DNA of 63,650 bases, the filler included, from Bigelowiella natans CCMP2755 (Eukaryota > Protista > Cercozoa): NCBI GenBank assembly GCA_000320545.1. It is 3 parts of 3 records of this genome, joined end to end, with 100 filler letters (N's around TTAATTAATTAA, not from the genome) between each part and the next. Parts side by side here need not be neighbours in the genome. Positions count along the whole stretch, not along the records: positions 1 to 30,972 come from ADNK01003115.1; positions 31,073 to 61,369 come from ADNK01003004.1; 1 more part is not named here. One strand, written 5' to 3'. The position numbers and the translations under genes are program-made. Position 1 is the first letter of the stretch, and the number at the start of each line of letters is the position of its first letter. The notes beneath the pieces are model-generated. The model did no database searches and was not told where the DNA came from. It saw only the letters and a list, made by a program, of their open reading frames with translations. This document shows, piece after piece, positions 1 to 63,650 of this stretch.

Positions 1-9
1 ATATACACA

Positions 10-124
<115 letters not shown>

Positions 125-254
125 GTAAAAACGAATGACTTTCACAAATATGAGTGCCAAGATTTGTGTGTGTCGGTATGTAAGTGGGTGGGTGGGTACT
201 TAAATAAACATGTATACCCGCATACAATACTATCATATACTTATGCATTTGTAC

Positions 255-1304
255 CTGAGCGGATCCCATCAGCTCTACAGCAATTGACACCCTACGACGT
301 TGCCCTCCGGATATTCCCTTTATCAGCACATTCCCCACCTATACGAACGGTCACGTTAGCCTTTCCCAGTGGTGAACATAGTGAATTTAGGGAGGGAGCG
401 GGGATGAAGAGGACGGTCATGTGCGCCGAGGGATTTCAGGATGCGTAGCACCTTATTGTGTTTGCACGATGTCAATCCGGTGGCCTCTAATACTTCCTCT
501 ATGCGACCCTCTCTCTGTTCTGGAGAGCAGTTTGCGTTGTACAGCTGCGAGGCGATTTGGAGGTTCTCGTAGACCGTCAGCGCCCCCCACAGACGGTCGT
601 CCTTTCGAGGTATTAAATCAAGTTGGTGTTGTTCATCATAAAATTCATTATTTGAGGCTGACGCTAAAAACTTGCAAATCTCTTCCGCATGCACAGGACG
701 CAGCATTTACCTGATGAATGTAAGCGCAATTACGACGAAAGACTTCGTTAGTTAAATCGGCGGAGTTTACGGTTATCTTTCCTGACCATTCACCTGCGAT
801 AAGCAAAATATCATGGTCTCTAGATTCTAAAAAAAAGGAAACGGATAATCAATCCCATGACTCGCCATCACCTCCAGGAATCATGTCAACGTTGGCTAGC
901 CGATCAAGGAGCGTTGTTTTTCCTGATCCTGAAGCTCCGATGATGGCTAATACCTATCAATGATTTCCACGCCCAAAAATTGTTAGTATTTTCATTCGTC
1001 GTTTTCATCTTGTATTCATTTTTAAAATGACCTGTCCTGAGGAAGCATGGGCGCTCACACCCCTCAGAATCTGCTTTGTCTCACCGGGGACCCCCGGAGT
1101 TGCAAACTCCGGCATCCACCAAGGCACTGCAACTTGCATCCGAATGTTCTGGAACTTGAGCGAACACTCACCGGCATGGCGTGTCATAACCTTGGTCAAT
1201 CTCTCCCGGGTCGTCAGTAACTCTAAATTTGCGTCGTTCTCAGTCTTATTTCGTACATTTGTGTCAGGTGGTAGGGATTGGACCGAGTCCTCTGGAGCCC
1301 TCAT
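255..1304 (-). CDS. ABC transporter, G (White) family, N-terminal NBD; multi-exon, continues off the left edge
   Basis: Spliced minus-strand exons give KQILRGVSAHASSGQ|VLAIIGASGSGKTTLLDRL (Walker A, ~875-953), DDRLWGALTVYENLQIASQL and VGNVLIKGISGGQRRRVSIAVELMG (ABC signature, ~258-338). The NBD-first layout is typical of ABCG. Confidence 0.9.
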
Positions 1305-1958
1305 ACTCACGTAGAATTATAACAGTGCGGCTGCTCTTATACTCAAGTTATTGGCGAACCTAATTGTCTTTCCATCAGTTAAAATGATTCTTAAATGCTG
1401 TGCATGGGGGATCGGTGCCTCAGAAGGCAACTAAGCCACGGAATCAGACGTCAACGATTTTTGACGATCGCCGTTCCATTTCGTTACTGCAAAGTACTTC
1501 CCTGTCGCTAATGATAATTCGATTGCATTTCTTTTGCATTTTTGGGTTCCTTTCTTGACGGAAACTTTTCCGAACAAATTGTGGCGATACTGAAACACTG
1601 ATGAATCAGGGCCTGCGGCAGCATCCAAGGATCTGTCGCAAGACAAAATTAGATCTTTGCTCTTACGGTAGATGCTCCCTCGAGACATCAAGTCGCAAGG
1701 AAAACTACAGAAAATCGTTCTACCTTCTTGCATTTTCCTGATTTTTTTTCAATCGGTTTCAGAATTAAATTCATTTCTGGCCGGAGCTCTTTCTCAGGAA
1801 GTCTTTCCCGCAAATTTCAATCCCCCCCATTTTCCTTTCCCCTCGCCGCAGTTGCAGCTTCAGGCAGGGGTGGGGTTTTTTAAAAAAACACGTTAACTGC
1901 GAGGATATCATCCACCTCGATTGCTACTCAAGAGGCAAGGATTTTTAGCAGAAGTTAA

Positions 1959-3068
1959 ATGAGTGATCTCGAAAGGTTTGTGCAGGCTACGCTTTCGTCT
2001 CCATCCACTTCCAAAAGGCCAGTCGAGGATACATCAAGAAACAAACGCAAACGTGGGGGAGAGGTTGACCCTCGTTATCAAAAGAGGGCCAAAACATTAG
2101 AAAGATTTCCCGGAGAACGAGCAAAGGAGGAAGATGCCAGCTCATCCGAGCTTGGTGATGATTGTAAGGAAGTCTCAGCTTTGAAGAGCGAGCTTACTTC
2201 TCGGATTCAACGGAAGCTCTCGTCCCTGAGCTATCAGATAGAAAGATGTTTCAGTAATGGGCCTGCGCTGAGTGAACTCAAGAGCATAGATGAGATCGTT
2301 GGTATTGCGGACGAAGAAATGAGGAAAGTTTGGATATACTGCAGAATGTGCGGCAAATACTGCGCAAACAAAGGAGGGAAGTGCTCTGCCTGTCTCTCAG
2401 CAGACTTTCCCTGGCCGGACGCAAGACAAATTGTGAGCCGTGCCGTGGGCGATCTTGGTCGTGCGAGTAACCGGGAAATGAAGAGAATAGAAACGCTGTT
2501 GGGGGACGGAGACGTAGACGGCTTCCACCGATTCGTGGTTCGCAATAAGCCACTCTTACGGTGGACCCAGGCACAAGAGCTACTGGAATCGATTGACTGG
2601 GAGGGGAAAAGCTATCACTCCGAGGCGACTAAATGGATAACCTCTCTGGTGTTCGACTATTGGAACGTGGACCCCGACAGTGAGAACGTTCCGTGCGGAT
2701 TCGATATATTTCCGCGTCCATTCATGAGTGGCGTCAGAAATCTCCACGAGTACCATCTTCGTAGAGCCTTCCTTAGTCCTTTCATGGATGCTCTAGGGGA
2801 GAGGAAGTGCCGGCGTCGGAAGATTTTCGCCTCGGTATCGCCTCAGTTGCTTGGGATTAACGGGGCGATGGAAATCATCATGGAGTATGAAGACGAGGTC
2901 CTGGCAGGGCTGATTAGAGCTTTCGAAGAATGGAGCTCTCTAAAGAAATCAAGAATATATATGACTGATAATGGTGTTGATACCGGTCGAACGATTGACT
3001 GTTCGAACATTCCCATGGAGCTGCGCCCTCATGTCGCACTACGTAATCGCCTTGGGGGTGGGCAGTGA
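1959..3068 (+). CDS. Hypothetical intronless protein (369 aa) with basic NLS-like stretch and a CxxC-x(10)-CxxC cluster
   Basis: Long uninterrupted ORF with ordinary composition, containing RNKRKR and YCRMCGKYCANKGGKCSAC. No family recognised. Confidence 0.6.
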   Translation: MSDLERFVQATLSSPSTSKRPVEDTSRNKRKRGGEVDPRYQKRAKTLERFPGERAKEEDASSSELGDDCKEVSALKSELTSRIQRKLSSLSYQIERCFSNGPALSELKSIDEIVGIADEEMRKVWIYCRMCGKYCANKGGKCSACLSADFPWPDARQIVSRAVGDLGRASNREMKRIETLLGDGDVDGFHRFVVRNKPLLRWTQAQELLESIDWEGKSYHSEATKWITSLVFDYWNVDPDSENVPCGFDIFPRPFMSGVRNLHEYHLRRAFLSPFMDALGERKCRRRKIFASVSPQLLGINGAMEIIMEYEDEVLAGLIRAFEEWSSLKKSRIYMTDNGVDTGRTIDCSNIPMELRPHVALRNRLGGGQ

Positions 3069-3231
3069 TCGTTGTTGTGGAGTCATATCATCCTTATTCC
3101 ATCGTCAACAACCATGCAAATAGGATCTAGAGACTATCGGCTGGCGTGTAGAGTAGTATATCGGCCAGCAAATTTTCATCTGAAAGTCAAATTAATCTGT
3201 GCTATATGTACAGCAAAGGCATATATATTAT

Positions 3232-3271
<40 letters not shown>

Positions 3272-4048
3272 ATATTATATATGTATATGGAAAATATATA
3301 TATGTAAAGCTGCGGGTACGGCGTTAGGTTCTGCGATTTTATGTGTTTCATATGAGACTTATCTATTAAGTTGATTAAGCCGTTTCAATTGCCATCCAAT
3401 GTAGTTGTGCTGTGCAACACAAGTCTGTGCTTCGCAGCCGCCTTCAAGTAATTTCACTACATTGTTACGAGATGTAGGCAATGCATCTATCATATGCTAT
3501 AATGCGCATCATGTATGTATAAATTAATGCGCGGCATGTCTATTAACCAAGCTAAGCGTGCGCATCGCAATATATTGTTAGACCAATACCATGTGGCCGT
3601 GCTGTTTATTTTCTGTTGTGATTTATGCTAGCATGGCTTGCGCATGATGTCTCGATTGCATCCACAGTGTGCGGCATTCTTGTGTAACATTTCGGCGACA
3701 GATTGTCTCTGTATCTAGTGTATGCAACGGCGATCACTACACTATACGCCGCACATTTAGATGTAGCGCTTGCTAGCTTGCTAGCAGAGACCGCTAGACC
3801 AGCACCAGTAGCGAGAATTTTCAAGTTTAGCGCTAGTACTTCAAGCACGTGCCATGCCAGGCTAGCAGGGGCGGTCGAAAGAGCATGATGTGTAAATGGA
3901 GGGCACAGAATTCTTAATTAAGAGCTTCCGATGAATACACAGAAACATTCATGGGTAATGTTTGACAGCACATGTGCCTGCTAAATTGCTTTCCGCACAT
4001 GGCATTTCCCGTGCTAAAACTGATTTTAATATCAGTTAACGACCTCAT

Positions 4049-4808
4049 CTAAGCCTTGAGGTACCTGAGGTAGATACAACATGCATGAATGCTTCGCATC
4101 AGGCTGCAACATGAAATTGACGCGAAATCCAATTGAGCATGGGAAAATGCAACATCCTGTCCTATCACCATCACCACCAACATTCTTGCCCTCCCTCTCT
4201 CCAATTGCAAGTACTTCTTCAAGATCGCCCCAAGACTTTTTTTGTGCTCCTGCAGGGTATGGTTTCGATGGGAAAGGAGAGTCAATTCAACGACGATATT
4301 ATAGAGCTAGCTGGAGCTTCTAAGCACAAACAACCAAGATGATTATTTGTCCTGTGACAGTCAATCTCCTCCCGCCGTCGTTTGAAATAGTCTATCAGCC
4401 CTCTATTCCCCTCACCATAGTCAAAATTGATGAAAGTCCCTCATGTCTCATTTTGGCCTTGTTTTCAATTTCGGTCTCACCTCCTTCGCCAGGACGTTGA
4501 CATCACCGAGGAACGCGAACTTGAGAGCATCGTGGACAGCGCATTTGGGCTGCGGGCGATGAGAAGGATGAATATGTGGAGGGGTCGAGCTTAGCGTGGA
4601 TGATAAAAGGCAACGATGGTGGTAATCGTGTCATACACACACACACATATAGTGTATGTAACATATAACTCACCGGGCTCTTTCCCAATTCAGTCACCAC
4701 AGCTGCGACGATCTACAACAGGGGAGTGGGCGGATATCAGTATGGGGTTATTGCATCTTGAATGCTATGGATTTGTCATCTTCCTCTCCTTAGCCCCACT
4801 ATGCGCCT

Positions 4809-4847
<39 letters not shown>

Positions 4848-6815
4848 GTCCTTACCTTCTGGGCGTTGGCGGCGTTCTTCTTCAGGTAGGTGATGACGTC
4901 AGCGACATTAACCTGGTTGAGATGGCGGTGATGATGATGATCATAATGATGATCATTATTCGCATGGAAGCGGAGGATGGGTGCCCCCCCCCCCTTACTA
5001 CTGCTACTACTGCTACTACTGCTGCTACTGCTGCTACTGCTACTACGATGACATTTATCATCTATCACCTCCTCTTCCTCCTCCCTCCAGCAATCATAGT
5101 CGGTAACCATAGCTAGAGTTGCGTAGGCGATCTCAGCCTGCAACGCACACCAAACGCTATTGTCACTAGCGCTTCTAGAAGTAATGATAATGACAGACAC
5201 ATCTTTGATACTCGATTGATTATAGCTTTCTTTCTCTCCCTTAATTTCCTTTTTCCTAATGTGTGTTATTATCCTTGCCTCCTACTCTGCCCTGCACTGC
5301 CCCCCCCCCCCCCCCCCCCCTCCTATCTTTTCTTGCTTCGTACTTCCATCGCAAGTCTGGCTTCGGTGGAGTTGGTCATACCGATGACGTTCGCTCCCTA
5401 ATTAGGCATGCATATTCACATTAGAAGAGACTTATATTAGTATATATTAACTTACTGTTTGTTACTTTGTGTGTGTGTGTGTGTGTGTGTTTAAGTTATC
5501 AATCTAACTCGGCATGCCATCCACATACCCAGGATCTATGCAAGAGAGACTCTGCCCTAGTGCTGAATTGTGGCCCTTCCATGCACACATAGGTGCCTCC
5601 TAAAGGGGAGGGGGACGGGAGGAGCAGAGTTGGGTTAAGTTGTAACTATCTTACACTGTCGTAGTAACAGCTGAAAACAGATGGCAGTGACGACTGAGAA
5701 GAATGTCTTCGAGTTGATGATGATGATGATAATGATGACGATGACGATGACGAAAATGGATCCCTCTCTTCAGATTCCCCAGCCCGTTCGAGGTGTCAGA
5801 CGCCACACCTTTGTGTACGTTGACGTCCTTCATCTCAATCCCGCTCGCGCACTTGTACACGATATCGGCCAACTATCGTAATTTGTTCGTCAAACACCAC
5901 ACGCCCTCGTCACAATCATCAAGAAACCTCAACCTCCAGAGATGCAAGCACATGAAGTACTTAAAAAAAATGCAGTCAGACAAAAAACGAAGCTGGCCTT
6001 GAACGCACGCATATGCTAATGAATAGTGCAGATTGTTGGCAGAGTGCACGAAGAAGCCAACCTCTGGAGCGATGGGATAAGCAAACGGCACGTGCGCGCA
6101 TAGCCCCTTGCCTGCGAGTAGAAAAAGAGAGAAGACACGATACAAAAAGAATAAAACAACCACCTATACTTGCTCAAAGCTTTACTTGACCCACTCGGGG
6201 CAAGGAATCATGAGAATGCGTGATACCGAAGAAAGTGAGAGGACGCTCCTTTGTCTTGTCTATAAACTGATCGATGACCACCATGTCCATAGGCTTGTGC
6301 TTTTCTTGGAGGGATCCAACAGCTAACAGGGAGGGGGGGGGGGGGGGGATGAGATGGTATAGGTGTACGCCGTCTTATATCTGACCAATCGGCTCAGTCA
6401 AAAATACACTACTCATCTCTTTCTCTCACTCTCACATCTTACCGGAGCAAGAGAAGATATACTTCACGCCAAGCATTTTCATCCCGTAGATGTTGGCTTG
6501 AAAAGGTAGTTCGTGAGGGAGAAACTTGTGGCCGCGGGCGTGCCTTGCAAGGAAGACAACCTGACGTGTCCGGATACACCATTATTTTGGGCTTTTCGAG
6601 GGCATTATAAGGCATTTCGAGGCCGCTCAGATATCAGTCGTTGAGAGGTACCTTGATACCGTTGATCTCGCCACCAATATATGCATCGGATGGGTCACCG
6701 AATGGAGTGGTAAACTTATACTCCTTTTTGTTCTTCAAGTCATCCATCTGTCGGTGTCAAACAAGATGGTTAATTCAATAGCTGTTTTCGACAATTCCCC
6801 CTCACACACACACAC

Positions 6816-6859
<44 letters not shown>

Positions 6860-6943
6860 TCCACGCGATTTCAAAACCACCTTATAGAGGCCGCTGCCTC
6901 CGATGATCCCAATTTCAAACTGTGGAAGTTGTTCCGAACTCAT
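4049..6943 (-). CDS. MTAP: 5'-methylthioadenosine phosphorylase (MTAP/PNP family), multi-exon; 3' end approximate
   Basis: Exons read [129 protein letters not shown] and [14 protein letters not shown], all hallmark MTAP motifs. Confidence 0.93.
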
Positions 6944-7337
6944 TGTTTCTGTTGAGCTGTAGCTGGTCTGGTGGGGGGGTACGCCTGCGTGGCTATGTGC
7001 TGTCAAATCTGTGCCCACGTCGTCTGGGGGTAGGAAAATACCCTTCAGCCCAAATCACCTGTGTTTTTTATGTGCGACAACCTAAATTATTCACCATTTC
7101 GAAATATCTGGGAGGAAAGTTCCTCGCGACTCGTGACTATTTATTATTTTAGGGGGCTTTCAGCTCCTTCTGGGAAGTGCTCTTTTTCATGGAAATACAC
7201 TGGTAAAACATACAGCGACATCAGTAGAACTTTGTCGCACAAATGCAAAAAGGGACCTTGCCTCGGCCGCGGATGATATCGGAAGAATTTCGAACAATTG
7301 GTGTCTGGGTGCGAGCACGCAAAGCCGGCTGGTCGAC

Positions 7338-8399
7338 ATGAGAGTTCCTGGCTTCTGCTGGCTCCGAACCGTGAAGGGGGGTGGGACGCGTGCTGGTTTG
7401 ACACGGACTGCAAAACCTTTCTTCTCTCCCTTCGACAATGTCAGGCTAGAACCGATCAAAGCATATATTCATTTCAGCAGCGCAATTCGCGAAAAATGAC
7501 CACACATGTGCCTTCACGTGGTGAGTGTCAATCGTAACTGCTCCACCCATCATCATCTAGATCCAGCGACGATGGCGGCAGATAAAGAGCCAGGAAATAT
7601 CCGTAGGAAACATCCTCCAATACAAACAGCAAATGTGCAAAGTGAGTGATTGTACCTCATAGCACAATAAATCGGCAACGTCGGTCTGTTTCAGCCCAAC
7701 GCAGCCCCACGGAGAGTGCACACCTAAGAAATAGGACGCTATAAAATTTCTTTGCATCCCCCCCACATATGCGTAGGTGGAAAAAATTGAAACCACAATG
7801 CAGGGACGCGGCTCCAATTTCTACGTGGTCATTTATTACTATTGGTTCAAAATAAGGAATTAAGCCGTACATCTTGAGAATAAAACAATTTCCTTATATA
7901 TTAGTGAAGCAGGCTAGTCCATCAATTTTGAGAATCCCTTACCCCCCCCCCCCCCCCTCTCTCTCTCTCTTATGCAGGTGGACATGCGTGCGATTTCAAA
8001 CAACAAGAAGCACTCGGCAAGGTTTCTCTCCTCAGCGCGCATCCTTTTCGCACGCGACCGCATCTTCCCAACGAGCGCATACGTGAGTTATTGCTCTTCC
8101 TCCTCCATGTTACAGACTCCGGTCGGGGGAAAAAGTGGAGCTCGTCGAGTTGAAAAGGCTCGATATGCAATACCTTTACGAAGACGGTGGGTGGTGGGCG
8201 GAACATCACAGCTTTTCCTCAAAGAATCACGTCCCTTGTGTGGCGGCTGCTTCCCCCCCTCCCCCGTCTCCCTCTTGATATCTTCGTTGCGTCGTTGTCC
8301 TCTTGTCATCCCACGTTTCGCAGATAACGAGGTGTACTTCATGGATCCAGATTCTTTCGAGCAGATTGCCGCACCCGCTGATGTAAGGGATGTGTACAT

Positions 8400-8476
<77 letters not shown>

Positions 8477-9764
8477 GGGGGGGGGGGGGGGTTGTGTGTA
8501 TGTGTGTGTGTATGCATATTGTTTGGTCTGGCCAATCCTTTCAGGAAGAATTCCGTAAAGTTTCGTTGAAATGTTGGCTGTTATTCTCCCCTCCTTCCTG
8601 TCTCCCTCCCTCCTTTCCCTTTCTCTCCTTAGATTCTTGGGAACTACAGGTACTACGTTTCCGCTGGGGAGGAGGTAGTTGCACACCCGAAGTTACAAAT
8701 ATGTGCATTGCGTCCATTTCTGTGCTTTCGCCTCAACCCTACGAGTAGGGTGGGAGCGCCAATTCTAGCTGAATCTCTTTCATAATCGCAATCGATTTTT
8801 TTTGCGGGACACACGATCGATACCGCCACGATTGGTGCACCACCACCACCGCCAACAACAACAACAACAAACTGATCTCCTATTTCTAACACCCAGCTAG
8901 AGGTGAGGGCAACCGAAGATGGACTATCACTGGTAGGGCAAGCACAGACGCGACAGCTCTTTCACCGTCAACCCTCAGCGAAAACGTCGCCGCTTCTACA
9001 AGCTTTGATCCGCTTCTACAAGCTTTGATCCGAATAATCACGGTGCAATTTTTGCTTTTCCTGATGTGCTGTTAGGTGTGGGCCGAGATACCAACTTTTG
9101 CCGATGTGGAGGTTAGAAGCTACTACCACAACTACGTGCGCAAATGATCTCCGTCGTGTCGCACGCACACGCAACAGAGGGAGCTCAGAAGCCCCCCCGC
9201 TCACCGCCCCTGCTCTCCCAACTAATCCTTATTCCCATCGTTCAGGTACAATCTGTGACTGGGAGCGCGGCGGCTGGACGTGCTACAGCCGAAAAGCTAA
9301 CCGGTTAGTTAATATTGAAGATGACTCAGCCTTGGCCGCACAATATCTTCGATATTTCTGTTGTTCGCTAGCGGAAGGAGATAGACAGGACCTAAGTACG
9401 GGGCTCACACCGAACCGCCGTTTATTTGAATTTTCGCCGCTTTCTCCTATTTTCTGCGAAAAAATGTACTGTGTTCCTCTCTTTGCCTTGATGCGACCGT
9501 TGGATCTATGAAACATTTGTGCTTAAATAGCTACCACGGTCAATGGGAGGGTGATCACAGGCTGTGCGAAGTTTGTGGAGGCAGGAACGAAGATCCAAAT
9601 CAAGGTAATGTTGCCGCATTGATGCAGTCTCTCGCCTGCCAGTGTAGAAACATGGGCGTCGTAGCGAGCAATGTGCTCGCCAGCTTCGCATAATACGCGA
9701 TGATAACCGATATGCCATCACAAAGGTGGAGACGGAGGAGTACGTGGGAAAGGCCGACTCATGA
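7338..9764 (+). CDS. efp: Bacterial-type elongation factor P, organelle-targeted (probably mitochondrial); about 10 exons, start approximate
   Basis: Exons: IKSQEISVGNILQYKQQMCK|VEKIETTMQGRGSNFYV|VDMRAISNNKKHSAR|LRSGEKVELVELKRLDMQYLYED|NEVYFMDPDSFEQI|...|VWAEIPTFADVE|...TVNGRVITGCAKFVEAGTKIQIK|VETEEYVGKADS* (TGA 9762-9764). These match all three EF-P domains, preceded by an Arg-rich N-terminal extension. Confidence 0.88.
8991..9030. repeat. Perfect 20-bp tandem duplication (cgcttctacaagctttgatc x2) in an EF-P intron
   Basis: Directly visible at 8991-9010 and 9011-9030. Confidence 0.95.
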
Positions 9765-10657
9765 TTAACTAGCAATAAATTAACACACCGCGACGAATGA
9801 TGTGGAATCATGATCTAGATGATACGTGCGCGTTTGCACACAGCGGAGTGGTCGAGATTTGCACATTGTTGGTGCGTGACAAGAATCACTGCGGCGGTAG
9901 TGCGAGCACTGGCAATGCGTCAACATGTAGCAGCGTTTTTCGGGTCATTAAATGTTGTGCCTTGATCGAGGAGTGTCGTGCATGCTGTGTGCACGCACGC
10001 ATCGCAAGCACAAAGATGCATTGCACCTTTTCACGTTCGGCAAATGTGTGCATCATTGTGTCACGACACGGGGCTAGCGCTCACCATCAATGGCGACATG
10101 ACAGGCACATCATGAGCGCTGCAGCCGCTGCTTTGTAGCTACATTGGGAAAACCATTGGAACTTTTTAGCTGCACGTCGTCGTTACGTCATCATCCGTCT
10201 CATGACGATGTGTCTAATTGTTCAACAAGCCAAGCACACCCAAGATGAAACCATGCACAGATGTTGCATACATGCGTGTGTGTGTGTAGTGGCCATGATT
10301 GCATAGGTGCAATGTATGCTGTATGCTAGTATGGGAACAAATCGGTTGCCCGCGCACATGGCTAGCTGACTGGACTTCGATGTCACCAGGCACATGTCTC
10401 ATATGCAATGACAACACGAGACAAACACAAGACAATCGCAAGATGTTTTGTGCAGTCAGGGCCGGCTGTGTGCATGGATTAGCATGGAAGCTGGTATATG
10501 TACTGGTCAACACCTGAACGCAGCTCGCAGTATGAATTCTGACTATATGACCAATATTCAGCACTTGCTGTTATCATCACCATTCGGATTGTGGTATAGC
10601 AATGCGTGGAGCAGCATGCCTTACAACTAATTTTTGTGCGAACATAAAAACACACTG

Positions 10658-10695
<38 letters not shown>

Positions 10696-10760
10696 TCCAG
10701 TGTGTTTACTGATACGTTATGGATGTTAGATAACTACATCCGGTGTGGTTTGCACTGGGG

Positions 10761-11252
10761 CTACTTCCGCGGTTTGTGCCCCCACTTACCTGTAGTACAT
10801 TAAGACACACATGAATTAATGCCACGATGCACGACGCACAATAACGATGTATTACTGCTTGTACGAGCGAGTTTTGGTTATTCCGAGTGAATCTAGCGTT
10901 AAAAGACGCTGCAGCAGCAGCAGCCGCTCCATAGGGTTACGTACCACGATTGCCCTTTTTAGGATGGTGCTGACTCCTCCGACCCGTAAATCCGCCATCG
11001 GAGCCATGGTGAAATCTCCGGCCACGCGCATTACTCTGCCCCCCCCCCGAGAACGAGTCTCCAAACCCTACGAACACCACCACAGCCTTCGTGATCAGAG
11101 AGCAGCAAAACCAAAAACAGAGCGACAGACATGCAAGCTCGGGAATCATTCGCATCGGTAGGTCGACGCATCGACTGAATTTCGCTTTCCGTCGTGCCGA
11201 TACCCGACGCCAAAGGGCACACAACCCAGGCCAGGATGGGATGGATATTTTG

Positions 11253-11291
<39 letters not shown>

Positions 11292-11847
11292 AAACTGGGA
11301 AAGAACACATGGTTGCTTTTAGTGCGACATCCCAAACGACAGCAGGCTTTCGAATCAGAAAGAATATAATCAATAGGCTCCATTTGCCGCCATCTGTTTT
11401 AAGAGCTACCAGATTCAGAGAATGCAGGTTCTGCTGCATTGCTCGTGTCCCCGAAACCACTTCCAACGTCGCCATTGCCTTTGTTCGCGTGATGCTTATG
11501 GCGGCCTTTCCGAAACACCGTGCGGCATTCATAGGAGTACTGAAACTGCCACCCGCCCATCACGACAATGTCAAAGTACACATAGTCAGATGATGCAACC
11601 CAACTCGCATGCTGCATGTTTAAGGCGGGGTGTGGGGAGGGGGGGCTATTTTCGAAACGAACCGAGTCGTTTTCGGGAACGGCAGCGATTGCGACACGTA
11701 GCCCCTGCCGAGCACACGAATCAGTAAACATCCCCAAATTATCTCTCGCGTGATAGACACACATGACAGCGACTTACCGGCCGAAACTCCTCGGCGGCCA
11801 CTGGCACACCTGCGTCGATGATTCCACCCGTTGTTATTTGTCGCAAC

Positions 11848-11892
<45 letters not shown>

Positions 11893-12184
11893 CGCTCGCT
11901 CTCGCTCTCGCCCTTTCTCACAATTTTTGCTTCTCTACTCACATCCCACTACCTTCATAGTAAGAGTCCACAGCGCTTATGGTGTCGGGGTGATATATCC
12001 ACCGCTCTCTCTCCTGTAGCTCTAAGGCCTATCAACACACAGAGCGAAGATCGGAGATTCACCTTTCCTTGTCATATGCAGGCAGCGACGACGACGCGCC
12101 CAACATTGATAGAAACCGAGGAAAGAAGAAGCGGCAATGGTGTCATGGTGCATATTATATTAAATTACTCGGCCACGTACACCG

Positions 12185-12222
<38 letters not shown>

Positions 12223-12539
12223 CATACACAAATACAAACAAAGGCTGATGACCGCTTCAAAAACGGGCTCCCGTCGCCGTTTTGGCACAGTCTTTCGCTT
12301 GTCCCGCCTCATGCTAGCAGCTTTATCTGGAACAATAACAACAATATAAGAAGAACAAGAAGAAGAGGATTCTGCCAAAGTTGAAAGCGTAGAATTTCCC
12401 AACGGATAACCCCATGCTAACTATTGCTGGTCATTTATTGCTGGTTCACCGACCGGTAAGCGTCACGTTTGTCTGGCCTCCAAGCAGAGTTCCTCGTTCA
12501 TTGCCTGAAGATAATGCGTATTCATGAGTGAGAGATACG

Positions 12540-12572
<33 letters not shown>

Positions 12573-13219
12573 CCAATCAATGGCAAACGTAAGTGAGTAG
12601 CAAAATTCATTATCTTATTACAGTTGATGAGTTCTGCCAAGTTCGTGCCGTGGACGGTTGCTATCAGGCGGACCTTCAAGGACACATCATCACTATCACT
12701 GAGCCCAGTGGTCGGATTTCAACGAGGGGTCATGTGTGCACGTGTGCGTGTGTGCTGCTGCGTGTGCGCCGCGGCGCGCTCGATGGGGTTTTCTCTTCTC
12801 CTCTTTTCTGGTTTGTCTACCCCTCTCTGGGCAATTGTGCGTGCGGCATTGACCTACAGATCGTCAATAAAAACCAATGAAGATGATGATGACGCTTCTC
12901 CATGCACAAACGGCAAACGCTGCGCGACCAAAACACACACACTCAAATACAGACAGACAGAAATGTGAACATGCTGTATAGGTACCGACCGCATACGCTC
13001 GCAAACAGCACGAACTACCTCCTCCGCAGTAGAGATCTCATCTACGATGATGACATGAGGGGACTGGTTCTCCACGGCTTCTAACATAATCCGTGCTTGC
13101 ATCCCAGGCTTTCCTACCTGATCCATGATAGTTGGCCACGTGCAAAGGGGATGGGGGGGGGGAGAAGGGGGGAGGTGGAGCAAGAAAGAACTTACTCTAA
13201 AGCAATACATATTATATAC

Positions 13220-13260
<41 letters not shown>

Positions 13261-13525
13261 ATGGTCAGATCTTACAGACTTCACCTCCCGTATTCTCTTA
13301 ATATAATATAATAATAAAAACATTGGTAGTGGCGGGATTGATGTTCCTGATCACCGGCATCCATCTAGCAGAACCGATAGCATAGTGGGGTTCCAAACCG
13401 GCACCTCCTATTTCGCTGAAGAATTATGTAACATCTCAACTAGTAAGTAGTGTCAGATGTGGTGTGTGTGTGTAAACATAAATCATGAGTCAATATCAGC
13501 TTCTCATTGAGTAGCGGAGCGATAA

Positions 13526-13583
<58 letters not shown>

Positions 13584-14204
13584 GATGATAAGGCATTTAG
13601 TTATAACAGCACAAACACCATGTCTTATCAACGACAATCACGTTCAGACTCCGCTCTTCCCTGAAATTAACCGCAAATAGAACATTCGATGATGATGTTG
13701 GTGATGATGATAATGATGATGATGTTCTTGATGTTGTTGATGGTAATAAAGAGGAAATATTAAATTCGATCATCCTCAATGCGGGATGATTCGTCGTTGC
13801 CGCCTTTGTTGTATCCAACCCCACACATCCCCTCTTCTGTAGCCCTCCTAGCGACGACTACGTTTGTTCCGAGAGAATACGCGCCAATTCACGCAAAACC
13901 GTGGTCTTTCCGACTCCTGGCCGCTTTGGAGATAATTAGAAAGGAAGTGAAATAAAAAGGAATAGTTAAAAACATTTTGCTGTTTATAGCTCGTTGGTGT
14001 TCTTTGGCCCCCTCCTCCACCTTCCACGATTATCAGGCAACTCACATTACATCACAAACCCAAATGCACACAAATACACACACACACACACACACACACA
14101 CACTCCGTTCTTCCTTCTGTCTGTCTTTCTGATACTACTATCTCTATGAGGAAGGGGGGAAGGGAGGGGGAATTTCCCCACTAAAGACATTATAGGAATC
14201 GCGC

Positions 14205-14253
<49 letters not shown>

Positions 14254-14429
14254 CCTCTCCCTCTCTCCCTCCACTATTAATATCTACCCCGATGAGAAGT
14301 AAGCTCTTCTTCGAATCGAAGATGACTGATGGCGCCATTCTTCTCACGATTCCGGTCACAACACGTCCCACACGTGCTGCCACGCCAATGACTCTTCAAG
14401 GAAGGATGAGAAAGAGGAAAAGATACAGA

Positions 14430-14474
<45 letters not shown>

Positions 14475-14560
14475 GGAGGGGGGATTAGGGGGAGAAAGAG
14501 AAAGGGATCGATCCACTTCACTTACACGTTATTGCGTTTATTACACAACAAATAGACAAT

Positions 14561-14608
<48 letters not shown>

Positions 14609-15521
14609 CATCATACACGTAAGCTAGCAGATCAACTTTTGATCCTTGAGCTCATAGTACACAACAACAACAACTACTACTACTGCTACTACTACTTCTA
14701 CTCACTTTTGCGGCTTTGTAGCTGGGTGTGTGATAACGCTCAGCCTGCACAATCACGGGTCAAACATGTAGCTAATATGTACATATAGATGCTGTACTCA
14801 TAACCATTCCTCCACCGCCCCCTTCCCTGCTCCCTCTCTCTCTTTCTCTCTCCCTCCCTCTCTCCCTCTAGCTCTCTGGCGCATCCCGATTTCACAGCAG
14901 CAAAGGGGCTGTCTGTAAGTCGAGCAGGCGGCAGTGTGATGATTACATATGCAGCACAAATCCACGTATGAACATAGTGCATACTAACTGCGAGTACTAT
15001 ATCTGCTGCTGCTGCTGCGGCTGCTGCTACTACTACGGCTATACTCATTTCGTACCTGTGTAGAGTCCCTGGAATGCCCACCTTAGTGTAGAAATAATAT
15101 AAATATATGTATTTATTTATTTTTATATGGCAAATATATAGAATGTGTTTGTATGTGTGGTGTTTTCGAGTAAGTGACAATATGTGGGGAGAGAGGTCGG
15201 CACTACCCGTTTCGAGTCCATTGCTAGCTCATTAGCCTCAAACAGCTCTCGGAACAACGCCAGGTTCTTTGTACGGCGTGGTTTTGGAGTAGGAGGAGGA
15301 GGAGGAGGAGGAGAAAGAGGAAGAGAAGCAGCACCGTATACACGCACAAAACAACGGCAAGAACAAGGGCGCCATATATCATCATATCATCGCAACGATC
15401 TTTTAACTACGTCAAAAAAGAGCTTTGAGGATGCAAGGAGTCCTCCAATTATTCGTATCATATGTGAAATGAAATGCTTGCACACGTGTTCGCGCAATCA
15501 TCAGATCAGCGCTGCTTACAT

Positions 15522-15560
<39 letters not shown>

Positions 15561-16228
15561 GCGCAGGCAGCTAGCCGCTTTGATCTCTTTGGCGGCGGTT
15601 TGCATTGCACCACGATGCCACAGTAACTGCCGACCTCCATTGTGATGTTGGACCGAGCGATCATCACCCGCCTCTGCTTTCCACTTCGGTCCGAAAAGAT
15701 GGCTGCAGGAGGAAAATCGAAGACAACTACCATGACGATGACAATGATGATGATGATGATGATGATGATGACGACGATGATGATGATGACTACGATAATA
15801 CTGAGCAATCGAAGGGAATCCCACCCCCTTGGTGTAGAAAGCAAAGCCGTCGTCGGATTCAGTAGCTATTGTTCTGTTTTCAACTACGAATCGCATCTTC
15901 TTTCAGGTGAGCTTATGATCGCACTTACCCTCTCCCCTGTGCCCGAGCTGGAGGTATATCTGTGGATCATGTGTAAATACGCTTATAAAACCCGTCGCAA
16001 GTTTCATTTGTAGAGGATACGCATCGAAATGCGATGTGCATCTAACAGCGTCTCACCTCGTTCAAGGCCGCAAGAGTAAGCTTTTCCCTCCTACAAACAC
16101 GGAGCAAAGCCTGCGAAAGAGTATTTCCGCCGCCCAGGACAACGGACCAGCAAAGAGACACAACACACACACACACAACACACACACACGCACGTGTACG
16201 ACAAAATCTATTAATGCCTCTGAACAAT

Positions 16229-16271
<43 letters not shown>

Positions 16272-16844
16272 ACACACACACACACACACACACATACTCT
16301 TTACATATCTGTGTGTGTCTCATAATGTGGATGCAGACGTAGTACATAAACGTAACATAATTTGGTAATCACGTTATTGAGAGCCTGGGGCAGCCTTCGT
16401 AAGAGAGCCGCCATCTCGTTCTTAAAGCCCGCATCTACGGTCGGTGGCTTTCCGATTTTATCTCTATTATCACATCATAATCACATCATCAGCGACAAAC
16501 GGGATTTTGTCGCCCAGCTGCTGAAATCCATCAGAAGCGACTTCGTCCCCCATCTCTCATGCATAGCTGTGGCGCTTATGGATTGGATGGTGTCGGGGCA
16601 CATGGAGCAGCCGTTCGATACCACCTGAAATCCTGAATAACGGTCATGTTCTTTATCTCCATCGGCACCTGACGACGACGACGAGAAGAAGGAACGACGC
16701 AACATTCGAAAATACACAAGGGAGATAGGTAGTCCTGGAGATTAGTGTCGGGTGAGAGGAGAGATGAAGCCGAAAACCATGGGCCGCGAAGAGCTTACGA
16801 CACATCCGTGTCGCCCCCCCCGCGCTGCGGCGCAACCATGCCAC
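10761..16844 (-). CDS. Ycf45-like / SpoIIIAA-family AAA+ ATPase, multi-exon; 3' end uncertain (about 10761-11400)
   Basis: Exons: GIPGTLHR, GVAARVGRVVTG...KSLLLIG, VGKTTVLRELAR (Walker A), VIVVDKT|EIGGAGLEPHYAIGSARW, MLEAVENQSPHVIIVDEISTAEE (Walker B), VRLIATVHGTNLAELIN and LLGGQTNVTLTG, following the Ycf45 pattern. N-terminus MAWLRRSAGGATRMCRKLF resembles a transit peptide. Confidence 0.85.
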
Positions 16845-17280
16845 ACATGTTTTCTAATCGACACTCATGCGCTCACCGAGGCCTCCATTTGTCCCGATCC
16901 AAGATCTTCATCTTTCCAATCACCCATTGGATTTTGCACGTAGGCTACCGACGACAGCGGCATGGATACGCGCGGGTTCCCCCCACCCTGATTTGGCCAT
17001 TTTTTTTACTGAGAGCATGGCGTTCGCGACACCGAAACCAGCAAAACAACGGTACGTGTACTGCCTACTAGGAGGCCGCGCTTGCGTGCGCTCTCACCTC
17101 CCGAGCGCCTTTCATGTCATCCATGTTTTTCAAATTGGCGTGTTCAAACTTCTCCGTGCCGATTGGTAATCGCAGGGCGTTTTTGTGTATTATTTTGTTG
17201 CGACAATGATTATTAGGGAAAAAACCGTATGAGGAAATAACTCCTCGAAGAAGCTCAGCAACACCTCCCTCACGGGCGAC

Positions 17281-19629
17281 ATGGCGGTTGCGGTTGCCCT
17301 CCTCCTCGCCCTCCTTGCCCCCAAGGACGCGTGTGCTGCTGTGCCCCGCGTTTTCCTTGGTCACTGGGAAGTTACATCGGAGGGATGTTCTCCTGAATTG
17401 CCAATGGTACAGCTTTCTAGCATCGTAATTACCAGGGACCGGACCCACCCCCTCCTCCTGAACATCAATAGGACGTGGGCTGACTCAGCTCAGAAGGTGG
17501 TGACCGAGGACATTGTCCAGATCAGTGGGGAAAACGAAGCTGGCGAAATATGTTCCCCCGTGGCGAGTCGCGTCTGGCCGTACAATGTTTACGTTGGCGT
17601 GGAGTACGATATGAGAAACAGCTCGTGCACAACCACGAGCGAAGGGGACGATGGTATCCGTTTCAAAGCCCGAACACAAATGCTATCGGCGCAGCGCCTA
17701 TTCGAAGAGACTGCGGTCCACGATCTCAAAGTGAGCGGCGGACAGGATGCCGCTCAGGAAGTGCTCCGCTATCAGGTCAGCACGGCCCCGACGCGTGCAT
17801 CGTACTCATGCTCCCTTGTGCGAAAGACGGAGAATTCTTCTCTTGCCAGCTCTCGGCGAGTAGAGTCGGCAGCAAATCGAAATCCAATGAAATCCAGGAG
17901 CCAAAACCTGGAATCTTCACAGGTCCACAAAGACAACCGCCACTATTCGCCGTCGAGGCCTTCAGCAGGCCGAGGACCAAGGGGTTCAGACCGACCTGCT
18001 GCCGCCGCGAATCGTTTCCTCTACAATCTCAACTTGACCAACAATTGGACTCTTTCCTCGGTCGATTTTCAGCTGAACGCCTTAGCCATCGGGCTGCAGG
18101 GTTTGGCTAACCGCAACGCACACACGCTATACCTAACGTACCCCGCAGGATGGGACATTAGCTACACCGCCACAGTTAAGACCTACCTTGAGTCTTCTCG
18201 TGGATTTGCCTTCCAGGAGCTCAAGAGCCCATTAGACGCTGTAGCACAAATTCTAGAGGCGAAGGAGAGCCTAAACGTATCGATCCAAGGATATGTAGTG
18301 TGGGATCCGCAGGTGAGGGAGTCGCTTGTAGTTGCATACACCGTCGCCGGGACAAGGGATGCGCTCGTGGTGACCGCAGGCCAGGTGCCCCTCATGAAGA
18401 AGCACGGCCTTCCCGAGCTCGAAAACCTGAACGGACGATTTCGCGGATGGCCCCCCGCGAAGATTTACTCCTGGGCGCGGGAGGAGCTCTTCGGCCAGTG
18501 CAACCGGTCTGCGATAGTGTGGGCGGGGGGGGATTGCCACAACGCGATGAAGCCTGGGGTGATGGATTTCGGCGTGTCTAACAGGGCATTCTTCACCGAT
18601 CTCGACACCCGCGTCGAAAGCGCCGACGAGTATCCCCTGGCGACCGAGATTCTGGGTGAGATGGAGGGCGATTTCCTCGTGATGGGCTGGCACAGCTACT
18701 GCAAAGACTACGAGCATACGTTCACGACACTGGCGTCTTCGCACGGAGGAAGAGTCCACGGGCTGAACACAAACCCGAACTTGAGCTTCATGACTCACGT
18801 GAAGCTTCCCGCCAACTACACCTTTAAGAACAACCATTCGCCGGGCTTGGAATGGGAGAGGCCAGAGCAGCGCGAATCCTCTCGCTCCGACTCCTCTTCT
18901 TCTTATGCCGTGGACAAGGAGGTTTTCATCACGTTGGTACAAACTGACGGGCTCGGGCTTGGAGCGTGGAACAAAGAGGGAAGGGGCGTGTTGCCTTACG
19001 CATGGGAGGTCATGATGCCCGACCTCGAGATCCAGCCCGTATTGCTGGAGATGTTCTATGAGCAAGCGACTCCAAACGACACGTTTGTAGCTGCATTATC
19101 CGGCCCAGGATATATTTACCCAAAAGCTGTGCCTCCTTCAATCCTGCCCTCAAGACTCTTGGCGACCGAGCGCTCCATGAGAACCCTGGATCTGCACCAT
19201 CTCGTAGCGTTCGATGCCTCTGCCACGCACGGGGAACACACCGTGACCGGGGACACCACACTCAGCGAGTCGGTTGTGCGGCAGTACTTCCAACTGAACC
19301 GCACCGACATAAACGGGTTTCTAAACGGCTACGGGCCAACGTTCACCAACGTTTACGATAGCGCATCGAATCGCTCCCTTTTAAGCTTCGATTACTACCT
19401 TGACCCCGAACGATCAGTGGACGAGGCGGTGGCCGACATCGAGATGCTGGCACAGCTGAACAAACGACGGCCCTATTTCTTACCGATACACGTCCGAGAG
19501 TGGTCTACCGTAATGAAGGTAGAGCAGATCATGGCGAAACTCAACCCCGCCACGTATGAAGTAGTCCCGATCGATCGATTTTTCAGACTTGCCAATCAGT
19601 ACCACACGTTTCTCACTCGCTACACTTAG
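17281..19629 (+). CDS. Secreted GxGYxYP-family putative glycoside hydrolase (782 aa, intronless)
   Basis: Signal peptide MAVAVALLLALLA; LQGLANR and GYVVWDP motifs; QTDG and SGPGYIYP (the GxGYxYP motif) in the C-terminal domain. Confidence 0.85.
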   Translation: MAVAVALLLALLAPKDACAAVPRVFLGHWEVTSEGCSPELPMVQLSSIVITRDRTHPLLLNINRTWADSAQKVVTEDIVQISGENEAGEICSPVASRVWPYNVYVGVEYDMRNSSCTTTSEGDDGIRFKARTQMLSAQRLFEETAVHDLKVSGGQDAAQEVLRYQVSTAPTRASYSCSLVRKTENSSLASSRRVESAANRNPMKSRSQNLESSQVHKDNRHYSPSRPSAGRGPRGSDRPAAAANRFLYNLNLTNNWTLSSVDFQLNALAIGLQGLANRNAHTLYLTYPAGWDISYTATVKTYLESSRGFAFQELKSPLDAVAQILEAKESLNVSIQGYVVWDPQVRESLVVAYTVAGTRDALVVTAGQVPLMKKHGLPELENLNGRFRGWPPAKIYSWAREELFGQCNRSAIVWAGGDCHNAMKPGVMDFGVSNRAFFTDLDTRVESADEYPLATEILGEMEGDFLVMGWHSYCKDYEHTFTTLASSHGGRVHGLNTNPNLSFMTHVKLPANYTFKNNHSPGLEWERPEQRESSRSDSSSSYAVDKEVFITLVQTDGLGLGAWNKEGRGVLPYAWEVMMPDLEIQPVLLEMFYEQATPNDTFVAALSGPGYIYPKAVPPSILPSRLLATERSMRTLDLHHLVAFDASATHGEHTVTGDTTLSESVVRQYFQLNRTDINGFLNGYGPTFTNVYDSASNRSLLSFDYYLDPERSVDEAVADIEMLAQLNKRRPYFLPIHVREWSTVMKVEQIMAKLNPATYEVVPIDRFFRLANQYHTFLTRYT

Positions 19630-20881
19630 GTAGGCCTCATGATTTTTCATCCTAGTTGATAGTGCCTTGCATTTCTACTTTGATTTGATCACATCAGATT
19701 TTTCATGCATGTTGCTTCTGTGTCACGTACTAGCGTACTTGGATGAGCATTCACACCTCTGGATCGTGTGCTGTGCTGCGACGTGTGCAGTGGACTACAT
19801 GCTGTGTCTAAACGACTCATGTGGGTCATTATTAGTTGCATTGACATTTGCACGCGCAAGTCTAGTTGGACACGTGCTGACGTGGCTTGACTGTGGATGT
19901 TGTGCTGAGCTGCGTGTTGCATGCGATGTCTCACGCGCCGCCATGCACGCACGAACATCGTGGACAAAGTGAATAGCGACGATCGCTGGTGACCACACGC
20001 ATGCACATGCATGGGCAGCCACATTGCATCGCAAACTAGCAAACCTGCACCACCTACACATCCAGCTAGTCAGCTCCGCTAGCGTTGCACACGCCAGCAT
20101 TGCTGCGTGCTGCGCATGGCGTGCGATGCGGCGCTGTCATGCTGTGACGATCGACAATGCTGCTGCTGGAATGCGTCGATCGTGCACACGCACTTTCGAC
20201 ATGAATGAGTGAATGAATGAATTGAGCGATTCAACAGGAGCGATTGAAATGATCTCAAGTCACGCCTGCCACATGCCATCTGAACATCAGGCGCGTGCTG
20301 CAACGCGATGTTGCTGTCTGAGCTAGGCTGATTTTTTTTGTTCACGAGAAACCACGGCTAGACGGAGGCCTGTCAGCGCGAGAGCCTGCAGAGAATTTTG
20401 GCTAACTTTTTGTCCTATTTTCGAGTTTTCCAGGATGTCAGCTCGACGGAAAATTTTCCAGGTTTCAACGGATTTGGGATGAAAACTGGTGCCAAAAAAA
20501 AAGCTCTGTTCTTGTGCGTGTTTAAGTCGTAAGATGTATTGTACATTATTATCAATGGGACGACTAGGTGATTCCTGCAAAAAAATGTCGATATTGGTTC
20601 CTTCTGTCCAGAAACTCAGCCTATTTCGGAGCTACGGGAAACATGTCGGACGAGAAGGAGATTCTCAAAGCCACAACAGGGAAGAAATAAGCTCAATGTG
20701 GTTGCAGGAGTCGGACAGTGTGGTGGGAAATCATATCTGTTTACACACGAACGACTTCATTTATTTCGTCTCTTAAATATAAATCCAGGCAATGTATGCC
20801 CCACCCGTGGACAAGCGGTATCGGAAGGCTAAGACTAGACTTCAATTGACCCCCCTCTGCTCCCCGTGACTCTCCGTGAAA

Positions 20882-22678
20882 ATGGACTCCGTACCGAAGA
20901 AGGGCGACAGTGGGTGTGCCCCCGTGGAGGAGGAGTTACTGGGAGATAGATTAGCAGGGGAAGGGGAGCCGGCACAAGTGCAAAGGCAGCAGGCCATGGG
21001 TTCCGATCCGGAGCCCAAAGTGCCTCTCATACTCACCTCACCAAGCTCGATTGACAACACACCTGCCCACCCCATGCAGCTTGTTGTCCCGGGGGAGCCG
21101 CCTAAGACGAAAGATAGAACGGGGACAGATGCACAAAAGGGGGTAGGAAGCGATTTTGTTTCAATAACCGTTATGGCTGTTGCGGCGTCAGAGCCATCAG
21201 ATGTTCTTTCTTCGGCCACCACGCCCGTCCGCCGATGGAGTATTCCGGAGAATGTGTTCTCACTTTCCTGCTTGCAACCGAGTACACGTGACCTTATCAA
21301 TTGCATCTCTATTTTCGTATTGAATACACCGCAGGACGATACCATGACGGGGGGCAAGAAAGGGGCACCCCAGGCTACCTCGCAGGGCGATAAAATGGCG
21401 TCTGAAATGAAGGCGCCTTCGTCACTTTCCTCCGAGAAAGCGGGTGCTACATCTACAGAATCATCATCAACAAAAAGCGATCCAATCGAGAGTGGTTGTG
21501 ATCCCCGCACAGGTAGCAATGGCGAAGGTTTGGTGTTGTGGCATCGATCTCAGTACCCTAACATTCTCTCCCGCCTTCTCTTCTTGTATTCTCCCCCTAT
21601 CTCTCTTTTCCACATCACGTCTCAGCCGCAGTCGCAGCTGGCTCTTCTTCGTGCGCACTAATTAACGATGAAAAAGGAACGTCACCCTCGCTACCCCAGC
21701 CACCGCCACCTTCATCGTTGTCTCAGTCTGGCGCTGTCTTGGCAAATAATCTTCCAGGAGGAGTAAGCCTCTCTACAACCCCACCACCCCTTCCCCCGTC
21801 GCTGCCCTTCCCTCTCCCCTCTCCGAACAAGCAGGGAGTAAAGCAGCCCGGTATCACCCAGTCTCCATCAACCATGCCGCCGTCCTCACTATCATCCAAA
21901 TCCTCGAAGAAGAGAGCACGCAATGCCTGCGTGGCATGCAAGAGGGCTAAGACGCGATGTGACACCAAGAGGCCATGCTCCCGCTGCGTCAAACGCGGAA
22001 TGGGAGACAAGTGCGTCGACTCGGTCAGTAAAGGCAGTAAAGGGCCAGGCGTGGGGAAGAGGAGAGGAGGAGATATTTTGACGGCACCTCTGTTCTAGTT
22101 GCTCCAACTCATCATCGATACGAATTGACTCGCTGCTGCTACTGCTGCTGCTGCTGCCGTTCCTCCTCAGGTTCCAAGACGTCTCGGAAGGAAACGGATT
22201 CACCACTTCAAAGGGGCTGTTTCTAAGGACGAGCTCGTCAAGAGGTTGATCGTGCTTTGAGCTTCTTCCCTAGCTAATCCTTGCGATTTACGCGGTGGGC
22301 GGGGCATGGGATTATACACGCGCATGCGCCGCACACCAATCGAGGAAGGGAGAGAGAAATAGAGAAAAGCGCAACGGCATATCTATATCGTAGCTCGGGA
22401 ATAATCATCCCAGTCCTCACCTCCTCTTCAACTCGTTGCAGGCGCAGGGAAAGCGAGGTGCACTTGGTGGCCGGTGGTGGTGGTGGTGGTGGTGATGCAG
22501 CACTTTTACCGAGTGTAACAGCCAGCTCGCTTGCCTCCCCTCCCCCGCCCGCTGTAAGAAGTAACCTAGCAGCGGCAGCGACAGAGGGATCATCCCGTCC
22601 AAATAGTGCAGCTACGAGCGTTCCCTCCCCCCTGGCGAGTGCAGGTGCGAGCAGTGCTGCTGCAGCATCTTCCGCTGC

Positions 22679-22712
<34 letters not shown>

Positions 22713-22834
22713 ATGATGCCTCTTATACCCTCACCCTCGGCTCCTGGAGCCATTCTTCATACTCCGTCAGGCGAAGGTACGGTTAATAGAGAGAGGAAAT
22801 AGGAGGAGGGGGGTGGGAGGAGGGAAAGGCGAGC

Positions 22835-22878
<44 letters not shown>

Positions 22879-23372
22879 TGTGTGTGTGTGCTCCTCTCAT
22901 TCATCGTTGCTAAACAGCATTAAAACTTGACCGGAAGGCCCTGGCAGCCATAGCCGAGTACGGGGCAAGCATAGCCGCTGCGTCGGGGAACTTCACTGGT
23001 TCTTCCTTCTCCTCCTCCTCCTCCTCCTCCTCCTCCGCCAATGCAGCATCTGCTGTGACATCTCTTCTCGCCGGACCCCTCTCAGCCCTTACTGCAGAAG
23101 TTGTTCGATCTTCCTCTATTCCCTCTTCTTCCTCTTCCTCCTCCCCCCTCCCCTCCTCGGCGCTACTCGCTAGCGGGGCGCAAGGTAGCAGCGCGAGTAC
23201 GGCTCCATCGCTGCTCATCAACGCCGCTGCTGCGGCTATAGCGGCCGCTATTTCAGGTCATTAATGCCTTCAACAATCACAACCACGATATATGTCATAT
23301 CGAGGCTCTGTAGTAGCCGATAATGTAAGTGTTGCACGCTGCCCTGTTTGCAGTATTTTAAGGAAGTAGGCG

Positions 23373-23406
<34 letters not shown>

Positions 23407-24336
23407 CAGCAGCGCGGCTCGCTCCTGGCGCAAATGATGGCTATCATCACCGAGTTTCTATGAGGTCAACTAATGAGAGGATGATGGTAATTTGTGTGAC
23501 AAATTTCTTAACGATCAGCTTCTGTTTCTTCCGGGGCGAGCGTGGCTCCTTCGGCTGCAGCTGCCGCGGCTGCTGCGGTAGCTTCGTCGTCTGCGTCTTC
23601 GTCATCGTCAGGCCTCCCGGCACCTCCTCCCTTTCCTCTCCCCGCTGGCTCGAAAGGAATGGATATCGATGCCACGTAATTTAAAGTGTGAAGGATTGGG
23701 GAGGTGGGGGGGGAGAAGGACTTCGTACCTGATGTTTTTGGCTGATTCTGTTTGAATGTGTAGAGGGGGGGGGGGGTGAGCTGACGAGCGGGTCCAAACC
23801 ACAGAAGAGAGAACCAAGAATGATACTAGGAACGAATGCACGCATATGTGAAATCGTTGAAGATGATACTTCCCCTGCAGCCCATGCAGCACCGTGGTGG
23901 AAATCTCCGCATATTCATCTACATTTGCGTGCTGGCTGCGAGCGACGCTGAGAACAATTTCCCTTCCGATGGTTTTTCTCTTCAGAGCCGATGCTAAGAC
24001 GGGAGACGGCACGACAGCGCCTTCAACGTCATCCAAAGAGCCAGGAGAGAAGGGCAATCCAAACGTCCGTAAAAGAGGCCGTGAAGGCGCTGCAATTTCG
24101 ACACTACCTGCTACTGCAGATCTAAGTGCGAAGCGGAGTAAGAGCGCCCACAATATCGTACCAAGAACAACAAAGCAGCAGCAGCAACAACAACAACAAC
24201 AACAGCATGTACTCAACGCTGCTGCCGTTGCTGCTGCGGCCGACCCGAGAATAGTCGGAGGTTTGCAGGTAGTACCCATCGAATTCGCACACACAAGCGT
24301 GTGCTCATGCAAAGAAACACGCACACACACGCACAC

Positions 24337-24381
<45 letters not shown>

Positions 24382-24384
24382 GAC

Positions 24385-24428
<44 letters not shown>

Positions 24429-25473
24429 AAATTCACGATACTTCACAATGAACATTCGCTATTTTTCGCCGTGTTACTGCTGCTTAACCCCCCCCCCCCC
24501 TCCTTCCGTCCCTATTATCACCGCAATCCTCAGGCCCTTCTCCATGCATGTGACACCGCCATGAAGAAGGGGGGTACTGGCAAGAAGGCAGCTGCGGCCG
24601 CGGCCGCAGCTGCGCACGTCGCTGCTATCCATCATCACCACCAGCGGCAGCGGCAGCGGCAGCAGCAGCAACTACCGATGAGAGGGCCTATCATCGCTCC
24701 CGTCGTGGCAGGTGGAGTTCGTGCTGTGCTGCAGCCGTCGGAGAAGCAAGCCTCGCCGCCACCACCAACCTCCACTGCGAAGGATGGGAAAGACACGCAG
24801 AAGCCGGCATTAGCAGCAGCGGCGGTCACCGACGGAGCTGCGAAGACTGCTGCTACTGCGGTCGCCACCACCGAGACGAAAGCCACAGCAGAAGGGGAAG
24901 GAGGAGGAGGAGGAGGAGAAGGGAAATCATCAAACGCAAAGGTCGCAGCTTCAGGGATGTCAGCTATCCTCCCCCCCCCCTCCCACCCCCTTCTCCCATG
25001 CCATCATCTTGTGCTCGCCCCGATAAATAAAATAACATAAACTTCAGTGGACTGTTCACGAGAGCACAGATACTTGATCGTTCGCGATTCGACCCATCCC
25101 CTTCCCCCTCCCCCCCCCTCCCCCTCGTACTGATCAAGAGTCTTTGGACTGACTAAACTCAGGGAGGCGTGCCGTTGGCCCAGCCCCTCACAGCCGCAGC
25201 CCCATCGACTGTTAACTCGGCTCTAGCGACTACCCCCGCTCAAAGAGTGCCTGCCGCTGCTGCCTCGTTGGTGCCTCTAACAAGCCCTTTCCTGGCCAAA
25301 AACGGCGCGGCGCTGGCCGCTGCCGCCGCTGCTGCCGCCGCCGCTCTCGGGGTACGAGCGCCTCCGGGCAAGCGACGCGTCGTTGGCTACGTGGGGACGA
25401 ATAAGAAGAGGCTAAAGAACGCCTGCATTCGGTGCAAGCAGGATAAGGTGACCGCTACTATATTATGTGATAA

Positions 25474-25508
<35 letters not shown>

Positions 25509-26055
25509 TATATATATACATTATATATCTACATATAAATTCCCGGAGAAAAACGCCCAAAATATGCCGACACTAACAAACCGCAACACGAAGGGAACGA
25601 GATGGGGGGGGGGGGGGGGGGGGGCGCCCACAGAGGGGGGGGGGGGGGGGGGGGGCGGGGGGCGGGGGGGGGGGTCTGGGGGGGGGGGGGCACAGGAATG
25701 GAGTATAGAGACTCACAAACGATGGTCATCTGGCTGTGTGCGCGGCGGTCATCAGGTGAGGTGCCAGGCAGAGAGGCCCTGCTTCCGATGTGTACGAATG
25801 AAGGTGCAATGCATCGACTCGATCCCAAAGCGCATTGGGCGACGAAGGATCCACCACGGGCACATTCCGCAGACCGGCGACATTCGTCTGACGGTATCAA
25901 CATATCCCTTAGAGAGGGGGGGGAGGGGGGGGAAGCGAGCTATCCATGCAGATTGCTTGTGCTGTAGCGTCGTGGCGTTGTGGTGGTGGAAGAATGGCAG
26001 GACGGTGGTGCGCATGCTGCTGTTGGTACTCATTGGATAATTATGAACGCATAAG

Positions 26056-26104
<49 letters not shown>

Positions 26105-26992
26105 ACACACACACACACTTCCGTACAAAGCATCTTCATCCATCCCAAAAAGCCTATTGCTGCTCGTTGCTAAATCCACGAAACAAACTCACCCCTCCAC
26201 AGCTCCCAAGCATGCCGGTGTCCCTGTCCTCCCTACAAAGCTACCCCCCCCTCATCCAGCAAATCGCCTCAAGTCTCATCGCATCGGCGGCCTACGGGGC
26301 TGCAGCCGCGGCCGCAACGGAGGGGAACAGCGCAAGCACTTCAAATACTACCACTGCTACTGCTGCGATGATGACGGGTTTTCAGCCCCCTCCTCTCCCC
26401 CCCCCCCTCCCCCCGGTTCCTCCTCCCGTTGCTGCCGGAGGCAGCAGCGCCTTGGAAGCTGCCGCTCCGGCTCACGGGAGCATGGAAAAGATGTCGTCGC
26501 AACACTCCAAACAACAACTGCGACAAGAGGCAGCGGCGAATGACGCCGATGGCTCTCCTCGTAGTTCTGCAGAGAAGAAGAGGCCGTCACAAAGCGCGCC
26601 GTCCGGTAATGACGCATCTGTGCCCTCCCCCGCTGCCGCGCCTCCATCGTCGGCCGCACCCGCAGGCGATGATGCCTTCCCATCTTCAAATCCTCCGAGA
26701 ACGGCGACTACGCCGGGGACGAAGAGTGGTGATCCGAGGCAGCTCGGAGCGTCTCAGAATCGAGACAAGCAGGTGCTGTCTGTTACAAGGGGAGGGGGAG
26801 GGGGCGGGGGGGGGTAATATGATAGTTATTACTCTTCTTATAATTGCGGTAGTAAGTTTGCACGTATCAATGACTTTATACACCATGCAGGATTCCTCTT
26901 CTGAAAATGCGCCAGCAGCAGCAGCAGCAGCAGCTGGAGACGCGACAAACGGCGGCAGCAAGGAGGCAAGGGAAGGGGGCAAGCTAGATTAG
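20882..26992 (+). CDS. Zn(II)2Cys6 (GAL4-type) transcription factor with two binuclear clusters and long Ala/Ser/Pro/Gln low-complexity linkers; multi-exon, start approximate
   Basis: Cluster 1 NACVACKRAKTRCDTKRPCSRCVKRGMGDKC (~21928-22014). Cluster 2 NACIRCKQDK|VRCQAERPCFRCVRMKVQC (~25424-25813, split by an intron). Confidence 0.85.
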
Positions 26993-28071
26993 AAGGGGCT
27001 ACGTGCATAGGAAGAGAAACAGACTTGCTGCTCAAGCAGTTGCAGATTACACCGGGATGTATAAGAGATCTGAAGAAAAGGCACCTGGCCATAAGAAATA
27101 ATGGGCCTCCAGAGGCGACTCCAAGACGAAGAAGATATTGAATAATGAGGCGATGCAATCGCCGCGACTACGGCGAGAAACATTCTAACAGCTATATATG
27201 TTATCTGCAGCATTGATGACTTAGAATTGATCATACGTCGTCGTCTGGCTAGTCGTTGTTTTCGGGTTAGTCTCATAGCTCGTACTCGTATATCCTGCGC
27301 GCGCACGTGTAACCCCTGCAACACATAGCCCGACAGTGTGATTGTGACGCGCAGCATGCTTACTAGCTGTGAGACGGATGTAATGAAGTAATTCAATGTT
27401 TTCAATGGTCATCTTAATGTATCCTAGCTGTGCAAAATAACGGCGGCGCTTATCTAGCTTTGTTGCATCTATTTGTCTTTGTTATCTATCGTGTACGTAT
27501 ACCTCATGCATGTGAGACGCGCATGTCGTATTTAGATGATGTACTGCATTATCGAGGTAGCATATGAATCTATGCTAGCTAATTATACTGCGCTAGCGAG
27601 TATAGCGTGTTCTGCTTCTGTACGCGTCTAGACGTGGCACAAGAGATGCCGCTCGGTTCGATTGGATGTACGTATATATGATTATGGATCCACGCATCAA
27701 GCAATGTTGCAGTGCGTTCTAGTACGACACATCATGCATTGCATGACTTTATTTGTGGTGTTAGCAACCAAAAAAAAACGAGCAACAATGCTAAAATGGC
27801 GCATGCGCATGCTAAAGTCGAGCATTCTTGCTCCAGGCGCTGCGACACATGACATGATCAACTTTTTAGAATAAGCGGCAATAATGTAGAATGTGCTTCC
27901 TTATCGAGATCGCAGCCATCAAAGTAACTTAAGCGGGATTGATCACCAGCAACTAGTAGCCGTGATGAATGCAAATATACAAACACCACGCTACATTACG
28001 AAGCTGTGTGCGTGCGAAGCATGGGCGGCATCGAACATGCATGGCTAAATCAATGCAAAATGGCTTCCTCA

Positions 28072-28665
28072 TCACTTCATCCCGAGCACGGCCATTTTGT
28101 TCCGATCTTTCTTCTTCCTTCTCTTGTTGTTTGACCGGTTCCTTCGGTTATCTCGCCGCTTGCCGCTCGCGGATTTCTCCGCCAGGGCTGCCCTGACCCT
28201 TCCTGACGCTCCAAAGGAGAAGGTTTTCAAGGGGTCCCCGGCCTTCCTACGCACGAAGACAGCGCTGCCTTCGCGGCGGCGTTTCTTCTTTCGCCGTTGC
28301 GCCTTCACGTCGTTGACCACCGACGCCTGGGCAAACACGCAACCGCAGCAAATCAACGATGGCAGAGGAGGGGTGATGGGTGAGCTGGTGATGGATTGAT
28401 ATATGAAGCGGGTGATGAGGTTATGGCAAGGGGTGACGCTCTATTCCTTCATGGCGTTGCGGTTGGCAATCTTCTAAAGACCCCCCCGATCGTCGCCGTA
28501 ATCGTCATTTCCCTGCAATGCAATGTCCCACCTTCGCTGTTGCTGGAAGAAGGTAGGATGGCACGCTCTTCAACGCCGGCTGAACCTGTATTTTCATATT
28601 TTTCATCAAAATATGTTGGGGGACATCTACGACGCATACAACGACACTAATAGCGACCCCCCCTC

Positions 28666-28715
<50 letters not shown>

Positions 28716-29618
28716 TAGCAGCTGGTACTGCCAACGACCTTGGTTGGGCGCAAAACCTTGGCATGCTTCAGCATAGCAAGCTCCCTATACAAGGTGAAAA
28801 GAGAAGGACAACAAGGAAAGGTGAAAAATGTGTCAAATATCACATATAATACATCTATACATTATATACATGATTCAAATATAGAAGGGGTGGAGGGGGG
28901 GGGAGAGGGGGGATTCGTGAATAAAATAGGACCGAGGGTTGTCTTCAAAGTGCGCTTTGAGTTTTTGCGAGTTCATCACTTCCATCCGAAGCTCTTTCAG
29001 CCTAGCTTCCTTCACAGCAGACCTAACAACAAGCAGCAGCAGCAGCAGCGGTGGCGACGACGACGACGATGATGATGAGATCATGATGATGGTGAAGATC
29101 ATGCCGAATATGCTGACCTCGTAACGTTCTTCAGGACGCTTTCCACTCGATATCTGCCAGGACAAACGTGTGAGTGGAGGAAGACAAGGGAATGCGCGTG
29201 CATGTGCATGTGCATGTGCTGCGTGTGCGTGTGCGTGTGCGTGATGCGAACTGGGTAAGGGGGGGGGGATGGAATATTGGACGCAGCTCATCGTCATCAT
29301 AATGTTTAGAAGTACCGAAATCCTTCGATGTCGGAGAGATTGATCTCAAGAGGGCTAATGGCAGCCTGTCGGGTAAGGAAAGCATCGTTGTCATCATCAT
29401 TATAGTCATCATCATCATCAACAACAACAACAACACTCCGCTGCACGTACGCATATTACCTTGGGGTTCGTTGTGACCCGACGCGATTGCTCGATTTGAT
29501 GGTTCATCAGCTCCTGACCAGCAATGCATATGGTCAAACAACAACAATAATGTACAACATAAAATAATAATAAAAAGTAACACTATTCAGATAAAAAGCC
29601 TCATACACACACACACAC

Positions 29619-29656
<38 letters not shown>

Positions 29657-29827
29657 CTATGTTCATGTGGAAGCACTGACCGCAAGCAACGTCTCTTCAT
29701 CCCCCCCCGCCAACAAGCTCAAGGCCGTTCCGTGAGACCCCCTACAGCACAAAAGGACGTGGCCACGAGCAAGAACAAGGTCATAATCACTGTCGCAACC
29801 AATGAAAGTGAGCATATCTGTTTAAAA

Positions 29828-29861
<34 letters not shown>

Positions 29862-30972
29862 GCTGCCGCTGCTGCCAAGGTAATACCCCCTTGCCGTCCG
29901 GCCGATACGATGAACGTAGTTCTTTATAGACAACGGAAAGTCGAAGTTGACCACCTGAGGAGGGAGGGGGGGATGCAAAGAACCGGAGATGAAGGAGGAG
30001 AGCAAAATCAGAAGCAAAACGGCTCTAATTTCCACCTTGCGGCACGATATTACTCTCTCCTTCTCTCCCTTTCTCTCTTTCTCTCTCTCTCACCCTCTCT
30101 TTCTCCCCCCCCCCCCACCGCCCCCCGCCCCGGGCCCTCTATATCTCTCAAGCATGCACAACATATGGTGATGATGTTAAAGTCGAGGACCGTGGCGACA
30201 TTCTTAAAATCGACTCCACGAGCGACGCCGTAGTCCTCTCCAGCATCCTGAGGGGGGGGGGGAAAGCACACCCATAAATTGTGTGTGTGTGTGTGTGTAT
30301 AAATTTGTTCAAAAATAACGAACGAGAGAGCTGTCTACTCCTTTGGCTGTATCATTCATTTCAAGTTGATAAACATTTGTGTTTCTCAGATTTTTGGGGG
30401 GGTGGGGGGGGAGGGTAACTACACGATGATCAGCAAAAGCAGTAGCGGCAGTGCATGCATATTAACACCCCCGCTCTCATCACAATCACAATCGCAACGA
30501 CTGTTATCATCCTCATCATCATCATCATCATGATCACCGGCACACCTTCTTTCGTATACCTTTCTCATTCTCTTCCGTCCGGCCTTCTCATTGCCCCCTC
30601 TTGCACTTGTGGTAGTAGCAGTAGTGCTACTACTGTGCGCGTCCACGCCGCTGCGGAATAAGCTAAACTCCTCATCGTCATCATCTTCCTCCTCCTCCTT
30701 TTCCTCCTCGCCCTCCTCCTCCTCCTCCTCTTCCTCCTCCTCCTCCTCTTCCTCTCCATCCTCTTTGTCCCTGCCATTACCCACATCATCATCTTCTTCT
30801 TCTTCTTCGTGCCATCCACCATCGATCTCTCCTTTACTACTACTAATAAAAAACCTAACCGAGAAGTAGGGGCCCTCAGATATCAAAGAGAGACATCGTA
30901 GTAGTCCAGCTTATAGTAACACAGTGCCACGTAGACCTGTAATAATGAGATAAAGTTAAGAAAACAACAAAA
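28072..30972 (-). CDS. DDX56: DEAD-box RNA helicase DDX56/Dbp9, C-terminal part (5' end lost at contig break)
   Basis: Exons: EDYGVARGVDFKNVATV|VNFDFPLSIKNYVHRIGRTARG (motif VI), AVKEARLKELRMEVMNSQKLKAHFEDNPR, ELAMLKH, VPSYLLP and GDPLKTF. The C-terminal motifs are Dbp9/DDX56-specific. Confidence 0.9.
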
Positions 30973-31072
30973 NNNNNNNNNNNNNNNNNNNNNNNNNNNN
31001 NNNNNNNNNNNNNNNNTTAATTAATTAANNNNNNNNNNNNNNNNNNNNNNNNNNNNNNNNNNNNNNNNNNNN
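30973..31072. other. Artificial contig-joining spacer (N44-TTAATTAATTAA-N44)
   Basis: Exactly 100 nt, with stops in all six frames; an identical spacer lies at 61370-61469. Confidence 0.97.
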
Positions 31073-31143
31073 GGTAGCTAGCATCTATAAACATATTGAA
31101 CCCTCGATGTATGGTCCAAGCATGACAGACGCAAATATATGTG

Positions 31144-31200
<57 letters not shown>

Positions 31201-31229
31201 ACACATTACTCAACATATTTATTCAACCA

Positions 31230-31291
<62 letters not shown>

Positions 31292-31369
31292 TTATACATA
31301 TATATTATTATAAATGGCGTGGTGCAACCGGTTGATTAAAATGCACACATATTGATACATGTATACGCA

Positions 31370-33344
31370 GGATGACCATTTTGTCTCTGAGTATCTCGAG
31401 ATCGTCCTTGTTCTGGGTGAAGATAGGGTCAAGATTGGCCAGATCGGTGATGTTTGCGTTTTTTGAATCGAGCTCCTCACGTCGCTTTTGGATCAACTGA
31501 CCAAAGACGGCGGGTATGTGAGGCGAAGATGGCAATGCGAACAGAAATAATGGGAAAAATCCCTCCAAGTTTCCTCCCCCCCCATCAACATGCACGTGCA
31601 CATGCACAAAGCTGCATGCACATCATCAATATGTGCTTAACGCGCTACGCATATATATACGGAAGAACGAGCATGTACGCACTAATTAGCACACTGTCTT
31701 TCTATATCAAACAACAGATACTCCTAAAACTGTGAAGACATCGATCATAGTCTCCCCCTTCAAGGAGCTTGCGTGTCACGGGATACGCAATATATTCATC
31801 GATATCTCCTAACTCGATGTGGTATTCGTGGTGTCATGCTGCAGGCGACATCGGCATTGCATCTTACAATATCCATCTTCGTGCACACATCTTTCAGAAG
31901 GGCCCATAGCTCAAACTCATAACCGTAGGCATCACGAATAACCTAAGAACATTAGGATTGGGAGGAGGGAAAGGCGAAGGGAAAGGTGAAAGGGGGGGGG
32001 GTTGGGGGGGAGGGGGAGTTTTATCAATTAAATTCAGAATCTAGCTGAATCATAGCAAATCCATAGAACTCAAAGCAATGATCGATACGGATCAAAAGAC
32101 ATAAATAACCACAGATCTCTTAGAGCACGTCGTTTCGCACACGCGTGCTCATCATCATAAATATGCTGCCGTAATCTACTTGGGGGAGGGACTGGAACTC
32201 GCGTCGCAAAGCTGGATAGCAGATCTTGTCAAACTGCCAAAAATAAAGACGGGGTGTGTGTGGATATATGATGATGATGATGATGATGATGGTGGTGGAG
32301 AATCAAGAAGCGGACAAATGAACTAGTTTTTCAATGAAGTTTCCTTCGAATCTACGCTACCCTCAGACCCCCCTCGTAAAATAGCAACCCACGATTCATC
32401 ATCACTCTAAAACATCTCATTTAGTTTATAGTTATTTCTAAAGATCGGCTTCGATGCAGTATCTGACGCTAGGAGAAAGCTGCAACCTCCGAACAGAGGC
32501 ACAGCTTATTCAGCGCGGAAATATCCTTACCTCTTCAATGCCAGGGAGTACGATCGGTGCATCTTTGTTGGTTCCCCGTAACACTTCGTAAGGAGAAAGA
32601 CCTAACAAAGGTTATCCATAGTGCCCCCGATTATATTGTATGACATCAGCGTAACGACGCGCAATCGAGCCGCCACCAACTCGAAAGCCGCAAAGCGCTT
32701 TATACGTTTGTAAAATATGGACCTGCCAAGAAGTATTTATCCACGTCTTTGTCCCATAGTTGTTTCCGCCTCGCCAGGCTCGCTGAATGAGATGAGGATG
32801 GGGGCAGGGGCTCGGTTAGAACATCGTCACCAGCGGAAACGCTATGATATATTCTTCATGTTTTCTTCTTGTTGTTCTTTCTCTTCATCGTGGGCCATAC
32901 ATTCCGCTTCATTCCTCTCGGGCCCCATAAGATCGTCCAGCATCGCCCCAAAAATTCCTGAAACACAAGCAACACCACCACATCAGTGCTTCTTGGGCTT
33001 GATAATATGCGTGCGGTTTTCAACCCGAAGCCCTTTTCTTCTCTGCTCCAACTCCAGGACCATGAACCGCCCAGTTACGCTTGTTCTGATGATGAAATAC
33101 GATATAAATTCAGTCCCTATCTTTCAGTGGCCTCTGCAAGCGAAACCTTTGGCCGTCTCCTCTGTCTTTTCCTTTTCTCGCGTACTCTTCCAAGGACCCC
33201 TTTCCCATGCCCTTCATCCATCCAGAACAAACTAACGAGTCCGAAAACTAAAACGAATACGATTATCGAGTGTGCCCCCGCCCTCCTAGTCCCCAGGACG
33301 CGGAGGCTCTCATCCTCCTCTTCCTGGGCCGGGTGGTCGCCCAT
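31370..33344 (-). CDS. Hypothetical multi-exon protein with N-terminal hydrophobic segment followed by a basic stretch; 3' end uncertain, may run off the contig
   Basis: MGDHPAQ...SIIVFVLVFGLVSLFW...REKRKRQRRRPK, then GT-AG-bounded coding-like exons (SPYEVLRGTNKDAPIVLPGIEE, FDKICYPALRREFQSLP, VIRDAYGYEFELWALLK). No family recognised. Confidence 0.55.
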
Positions 33345-34144
33345 TGCTGGTTCCAGGAGCACGCTTTATGGTTATATATAAAATGCCCTATAAATCACCC
33401 TTGCGACAACCAATATTTTCCATTATCTTTAGAAAATCTGTCAGATTTCTTCCTCTCCAACTCAGAAATGCTGGGGAGCTAGCTCTCGCGACATGGGTCC
33501 TTCCTGCAGCAGGGGTAGGAAAAGGAGACTAATTCATTCCGAAAAAGGCTATTTTCTTGCATTTGAGGGGGAAATTTGCACTTTTTTAGCGTAAAATGGA
33601 CTGGGTTTTCCGCTTTTTTCACGGATTTCACAACTTACCTCCCCTGGGTGAGCAGGTTGATGGACAGAGTCAAGAGGGGGAGAGGAATGAGGCCCGTGTT
33701 GCCACTTGCCGTCGAATGTTCTTGCATGTGTTGTTTTTTACGACGCGCTCCTTTCAGGGCGGTGGGAAATGTGTATGTCGGAGGAGAGTGCGTGTTTTTT
33801 TATCTCTTCCATTAGGGAGGGAGGCGGGTTTTGCTCGATTGCCTTCGACAATTGTTCTTCGTTGCAGGTAATAAGAGACTGAACTTCTGCGGATTGAGGA
33901 AGGACACCAACCCTCAGGCAGGCGTAGAAGGGAGGAGGTCGCGGAGCTATAGGTGAAAGATCCGCACTTGCACAGTGCACTCGACACTGAATTCGAGAAT
34001 AGAAACGTTGCTGCGACAAACACTCAAGGAAATTTAAAAGCGTCCTAGCCCAGAGGAGGACGAGTAGGAGGAGGTCGGAAAAGAAGGAGGGACTGTTGCA
34101 GAAATCACAAGAACGCATAAAATTTTGATAGTAGCTGCAGAATT

Positions 34145-34895
34145 ATGTCCTCCCGCAAAGCGAAGCTCTTGGACCGATTACGCAAGAAACTAAGAGAGAA
34201 GAAGGCATCTCTCGCCGATGAATTCGACTATAAAATGTACATTCTGATCATCTACAAGGACCCCAAGGCAGACCCTCTCGTTTTCGAAGCCGAAAAGGTA
34301 AAAGTACCAGCTCTTAATTCAAAAACAACAGAAGCGAAAGGATACTTTTCTGGCGTGTAAGCTTGCTGTCGCTCGTACGATTGTGCTGTCTGTAGGAGAA
34401 ATATGTGCGTGAGATTGATGATTACACGCAGGTTGCGTTGTGGATGACGAATAATGGAGAAAAGGACATGACGAAGGTCTTCTAACTCCCATATTTTCGT
34501 CTTCCCTCTACTTACCGAAGATCTAGAACCGTGTGACACGCGCACGCACGTATTCTCTCCGGTGTTTGTAGCGTATTTTCTCCTTTATTAGAGGGACTGT
34601 AACACAACACATACATACACGGAGAGAGAGGGGGGGGGGGGGGGAGGTAGTGGTAAAATTAAAATTGGTGCTAATTTCACAGCATTCAACTGAAGTCAAG
34701 GACCTAATAACACGTGATACGGTAAAGCCATTATCCATCAAAAATCAGCCTCTTCCATCCCCCTCCAATTTCAAAGAGAATCTAATCGGTATCTTGTGAA
34801 ATGCTGCATACTGATGGAGACCCATTCTCCTCCTCCAGGTGCAAATCCATGCAATGCGGTGGTTCGCTCTCAATAGTAGCACGATGGATACGGTA

Positions 34896-34936
<41 letters not shown>

Positions 34937-35250
34937 GGGGAGGGTAGAGTAAATTCACCCATTCCTCCTTCTCTTCCTCCCCCCCTCTTCCCTAGCGATA
35001 GGACTAACAATAACAATAACCGCATCGCCGTTTTTTGATCTTCTCAGGCCCGAAGAAGAACAAGGAGCCGTACAAGCTGCTCAGCCAGAGATTCGTGCTC
35101 CGCTACTACGAGATTCGTCGCCACGTGCGAGATGTAATAAGCTTACTGCAAAGAACCATAGCAAATAATTGTCTCTATGATGCGTCCACATCGTATTAGC
35201 ATATCGACAAGACAACCCGCACATCAGCAGCATGAGGAGGCTGGCAGCGT

Positions 35251-35292
<42 letters not shown>

Positions 35293-35385
35293 TCTCTCTC
35301 TCTGTGTGTGTGTGTGTGCTTGGAAAATGACTCCGTGGTCGCTTTGCCTTTAGGAATATGAGTGTGTTTCTCTGATGTTTGTTCC

Positions 35386-35426
<41 letters not shown>

Positions 35427-35496
35427 CCTTTCCTGCATGAGAGAAACCTGTCCCCCTTTCTTGCTTTTCTTTCTCTCTCTCTCTCTCTTTCTCTCT

Positions 35497-35565
<69 letters not shown>

Positions 35566-36001
35566 GGGGATGGTGCGAGTAAGCGGCGAGAAATCGTGTT
35601 CAACCCCTCCCTCAACTTCGCGATCTGGGTCTCGAAATGCCAGCGATCCAGGGGGGGGCCGGTGGAAGCGAGGCTCACATCGGTGAGGAAGATACTATAT
35701 GATCGTGATGAGTGTGAGAAAACGCGGAGAAGCGTCGTTTCAATGGTGTATCGTGCCGCTACAGCGTACAACTTCGTGCTGCTACCAGCACTACTACTAC
35801 TTACTACTCCTACTACTGCTACAAACACTGATAACTAACTGCTGCTTCGACTGCCCAGGTGATGCTGTGCATTCCACAATCCGACTTGACGAAATGGATT
35901 CCTCAAGCGCAGTTTACGCAGCGGCTCTCGTTCGAAAAGGTGCTGCGATGGGGGCGGTGATGATGATGATGATGTTGTTGATTTTGACGGTACATGTGTG
36001 C

Positions 36002-36041
<40 letters not shown>

Positions 36042-36632
36042 TGCGTGAAAATGAATCAGCGTCCGTCACCCGTAGCAACCATGCCCTTTTTGCAGGTAAC
36101 ACAATTCCAAATGATCTTGTGGAAGGACTTGGCCATGCGGGCTCGAGACCAGTGAGTAGTAGTCAAACACGTGTGCAAAATTTAGAAAACGCCCCTGATA
36201 ATCAGAATATCTTCAACCCCCTCCCCCAGGGAGAGGCGTGTCAAGAGGACGAGTGTATAAGAAGGCATTTCGAGTTTTGAGATATCGATGCGTTTTCGTG
36301 ATATAGTAGTAGTCTGGGCGACGTTCCTTCAAAGGCAGCACAAAACATAACCTCACCCTACTCATTTGATGATCAGGCTTGCTGATAAAACCGCAAAAGA
36401 TCGCAAACAGCTGGAGAAGGAATTTGAAGGGAAAGCAGGCCCCCCTGCTGCTGAGGAGGTTGATAAAGCCATGCTGAAGATCGCGACATCGTCCACCTTC
36501 AATGACAAGCCACCTCACCAGAGGACACAAGATGAAATCGAGGCTCAGGAAGCGGGAACCCTCGATGCGATGCGCTTCATGACTCACGCAGGTCCAGGAT
36601 CAGACGCCGTGCACTCGTCGTCGTCGTCCTGA
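34145..36632 (+). CDS. Homologue of human C6orf62 (DUF4566), multi-exon, with C-terminal extension
   Basis: Exons MSSRKAKLLDRLRKKLREKKASLADEFDYKMYI, VALWMTNNGEKDMTK, VQIHAMRW, KEPYKLLSQRF, IVFNPSLNFAIWV and VMLCIPQSDLTKW line up in order with the recalled C6orf62 segments [77 protein letters not shown] and ICLYLPQEQLTHW. Confidence 0.85.
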
Positions 36633-37295
36633 GGATGTATACGTAAGATGAAGCTTGGCAGTCATGCGAATTGGGCACATTTAGCCGTTCTGTCGCGCGG
36701 AGCACGCGCCTTGCTAGCTTGGCATGCATGCGATGCACTATGTGCCTCGTAACACGCTAGCACGGTTCAAATGAGCTATTTTGTATCAATGCCATCCACA
36801 GCATGTATGTGCCCATGTACGTAATCGTACACACATCTAGACATCTAGACATGTGTATATATGTACGTGCACGTGTATGTGCGTGTGTGTGTGTGTGTGT
36901 GCGCTTTGGGAGCGTGTAGCATGTAGTGCGCTTTTCTCTTGGTATCTGCAGGTCACACACTATCTGCTCTAGTGCTAGCTATGTGGTTACAGCTTGTAAA
37001 AGATGTGTCGCTCATAATCTAGATAATGCACATAAACATTATTCGTTGAACATGTGCCGCCACGCGTGTTCTACGTCCATCACAATGCTTGGACTTGTTG
37101 GTGCATGCGCACAGATTGCTTTGAATGATGTGCTATACTTTAATGAAAGACAGAGAAATGTGAAGCAGCTACGCTAAATGCAACATATATCGTCATGCAC
37201 TAGTGCATGCTAGCATGGCTTTTTCCTCTCCCGCTTGTTTGCATAGCGGGACCAAATATTTGTTCGATACGGCAGTGCATATCTTTTCCATTCCA

Positions 37296-37961
37296 TCAAT
37301 TCTTCTTCGTTGCCAGCCACATCCGAATTCCGAAGCGGTGGCCATCGGCGAGGCTTCGGTGAATTTCGTGGAGCGGCAAAGACCGCTCCCTCAAAGCCCT
37401 TTTGTTCCTACAACGGTAGGTTATGGAATGGATATCATGACATCGTGCCTGGCCTCAGTTCGAGAGTACATCGAGCGCGACAGCATGCAGACACGCAAAA
37501 ACGCAAATTGCATGCAGCACACATACGAGCACGCCCCGCGGAACCCATAAAGGCGATGGCTATTTCGAGAATATGTGGAAAAACTGTTACCCTTTCTGTC
37601 TTGTCTCAGCAGTAAAAACGCCCCTTTTCTCCTCAACGAAAGTGTGGACTGGAACGTGCACTTTCGCACAGTCTGGAGACTTGCTTTCTGACAAAATCCT
37701 CGCGACATCGGTGCTTATCCATGCCGCTGAGCGTACCTCAGAAGGCTCTAAATGGAGAGCAGTCTTTTCACAAAAAAACACGACGCTTTCGTGAGATGAA
37801 CCCACGACGTAGAATGCAGTTTATGTGCATCGGCACACAGCAAACTTGCAGCATCTTAGATATGTAGGGAAAAGCTGCGACAAAAAATTGCCCTCGTAGA
37901 AGTTTTGGCCATAAAGACTTTCACACTGCGGTGCCACACGCAATATTATATTATAAACATG

Positions 37962-38005
<44 letters not shown>

Positions 38006-38248
38006 AAGATGTATACAGCAAGATCTAATTTATGCGAGAATTTCACTCGTTATCCGACCTCTTTGGTCCCTGGCGATGTACCCTTATAGATCATCATTAT
38101 ATACTGCCGCAAACTAGTAGCTACGTGCGCTTGCCAGACTCCTATCAGCTACCAGCAATGGGGATTTTTTTCGGTATATTGATGTAAAGAGAGGGGGAGG
38201 GGGGTCTACTATAGGATAGAAAGAGAGAGAGTGAAAAAAGGAAAAGAG

Positions 38249-38292
<44 letters not shown>

Positions 38293-38419
38293 AAGAGAGT
38301 ATCATAATAAAGAACATGAGGGGGCAGAGACATCGATAACTTCGCTCGAAATAAAGCTACCGAACCGCCCCCCTTGAATTGATGACAAGCACCATATTAA
38401 GGAGGAAAAATGGCAATTG

Positions 38420-38463
<44 letters not shown>

Positions 38464-38483
38464 CGAAACGCTTAAAAAATTAT

Positions 38484-38518
<35 letters not shown>

Positions 38519-38532
38519 TTATAATATATTAC

Positions 38533-38566
<34 letters not shown>

Positions 38567-39210
38567 TTTACACCTGAAGGCTTTTAGAGTCCACAAGTTG
38601 CCCAGTCTCCTCGCGGAGCTCTCTAGCTGCAGCAGCTTCCGGAGCGTGCTCTCCAGGATCGATCTGCCCTCCAGGAAACACCCATGCATTGGGATACGTG
38701 CCTGTGTGCACGGAGGGATGACAGCGAGAAGGCATTGTCCGCCAAGTAGTAGTAGTAGTAGTAAACGGAATTAAAAATGAAAAGTTTTGAAGAAAATGAC
38801 GGGGAATGATATAGAGGCACCGTTACAAGGTGGAAGGGGGGGGGGGGGGATCTCGGGGGGGAGGGAGAGCATATCTCAGGCGCCGAAGTAGAAGAAGCGA
38901 AAACATCATTACATTTAGAGCCCCACTGCCTAACCCTCTCTCCCAAACATATTTACTATAACGATCATCGTTACTATTTTGTAGATTAACAAAGACTTAC
39001 GCATGTGCGCAGCTCGCTGTGTTATTAGAATCTGGGGTCCTGCTCCTTGCTTCTTCCTCTCCAATAGAACGACAACGGACGCCCTGACGAGCAGCGGGTT
39101 GAGGCGAAACGCCCATTTCACCAATGCACAGGCTGGTCTCAGCACCTTTCGATGGAGAATATACACACATATAAGCACATCGTAGGAGTAAGAGATCACG
39201 TAGATATGAA

Positions 39211-39278
<68 letters not shown>

Positions 39279-40168
39279 AATGTGCGTGGGTGTTTGCTGG
39301 TGTTTAACTACCGATACAGCGAGATTCTCGAATCCAGACCGGTTTAAAAAGGCCCCGCCACACGGAACCTATGGACAATGTTCCCTCAACTACGCACTAC
39401 ACTGCGGCGAACCGTGAAGTCTCTACATAATGCCATATCAAATTCCATCTCACGTGCTCCGGCGTTTCTAGCTGCGCTGCCGTTTAATTAAAAAGACAAC
39501 CTTTTCGTAAAACTCGACCTCACTTCTACTTACAGCCGAGCATATGTCAGCCTCTGTCGTAGATTCACTGCATATGAGGAGTAGATTGGGACTGTTTCCC
39601 GCATTGCTGCTCGAATGCTTCGAGGCTTTCTCCTCCGCTGAGGCTCTCCCCCCCCTGCTCATGTCGCCACCGCTACTTGTGCTTCTCCTTATGTAGGCGA
39701 TGCAGAGGTTATCTCCGTGTTCGATAGGACCACCATGGGCTTTCTAAGGGAGGAAAAATGGGGAGGGAGGGCGGAAACGTTCAAGCGGAGCATCTTCATG
39801 TGATATTTGCAAAGTCAAGGCCTCACTTGCCAGACGCATCGTCCGAACTCTGCCAGAGGAAGCAGGTCAACATTGGTTTCCAGGCAATCACTTGCTGTCA
39901 CGACGCGCGCGTGGCCTGTGCCATAAGCGCGAACTGCCTGTATCATGAAAGAGCACAAAGCACATGATCGTCGGGTAGTCAATGCATTTCTCCGAGCCTC
40001 CCACCCCCCTCCCGTGCGCCAGAGACCAGCATACACACATGGGTACGCGCCATCGGCGCCAACCTTGTCATGGCGATCGCGTGACTCCCATTTCCGCAGC
40101 ACGAAGTAGCATAGCACCGCTGCTGCAATGAGGCCTCCCCCTGCCAGAGCCCCCACCACAGCGAGCAT
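37296..40168 (-). CDS. Nudix hydrolase, NUDT17-like, with N-terminal membrane anchor; multi-exon
   Basis: [42 protein letters not shown] (Nudix box), LHLEPSEVRSAAWI and C-terminal SLADGHRFGIRMWL. First exon MLAVVGALAGGGLIAAAVLCYFVL is hydrophobic. Confidence 0.82.
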
Positions 40169-40399
40169 CGACGTGTCTCAGAGCACGTCAAAAAAAAAAC
40201 ACGGAAATCATGCGGATTCTGTACCGCGACAACGTTTTATCCGGATCTCAATGGGAATTTTAGCCCCTGATTCTTCTCAAGCGACAAGGGAGAGTGTGTG
40301 TCGCGGTAATAAATCGTATTCGTTTTTGGCTAATTTATAGAAAGTTTTTTGTCTGTTCCGAAAGGCAGTCAGCGATCGGAGAAACTTGCCTCCCCCCAG

Positions 40400-40916
40400 A
40401 TGCCGCCGCCCTTCCTCGTTTGTTTCCTGGTCCTCTCCTCACTTCCCGTCATACGCCCAGCGAAGATATCTACTCGCTCATATCATCGACAAGTCGGAGC
40501 AATCGATTTTGTGGCAAGATGGCGCCGGGGCTTGAGGGGGCAAGGGGCAAGTAGGGTACTTTACCCTTTATCGCCTAGATGTTCGGAGTCAGAAGCAAAC
40601 GGTAATGAAACAAATTGTATTTCTATTCTACCTTCGTTGAACTTTTCGGGGCTTCTCTCTGCACCCTTCTCATCAAACTCGCGACTCTGACACAGCATTC
40701 CTAATGAACAGCTCAAAAACCGGCTGAGGAAGAAGCAAGGGACATCGCATCTGCCCTACCTCCTGGAGAAAAGGAATATCTTGTCTCGAACAAATATAAT
40801 GACGTAAAGGTCTACCGATGCTATGAAGAGGAATTTCTTCAGAACATACTGCAAAGATGGAAGTATTTGCCCCAGGTCATGCACATTCCTTTTGTCGCAC
40901 AAACACACACACCCAC

Positions 40917-40955
<39 letters not shown>

Positions 40956-41845
40956 AACGGTAAAAGGAATACAGTTATATTGTGATAATCTTTCTATCGA
41001 AGAATTCTTCTCGTGGCACTAATCACATGTACGTATTCTTGCCTAGGTGTGCGTAGCAGGGGTGTCCAACGCGGGCAAGTCCTCACTAATAAACCATCTC
41101 CTGAAGAAGGACAATATTGCACGTGCCTCCTCCGTCACTGGGAAGACGCGAAGCGTCGATTTGTTCATAGTGAACGACAAATTCATCCTTGTGGATCTGC
41201 CTGGATTTCCCGGTGCCGACGGCCAGGTGTAGACTCCGAAAAAACCATAAAGCTGAAACAATAAATCAGATATTTTTTTGAAGATAGATACATAACTGAT
41301 GCTCTTAATTTATCTGATTTCAACGCTCTCTCGGTCAATGTAAATCACATACCCCTTTTCCGCCTCACCCGCTGTTTCTCTACGATGAATAGGCATCGAA
41401 GTTGTGGGACGAGCAGTTTGAGCCTCTCGTGCAGGTTTACCTCCGCGACGCGGAAGATCTTAGAGGAATGTTGTTTGCCCACGATGTTCGTTGGCCAGTC
41501 ACGAGTGATGAAGTCAGGTGGGCGAGAAACTATATCTCCTTATAGGAATCGCTTCCTACAAATATTTATGAAACATATTGACAACAACTATTAACTCCGG
41601 TTTATCTTTGTTACGTTAGATATCTGACCGCGGCCAAACAACTGAACCTCCCCGTCCTAGCGCTTTTGACAAAAGACGACCGCGTTGAGCACAAGCAGAG
41701 GAATTGGGGGCTCTCGCGTTTCATGCAGGACACCGGATTCGACGGTCGGCATATACACTACTGCTCTGACAACAAGCTGCCACAATGCAGAAAAAGCAGG
41801 AGAATGGCTTTGCGGTTCATAGAGTCAGTGTGTGGGCGGAAATAG
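40400..41845 (+). CDS. engB: EngB/YihA/YsxC ribosome-biogenesis GTPase with signal-peptide plus transit-like leader; multi-exon
   Basis: G1 VCVAGVSNAGKSSLIN, G2 GKTRS, G3 VDLPGF, G4 LTKDD. Leader MPPPFLVCFLVLSSLPV followed by an Arg-rich region. Stop TAG at 41843-41845. Confidence 0.88.
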
Positions 41846-42375
41846 AAACGTCTCATTTGAACTCCCAATGATAAAACACCCATGACGAAATCTTGGGCAA
41901 TAAATAAGCATGTGCGCGATCAACAAGGAACTCAACAGCCAGCGCGGTTATGCATTGTTGCCGCGTACAGCATGCGCCGCGTACGGCTATAGTACATTAT
42001 AACAGTCAGCAGGTACATGACAATCGTATCATTGACACGCGTGTGATAGGACTTCTAGACTTGTTGTGTCATTGATATTGCCGCCCATGTATCTTTAACA
42101 TATATAGCTAGATAGCTGTAGCACATCCAGGCGCATCGCACGCAGAGTTCATTATAATATATGCAATATGATATGTATATATAATATATATATACCATAT
42201 TGCTGTGTCTATTATATATTTGATGTATGGCAGATGAAAGTAGATGCATGGCACACGTCATGCGATGATGCATACTTCATACATTATTACATCTTGCCGC
42301 TGCTTCTGGCTGGAAAAAGTTTCATGATGTTGTTATTTTTCATGATTTGCATGGTGCATGAACTTTTTAATAGCA

Positions 42376-43080
42376 TCATGCGAACCTGGCCAGTTCCCTC
42401 TCAATCAACATGCTGTATTTGTGGCGGACTTGCTCTGCAATTCCCTGGGCGATATGCTCTTGAATGAGTCCCCTTTGCAATTCCTCATCAACGTCTATGA
42501 GCCCACACGCTGTGCGCCTATCCGAGCAATTTTCATAAGTGTCCCTACCCACTCCAATCGCGACAGAGCCTATTAATAGCCTACCAGTTTCACCATGTTT
42601 CACATCAGAACATACACACACACGCACTAACACACACACACTCACAGGCACAAATAGATAGACAGAAGGGCAGAGGGGCACAATACATTCACAAATTGTA
42701 TACAGAGATGCGCATGCACAACACACGTGGCCCCACACAAACACGCCAGCATGAAATGTATCAGGGAACTCCTCCGACATTCAAACGTAACGAGCTGACG
42801 GAAAAACGACGACCCCATCGTAAGTTGCATCTCGTTCGGCTCTCCAGCGTTAGAGCACCGATCTTCAAAGGTCAATGGAAAGCCTGAATAGGCGAGGTTG
42901 ACTGTCCGTCTCTCGTTGCCGTTGGAGCGGCTCTTATCGCACACCAATGGGACCCTGAAGCGTTGATTCCAATCGTTCGTCTGAGAGACATTACAGCGCA
43001 GGGAGGGGGCGCTGAGCTCACGATCAGAAGAGGATACCTGAGTTCGTTGATATCCCAATCGTTAGTACGACAGCCAGCTA

Positions 43081-43122
<42 letters not shown>

Positions 43123-43798
43123 ACATGGCGTTAACCTACCGAAAGTAGGAGTGCACCGTCCTTTAGCAGAGGGAGCTTGGTCTCGTGCAACGAGCACTTT
43201 CCGCTCGCGCCGATGATGATATCGCTTTCCTCTAACAGGGGCTCTAGATCTGTGGACGATGTGAAAATACTATTCTCCGTAACGGTATCCTCCGCTGCAT
43301 CAGCGTCTTCCCCGTGTTGGCCTCCTTCATTTTTATTTATGCTACTGCTCTTGCCGAGGTTCGGATCGAAGATCTTCGCTTCTATCACACCTGTCTCATT
43401 CAGGTGTGCTTGTATGTTCATGCCGATGGCGCCTCCCCCCAATATCAGCGCCTTTGAAGAGACTGTTGTTGCAAGACAGCAAAAATTGTATATAAAACCA
43501 CGGTGGTAATGAGAAGACAAATAGAAAATCCCACATCTTCACTATGAGCATACCTCCAACAGCAGAACGTCCCTTTTGACCATTACGAGTTTGAGTTATA
43601 TTAGAGAGCACACGAGGCATGGTGAAGTGGGAGATCAGCGGACTTTCGTATCTTTAAGATTATTCGAAACACAGGGCGCAGGAGTAACACGATTCATCTT
43701 TATTTGAGCGGCACAGTATTGCGGGGAAATACAATTAACACATGTACTGGAAATATGGAATGCGCCGCGTATGTGTAAGTGAGTTTGTTTACGCATCG

Positions 43799-43843
<45 letters not shown>

Positions 43844-45854
43844 TATAGAAAGAAGCTGACTTGAGTTTCGCGAAGCTCCGCGCGACATTGTACACAGGCA
43901 GAACAAGCGATCCACTGTTGTCATACCTGAAAAAAGAAATCGCCATTGTTGTAGATTCACGCACAATTAATGGTTATGTTTGTGTAGCGATACTACTACT
44001 GCAGCAGCTGCTAGCACAACTATACGAGCAATACTTCTGCAGCCTTTGCCATCCACTACTTGTCTGCTCTACTCCGAACATAAATCTACAATAAAGTTGG
44101 AGCCGAGCCAACAAACAACCAGCAAAAACAGCGATCGGTAAGTCACGCAAAATATTCTTTCGATCCTCCGAAAGAAAGCTGTAAATGATGCAGGGAAAAA
44201 GCAATACGTGGCTCCAAATTGAAAATTTAGATAAAAATCATTTCTTGCCAAAATCTCTTCTGCAGTGGGAAGGCCTCGTCGAGCGTGTTTTCAAAAGCGA
44301 ATGTCAGATGCGTACCTTGCGCCGTCAGAGAGAGCTGGGGTATGTAGAAGCATTTTGTTGACTTTTTCCAAAAGCATGCCGCCATCATCCATGATCACCA
44401 CCAGCGGCTTGTCTTCTCGCCGGCTGTTGCGATAGATAACATCGATGAATGGTATGGGCCATAGTAATGTGAGCACACCTGCCAGCGTTTGTGTTTACTT
44501 CCAGCAGATCTCTTATTCGCGCGCACACATCTTGAGTACTCACATCGAAGCCATCGTCGAAAGCCTTTCAGTTGGTAATAAAGAAGAATATGGAATAGGA
44601 TTTGCTTTGGAAGTGGCGGCTCGGTATGTGGGGGAAACAAGAGCGTAGAAGCTCTGGTAATCGAAAGAATGACTCTATGCACGGGGAAACAAAATTGTTC
44701 TCTAAGAACATTCTCCTCCCTTTGTCTGTCTTATGACCCCTCCTTTCAGTGTAGAGCGACTGACCTCGTGAGAATCAAAGTGCACAGAGCGCGGATTCAC
44801 GTCGAAACCTCTTTGTCGCAGGTAACTAAAAACGTCCGGGTGGGTAGAATAGCACTTCCCCAAGACATGTATACGTTCAGCGCTTCGCTCGCGGAAACTC
44901 TCGAGCATCAGGGCCACAGTGCCTGGTAATTTGAATGGACGCACTCAATCAGCTCCTGTTCTATCGCACTTAGTGAGTGTGAGTGCCTGCTTACTGAGAA
45001 GATGCTGCGATGCGAAGATGTGCGTGTTTGGAGGGAATTTCTTAAATCCTGTGAGGCGGTACGCCTGTCGAAAACGAACAAAACACGAGAAACACAGAGG
45101 TCATCTGAGCTCGAGATGCCAAATTCCATAAGTATCTACATCGAATGGGAAATTCATACAAGGTCTGCGACAGGCATGAACTCCCGCAGCCGGCTCGCCG
45201 CCCACATTCTCCCTCGTCCGACTTCGCGCGAGGAGGCCGCTTGTCAGCTTGTCCTGTAGCTGTTCAACCTACGTGGTGATGTCCCGAACAACAACTCCAC
45301 TCGTGTTGGTGGCTCCGATCGCACACAAAAAGTTCTCGTAAGAATCTACGAGCAATGCGTGCTTGCTTCAGCCATTTTCTGGGCGACAAACAACCTTTTG
45401 CTTTTGTCCGTGCGATTTTGTGCCAAATTCGTCATCGTATAGGCGGTTTTACACATCAGACTATCCTCTCAAGCTGTCGCAGATAGTAATCGTTTTCGCT
45501 TTGATCTTCCTCGGATCCGAAGAAGCGGAGTTGCTTACACGAACTTTCCAGAACTTTCCGTAAAACAGTGATCGATGGAATTTATTGGTGCGACATGCAG
45601 ATTTCGATGTCGTTATGGGTTAACCGCCTTGGATGGTGATGCAGCCTCTTGGTAGAATTCCGATGAATTGAAGGATCGACTCAGACCTCCTCCCATAACC
45701 CAAAAGTAGTACTTAACAGGACGCTCGCCAAGATGATGATAGAGCCCCGGCTAGACCATGCCCTCAGAACCAAAAAGCTCCGAGCCTCCGCCAGCCAGGG
45801 TAGATCATGGGAAACTGCACATTTTACGAGCCGTGTTTTTCCAACAAATTGCAT
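42376..45854 (-). CDS. Divergent S-adenosylhomocysteine-hydrolase-like NAD-binding protein; multi-exon, start uncertain
   Basis: Exons: HIFASQHLLS|TVALML...LGKCYST, VVIMDDGGMLL, GVEQTSSG, LPVYNVARSFAKLK|YESP, ALILGGGAIG (Rossmann), DIIIGASG, LLSV|SSSDREL and GFPLTF...MQLT. Same motif order as AdoHcyase, with substitutions. Confidence 0.75.
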
Positions 45855-46695
45855 TTCTCGCTTAGCCTTTAAACCCTTTCCATTCAAACCTCAGCCTCCG
45901 ATAATCCACAATGCTAGATTTCGAGGAGGAAGAGAACGGGGGATTTCATCGTGGCCCAAAGGCCCTGCTGCGCCTTTTGTTGCTGCGCCACATCCCATTT
46001 ATGGGCCAACTGGTTTTGGGTTAGGGTCAAAAAGAAAGAGGGAGAGAGATTTGTGTTATTTGGAATATAAACAGGCAACCAATACTTTCTTAAACTGGCT
46101 CCAGGAAAGCTCACGTCAAGATCCTATTAACAGCTGCAAAAAGATCAAACTGGCTGTGGAAAAGATAAAAGCCGCTGGTATGCAAATGCCCAAACATGTA
46201 CGAGATGCACTGGCGTCGAGCATCGGTAAACGAAAAAGAGTGAAAGGGACGCTTAAGCAAAAAGACGAAGGTCACGACCACTTCATTAGGTTATTAGAAA
46301 GTATCCAAAAGGAATTTCTTTCGGACCACAATGAAAGCCCCCGCCATGCTCGTCGTCGTGGTCTACGAAAAAGTGCCAGGCGCAGATTGAAGCTGAACGT
46401 CACTTCACATCTCCCTCCTGATTCTGGTGAAACTAAGCCACCTGAATTGGAAAATCACCGTAGAAAGCTTAGCCTTGAGACTAAAGAAAGATCCCATTTC
46501 GGAGGAAACTCTAATAAAAAATTAACTTACCCTCCTGTCCTAAAGACCAAACCGTTCCCAGTCCTCCTTCCGAACCAAGACCACAAGTCCATGGATTTAG
46601 AAGATGAGACGCCATTCAAGGTGAAACATGCAAACAGTCCTGTTACTCTCAGATATTTCCCAGCAGAGGATGAAAGGGGACTTGTCCATTTGTGA
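45733..46695 (+). CDS. DUF6604-like domain protein (intronless ORF; true start and C-terminus uncertain)
   Basis: YLEYKQATNTFLNWL...MPKHVRDALASSIGKRKRV...DEGHDHFIRLLESI fits the recalled YKxxTxxxxxWL / LxxAIxxR / HxHFIxxL pattern of DUF6604. Confidence 0.6.
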   Translation: MMIEPRLDHALRTKKLRASASQGRSWETAHFTSRVFPTNCISRLAFKPFPFKPQPPIIHNARFRGGRERGISSWPKGPAAPFVAAPHPIYGPTGFGLGSKRKRERDLCYLEYKQATNTFLNWLQESSRQDPINSCKKIKLAVEKIKAAGMQMPKHVRDALASSIGKRKRVKGTLKQKDEGHDHFIRLLESIQKEFLSDHNESPRHARRRGLRKSARRRLKLNVTSHLPPDSGETKPPELENHRRKLSLETKERSHFGGNSNKKLTYPPVLKTKPFPVLLPNQDHKSMDLEDETPFKVKHANSPVTLRYFPAEDERGLVHL

Positions 46696-47331
46696 TTAGC
46701 CAGACACCTGTACCACTACCACGTCGGCAGCAACGAGGCCGTGATGACAGGTTCCAAAATATGTTTTTCGCTCCAATTTGTGAACAAGTATTACCACAAT
46801 GCAAAATGATTCGAAAAGACACAATCGTTCGAGGTTTGAACGTAGATTTGTGGTCGCATCATTTTTTATGCACACTGTGCGCATCAGTTGCGTCAGAGCA
46901 CAACTGAGCACGCCGAAAGCATCCAATGTACTTTTTAAATGTGAATAATGATGAAAAATGAGCCATGAAAACTTTTTTTTTGTCAACAATTTATTAAAAG
47001 AAAATTTAGCGCATTTCATTCCTATTTGTCCATGTTGACATGTGCTGCGCGCATTTCAATGCTTGCAAAAGGTGCCGTTTGATCTGGACGTGCTGTTTCA
47101 GAACTGGGCATACGTGCTCTAGTATCGTTTTGAACCAGCTATTCTGTGCCAGTGTTTGGGACATGTACATGTGTCGTAGTGCACATAATATTTGTGTTGT
47201 TAACTATTGCGGTAGTAGGATCAGTACATGTCAACGACAGTAAGGCTAAAAATATAGTATTGATCTTTAGACCCTGCGGCCAAGGCAACTGCCATCGCAA
47301 ATCTAGGCATTAATTTTCTATGTCAGGGAAT

Positions 47332-48229
47332 CTACTTCACGATTACTGTACTGATTTTGCTATTATGGACAAGATAATCTGCCACTGATCCTACTAGAGC
47401 CCGCCCTATAGCACCCATTCCTGTAGTAAAGTACATGTATGAAAGGGGAGATTGAGCACGAGTTTGCCTATTATAATTTTAGTAGATATGCACGGATAAA
47501 TATAGCACACTTGTAGAAACGCGCTGCAAATAATCACCTCGAGAGCCGCAAACTAAAAAGTCGAAATCTTCAGCGTTTGTTCGGGCATATTCCTCGATGT
47601 CATACTTTACAGCAGAACCAGTTCTCTCATTACCGAGGTAAAGTTTTGGCTCCACGGGCATGTCTGAGTAAAATCATGAATGGAAGAATATTTCCTGGAT
47701 ATTTCCCGTATGTTTCTATTTATTTCCTTTGCCTCTATTCTAAGTGGTGTGAAAAAAATACTACCCAGTTTCTTCGCGAGGCCTACCAGGTCATTCAGAA
47801 CTGCCTCACCCTGCTGGTGAGCTCGCTTTTCTAGGCCACGGTTCACCATGTTGTAGTCGAACGTCATTCCCATATGTGGGATGATGGGGACCTGGTAGTC
47901 ATGCTGTCGAATAAACTTTGTAGGCCAAAAACTGTTTTCTGTCGCAAGTAGATGAATAAATCTAGTGCTAGATTTTTACCGGCTCATAGGTATAGACGTG
48001 GAACAATGTCACTTTGTCTCCCTTCTTGTATAGGATTTTGCTGCAGAACTCAACGACACGTTTGCTGTGTGCGGAGGTCAAGGGAGAATTATGGCCGCGG
48101 TTGGATCGATTGAATATCATAAAGACTTCAAGAACCCTAGTCTCGCTCCCCATTCTCTTTTTCTCTTCTTCCTATGATTCAGTACCTTTGCTCAGAACCA
48201 TCGACGCAGACGAGAAAGGAAGTTGCCAT
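47332..48229 (-). CDS. Universal stress protein (UspA-domain), multi-exon
   Basis: MATSFLVCVDGSEQ...DKVTLFHV...DFLVCGSRG|MGAIGRALVGSVADYLVHNSKISTVIVK*, containing the ATP-binding G-x2-G-x9-G(S/T) USP motif. Confidence 0.92.
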
Positions 48230-49137
48230 GTCGTTTTTCTTAGTCTCTGTGTCGCTTTTCTTAGTCTCCTACACATCATTACACAGTTGTTTGTAATCTG
48301 TAACCCTAGATTGTCTGTCTTTCAGCCGCCCCGCTTCTCCTTTTTACTTGTCCCAAACGACCATTAGCTGAGCGTGCGAACATCACTCTTCGTTAAGGCA
48401 CCTAACGCAGACTACCTGATCATCAGATTGAGTCACATCTTCGGTCTTCCGTTGCTTTACGGTCGTGCTCATGGTGTGATCTTTCAGCTTTGTAGGAATG
48501 TACTTGCTCTTTGTTTCGATTCAGCGAACTGAGATGCAACACGTATCTTATTTCAAAAGTAGAGGCAAGTTGACCGTCAAGAACGTTTGATCATTGATCA
48601 TCTCGATGTAGATGTAATGTACGTGTTTCGCGCCAGTGAGAAAGAAGCGTTTACGTTGTTTGGGTTTTAAAAGCTTTCGGGTGCTCGTCGGAAGTCAATT
48701 AAGATCTCGCAAGATCCTAATAAATTTATCCCCTTGCAATTTAGGTACAACGACATCGAGCGAAGGGCTGAAGTTCTACATATTGCAGGTTCTTTTGAAG
48801 GCGTCTTTATTTTCAACGTAATACAAAATTCATTTTTAGAAGTTTGACCGGTCGCAAGATCGCAAAAAGAAACAGATGCAATTTTCGGTAAAAAAACGTT
48901 TGAAATCATGACGCCTGTGTTAAATGTTCTATGATTTAAGTAAGCTTGCGCGGATGGGTACACAAGCTTGCAGCAGTCAAAAATCTGTCAAAATTCTCTC
49001 ATACCCATAACCTCCAGGAACTCATCGGGACAAAAATGGAATGCCATTTCACGGCTGCGGCATGTAATGCAGACGGAAAACAACAAAACAACAAAACAAC
49101 AAAACAACAAAAACAACACAAAAAAGAGAAAAATATT

Positions 49138-49256
49138 GGATACAACAACGCCGTGTTCCCGCGTGGTCCCCCACCGCAGTACTAACGAGTCCCAACGACG
49201 CTTAACTTCCGAGTTCGGCAGGGATCGGGTGTATTAGTCGTGGTATGGTCGTATCC
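49138..49256 (-). rRNA. 5S rRNA (single copy in window)
   Basis: Minus strand reads GGATACGACCATACCACGACTAATACACCCGATCCC...CGAACTCGGAAGTTAAGC...TTAGTACTGCGGTGGGGGACCACGCGGGAAC...GTTGTATCC: 119 nt with paired ends, followed by oligo-T Pol III terminator runs. Confidence 0.97.
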
Positions 49257-51882
49257 ATCTACATGCTAAGAAACAAACTACTGTCATCTAAATACATCAT
49301 TCGGACATTTCATGTCGCAGGGAAGAATTCACATGAAGATTTGATGCTTTCTGGTTGTATGAGGGTTGTCGCAGAGGAAAACCAGAGCTTTTTAAAAAAG
49401 AAACCAAACGCTCACAGCCCGGGTCACAGAGTTTCATAACCGGAAAAGAACGCTCGCCCGGAAACGGTGCTGGAAACAATGGGGAGACGGATACACGATT
49501 CACTAATTCCGGCGCGATTCCTCTCGACAATGGGCTATCTCATTGCGGCCTCGCTGGTTTATTTTAGTAAGGTCGGCAATCTGGAAGCATGCGATAAGTG
49601 CTCGTGATCATTTCGTTGTTGAGGGGCATGCTGACACTTACACAACTCACACAATCTCTCTTACCTCCCTATCCGTATATTCCAGGACGACAACATCCGG
49701 TCCTCGTTAGCAGCAACGTACTCCACATCTGAGTACGACACGAAAGACAGGTCTTCTCAGGAATAGCCTTAATACTCAGCTAGGATAAAATGCAATTACC
49801 TCTAAACGCACGTAATGGCACATAATACGCAGCGAAATTACTGCGGCGATAACTCTCGTCGTCACGTGCCTGGCAATACAAATCTTGAGCATGCTTAGCG
49901 GCTACACACTGTTCATGGCTCAGCTCAACGCAATCCGTAAGAGAATTTCCAGAGTTTTGATGACCATTTATCCCCCAAAACTGCTTATTCTGATGCTCTT
50001 GATCGCTGAGACTATAATCCGTGTTAAGGGGGAAGGGGGTGCTCGATAATACGTACAGTTGTGTAGATGACGTTGAAGGTGCTATGGTATTATGATTCAG
50101 ACGTCCTTTTGAATGCTATCGGCGCCATTCTGACCTGCTGGTTCATCTTAGATTCGTGGCATGTGAGTCATCATACACTTACAATTTGTCGATTCTGTTT
50201 CGGTTTAAAAGAGAGAGTTTCTGATTTGAATCCTTCAGGTTACATCATTCTGGTACCTCTTCACCTTTTTCAGGTAATCATCCTACTAGTAATTTGATGG
50301 GATGTTAAGTTCTTAAATAACATTACTTTTACAGTCTGCTTCCACTGGCCCTTGAGATATCGTACATGTTGAATATGATGTGCTGCAACATACAGGTATG
50401 GGATTCCGTTTCGTTTCTCTTCCTTCCCATCTTCTCTATAAATTGCTGATAGTTGTTTTTTCTTGCTGTAATGTAGTCCTGACGCTGATGCTTCCAAGAT
50501 TCTCTAACAGTTACTCAAATTTTATTGAAACATTGTACATATAGAATGTAGTATAATAAAGCTTCATTGTGTGAGCTATTTGCACTAGCTTATGTTAGTA
50601 GCCAATAAGCTGGCCTAATCCTGCTGTAGCGCGCGTGAATCGTAAATTATATGTCTTATTATGTTACGATGCGTTTTGATTGCGGTATTGCGCCTAGACT
50701 ATAGCTGATGTATGCACCATGATGGCATGCTCGATTATTAGCTTGCAAATGTCAGGGAGGATCACCACATACGATACGTACATGTTATACACATGTGTAT
50801 GTGTATGCACGCGCAATGACTTCCCATCATAGAATATTAGATATTATTAGACCTACTGAACAACAAAAAATAATGGAAAAAATAAAATCAGCCAGCTTAT
50901 ATGATTACTGTGTAGACACGATCATGATCTGATCTCTGGCACATGTATACATGTCTAGATGTGCATGCACATGTAAGTACGCGTGTAGCGAGCAACTAAA
51001 GAACGCTCAAGTATCATAAGTGTGCACAATCTAGGTGCTGTATAGCTGCATAGAGAACCACTAGTGCATTCATCGGTGTCTGAGCTATATTGAAAGCTAC
51101 ATGCAGATAGCTGTGTGGGCTAACTAGCTAGCTTTGTGCTTGTTGATGCTGCAGCCTGGTGTAAAATGCGCCATAATACAGCACAGGATATGCATGCAGA
51201 GAATTTCTGCACAATGAACATAATAGTTAATGGACTTCATAAAAATCTAATGTACTTCTGACTTATTTACATGCAATGCATTTCAAAACCCATGTTGTAT
51301 GCGTGCTTCAATCCGCTTGAGCACCTGCGTACGTACGTGCGCTAGACATTTGCATTTGGTCTCTAAGTCAAGTTCTTCCCAACATTCTTCTAGACATTCG
51401 CATATGGTCTCAAGTTCTTCCTGACTTCATCTATAAAAAAGCTTTAAGAGCATATAATCGTCGATCAATAAAAAGCAACAACATTTCCGCAAAAAGCTGC
51501 TCCTATGAAACCGCACAGCTACGCACTAAGCGTAGCGACACTAAAGCGAGGCCGTCCATGCTTTCACCGCCACAACAAACTGACAAAGTAAGACTGGAAG
51601 AATTACGGCCTCTAAGTTTCTGTTTGACTCTGATTTGCAAGATTCAGCCTCTGCGTCTTACATTCATATTGTGCAGCGAGGAGCTGGAAAGCACCTTCGC
51701 TTGAATGTCACAAACACAGTTTTTCGCCCCCACGCACTGCCCAAGAGTGCAGCATTGCTATACTATTAATTAATATACAGGCAATTCTCTTTAGGACGTT
51801 CAGTCGGAGCCAGCAAAAGAACAAGAACATGTAAATATATAAATGTACAAATGTTCTCAGGCAAAAACGTGTGTGTGTGTGT

Positions 51883-51926
<44 letters not shown>

Positions 51927-51936
51927 AAGGACTTAA

Positions 51937-52331
51937 TTATATTTTCTGCTGCTGCTGCTGCTCTTGAACAGTCTCCCGGTGAATAGCCAAGGAAGAGGCG
52001 ATTGGGGAGGATGCCGTGGCGATTAGATTAACTTCATTTATCATTGCTATGGTGGTGCGCCGCATCTTCCGTTCCGACGCCTTCTCCGGCTGTGCGAAAT
52101 GGGGATTTGACTGTGCGTAACCCCCCCCCCCAAGACCTATTGTAGAGCCGAATCGATGCTGTTCAAACTCTACTGGGTGTTCGTTGTTCTTACTAGGAGC
52201 ATGCGAGGTAACATTTCCAACGCCCTCGAAACGCTGCAAACCGTCCCTCCTATTGCCTCTGTTTCTGCCAACGCTGCTGCTGCGACTGCTGCTGCTGGAA
52301 GCCCGCCCCTCTCCTCTTCCCATTATATACT

Positions 52332-52362
<31 letters not shown>

Positions 52363-52858
52363 GGGAAGGGGGGGGGGGGGGAGATACAACATCGTGAATA
52401 TCAAGTCGCAGATTCGAAAACAAATAAAAATTATCGCTATTGTTTTCCCGGGTAAAGCTTCATCACCATTGAGTTCTCATTGATGTTCCCGTGCATATTG
52501 CTGGTCGTCCGATTGCTGCTGTCGGTAGGCGCCATGCTGTTCATCATCCGTATCCGTAGCCGCTTCTCACACTGTGCGAAGTGGATCTCGTGCTCCTCTC
52601 TGGAAACAAACACCCCAGGGCAAAACCAAGCAACACCGCAGCAAAGAACGCAATCACATCATGCGGGAACGGATTGCTGCTCTCAGAAAGAGGTGAATGA
52701 GGGAATGTAGAGAGCATCTTCGGTGTCCCCCTGGTCACTCGAGTGTTTGTGCCATTTTTTATCCTGTTTGCGTAGCGCTCGGCCGGGCGGAAGAGTCGAT
52801 CTCCGCTCACATACATTCCCCCAAAGGAAGGATAGAGATGTGGTGGCGATAAATGATT

Positions 52859-52892
<34 letters not shown>

Positions 52893-53562
52893 GGATGAGG
52901 ATGATGAGGATGTGCTATTATGCTCCACCTGTTATCAAATGCTACACCACAGAAATTACAACATCGCTCCACCACGTTGTGCTGCCTCTGTTTACAAAGA
53001 GAGAGCGAGAATAGGGAAAGGGGGGGGGAGCACTGATGAAGGGAAGATGATTGAATCACTTGGGGAACGGACGGGGGGGGGGGGGGGGGGTAGGACGAGT
53101 ACATTCTGCGTGGAAATGTAAGAAACTGTGGAATTGTATGGGCGTTTTGATATCTCTTCAATATAACAAACGACTCAAGTACCGACTACGCGAATCGTCT
53201 TAGCTGAGAATGGCTACTGATAGTTGTCATTTATTATTGATGTTCTTCGAGTTGTAGGTCGTACCAATCTATGCGTCTGTAACTTTCCCCATATCGAGTA
53301 GGAGCGGCCGCATATTCTGATTCGAAGGGACAAAAATCGTTAATCCCGTGCGAACCGTTATCACTCCATGGAAAAAAGAATATTAGGTTAAATCGCCGAA
53401 GAATCTTGTTCTGCAACGCGATGTGATTGACGATATCGTGAGGATGCGCGACAGCATTGCAATGGCTCTTGTTTCTAATAATATATGGACGCAATCTAAC
53501 ACTATTTTTTTAATTTTTAATTAATCGCTGCTATCACATGTCTCTCGCATATATTCATATAC

Positions 53563-53603
<41 letters not shown>

Positions 53604-54280
53604 TATGAATATATGCGCGTTCAGCTTACGTGCAGTTGAAGGAGCGATGTGTCCCATGCGTCCTCATATGGGTATCACGATTTTGCTTCATTCTGGTTAA
53701 TGCGATTGGGAGGTTGGATAGGAGGGGGGGGGGAAGGACGTAAGAGGGAACAGGTACGGCTTCTCAGCGAAATTCATTTATATAAAATATATGTATTGTA
53801 TCAACAAATTCGTGCATCATGAGATGCATGCTTCTTTTTGTTTGAGTGTGTTTGTGCTCGTGCTTGCGTGTGTGTGTGTTATGCGCGCGCGCGCACGCGC
53901 GCGTAGAGGCATATATGAGCATCTCCTCAAAAAACACAGGGAATATGAAGACTTACGTAAATCGTCTCTTGCAGATAAAACAACCGAACGGCTTTATCTT
54001 CATATGCACCCTGATTGGTAAAGAGCGAGAGATTAGATTCTCTGCTACATGGCCAGCACACTGAATAGCACGGGCAGCGCACGCCTTTGTGTTTCTCACG
54101 ATAAACGGAACAACATCCGATCATAGACAAGCCAATACGAATGCATGGGGGCTGGGATACCGGAAATGAATCTGCAGATTTCCTTTCAAGTTGAAGGCGT
54201 ACTTGCACACCTGCGCGTCGTCAAACATCATCGAGGTTTAGACGCAAGGAATAACGGACTTCGGTTAGGTAGTGGTGAAC

Positions 54281-54318
<38 letters not shown>

Positions 54319-54568
54319 CTCTTTCCCTTTCCCTCTCCCTCTTTTAAGACTTCGTCGCCATTGAAAGCGCGAGCAAGAGGCTTCTTATAAGTGAAAGAAA
54401 TCGAAGAAAACATGTTAGAAGAAAGAAAGAAGAAGTGGATTTTCAGCCAATCCCTTTCCTCCGCCCATCACTCACAATCAACACAAAAATACACCACATT
54501 CGTTCTCGCATGCGTTACCGCGCACACATAAGGACGCTGCCCCGTATGCATCTTGACATGTCTGCAAC

Positions 54569-54601
<33 letters not shown>

Positions 54602-54827
54602 GCCTTATCGCATGTACCGAGCGTACGTTTGCCTGTAAAGCTGCTGCTTCTCATCGATGTATCTAAACCACCACGCACCTCTTTAGATTGAACCGGAAGT
54701 TGAAGGTTCTACACAGTAACAACATTGAGCAAGATGGGATTATCAAGTAAGTACACGCTGCAACGTGCTCAAGAAAAAAAAAAATAAATAAAACTTCACT
54801 GTGATCAGCTTGCCGTTGTCCAAACCG

Positions 54828-54862
<35 letters not shown>

Positions 54863-56192
54863 CTATTACTATTATTGTCATCATTTGTAACTTCATTGGT
54901 GAGGGGGACAGGGAGGGGGGTTGTGTGCTTGGTTCTAGAGCACCGACCGATTACACAGCTTGCAGCTATACTTTCCAGAGTCATGTACAAATCTGAACGA
55001 CCGCAAATCACAATTATTGAGAATCTATAGCTAGACATGTTTGCGTGGTTCAAACAAGGAGGGTTCTAGAGGAGACGGTAGTATCCACAGGACCGTCATT
55101 ATCACCAACATTATCATCAGAACTAGCCCCAGCCTGGTACTACAAACAGAGCCAATGGCAGCAGCGGCGGCGCCATTACTATCACTCTCGAAATTACCGA
55201 TGTGTCATCAGATGACCACGCTTCATAAAACTTGCCTGGCATATAGAGCACGAATATGGCCGATCGCGCTGTGATAGCACCACCGATAGCTTGTAAGCTT
55301 TACGTCACAACATAGAATACTTAACACCCTACATCTCTCAATAACCCCCCCGCCCCCTTGCTCCCCCCCCCCTTTTCCTTGCCTCAGTACCTTTGATGGT
55401 AATTCAGTTTCATTGGCTGTCAAAGAGAGGTAGGAGGGGAGGGGAGGGAAAACCGACTCCATCATACGCTCATAGCGCCTCTTCACTAAGGGCATTTTCT
55501 TCAAAAGCTCCGACCGAGTCAAGTTCTGGAGAATCCGCAAGAAACCAAAAAGCAACGCAGGAAGGTGTGCAGTGTGGATGGATATGAGGGGGATATCATT
55601 TTGCGCGCCGCTGTCTGTAACTGTAGTAGTTAGTCATATTTGCTGTACGATCATGCTTACTATTGTCGCGAAGTTGTTGTAAGGAGGAGAGTAGAGAAAA
55701 ACGAAAAAAAAATAACTATAAATCCTTTGTCCTCTTCCTCTTCTTCTTCGTCCTCAATTTTACCACTTTCTCCGAGCCCACTTCCGGGTACGCACTCGCC
55801 TTCGGGCGACCACGAGGAAGCGATCGCCACCTATCATCACAGGTGCAAAGCAGGATATAGCCATTAGCAGTGAGGACTTCAAACTTGAAGCTGATTTTTA
55901 CGGCAGGGACGCAAATGGGACTGCGAGCGCGCGCGCTCATTCCAAAAGGAAAAGATATGGATAGGAAGACAGAGAGAGGGGAGGGGGAGAAGACGGGATG
56001 GATGCCAATATAGTATGTCTCAAGGACACGCGAAATATCTCAAAGGGGAGACGTATAGAGAAGGTCTCTGTAATAATGCTATTCTCACATCGGAACGGCA
56101 CTGCCAATGAGCTGCAGCCTGCTTCGATTCTGCCCCAGCAATTCCGGCATATTCATGGAATTATCGACCTGCGTTATGGAACACACACAATC

Positions 56193-56230
<38 letters not shown>

Positions 56231-56242
56231 GCGCGCGCGCGC

Positions 56243-56315
<73 letters not shown>

Positions 56316-56782
56316 TATATACACGCGCGCGCCGTTTTAAAATGATTGGGGGCTGTTTAACGTTTTGATGTCCGTGGACGTGTGCGGTGGCTGACCATGA
56401 TATCTTCGTCGAAGGAGGATATCGGCCTCACTTGCCTGGGCATTACGTCATTTATCTCAGTCAAACTAGCGTAACCGATGAGCCACCCAAGGGTTCAGAA
56501 AACACAAAAAAATGAAAGAACGAACGTGATAGTCGCGGTTGCCCGAGATGCGTTGGCGGCTGCTCTGGGGATGGCGGGCCTTCCTGTTCAATGTGCAAAT
56601 TGTAGCGGCAGAGACGTCGAGCAGGTTAGAAACACTGGTATATGAAGCGGTGAGAAAGTATATAAACAAGTGATGGGAGCAGGGGTAAAGGCGGGAGGGT
56701 TAGGGGAGCTCTCTCCATCATGGCGCATTTAAGAGCAGAAGCCGTTCTGTGAGGAATCGGGCAGCCGGCACGTGGACGCCAT
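51937..56782 (-). CDS. C2H2 zinc-finger transcription factor with three tandem fingers; multi-exon, both ends uncertain
   Basis: Splicing exons between ~53630 and 54992 gives YSCKLCNR|[10 protein letters not shown]|[14 protein letters not shown]|[17 protein letters not shown]|[18 protein letters not shown]|[12 protein letters not shown], including the canonical TGQRPY linker. Confidence 0.85.
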
Positions 56783-56916
56783 CTTCCGGTTTTTGTATGT
56801 GCGACAATTATTTATCGAGATGAAACCCAAAAGTGGGTTGCGAAACAATGGGAAACTACGTCATACCACATTCGATGGCAATTTTTCATTAGCGACAATG
56901 AATTATTAACCATGCT

Positions 56917-59028
56917 ATGAGTAAAATGGAACGATATTCACAAATTCGCACGTTTCGGGTGCCGTTTCCAAGCATAGGGATACACCGAGATACGAGTATT
57001 GTCCAGTCTCTAAAAGAAGAGTTGGCTTTACGCACGATGGAGGTGGGAGATGGGGAGCTCAAGGACGTTCCCTCTGATTACTTATGCCCCATCTCGCATG
57101 AGTTGATGAAGAACCCGACTGTCAATGAGGTAGGGTAGACATATGATTACGAGAGCATCGTGGGGTGGTATGCGCTCGGGCACAGGACCGACCCACTGAC
57201 CCAGCAAACGATTCAGAACTTACATATTCTCATCCCCAATCATAACGTGAGGGGCAAGATCCAAGAGTGGGTCCAACGCTATCCGGAGATGCAGAGGAGG
57301 AGAATGGAGAAGTTCGATTTCGAGACTGCGTGCAAGATCTATGCTCATGACCACTAAGCCAAGGCTCAGAAGCAGCAGCAGCAGCAACAGCGCGCAAACC
57401 TCATTGGTGAGGAAGAAAAGGACCGGGAGGAGGACAGGAAAAACGTCGATCAGAACTCACGGCATCCCGAGAACTGGACTGAAGAGAAGATGGCTTCGTT
57501 TGTCGGTGGGTTAGGCCGCGGTGCCATTTGGCAGGGTTATGCGGAATTGTGCGTGCGAGAGTGCATCGATGGATCGACTTTGCTCAACGCTGAGCTAAAC
57601 GATCTGGTGAAATACGGCATCAAGGAAATACACGCCCGCACGATGTTGAAGAAGGTGAAACAGGCCGCTGGTGTTAAAGACAGTTCTACTAATGCGGTAG
57701 CCGCCGTAGCTGTAGCCATGCCTCCAGTCCCCGAAGATACTGAGCGCCTGGACTTGTGCGAAAGTCACATAGAGCTTCTGCAGAGCTGCGAGACGAAGAT
57801 TCGAGAGGCCAAGGGAAAACTCTCTGAGCAGGAGGCATCAGAGCTAGAAAGGGTCAAGAGCGAGTTCAAGCTCATAAGAGAACACATCGACGGCGAAGAG
57901 CTCCGGGTGACCGAGGTCATCACCGCTGAAGCTAGGAAGATGCACTCGGTGCTAGATGACGCCCTAAACACCGTTCGTAACAACACAGAGAAGTTCAAAG
58001 AAAAGGAGCGCCAGCTGCAGCAGACGATTCGAAGCACGACGAGCTGGTCCGATACGAAGAAGAGAACTGCTGAGATCGTCAAGATTACCCAGAGTGTCCT
58101 GGAGAAGCTCCAGCCTTACATTGTTACTCCTCCTGTCGTAGCTGTGAAATTTTCGGAGGCATGTGCACCGTTGTTCACCGGGTGCAACCTCGCCAGGGTG
58201 CAGATAATCCGTCCAACGATTGAGGACCGGTTTACTATCGAGTCAGCTACGAGGAAACTCAAACGACTGCAGGAGCACAAGGAGTTTCTTGCGTCGCAAG
58301 CATGGTCCATTTCGATCGCGCCGATGCAGAGCAAGCGAAGCAGTGTCGCAGCCTGCGTGCACGGCGACAGGATGTACGCGGTCGGAGGTCATGACGGGAG
58401 CTCCAACTTAAACACCGTGGAATGCTACGATTTCAAGGCCAAGAGTTGGAGCTACATCGCGCCGATGAAGAGCAAGCGATGCGGTTTCGCGGCCTGCGTG
58501 CACGGCGACAAGCTCTACGCGGTCGGGGGTCATGACGGGAGCTCCAGATTGAACACCGTGGAGTGTTACGATTTTGAGGCCAAGAGCTGGAGCTACATCG
58601 CGCCGATGAAGAGCAAGCGATACAATGTCGCGGCCTGTGTGCTCGGCGACAAGCTCTACGCGGTCGGGGGTCATGACGGGAGCTCCAGATTGAACACCGT
58701 GGAGTGTTACGATTTTGAGGCCAAGAGCTGGAGCTACATCGCGCCGATGAAGAGCAAGCGATACAATGTCGCGGCCTGTGTGCTCGGCGACAAGCTCTAC
58801 GCGGTCGGGGGTCATGACGGGAGCTCCTTTTTGAACACCGTGGAGTGTTACGATTTTGAGGCCAAGAGCTGGAGCTACATCGCGCCGATGCAGATCAAGC
58901 GATACAGTGTCGCGGCCTGCGTTCACGGCGGCCACCTCTTCGCAGTTGGTAGCAAGAATGACGATAATGGAACCTTCGACACCGTGGAGATTTTGCCTTG
59001 TGTTTTCAAAGCAAGCAACAACAGCTAG
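56917..59028 (+). pseudogene. Intronless U-box + SAM-like + coiled-coil + Kelch-repeat E3-ligase-like gene, interrupted by two in-frame stops (TAG 57136-57138, TAA 57355-57357); downstream 512-aa ORF from 57490 is intact
   Basis: ORFs 56917, 57160 and 57490 share one frame. U-box VPSDYLCPISHELMKNPTVNEVG*TYDYESIVGW...TDPLTQQ...LIPNHNVRGKIQEW; SAM-like CIDGSTLLNAELNDLVKYGIKEIHA; Kelch repeats YAVGGHDG...TVECYD...W. Confidence 0.75.
58315..58950 (+). repeat. About 4.5 near-identical 141-bp tandem units encoding Kelch blades
   Basis: atcgcgccgatg recurs at 58315, 58456, 58597, 58738 and 58879 (period 141). Confidence 0.95.
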
Positions 59029-59692
59029 ACGCGTCGTGCTAGCGTGATGATCGTGCTGACGTGGCACACATTTTTTGCACTCACGTGAACATGTTCTTGG
59101 AATGCAGACATTTTAGCTGCGTCATTCCGCTTGTTGATCTAGCTAGCTAGTCGTCAATCTCAGTCAACTTTCTGTCAGTCTTGATTGCAAATATTTTTCT
59201 AAATCAATGTGTTAAGCGTTGTTTTGTCATGAATGGGAGCTAAACAGCTACCCGAGAGCGTGTACCGCGTGAATGTTAGAGCATTCTAGCATTGCATGCG
59301 CTTTGGTCGATCAGGCATCTATCATTACATGCTAGCAAGTTCTAGAAGTTGCATTTGCCCCAATGTTGCATGAAATCTTGGTCTGTCGAAATCTGCTGCT
59401 CTACAATCCCTAATCCTGCTTGTTGTCATTTTGTACACACGATCATATAATGCTAGAATGGCAAAACGCACCTAAAGTAAATATCATCCAACCCAACGTA
59501 CGTCTTGCGCAGCGGTTTAATTTCTCAGATTTTGCTGCAAATCATGTATGCCTGCACAAATGATCATTGTTTCTCTTCCCTTGACTAGTTGATGCAACAT
59601 AATCACAACTACAACTTGCTAACATCGCTATATGCACATGCACACATTCGACATTTGTTAAATATAAACTTCATGCACTCCACACGTCCATT

Positions 59693-61319
59693 CTACTTCT
59701 TCCGCTTTGTGCTTTTCAAATGGCGTTTCATTGTACGGTAAGGCCTCCGAAGGCCCTATATGGAAGATATAAGAACAAAAAAAAGAAACAACAATGTAAG
59801 AATCTGAAGTGAGCGTCCTTTCTTAATTGCTTTGCCAACGGGTTTGGAATCAGTGTTTCTTCAAAACTGAGAAGGCCATTTGTATGTTCATCTATTTAGC
59901 ACCTTTGCCTTTGCGAGGTCCAGAGCAGTCTTCATTTCGCTGCAGCAAGGTAAATTGGAAAAATGCCACAAAATGAGAATACAAACACGATACAACAGGA
60001 GACAATTTTTTCACACAAACAAACAACCATTCACTCACCCACACGATAACACTCACGCATACACACTTACTAATTAGCTGCAACGTAGCATGCCATGGGC
60101 AGATGGATAGAGGATACGCATAGCAATCACTATCCATCTGTCAGCACCTATTAGTAGCTTTGGGATTTGCTCCATTAGACAAGAGGATATCAACAACTCT
60201 ATTGAGGCCACGTGCGTCTGGATTGTTCCCGTAAGCTTCTCCATCACCCTCCCCCTCTTCCTCCGAGTCAGAGTCAGACCCGCCAACATCGCCTTTGATT
60301 GAAGAATATGTACAGGCCAAACGTTTATATATTGCACGCATGGCGCACACTCTTACATCCAGCTTTTTTTTAGATGAAAAAGGTCCATGACGAAATGAGC
60401 TCTACTTCCCCCCTCCCAACATCCAACCAATGTTAAGATAACCTCATCGAAGTGCTGCTCCAGCACAGCATTGTTGCAAATATTTAATGCCGCTATCATC
60501 ATATCCTGATGCTACGATTTGCCGCGAAAACAATGAACGACTCTACCTGTGAAAACAGCGTGGAGAGGCGTATTCCCTCCTTCATCTGCTAGCGTAAGTA
60601 ATGCTGCCGGCGTGAGCGTCCCCCCCCCCAGCTGAAAAGGAGCTGGTGATGATGCTGATGAAGAGAAACACAGCAAGACATCTGACGTCAAAATATGCCT
60701 CGATGGTGCGACACATACCATCATTTCTTGCAAAAATGTAGCTGTAGACGTCAGCAATGCTGCATCGCTATTACCAGTGTTTCCCACTTCTTCCCTCCTC
60801 CCTGCGGCAGTGGTTGGCGACGCAGAATGAACACTGGCCAAAGAACGGGAGGGGGGGGCTGACGATGCTGCCAGCTCGAGAAGCAGCGCAAGCACACTCT
60901 GAATGTGTATGGCACAACGATCGTTATTGTTGTTTCGGATTCGATTCAAAGATGATATTTTGCACAAAAATCTTCACGATGGTTACTCCTTAGAATCTAT
61001 TGGTTGGAATATGGAGGAAACACGGCGCATAATCGCCAAATGGTATAGGTTTGAAATATCCGTACGAGTGAAGGGAAATTCGATGATTTTGATAAGGCTT
61101 GTTATCCGCATGTATCCAAACCCTCATCGTCACTTTGTCTGAATCCAAAAGGCGATGATTTGAAATAAAACGCTACATTATTGTCTAATTTCGGTGTAAA
61201 AATCAATGTTCCTGTTGCATTTCTCACAAACCGGTTTGTGTGAATGCGCAGCTTCGTGGAACGCTGTCCATCCGCCGGTAGAGCTTTATTTCCATACACA
61301 CAAAACACACACACACACA

Positions 61320-61364
<45 letters not shown>

Positions 61365-61369
61365 TATAT
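59693..61369 (-). CDS. Ankyrin-repeat protein, C-terminal part, multi-exon (5' end lost at contig break)
   Basis: LADEGGNTPLHAVFTG and VVDILLSNGANPKATNR ankyrin motifs; last exon GLRRPYRTMKRHLKSTKRKK*. Confidence 0.7.
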
Positions 61370-61469
61370 NNNNNNNNNNNNNNNNNNNNNNNNNNNNNNN
61401 NNNNNNNNNNNNNTTAATTAATTAANNNNNNNNNNNNNNNNNNNNNNNNNNNNNNNNNNNNNNNNNNNN
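61370..61469. other. Artificial contig-joining spacer (N44-TTAATTAATTAA-N44)
   Basis: Same 100-nt structure as 30973-31072. Confidence 0.97.
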
Positions 61470-61649
61470 GTCGGTTCAGGTTCTTCAGCAGTTAGCATCT
61501 AAAGTTGAAAAACTGTGAAAAAATATGCTCTATCTAAAGTTCAAGATGCCGTTCTTAAAATGGGAGCAAATGTGCTGAAGAAAAAGATGGGAGGTAAAGC
61601 ATCCGTAAGTGGTGGTGGAATGAAAAAGAAACTCTCTTCTTTATTATAA
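61470..61649 (+). CDS. Probable C-terminal tail of a virophage major capsid protein (partial; 5' part has apparent 1-nt deletions)
   Basis: Open frame 61515-61649 reads VKKYALSKVQDAVLKMGANVLKKKMGGKASVSGGGMKKKLSSLL*. Restoring three homopolymer bases upstream gives VGSGFFSSLASKVGKT. This resembles the GxG(F/I)F-amphipathic-helix-Gly-rich-basic tail recalled for virophage MCPs. Confidence 0.55.
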
Positions 61650-61685
61650 ATTTTATATTATAATATTTTTATTAAACATTATAAT

Positions 61686-61997
61686 ATGAAAATATATATT
61701 AAACTAATGAAATCACCTCTTAAAAATAAGAAGCATAGGATGCTCTTTTATGTTGATAAGGGTGGAAGGATAATAAAAGTAAAACACACCGACTTTGGAG
61801 ATAGTCGGTATAGCGACTTTACGATACATAAAGATGAAAACAGAAAAGATAGATACCTGACAAGGCATATGAAGAATGAAGATTGGAGTAAATTCCTGAC
61901 TGCTGGTTCATTATCTCGTTGGGTCTTGTGGAATAAACCTGATTTGAAGGATAGTTTAGAGGACTATGCTGATAGATTTAATCTTATCATACTCTAA
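61686..61997 (+). CDS. DUF5754-like viral hypothetical protein (103 aa)
   Basis: HTDFGDSRYSDFTIHKDENRKDRYLTRH...TAGSLSRWVLWNKP, a pattern recalled from large DNA viruses and virophages. Confidence 0.75.
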   Translation: MKIYIKLMKSPLKNKKHRMLFYVDKGGRIIKVKHTDFGDSRYSDFTIHKDENRKDRYLTRHMKNEDWSKFLTAGSLSRWVLWNKPDLKDSLEDYADRFNLIIL

Positions 61998-62098
61998 TAT
62001 CGTTGGTGGGGTCTAAATCCGTGTTCCTTGCTACTATTTTTCCTATCCCCATAACCTATGGAAAAGATAAGTCCTAATATTAATAACACTACAATCAT
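61994..62098 (-). CDS. Small putative membrane/secreted peptide (34 aa, MIVVLLILGLIFSIGYGDRKNSSKEHGFRPHQRY)
   Basis: ATG at 62098 with TCTA 11 nt upstream; hydrophobic N-terminus; stop overlaps the stop of the convergent DUF5754-like ORF. Confidence 0.45.
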   Translation of the reverse strand: MIVVLLILGLIFSIGYGDRKNSSKEHGFRPHQRY

Positions 62099-62113
62099 TT
62101 AATAAAGATTAGA

Positions 62114-62323
62114 TTATTTTTCGTCGTTCATCAACATCCTAAAAGCACTATCAGTTAAATCACCAGTGTCATCAAAGGGTTGTTTCATAATATTTAATTG
62201 TATCAACAATTTGCTGTTCTCTTTTATCAGTTTCTTGTTTTGCTTTATCAATTTGTTTATCTCTTTTCTTAATCTTGTTAATCGTAGTTGTAATTGTAAT
62301 AGTCTAACTATTTCCAGTAGCAT
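62114..62323 (-). CDS. Small coiled-coil hypothetical viral protein (69 aa)
   Basis: Leu/Lys heptad pattern; TCTA 11 nt upstream of the ATG; fills the space directly downstream of RNR. Confidence 0.6.
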   Translation of the reverse strand: MLLEIVRLLQLQLRLTRLRKEINKLIKQNKKLIKENSKLLIQLNIMKQPFDDTGDLTDSAFRMLMNDEK

Positions 62324-62334
62324 CTATAATGATT

Positions 62335-62355
62335 TAGATTAAAAATTTAAATCTA
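62335..62355 (-). promoter_or_regulatory. AT-rich hairpin at the RNR stop overlapping a TCTA late-promoter-like motif of the next ORF
   Basis: Minus strand TAGATTTAAATTTTTAATCTA has TAGATT/AATCTA arms; TCTA at 62338-62335 lies 11 nt before ATG 62323. Confidence 0.5.
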
Positions 62356-63297
62356 CTCAAAGATGTCTTCTTTGTTCTCGTTTAATACATTAGCGGATTG
62401 ATAGTTGCTTTCTCTACTCTCAAAGAAATTGGTCTTGCCTTGTAAATCCAGTCTTTCCATCCAGGTCAAAGGATTACTCACATTGTGGATTGTATCATAA
62501 CCTAATTTTAGTAATATGTTGTCTATTGTGAATTTGATATAGTCTAACATCATATCCGCATTCATTCCTAACAATCTAACAGGTAATGCTTGTGTGATGA
62601 AGTCTCGCTCAATACATAGTGCCTTATCAAACAACACCGCTACTTCTGCTTGTGATAGTCTCTTCTCTAACTTATTGTATAGCATAATACTGAAACTATA
62701 ATGTAGGTTCTCATCTCTGCTGATAAATTCATTAGATAAAGTTAGACCTTTTAATATACCTTTCTGCTTGAAGTAGTAAATACAAGCGAACGAGGAAGCG
62801 AAGAATATGCCTTCAAAGATGACCTGACATATCAATTTATGCTGTATGGAGTTGTACAACAAGACCTGTTTCCTACAGAAGTTAATCTTTTGTTCTATGA
62901 TAGGATTATTCTTCACAGCATTTATTAAATCCTCTTTCTCTTTTTTATCTTTTATCAAAGTATCTATCTGTAGATTGTATGTTTCTGTGTGTATATTTTC
63001 CATTTGCCTTTGAAAGTCGTAGCACATACGAATTTCTAATGCCTTAAACTCCTCGTATAGATTCCTATTTATCATTTCATTCACTTCAATATCACTATTC
63101 GCAAAGAAGATGAGGGTATATTTTAAATACTTTTGTTCGTCCTGACTTAATTTGGAGAAGTCATCGGCATCATTACTGAAATCTATTTCTTCGGCAGTCC
63201 AGTATCCTGCTTGTTGTATCTTGTAGGCATTCCATATGTCTTTGTGCCTGATTGGAAAGAGAGAAGTTCTGTCAACATCTTTGAGTATACTATTCAT
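62353..63297 (-). CDS. Ribonucleotide reductase class Ia small (beta/R2) subunit, 314 aa from the first true ATG
   Basis: YWTAEEIDF, FFANSD, QMENIHTETY (Glu/His ligands and radical Tyr), EGIFFASSF, ISRDENLH, NPLTWM and GKTNFFESRESNY. Intronless and AT-rich. Confidence 0.97.
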   Translation of the reverse strand: MNSILKDVDRTSLFPIRHKDIWNAYKIQQAGYWTAEEIDFSNDADDFSKLSQDEQKYLKYTLIFFANSDIEVNEMINRNLYEEFKALEIRMCYDFQRQMENIHTETYNLQIDTLIKDKKEKEDLINAVKNNPIIEQKINFCRKQVLLYNSIQHKLICQVIFEGIFFASSFACIYYFKQKGILKGLTLSNEFISRDENLHYSFSIMLYNKLEKRLSQAEVAVLFDKALCIERDFITQALPVRLLGMNADMMLDYIKFTIDNILLKLGYDTIHNVSNPLTWMERLDLQGKTNFFESRESNYQSANVLNENKEDIFE

Positions 63298-63339
63298 ATA
63301 TATTATACTATATATTTTTATATTTAATTTAATATTGTG

Positions 63340-63374
63340 TTTCAACACCTTGGAGGGTGTCTAATGTGTTGAAA
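63340..63374. terminator. Intergenic inverted repeat upstream of RNR (TTTCAACAC...GTGTTGAAA)
   Basis: Perfect 9-bp arms at 63340-63348 and 63366-63374; possible 3'-end hairpin of the upstream gene. Confidence 0.4.
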
Positions 63375-63650
63375 ATGAAATTTGGAATAAATATATATTA
63401 ACAATTTATTATTGACATATTACATATATTCTTCTTAATCAATAAGATAGCATCGTCCCTGCTTTCCATCTTCCACACTGACCTGTCATAAACCACAACA
63501 GCATCATCTTTCCTGTATGTTGTAAAATGTCTGGTAGCAATTGACGATTGATATATATGACTTGATCCTATCTATATATTATTATCTACATAGCTGTTTT
63601 ATTATACCTGCTTTGCTGATGACTTTAGTCACGACTATTGTTAAGTCTGC

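What the first reader, a model, noticed from the sequence alone, without database searches (positions are those of the whole stretch)
3380..59700. Purine-pyrimidine-alternating GCAT/TGCA/CTAG tracts at nearly every gene 3' end
Seen: 0.2-0.9 kb non-coding blocks dense in gcatgc, tgca, acatgt, tagcta, ctag and gcgcgt occur at about 3380-4020, 9780-10630, 19640-20320, 27200-28050, 36640-37220, 41900-42370, 47020-47250, 50520-51360 and 59030-59700. Seven lie between convergent genes and two lie just downstream of a single gene. By eye they are absent from the divergent promoters and differ from intronic microsatellites. They do not look like copies of one repeat. Inference: a composition-encoded termination/insulator system, for example Z-DNA-prone DNA between converging polymerases or a DNA-modification domain whose CpG decay left TG/CA/TA. 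This would be conceptually like base J at trypanosome convergent regions.
Basis: partly seen in the sequence, partly recalled or inferred. Interest (0 to 1): 0.72.

Follow-up and report, generated by a model that had tools for sequence, protein, structure and literature searches.

The report
Alternating-base spacer behind every gene end
In this likely algal genome, all nine places in the window where genes end carry a 0.5-1 kb stretch with a sharply different letter pattern that seems to begin mostly where the mRNA stops; it is likely a footprint of how DNA outside genes and promoters mutates, but it could be a built-in signal that helps transcription stop.

Summary
The tracts are real. All 9 of 9 junctions that hold a gene's 3' end (8 convergent, 1 tandem) have purine/pyrimidine alternation of 0.55-0.66; all 8 of 8 divergent junctions have 0.35-0.52 (p=8e-5). 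CA/TG, GC, AT, CATG and CTAG are high; CC/GG, G/C runs and microsatellites are low. The tracts are not copies of one repeat. RNA contigs, including one poly(A) tail at 47018, hint that they lie mostly beyond the mRNA ends. In simulations, transversions at dipyrimidine/dipurine steps remove 55-76% of the difference, but none gives the 3.7-fold CTAG excess. Best reading (0.45): a mutation/repair footprint on post-poly(A) spacer DNA. Main rival (0.28): a selected two-way termination code. No description was found in 10 literature searches.

The parts
3380..4020 (.). T1, convergent junction G2(+, stop 3068) | G3(-, MTAP-like by recall, stop about 4448); best-scoring segment 3101-3867
9761..10863 (.). 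T2, convergent junction EF-P-like G4(+, stop about 9764) | G5(-, stop about 10851); runs almost stop to stop
19706..20320 (.). T3, the only tandem junction: begins at the RNA end of intronless GxGYxYP gene G6 and stops about 520 bp before G7's RNA start; alternation 0.67 against 0.45 in the 3' UTR and 0.45 on the promoter side
27181..28062 (.). T4, convergent junction Zn2Cys6 gene G7(+, stop 26992) | helicase G8(-, stop 28072); the first 190 bp after G7's stop are background-like
36636..37217 (.). T5, convergent junction DUF4566 gene G9(+) | G10(-); strongest per base (0.119 bits)
41898..42381 (.). T6, convergent junction G11(+, EngB-like by recall) | G12(-)
47019..47325 (.). T7, convergent junction G13(+, poly(A) at 47018) | Usp gene G14(-, RNA contigs end at 47070 and 47217); weakest tract
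50531..51355 (.). T8, convergent junction TMEM107-like G15(+) | G16(-, RNA contigs end at 51231 and 51289); alternation 0.64 in 50760-51230 against 0.49 in G16's proximal 3' UTR
59012..59678 (.). T9, convergent junction U-box/kelch G17(+, stop 59028) | G18(-, one RNA contig ends at 59358)
47018..47018 (+). poly(A) site of G13: a 23-A loose end in run X19, not templated in the window, after ...TTTCA, with ATTAAA about 20 nt upstream
   Evidence: table 7
19704..19724 (+). 3' ends of G6 RNA contigs in runs X15, X16, X19 (3 of 4 laid; X18 has no contig on G6)

Best explanation
The tracts are a distinct class of intergenic DNA that sits at all nine gene-end junctions of the window, probably begins near the poly(A) sites, and likely owes its letter pattern to a local mutation/repair regime rather than to a selected motif. 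Genes here alternate strand (16 of 17 neighbours), so this DNA is mostly a spacer shared by two converging genes, likely crossed only by read-through polymerase. Inferred mechanism: outside mature transcripts and promoters, lesions at dipyrimidine/dipurine steps (oxidised 5' G of GG/GA, or UV photoproducts; both recalled, neither tested) are fixed as transversions more often than the reverse. About a 2.7-fold bias in transversion rates would suffice at equilibrium (from 0.62/0.38 squared). This erodes CC/GG, purine and pyrimidine runs and leaves CA/TG, GC and AT. CTAG needs something extra that I could not identify. A weak U/GU skew on the sense strand is laid over it. Any help to termination would be secondary. 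Shown: position, composition, no shared repeat. Weak hint: mRNA ends. Inferred: organism, cause, neutrality.
For: 82% of the 4-mer difference from background is already at dinucleotide level (KL 0.277 to 0.049). There is no positioned motif, no clear 10-bp period, no RNA structure (mean z 0.00 over 53 windows) and no shared repeat. One transversion parameter at YY steps cuts KL to 0.126, two to 0.095; a free greedy search chose four transversions that all break YY/RR steps (0.062-0.067). Perfect microsatellites cover 1.1% of tracts against 6.7% elsewhere; G/C runs are 0.7 against 6.3 per kb. 3' UTRs are background-like in alternation (0.45-0.54) while DNA beyond them is 0.64-0.67. The score rises across 5 of 6 RNA contig ends. 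Precedent for region-limited, dinucleotide-specific mutation in the likely organism: 10.64898/2026.01.13.699255.
Against: No model reached the noise floor (0.016). CTAG is 52 observed against 14 from the tracts' own dinucleotides and is under-represented elsewhere (0.54); substitution models give 8-17 and fold-back models 17-29. The fits are not unique: a fold-back plus CpG plus TpA model does as well (0.096) as an oxidation-like one (0.097). The tract-intron distance (delta* 318) is four times the intron-exon distance (82), a lot for a repair difference between two non-coding classes. The same preprint gives Ts/Tv = 7 for ordinary nuclear DNA in culture, so transversions are rare there. No polymorphism or divergence data were in reach. 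The background used for fitting includes coding DNA.
Confidence: 0.45

Rival explanations
1. A selected, two-way termination/insulator code: palindromic words (CTAG, CATG, TGCA) and YG steps read alike on both strands, slowing Pol II past the poly(A) site, binding a factor, or favouring nucleosomes so that converging genes do not run into each other.
For: CTAG 3.7x, GCTAGC 7x and TCTAGA 12x over the tracts' own dinucleotide expectation, not reproduced by the models. YGY is 100 against 65 per kb and TGTG 10.9 against 5.3; YGY/TG is in Pol II pause motifs (PMC8096220, passages). Sharp onset at the G6 and G13 RNA ends. TTTT is 4.7 per kb against 15.7 in promoters. Near-strict strand alternation of genes.
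Against: No G at -10 coupling (0.236 against 0.224 expected). No position or spacing rule for CTAG was seen. Only 0.06-0.12 bits per base, so selection would act on hundreds of weak sites. The tandem junction has it too.
Confidence: 0.28
2. A domain marked by a DNA base modification (base-J-like, 5mC, 6mA or unknown) on the symmetric words, with composition shaped by the mark.
For: The enriched words are strand-symmetric, as maintenance marks need. C..G at distance 3 is 1.33 against 0.89 elsewhere. CpG's share within YR steps is down to 0.79.
Against: No overall CpG, TpA or ApT depletion. Deamination cannot make alternation. T(N)12A is 0.98 and 0 of 29 G4-like motifs lie in tracts. AMT1-type 6mA is not enriched at transcript ends in the species tested (10.1101/2024.10.28.620566, passages; it does not mention Bigelowiella).
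Confidence: 0.12
3. Ordinary 3' UTR or GU-rich downstream element composition, doubled by convergent overlap.
For: Sense-strand T>A (1108 against 953), GT>AC and TG>CA; positive keto skew in 12 of 17 gene-proximal zones (p=0.05). An unrelated eukaryote-like locus, L009, has a TG-rich 3' flank.
Against: The 3' UTRs themselves are not alternating. The zone is about 600 bp and largely strand-symmetric, also at the tandem junction (TG 82, CA 60). L009 is not among the 22 best-scoring of 130 loci.
Confidence: 0.07
4. Decayed transposon copies or decayed (CA)n/(TA)n microsatellites.
For: Alternating runs of 12 bp or more are 23 against 12 expected. (TA)n arrays lie next to or in T1, T2 and T6.
Against: The best cross-tract alignment is 35.6 bits over 24 bp, against up to 34.6 in 60 Markov simulations. 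No excess of dinucleotide tandems (272 against 278). Slippage-plus-transition models fit poorly (0.16-0.20).
Confidence: 0.05
5. Z-DNA-forming barrier between converging polymerases.
For: Alternating runs of 12 bp or more are 4.1 per kb against 1.6 elsewhere.
Against: Only 1 of the 12 strongest Z-prone runs is in a tract. The tract runs are short and contain AT/TA steps. Convergent transcription gives positive supercoiling (recalled).
Confidence: 0.03

Closest known systems
Base J at kinetoplastid convergent strand-switch regions (PMC4344527, abstract; PMC4150806, listing)
   Same: DNA class at places where transcription stops, between converging units
   Different: No polycistronic blocks, no T(N)12A excess, no G4 motifs in the tracts; no modification shown; occurs at single genes and at a tandem junction
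GC dip at convergent gene-block boundaries of Symbiodinium microadriaticum (PMC8110479, passages)
   Same: A composition shift at convergent and not at divergent sites in a marine alga, cause open
   Different: There a GC change of about 6-10% over kilobases between long gene blocks; here GC barely moves (0.45 against 0.48) and the shift is in dinucleotides and CTAG over about 0.6 kb at each gene
U/GU-rich downstream elements and Pol II pause motifs (PMC8096220, passages; downstream elements recalled)
   Same: Lies past the poly(A) site; TG/YGY-rich; weak sense-strand U/GU skew
   Different: Far longer than recalled downstream elements, mostly strand-symmetric, rich in CTAG/CATG, no G-10 coupling
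TpA-to-TpG/CpA hypermutation of integrated viral DNA in Bigelowiella natans (10.64898/2026.01.13.699255, parts 1-4 of 5 read; supplements closed)
   Same: Region-limited, dinucleotide-specific change giving high CA/TG in the likely organism
   Different: TpA is not depleted here (0.91 against 0.75 elsewhere); its best-fit rate alone is zero; its targets are foreign DNA
Apicomplexan TGCATGCA/GCTAGC/TAGCTA ApiAP2 sites and the plant RY element (recalled, not read; PMC6631176 seen only in a listing)
   Same: Same short palindromic words
   Different: Those are promoter elements; here promoters lack them, and no binding factor was tested

Membership tests
Base J termination regions | J or 5hmU present in the DNA | not testable with these tools
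   no raw long-read signal offered
Base J termination regions | T(N)12A pairs | tested here: not met
   obs/exp 0.98; spacings 3-20 all 0.92-1.03
Base J termination regions | G-rich, G4-capable sequence at the sites | tested here: not met
   0 of 29 G4-like motifs in tracts; nearest 386-5112 bp away
Base J termination regions | polycistronic units meeting at strand switches | tested here: not met
   16 of 17 neighbours switch strand (hand-made gene map)
Base J termination regions | JBP1/2 and J glucosyltransferase genes in the genome | not testable with these tools
Z-DNA-forming elements | long CG/CA alternating runs, stronger than the surroundings | tested here: not met
   recalled energies
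CpG-decayed methylation domain | CpG depletion with matching TpG/CpA gain | tested here: inconclusive
   rho CG 0.99, share within YR 0.79, CA/TG 1.57; alone it fits poorly, masked decay is possible
B. natans TpA hypermutation | rho TpA <=0.43 with rho CpA+TpG >=1.52 | tested here: not met
   pooled TA 0.91; only T3 meets both cut-offs (0.42, 1.85), 1 of 9; the paper asks for three consecutive 1-kb windows
Transposon relics | tracts align to each other or to other copies | tested here: not met
   this window only
Pol II sequence pause element | G-10 with Y-2 G-1 Y+1 | tested here: inconclusive
   YGY 1.55x enriched, G-10 coupling absent
Nucleosome-positioning sequence | about 10-bp period of TA/AA/TT or GC | tested here: not met
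   top periods 8.75 (TA), 4.5 (AA/TT/TA), 4.75 (GC); only a pooled palindrome set gave a weak 10.5 peak

The most novel reading that the evidence does not exclude
Every gene of this rhizarian alga ends in a shared, strand-symmetric termination domain written in palindromic words (CTAG, CATG, TGCA) and read by a DNA-binding factor or an unknown base modification. It would let head-to-head, tail-to-tail gene pairs pack wall to wall without read-through: a base-J-like solution reached independently in a monocistronic genome.
Probability: 0.25. Interest if true: 0.8.

Novelty: new variant of a known kind. Interest (0 to 1): 0.5.

Why it matters
Within one genome, about a tenth of the DNA differs from introns in dinucleotide signature four times more than introns differ from exons, and its edge seems to follow mRNA ends. 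If neutral, it is a readable record of a mutation/repair difference between transcribed and untranscribed DNA in a marine protist, and a simple marker of gene ends for annotation. If selected or modified, it is a termination/insulation system in a supergroup (Rhizaria) for which my searches found no account of Pol II termination. Public genome, strain and long-read data could tell the two apart.

Tried and rejected
Whole genome: none held, so nothing genome-wide. Relatives: the one metagenome scan gave 11 distant GxGYxYP loci (35-56% identity), none a close relative. Five viral-contig scans gave nothing, or 39 and 80 loci in which I saw no host-like tract among the top scorers inspected (6 of 130 loci read, 22 listed). 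Earlier findings of the scan: 6 look-ups, all empty. Topoisomerase II 4-bp duplication: no excess of 4-bp tandems (25 against 21-24). Fold-back (template-switch) origin: spacerless palindromes exceed dinucleotide shuffles (arm>=5: 24 against 11), but without periodic ones and with 4-mers kept the excess is marginal (17 against 13, p=0.20; arm>=7 4 against 1.2, p=0.05), and the model over-predicts AATT, GGCC and CCGG. p53-like RCWWGY: CAAG/CTTG not enriched (1.06). RNA hairpins: z 0.00. Lack of RNA cover over T3 and T8 and contig depth are not proof and were not used to rank genes. The intron proxy had a pattern bug (37,327 bases); I dropped it and use the corrected one (5,000 bases) and 15 RNA-defined introns. 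Huff and Zilberman 2014 and Blanc et al. 2015 were not held, so the organism's methylation state was not checked.
Full report
Source. The window is an intron-rich eukaryotic scaffold with microsatellite-filled introns. No tool named the organism. I take it for a chlorarachniophyte, probably Bigelowiella natans; this is recall from the style of the sequence and is not proven. What calls show: the G2 protein is in EukProt and has MMETSP cluster members; a G9 exon matches one protein at 100% and an MMETSP protein at 90%; 14 DNA-like runs of 'organism A' hold all sampled words of 17250-21500 and 5 RNA-like runs hold 0.66.

Gene map. I drew 18 genes by hand from translations, Pfam hits and RNA joints (15 of 51 joints shown). 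Limits are approximate. The labels MTAP, ycf45-like and EngB are recalled and had no matching Pfam hit. Order: G1- G2+ G3- G4+ G5- G6+ G7+ G8- G9+ G10- G11+ G12- G13+ G14- G15+ G16- G17+ G18-. 16 of 17 neighbours switch strand (binomial p=1.4e-4). This gives 8 convergent, 1 tandem and 8 divergent junctions.

Observation. All 9 junctions with a 3' end have alternation 0.553-0.658 and 4.3-7.4 CC/GG per 100; all 8 divergent ones have 0.346-0.523 and 7.8-14.3 (p=8e-5). Fifteen RNA-defined introns average 0.48 but range 0.32-0.67, so single short introns overlap. A leave-one-out model ranks the nine junctions first (24-75 bits; next 19.7). Dinucleotide rho in tracts: CA/TG 1.57, GC 1.76, AT 1.29, CC/GG 0.50, GA/TC 0.78, AA/TT 0.82, AG/CT 0.85, CG 0.99, TA 0.91. 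The delta* distance to introns is 318, to promoters 348, to three coding regions 333; introns to coding is 82. Beyond dinucleotides the main extra is CTAG: 52 against 14 expected, 0.54 of expectation elsewhere; also GCTAGC 16/2.2, TCTAGA 8/0.6, ACATGT 15/5.4. The block-shuffle null for the peak count was only borderline (9 of 200).

Relation to transcripts. The laid runs are assembled contigs; spliced joints absent from DNA run X13 show that X15, X16 and X19 are RNA. G6 contigs end at 19704, 19705 and 19724, 75-95 nt after the stop, and the tract runs on to about 20320. G13 has a 23-A tail at 47018, where T7 starts. G16 contigs end at 51231 (two runs) and 51289 while X13 continues. G14 ends at 47070 and 47217, G18 at 59358 (one run) (table 8 was cut). 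Alternation is 0.45, 0.48, 0.49 and 0.54 in 3' UTR pieces and 0.67 and 0.64 beyond them. The score is higher in the 50 nt after than before for 5 of 6 ends; G16 is the exception. After the stops of G3, G7 and G16 the first 200-500 bp are background-like. In short junctions one gene's UTR overlaps the partner's downstream zone (T7, T9). Apart from the poly(A) tail these are weak hints. Limit: in this window all DNA that is neither mature transcript nor within about 500 bp of a start lies in these junctions. 'Termination zone' and 'any untranscribed non-promoter DNA' cannot be told apart here.

What it is not. Not one repeat. Not structured RNA. Not clearly periodic. Not the best Z-DNA of the window: 11 of the 12 strongest runs lie outside the tracts, mostly (CA)n/(GC)n arrays within genes (energies recalled). 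Not base-J-like in sequence (against PMC4344527, abstract). Not the TpA hypermutation reported for B. natans viral inserts (10.64898/2026.01.13.699255, parts 1-4 of 5): pooled TpA is 0.91, and 1 of 9 tracts (T3) meets that paper's cut-offs.

Mechanism tests. I evolved background-like sequence under added context-dependent changes and compared 4-mers (baseline KL 0.277, noise floor 0.016). CpG decay gave 0.248; TpA change alone gave no gain; all YR transitions 0.238; C-to-T in four contexts 0.226. None moved alternation from 0.48-0.49, as expected, since transitions keep R and Y. Among 48 single processes the best was CC to CA (0.172). One rate of transversion at YY steps gave 0.126, two rates 0.095, an oxidation-like set 0.097, fold-back plus CpG plus TpA 0.096, microsatellite decay 0.16-0.20, and four freely chosen transversions 0.062-0.067. 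The tracts' own dinucleotide model leaves 0.049. So a modest transversion bias can make most of the pattern, the chemistry is not identified, and CTAG stays unexplained in every model (8-29 against 52). These fits show sufficiency at best, not cause.

Verdict on mechanism. A diffuse, unpositioned, mostly dinucleotide-level, strand-symmetric bias that simple rate biases largely reproduce is what a neutral footprint looks like (0.45). The CTAG excess, the sharp onset at cleavage sites, YGY enrichment and the size of the contrast with introns keep a selected two-way termination code alive (0.28), and a modification-marked domain is untested (0.12).

Literature. Ten searches listed no description of these tracts; the library lacks most subscription papers, two papers that I looked up were not held, I did not see the B. 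natans genome paper, and bioRxiv supplements are closed. Read as passages: 10.1101/2025.03.17.643675 (one H3K9me3/H3K27me3 state on TEs and repressed genes in B. natans), PMC13196603 (a virus of these algae methylates TGCA; no link to host tracts shown), PMC5635652 (a TGCATGCA-containing motif upstream of two nucleomorph genes), 10.1101/2024.10.28.620566, PMC8096220, PMC8110479, and PMC6461891 and PMC7779022 (nothing relevant). The closest precedent is the composition shift at convergent sites in Symbiodinium. I file this as a new variant of a known kind, interest 0.5.

Noticed in passing
window 1-61300: 16 of 17 neighbouring gene pairs switch strand (p=1.4e-4): short two-way promoters (about 0.2-1 kb, rich in A/T runs, TA rho 0.59) alternate with shared 3' spacers.
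   Followed up: partly
window 57037-59028: The U-box/kelch gene has two in-frame stops in its 5' part, while RNA contigs X15 and X19 cover that part with no other letters. It may be an expressed, 5'-broken gene. Long frames elsewhere read through under the standard code.
   Followed up: partly
window 61470-63650: After an assembly gap: 31% GC, an intronless ribonucleotide reductase small chain (42-48% identity to the 80 best viral-contig loci) and DUF5754. Giant-virus-like; CpG rho 0.56, TpA 0.92. Integration not shown; it cuts off the 5' end of G18.
   Followed up: partly
window 49137-49256 (-): A lone 5S rRNA gene inside the divergent gap between G14 and G15.
   Followed up: no
window 45736-47018: A DUF6604-like gene with alternative joints in RNA contigs (46267-46543, 46425-46545, 46618-46698) and an unspliced contig to the poly(A) site.
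   Followed up: no
window 31587-31716, 14524-14796, 43945-44022, 60041-60159: Short tract-like patches (15-20 bits) inside genes, apparently in introns.
   Followed up: no
window 17278-19629: An intronless GxGYxYP glycoside-hydrolase-like gene in an intron-rich genome, with 31-67% identity to 39 proteins from mixed sources; possibly a transferred or retroposed gene.
   Followed up: no
L035 3886-4201: A viral-collection contig (60% GC) holds a 300-bp repetitive patch rich in CATG, CTAG and alternating bases that scores 33.5 bits under the tract model.
   Followed up: no
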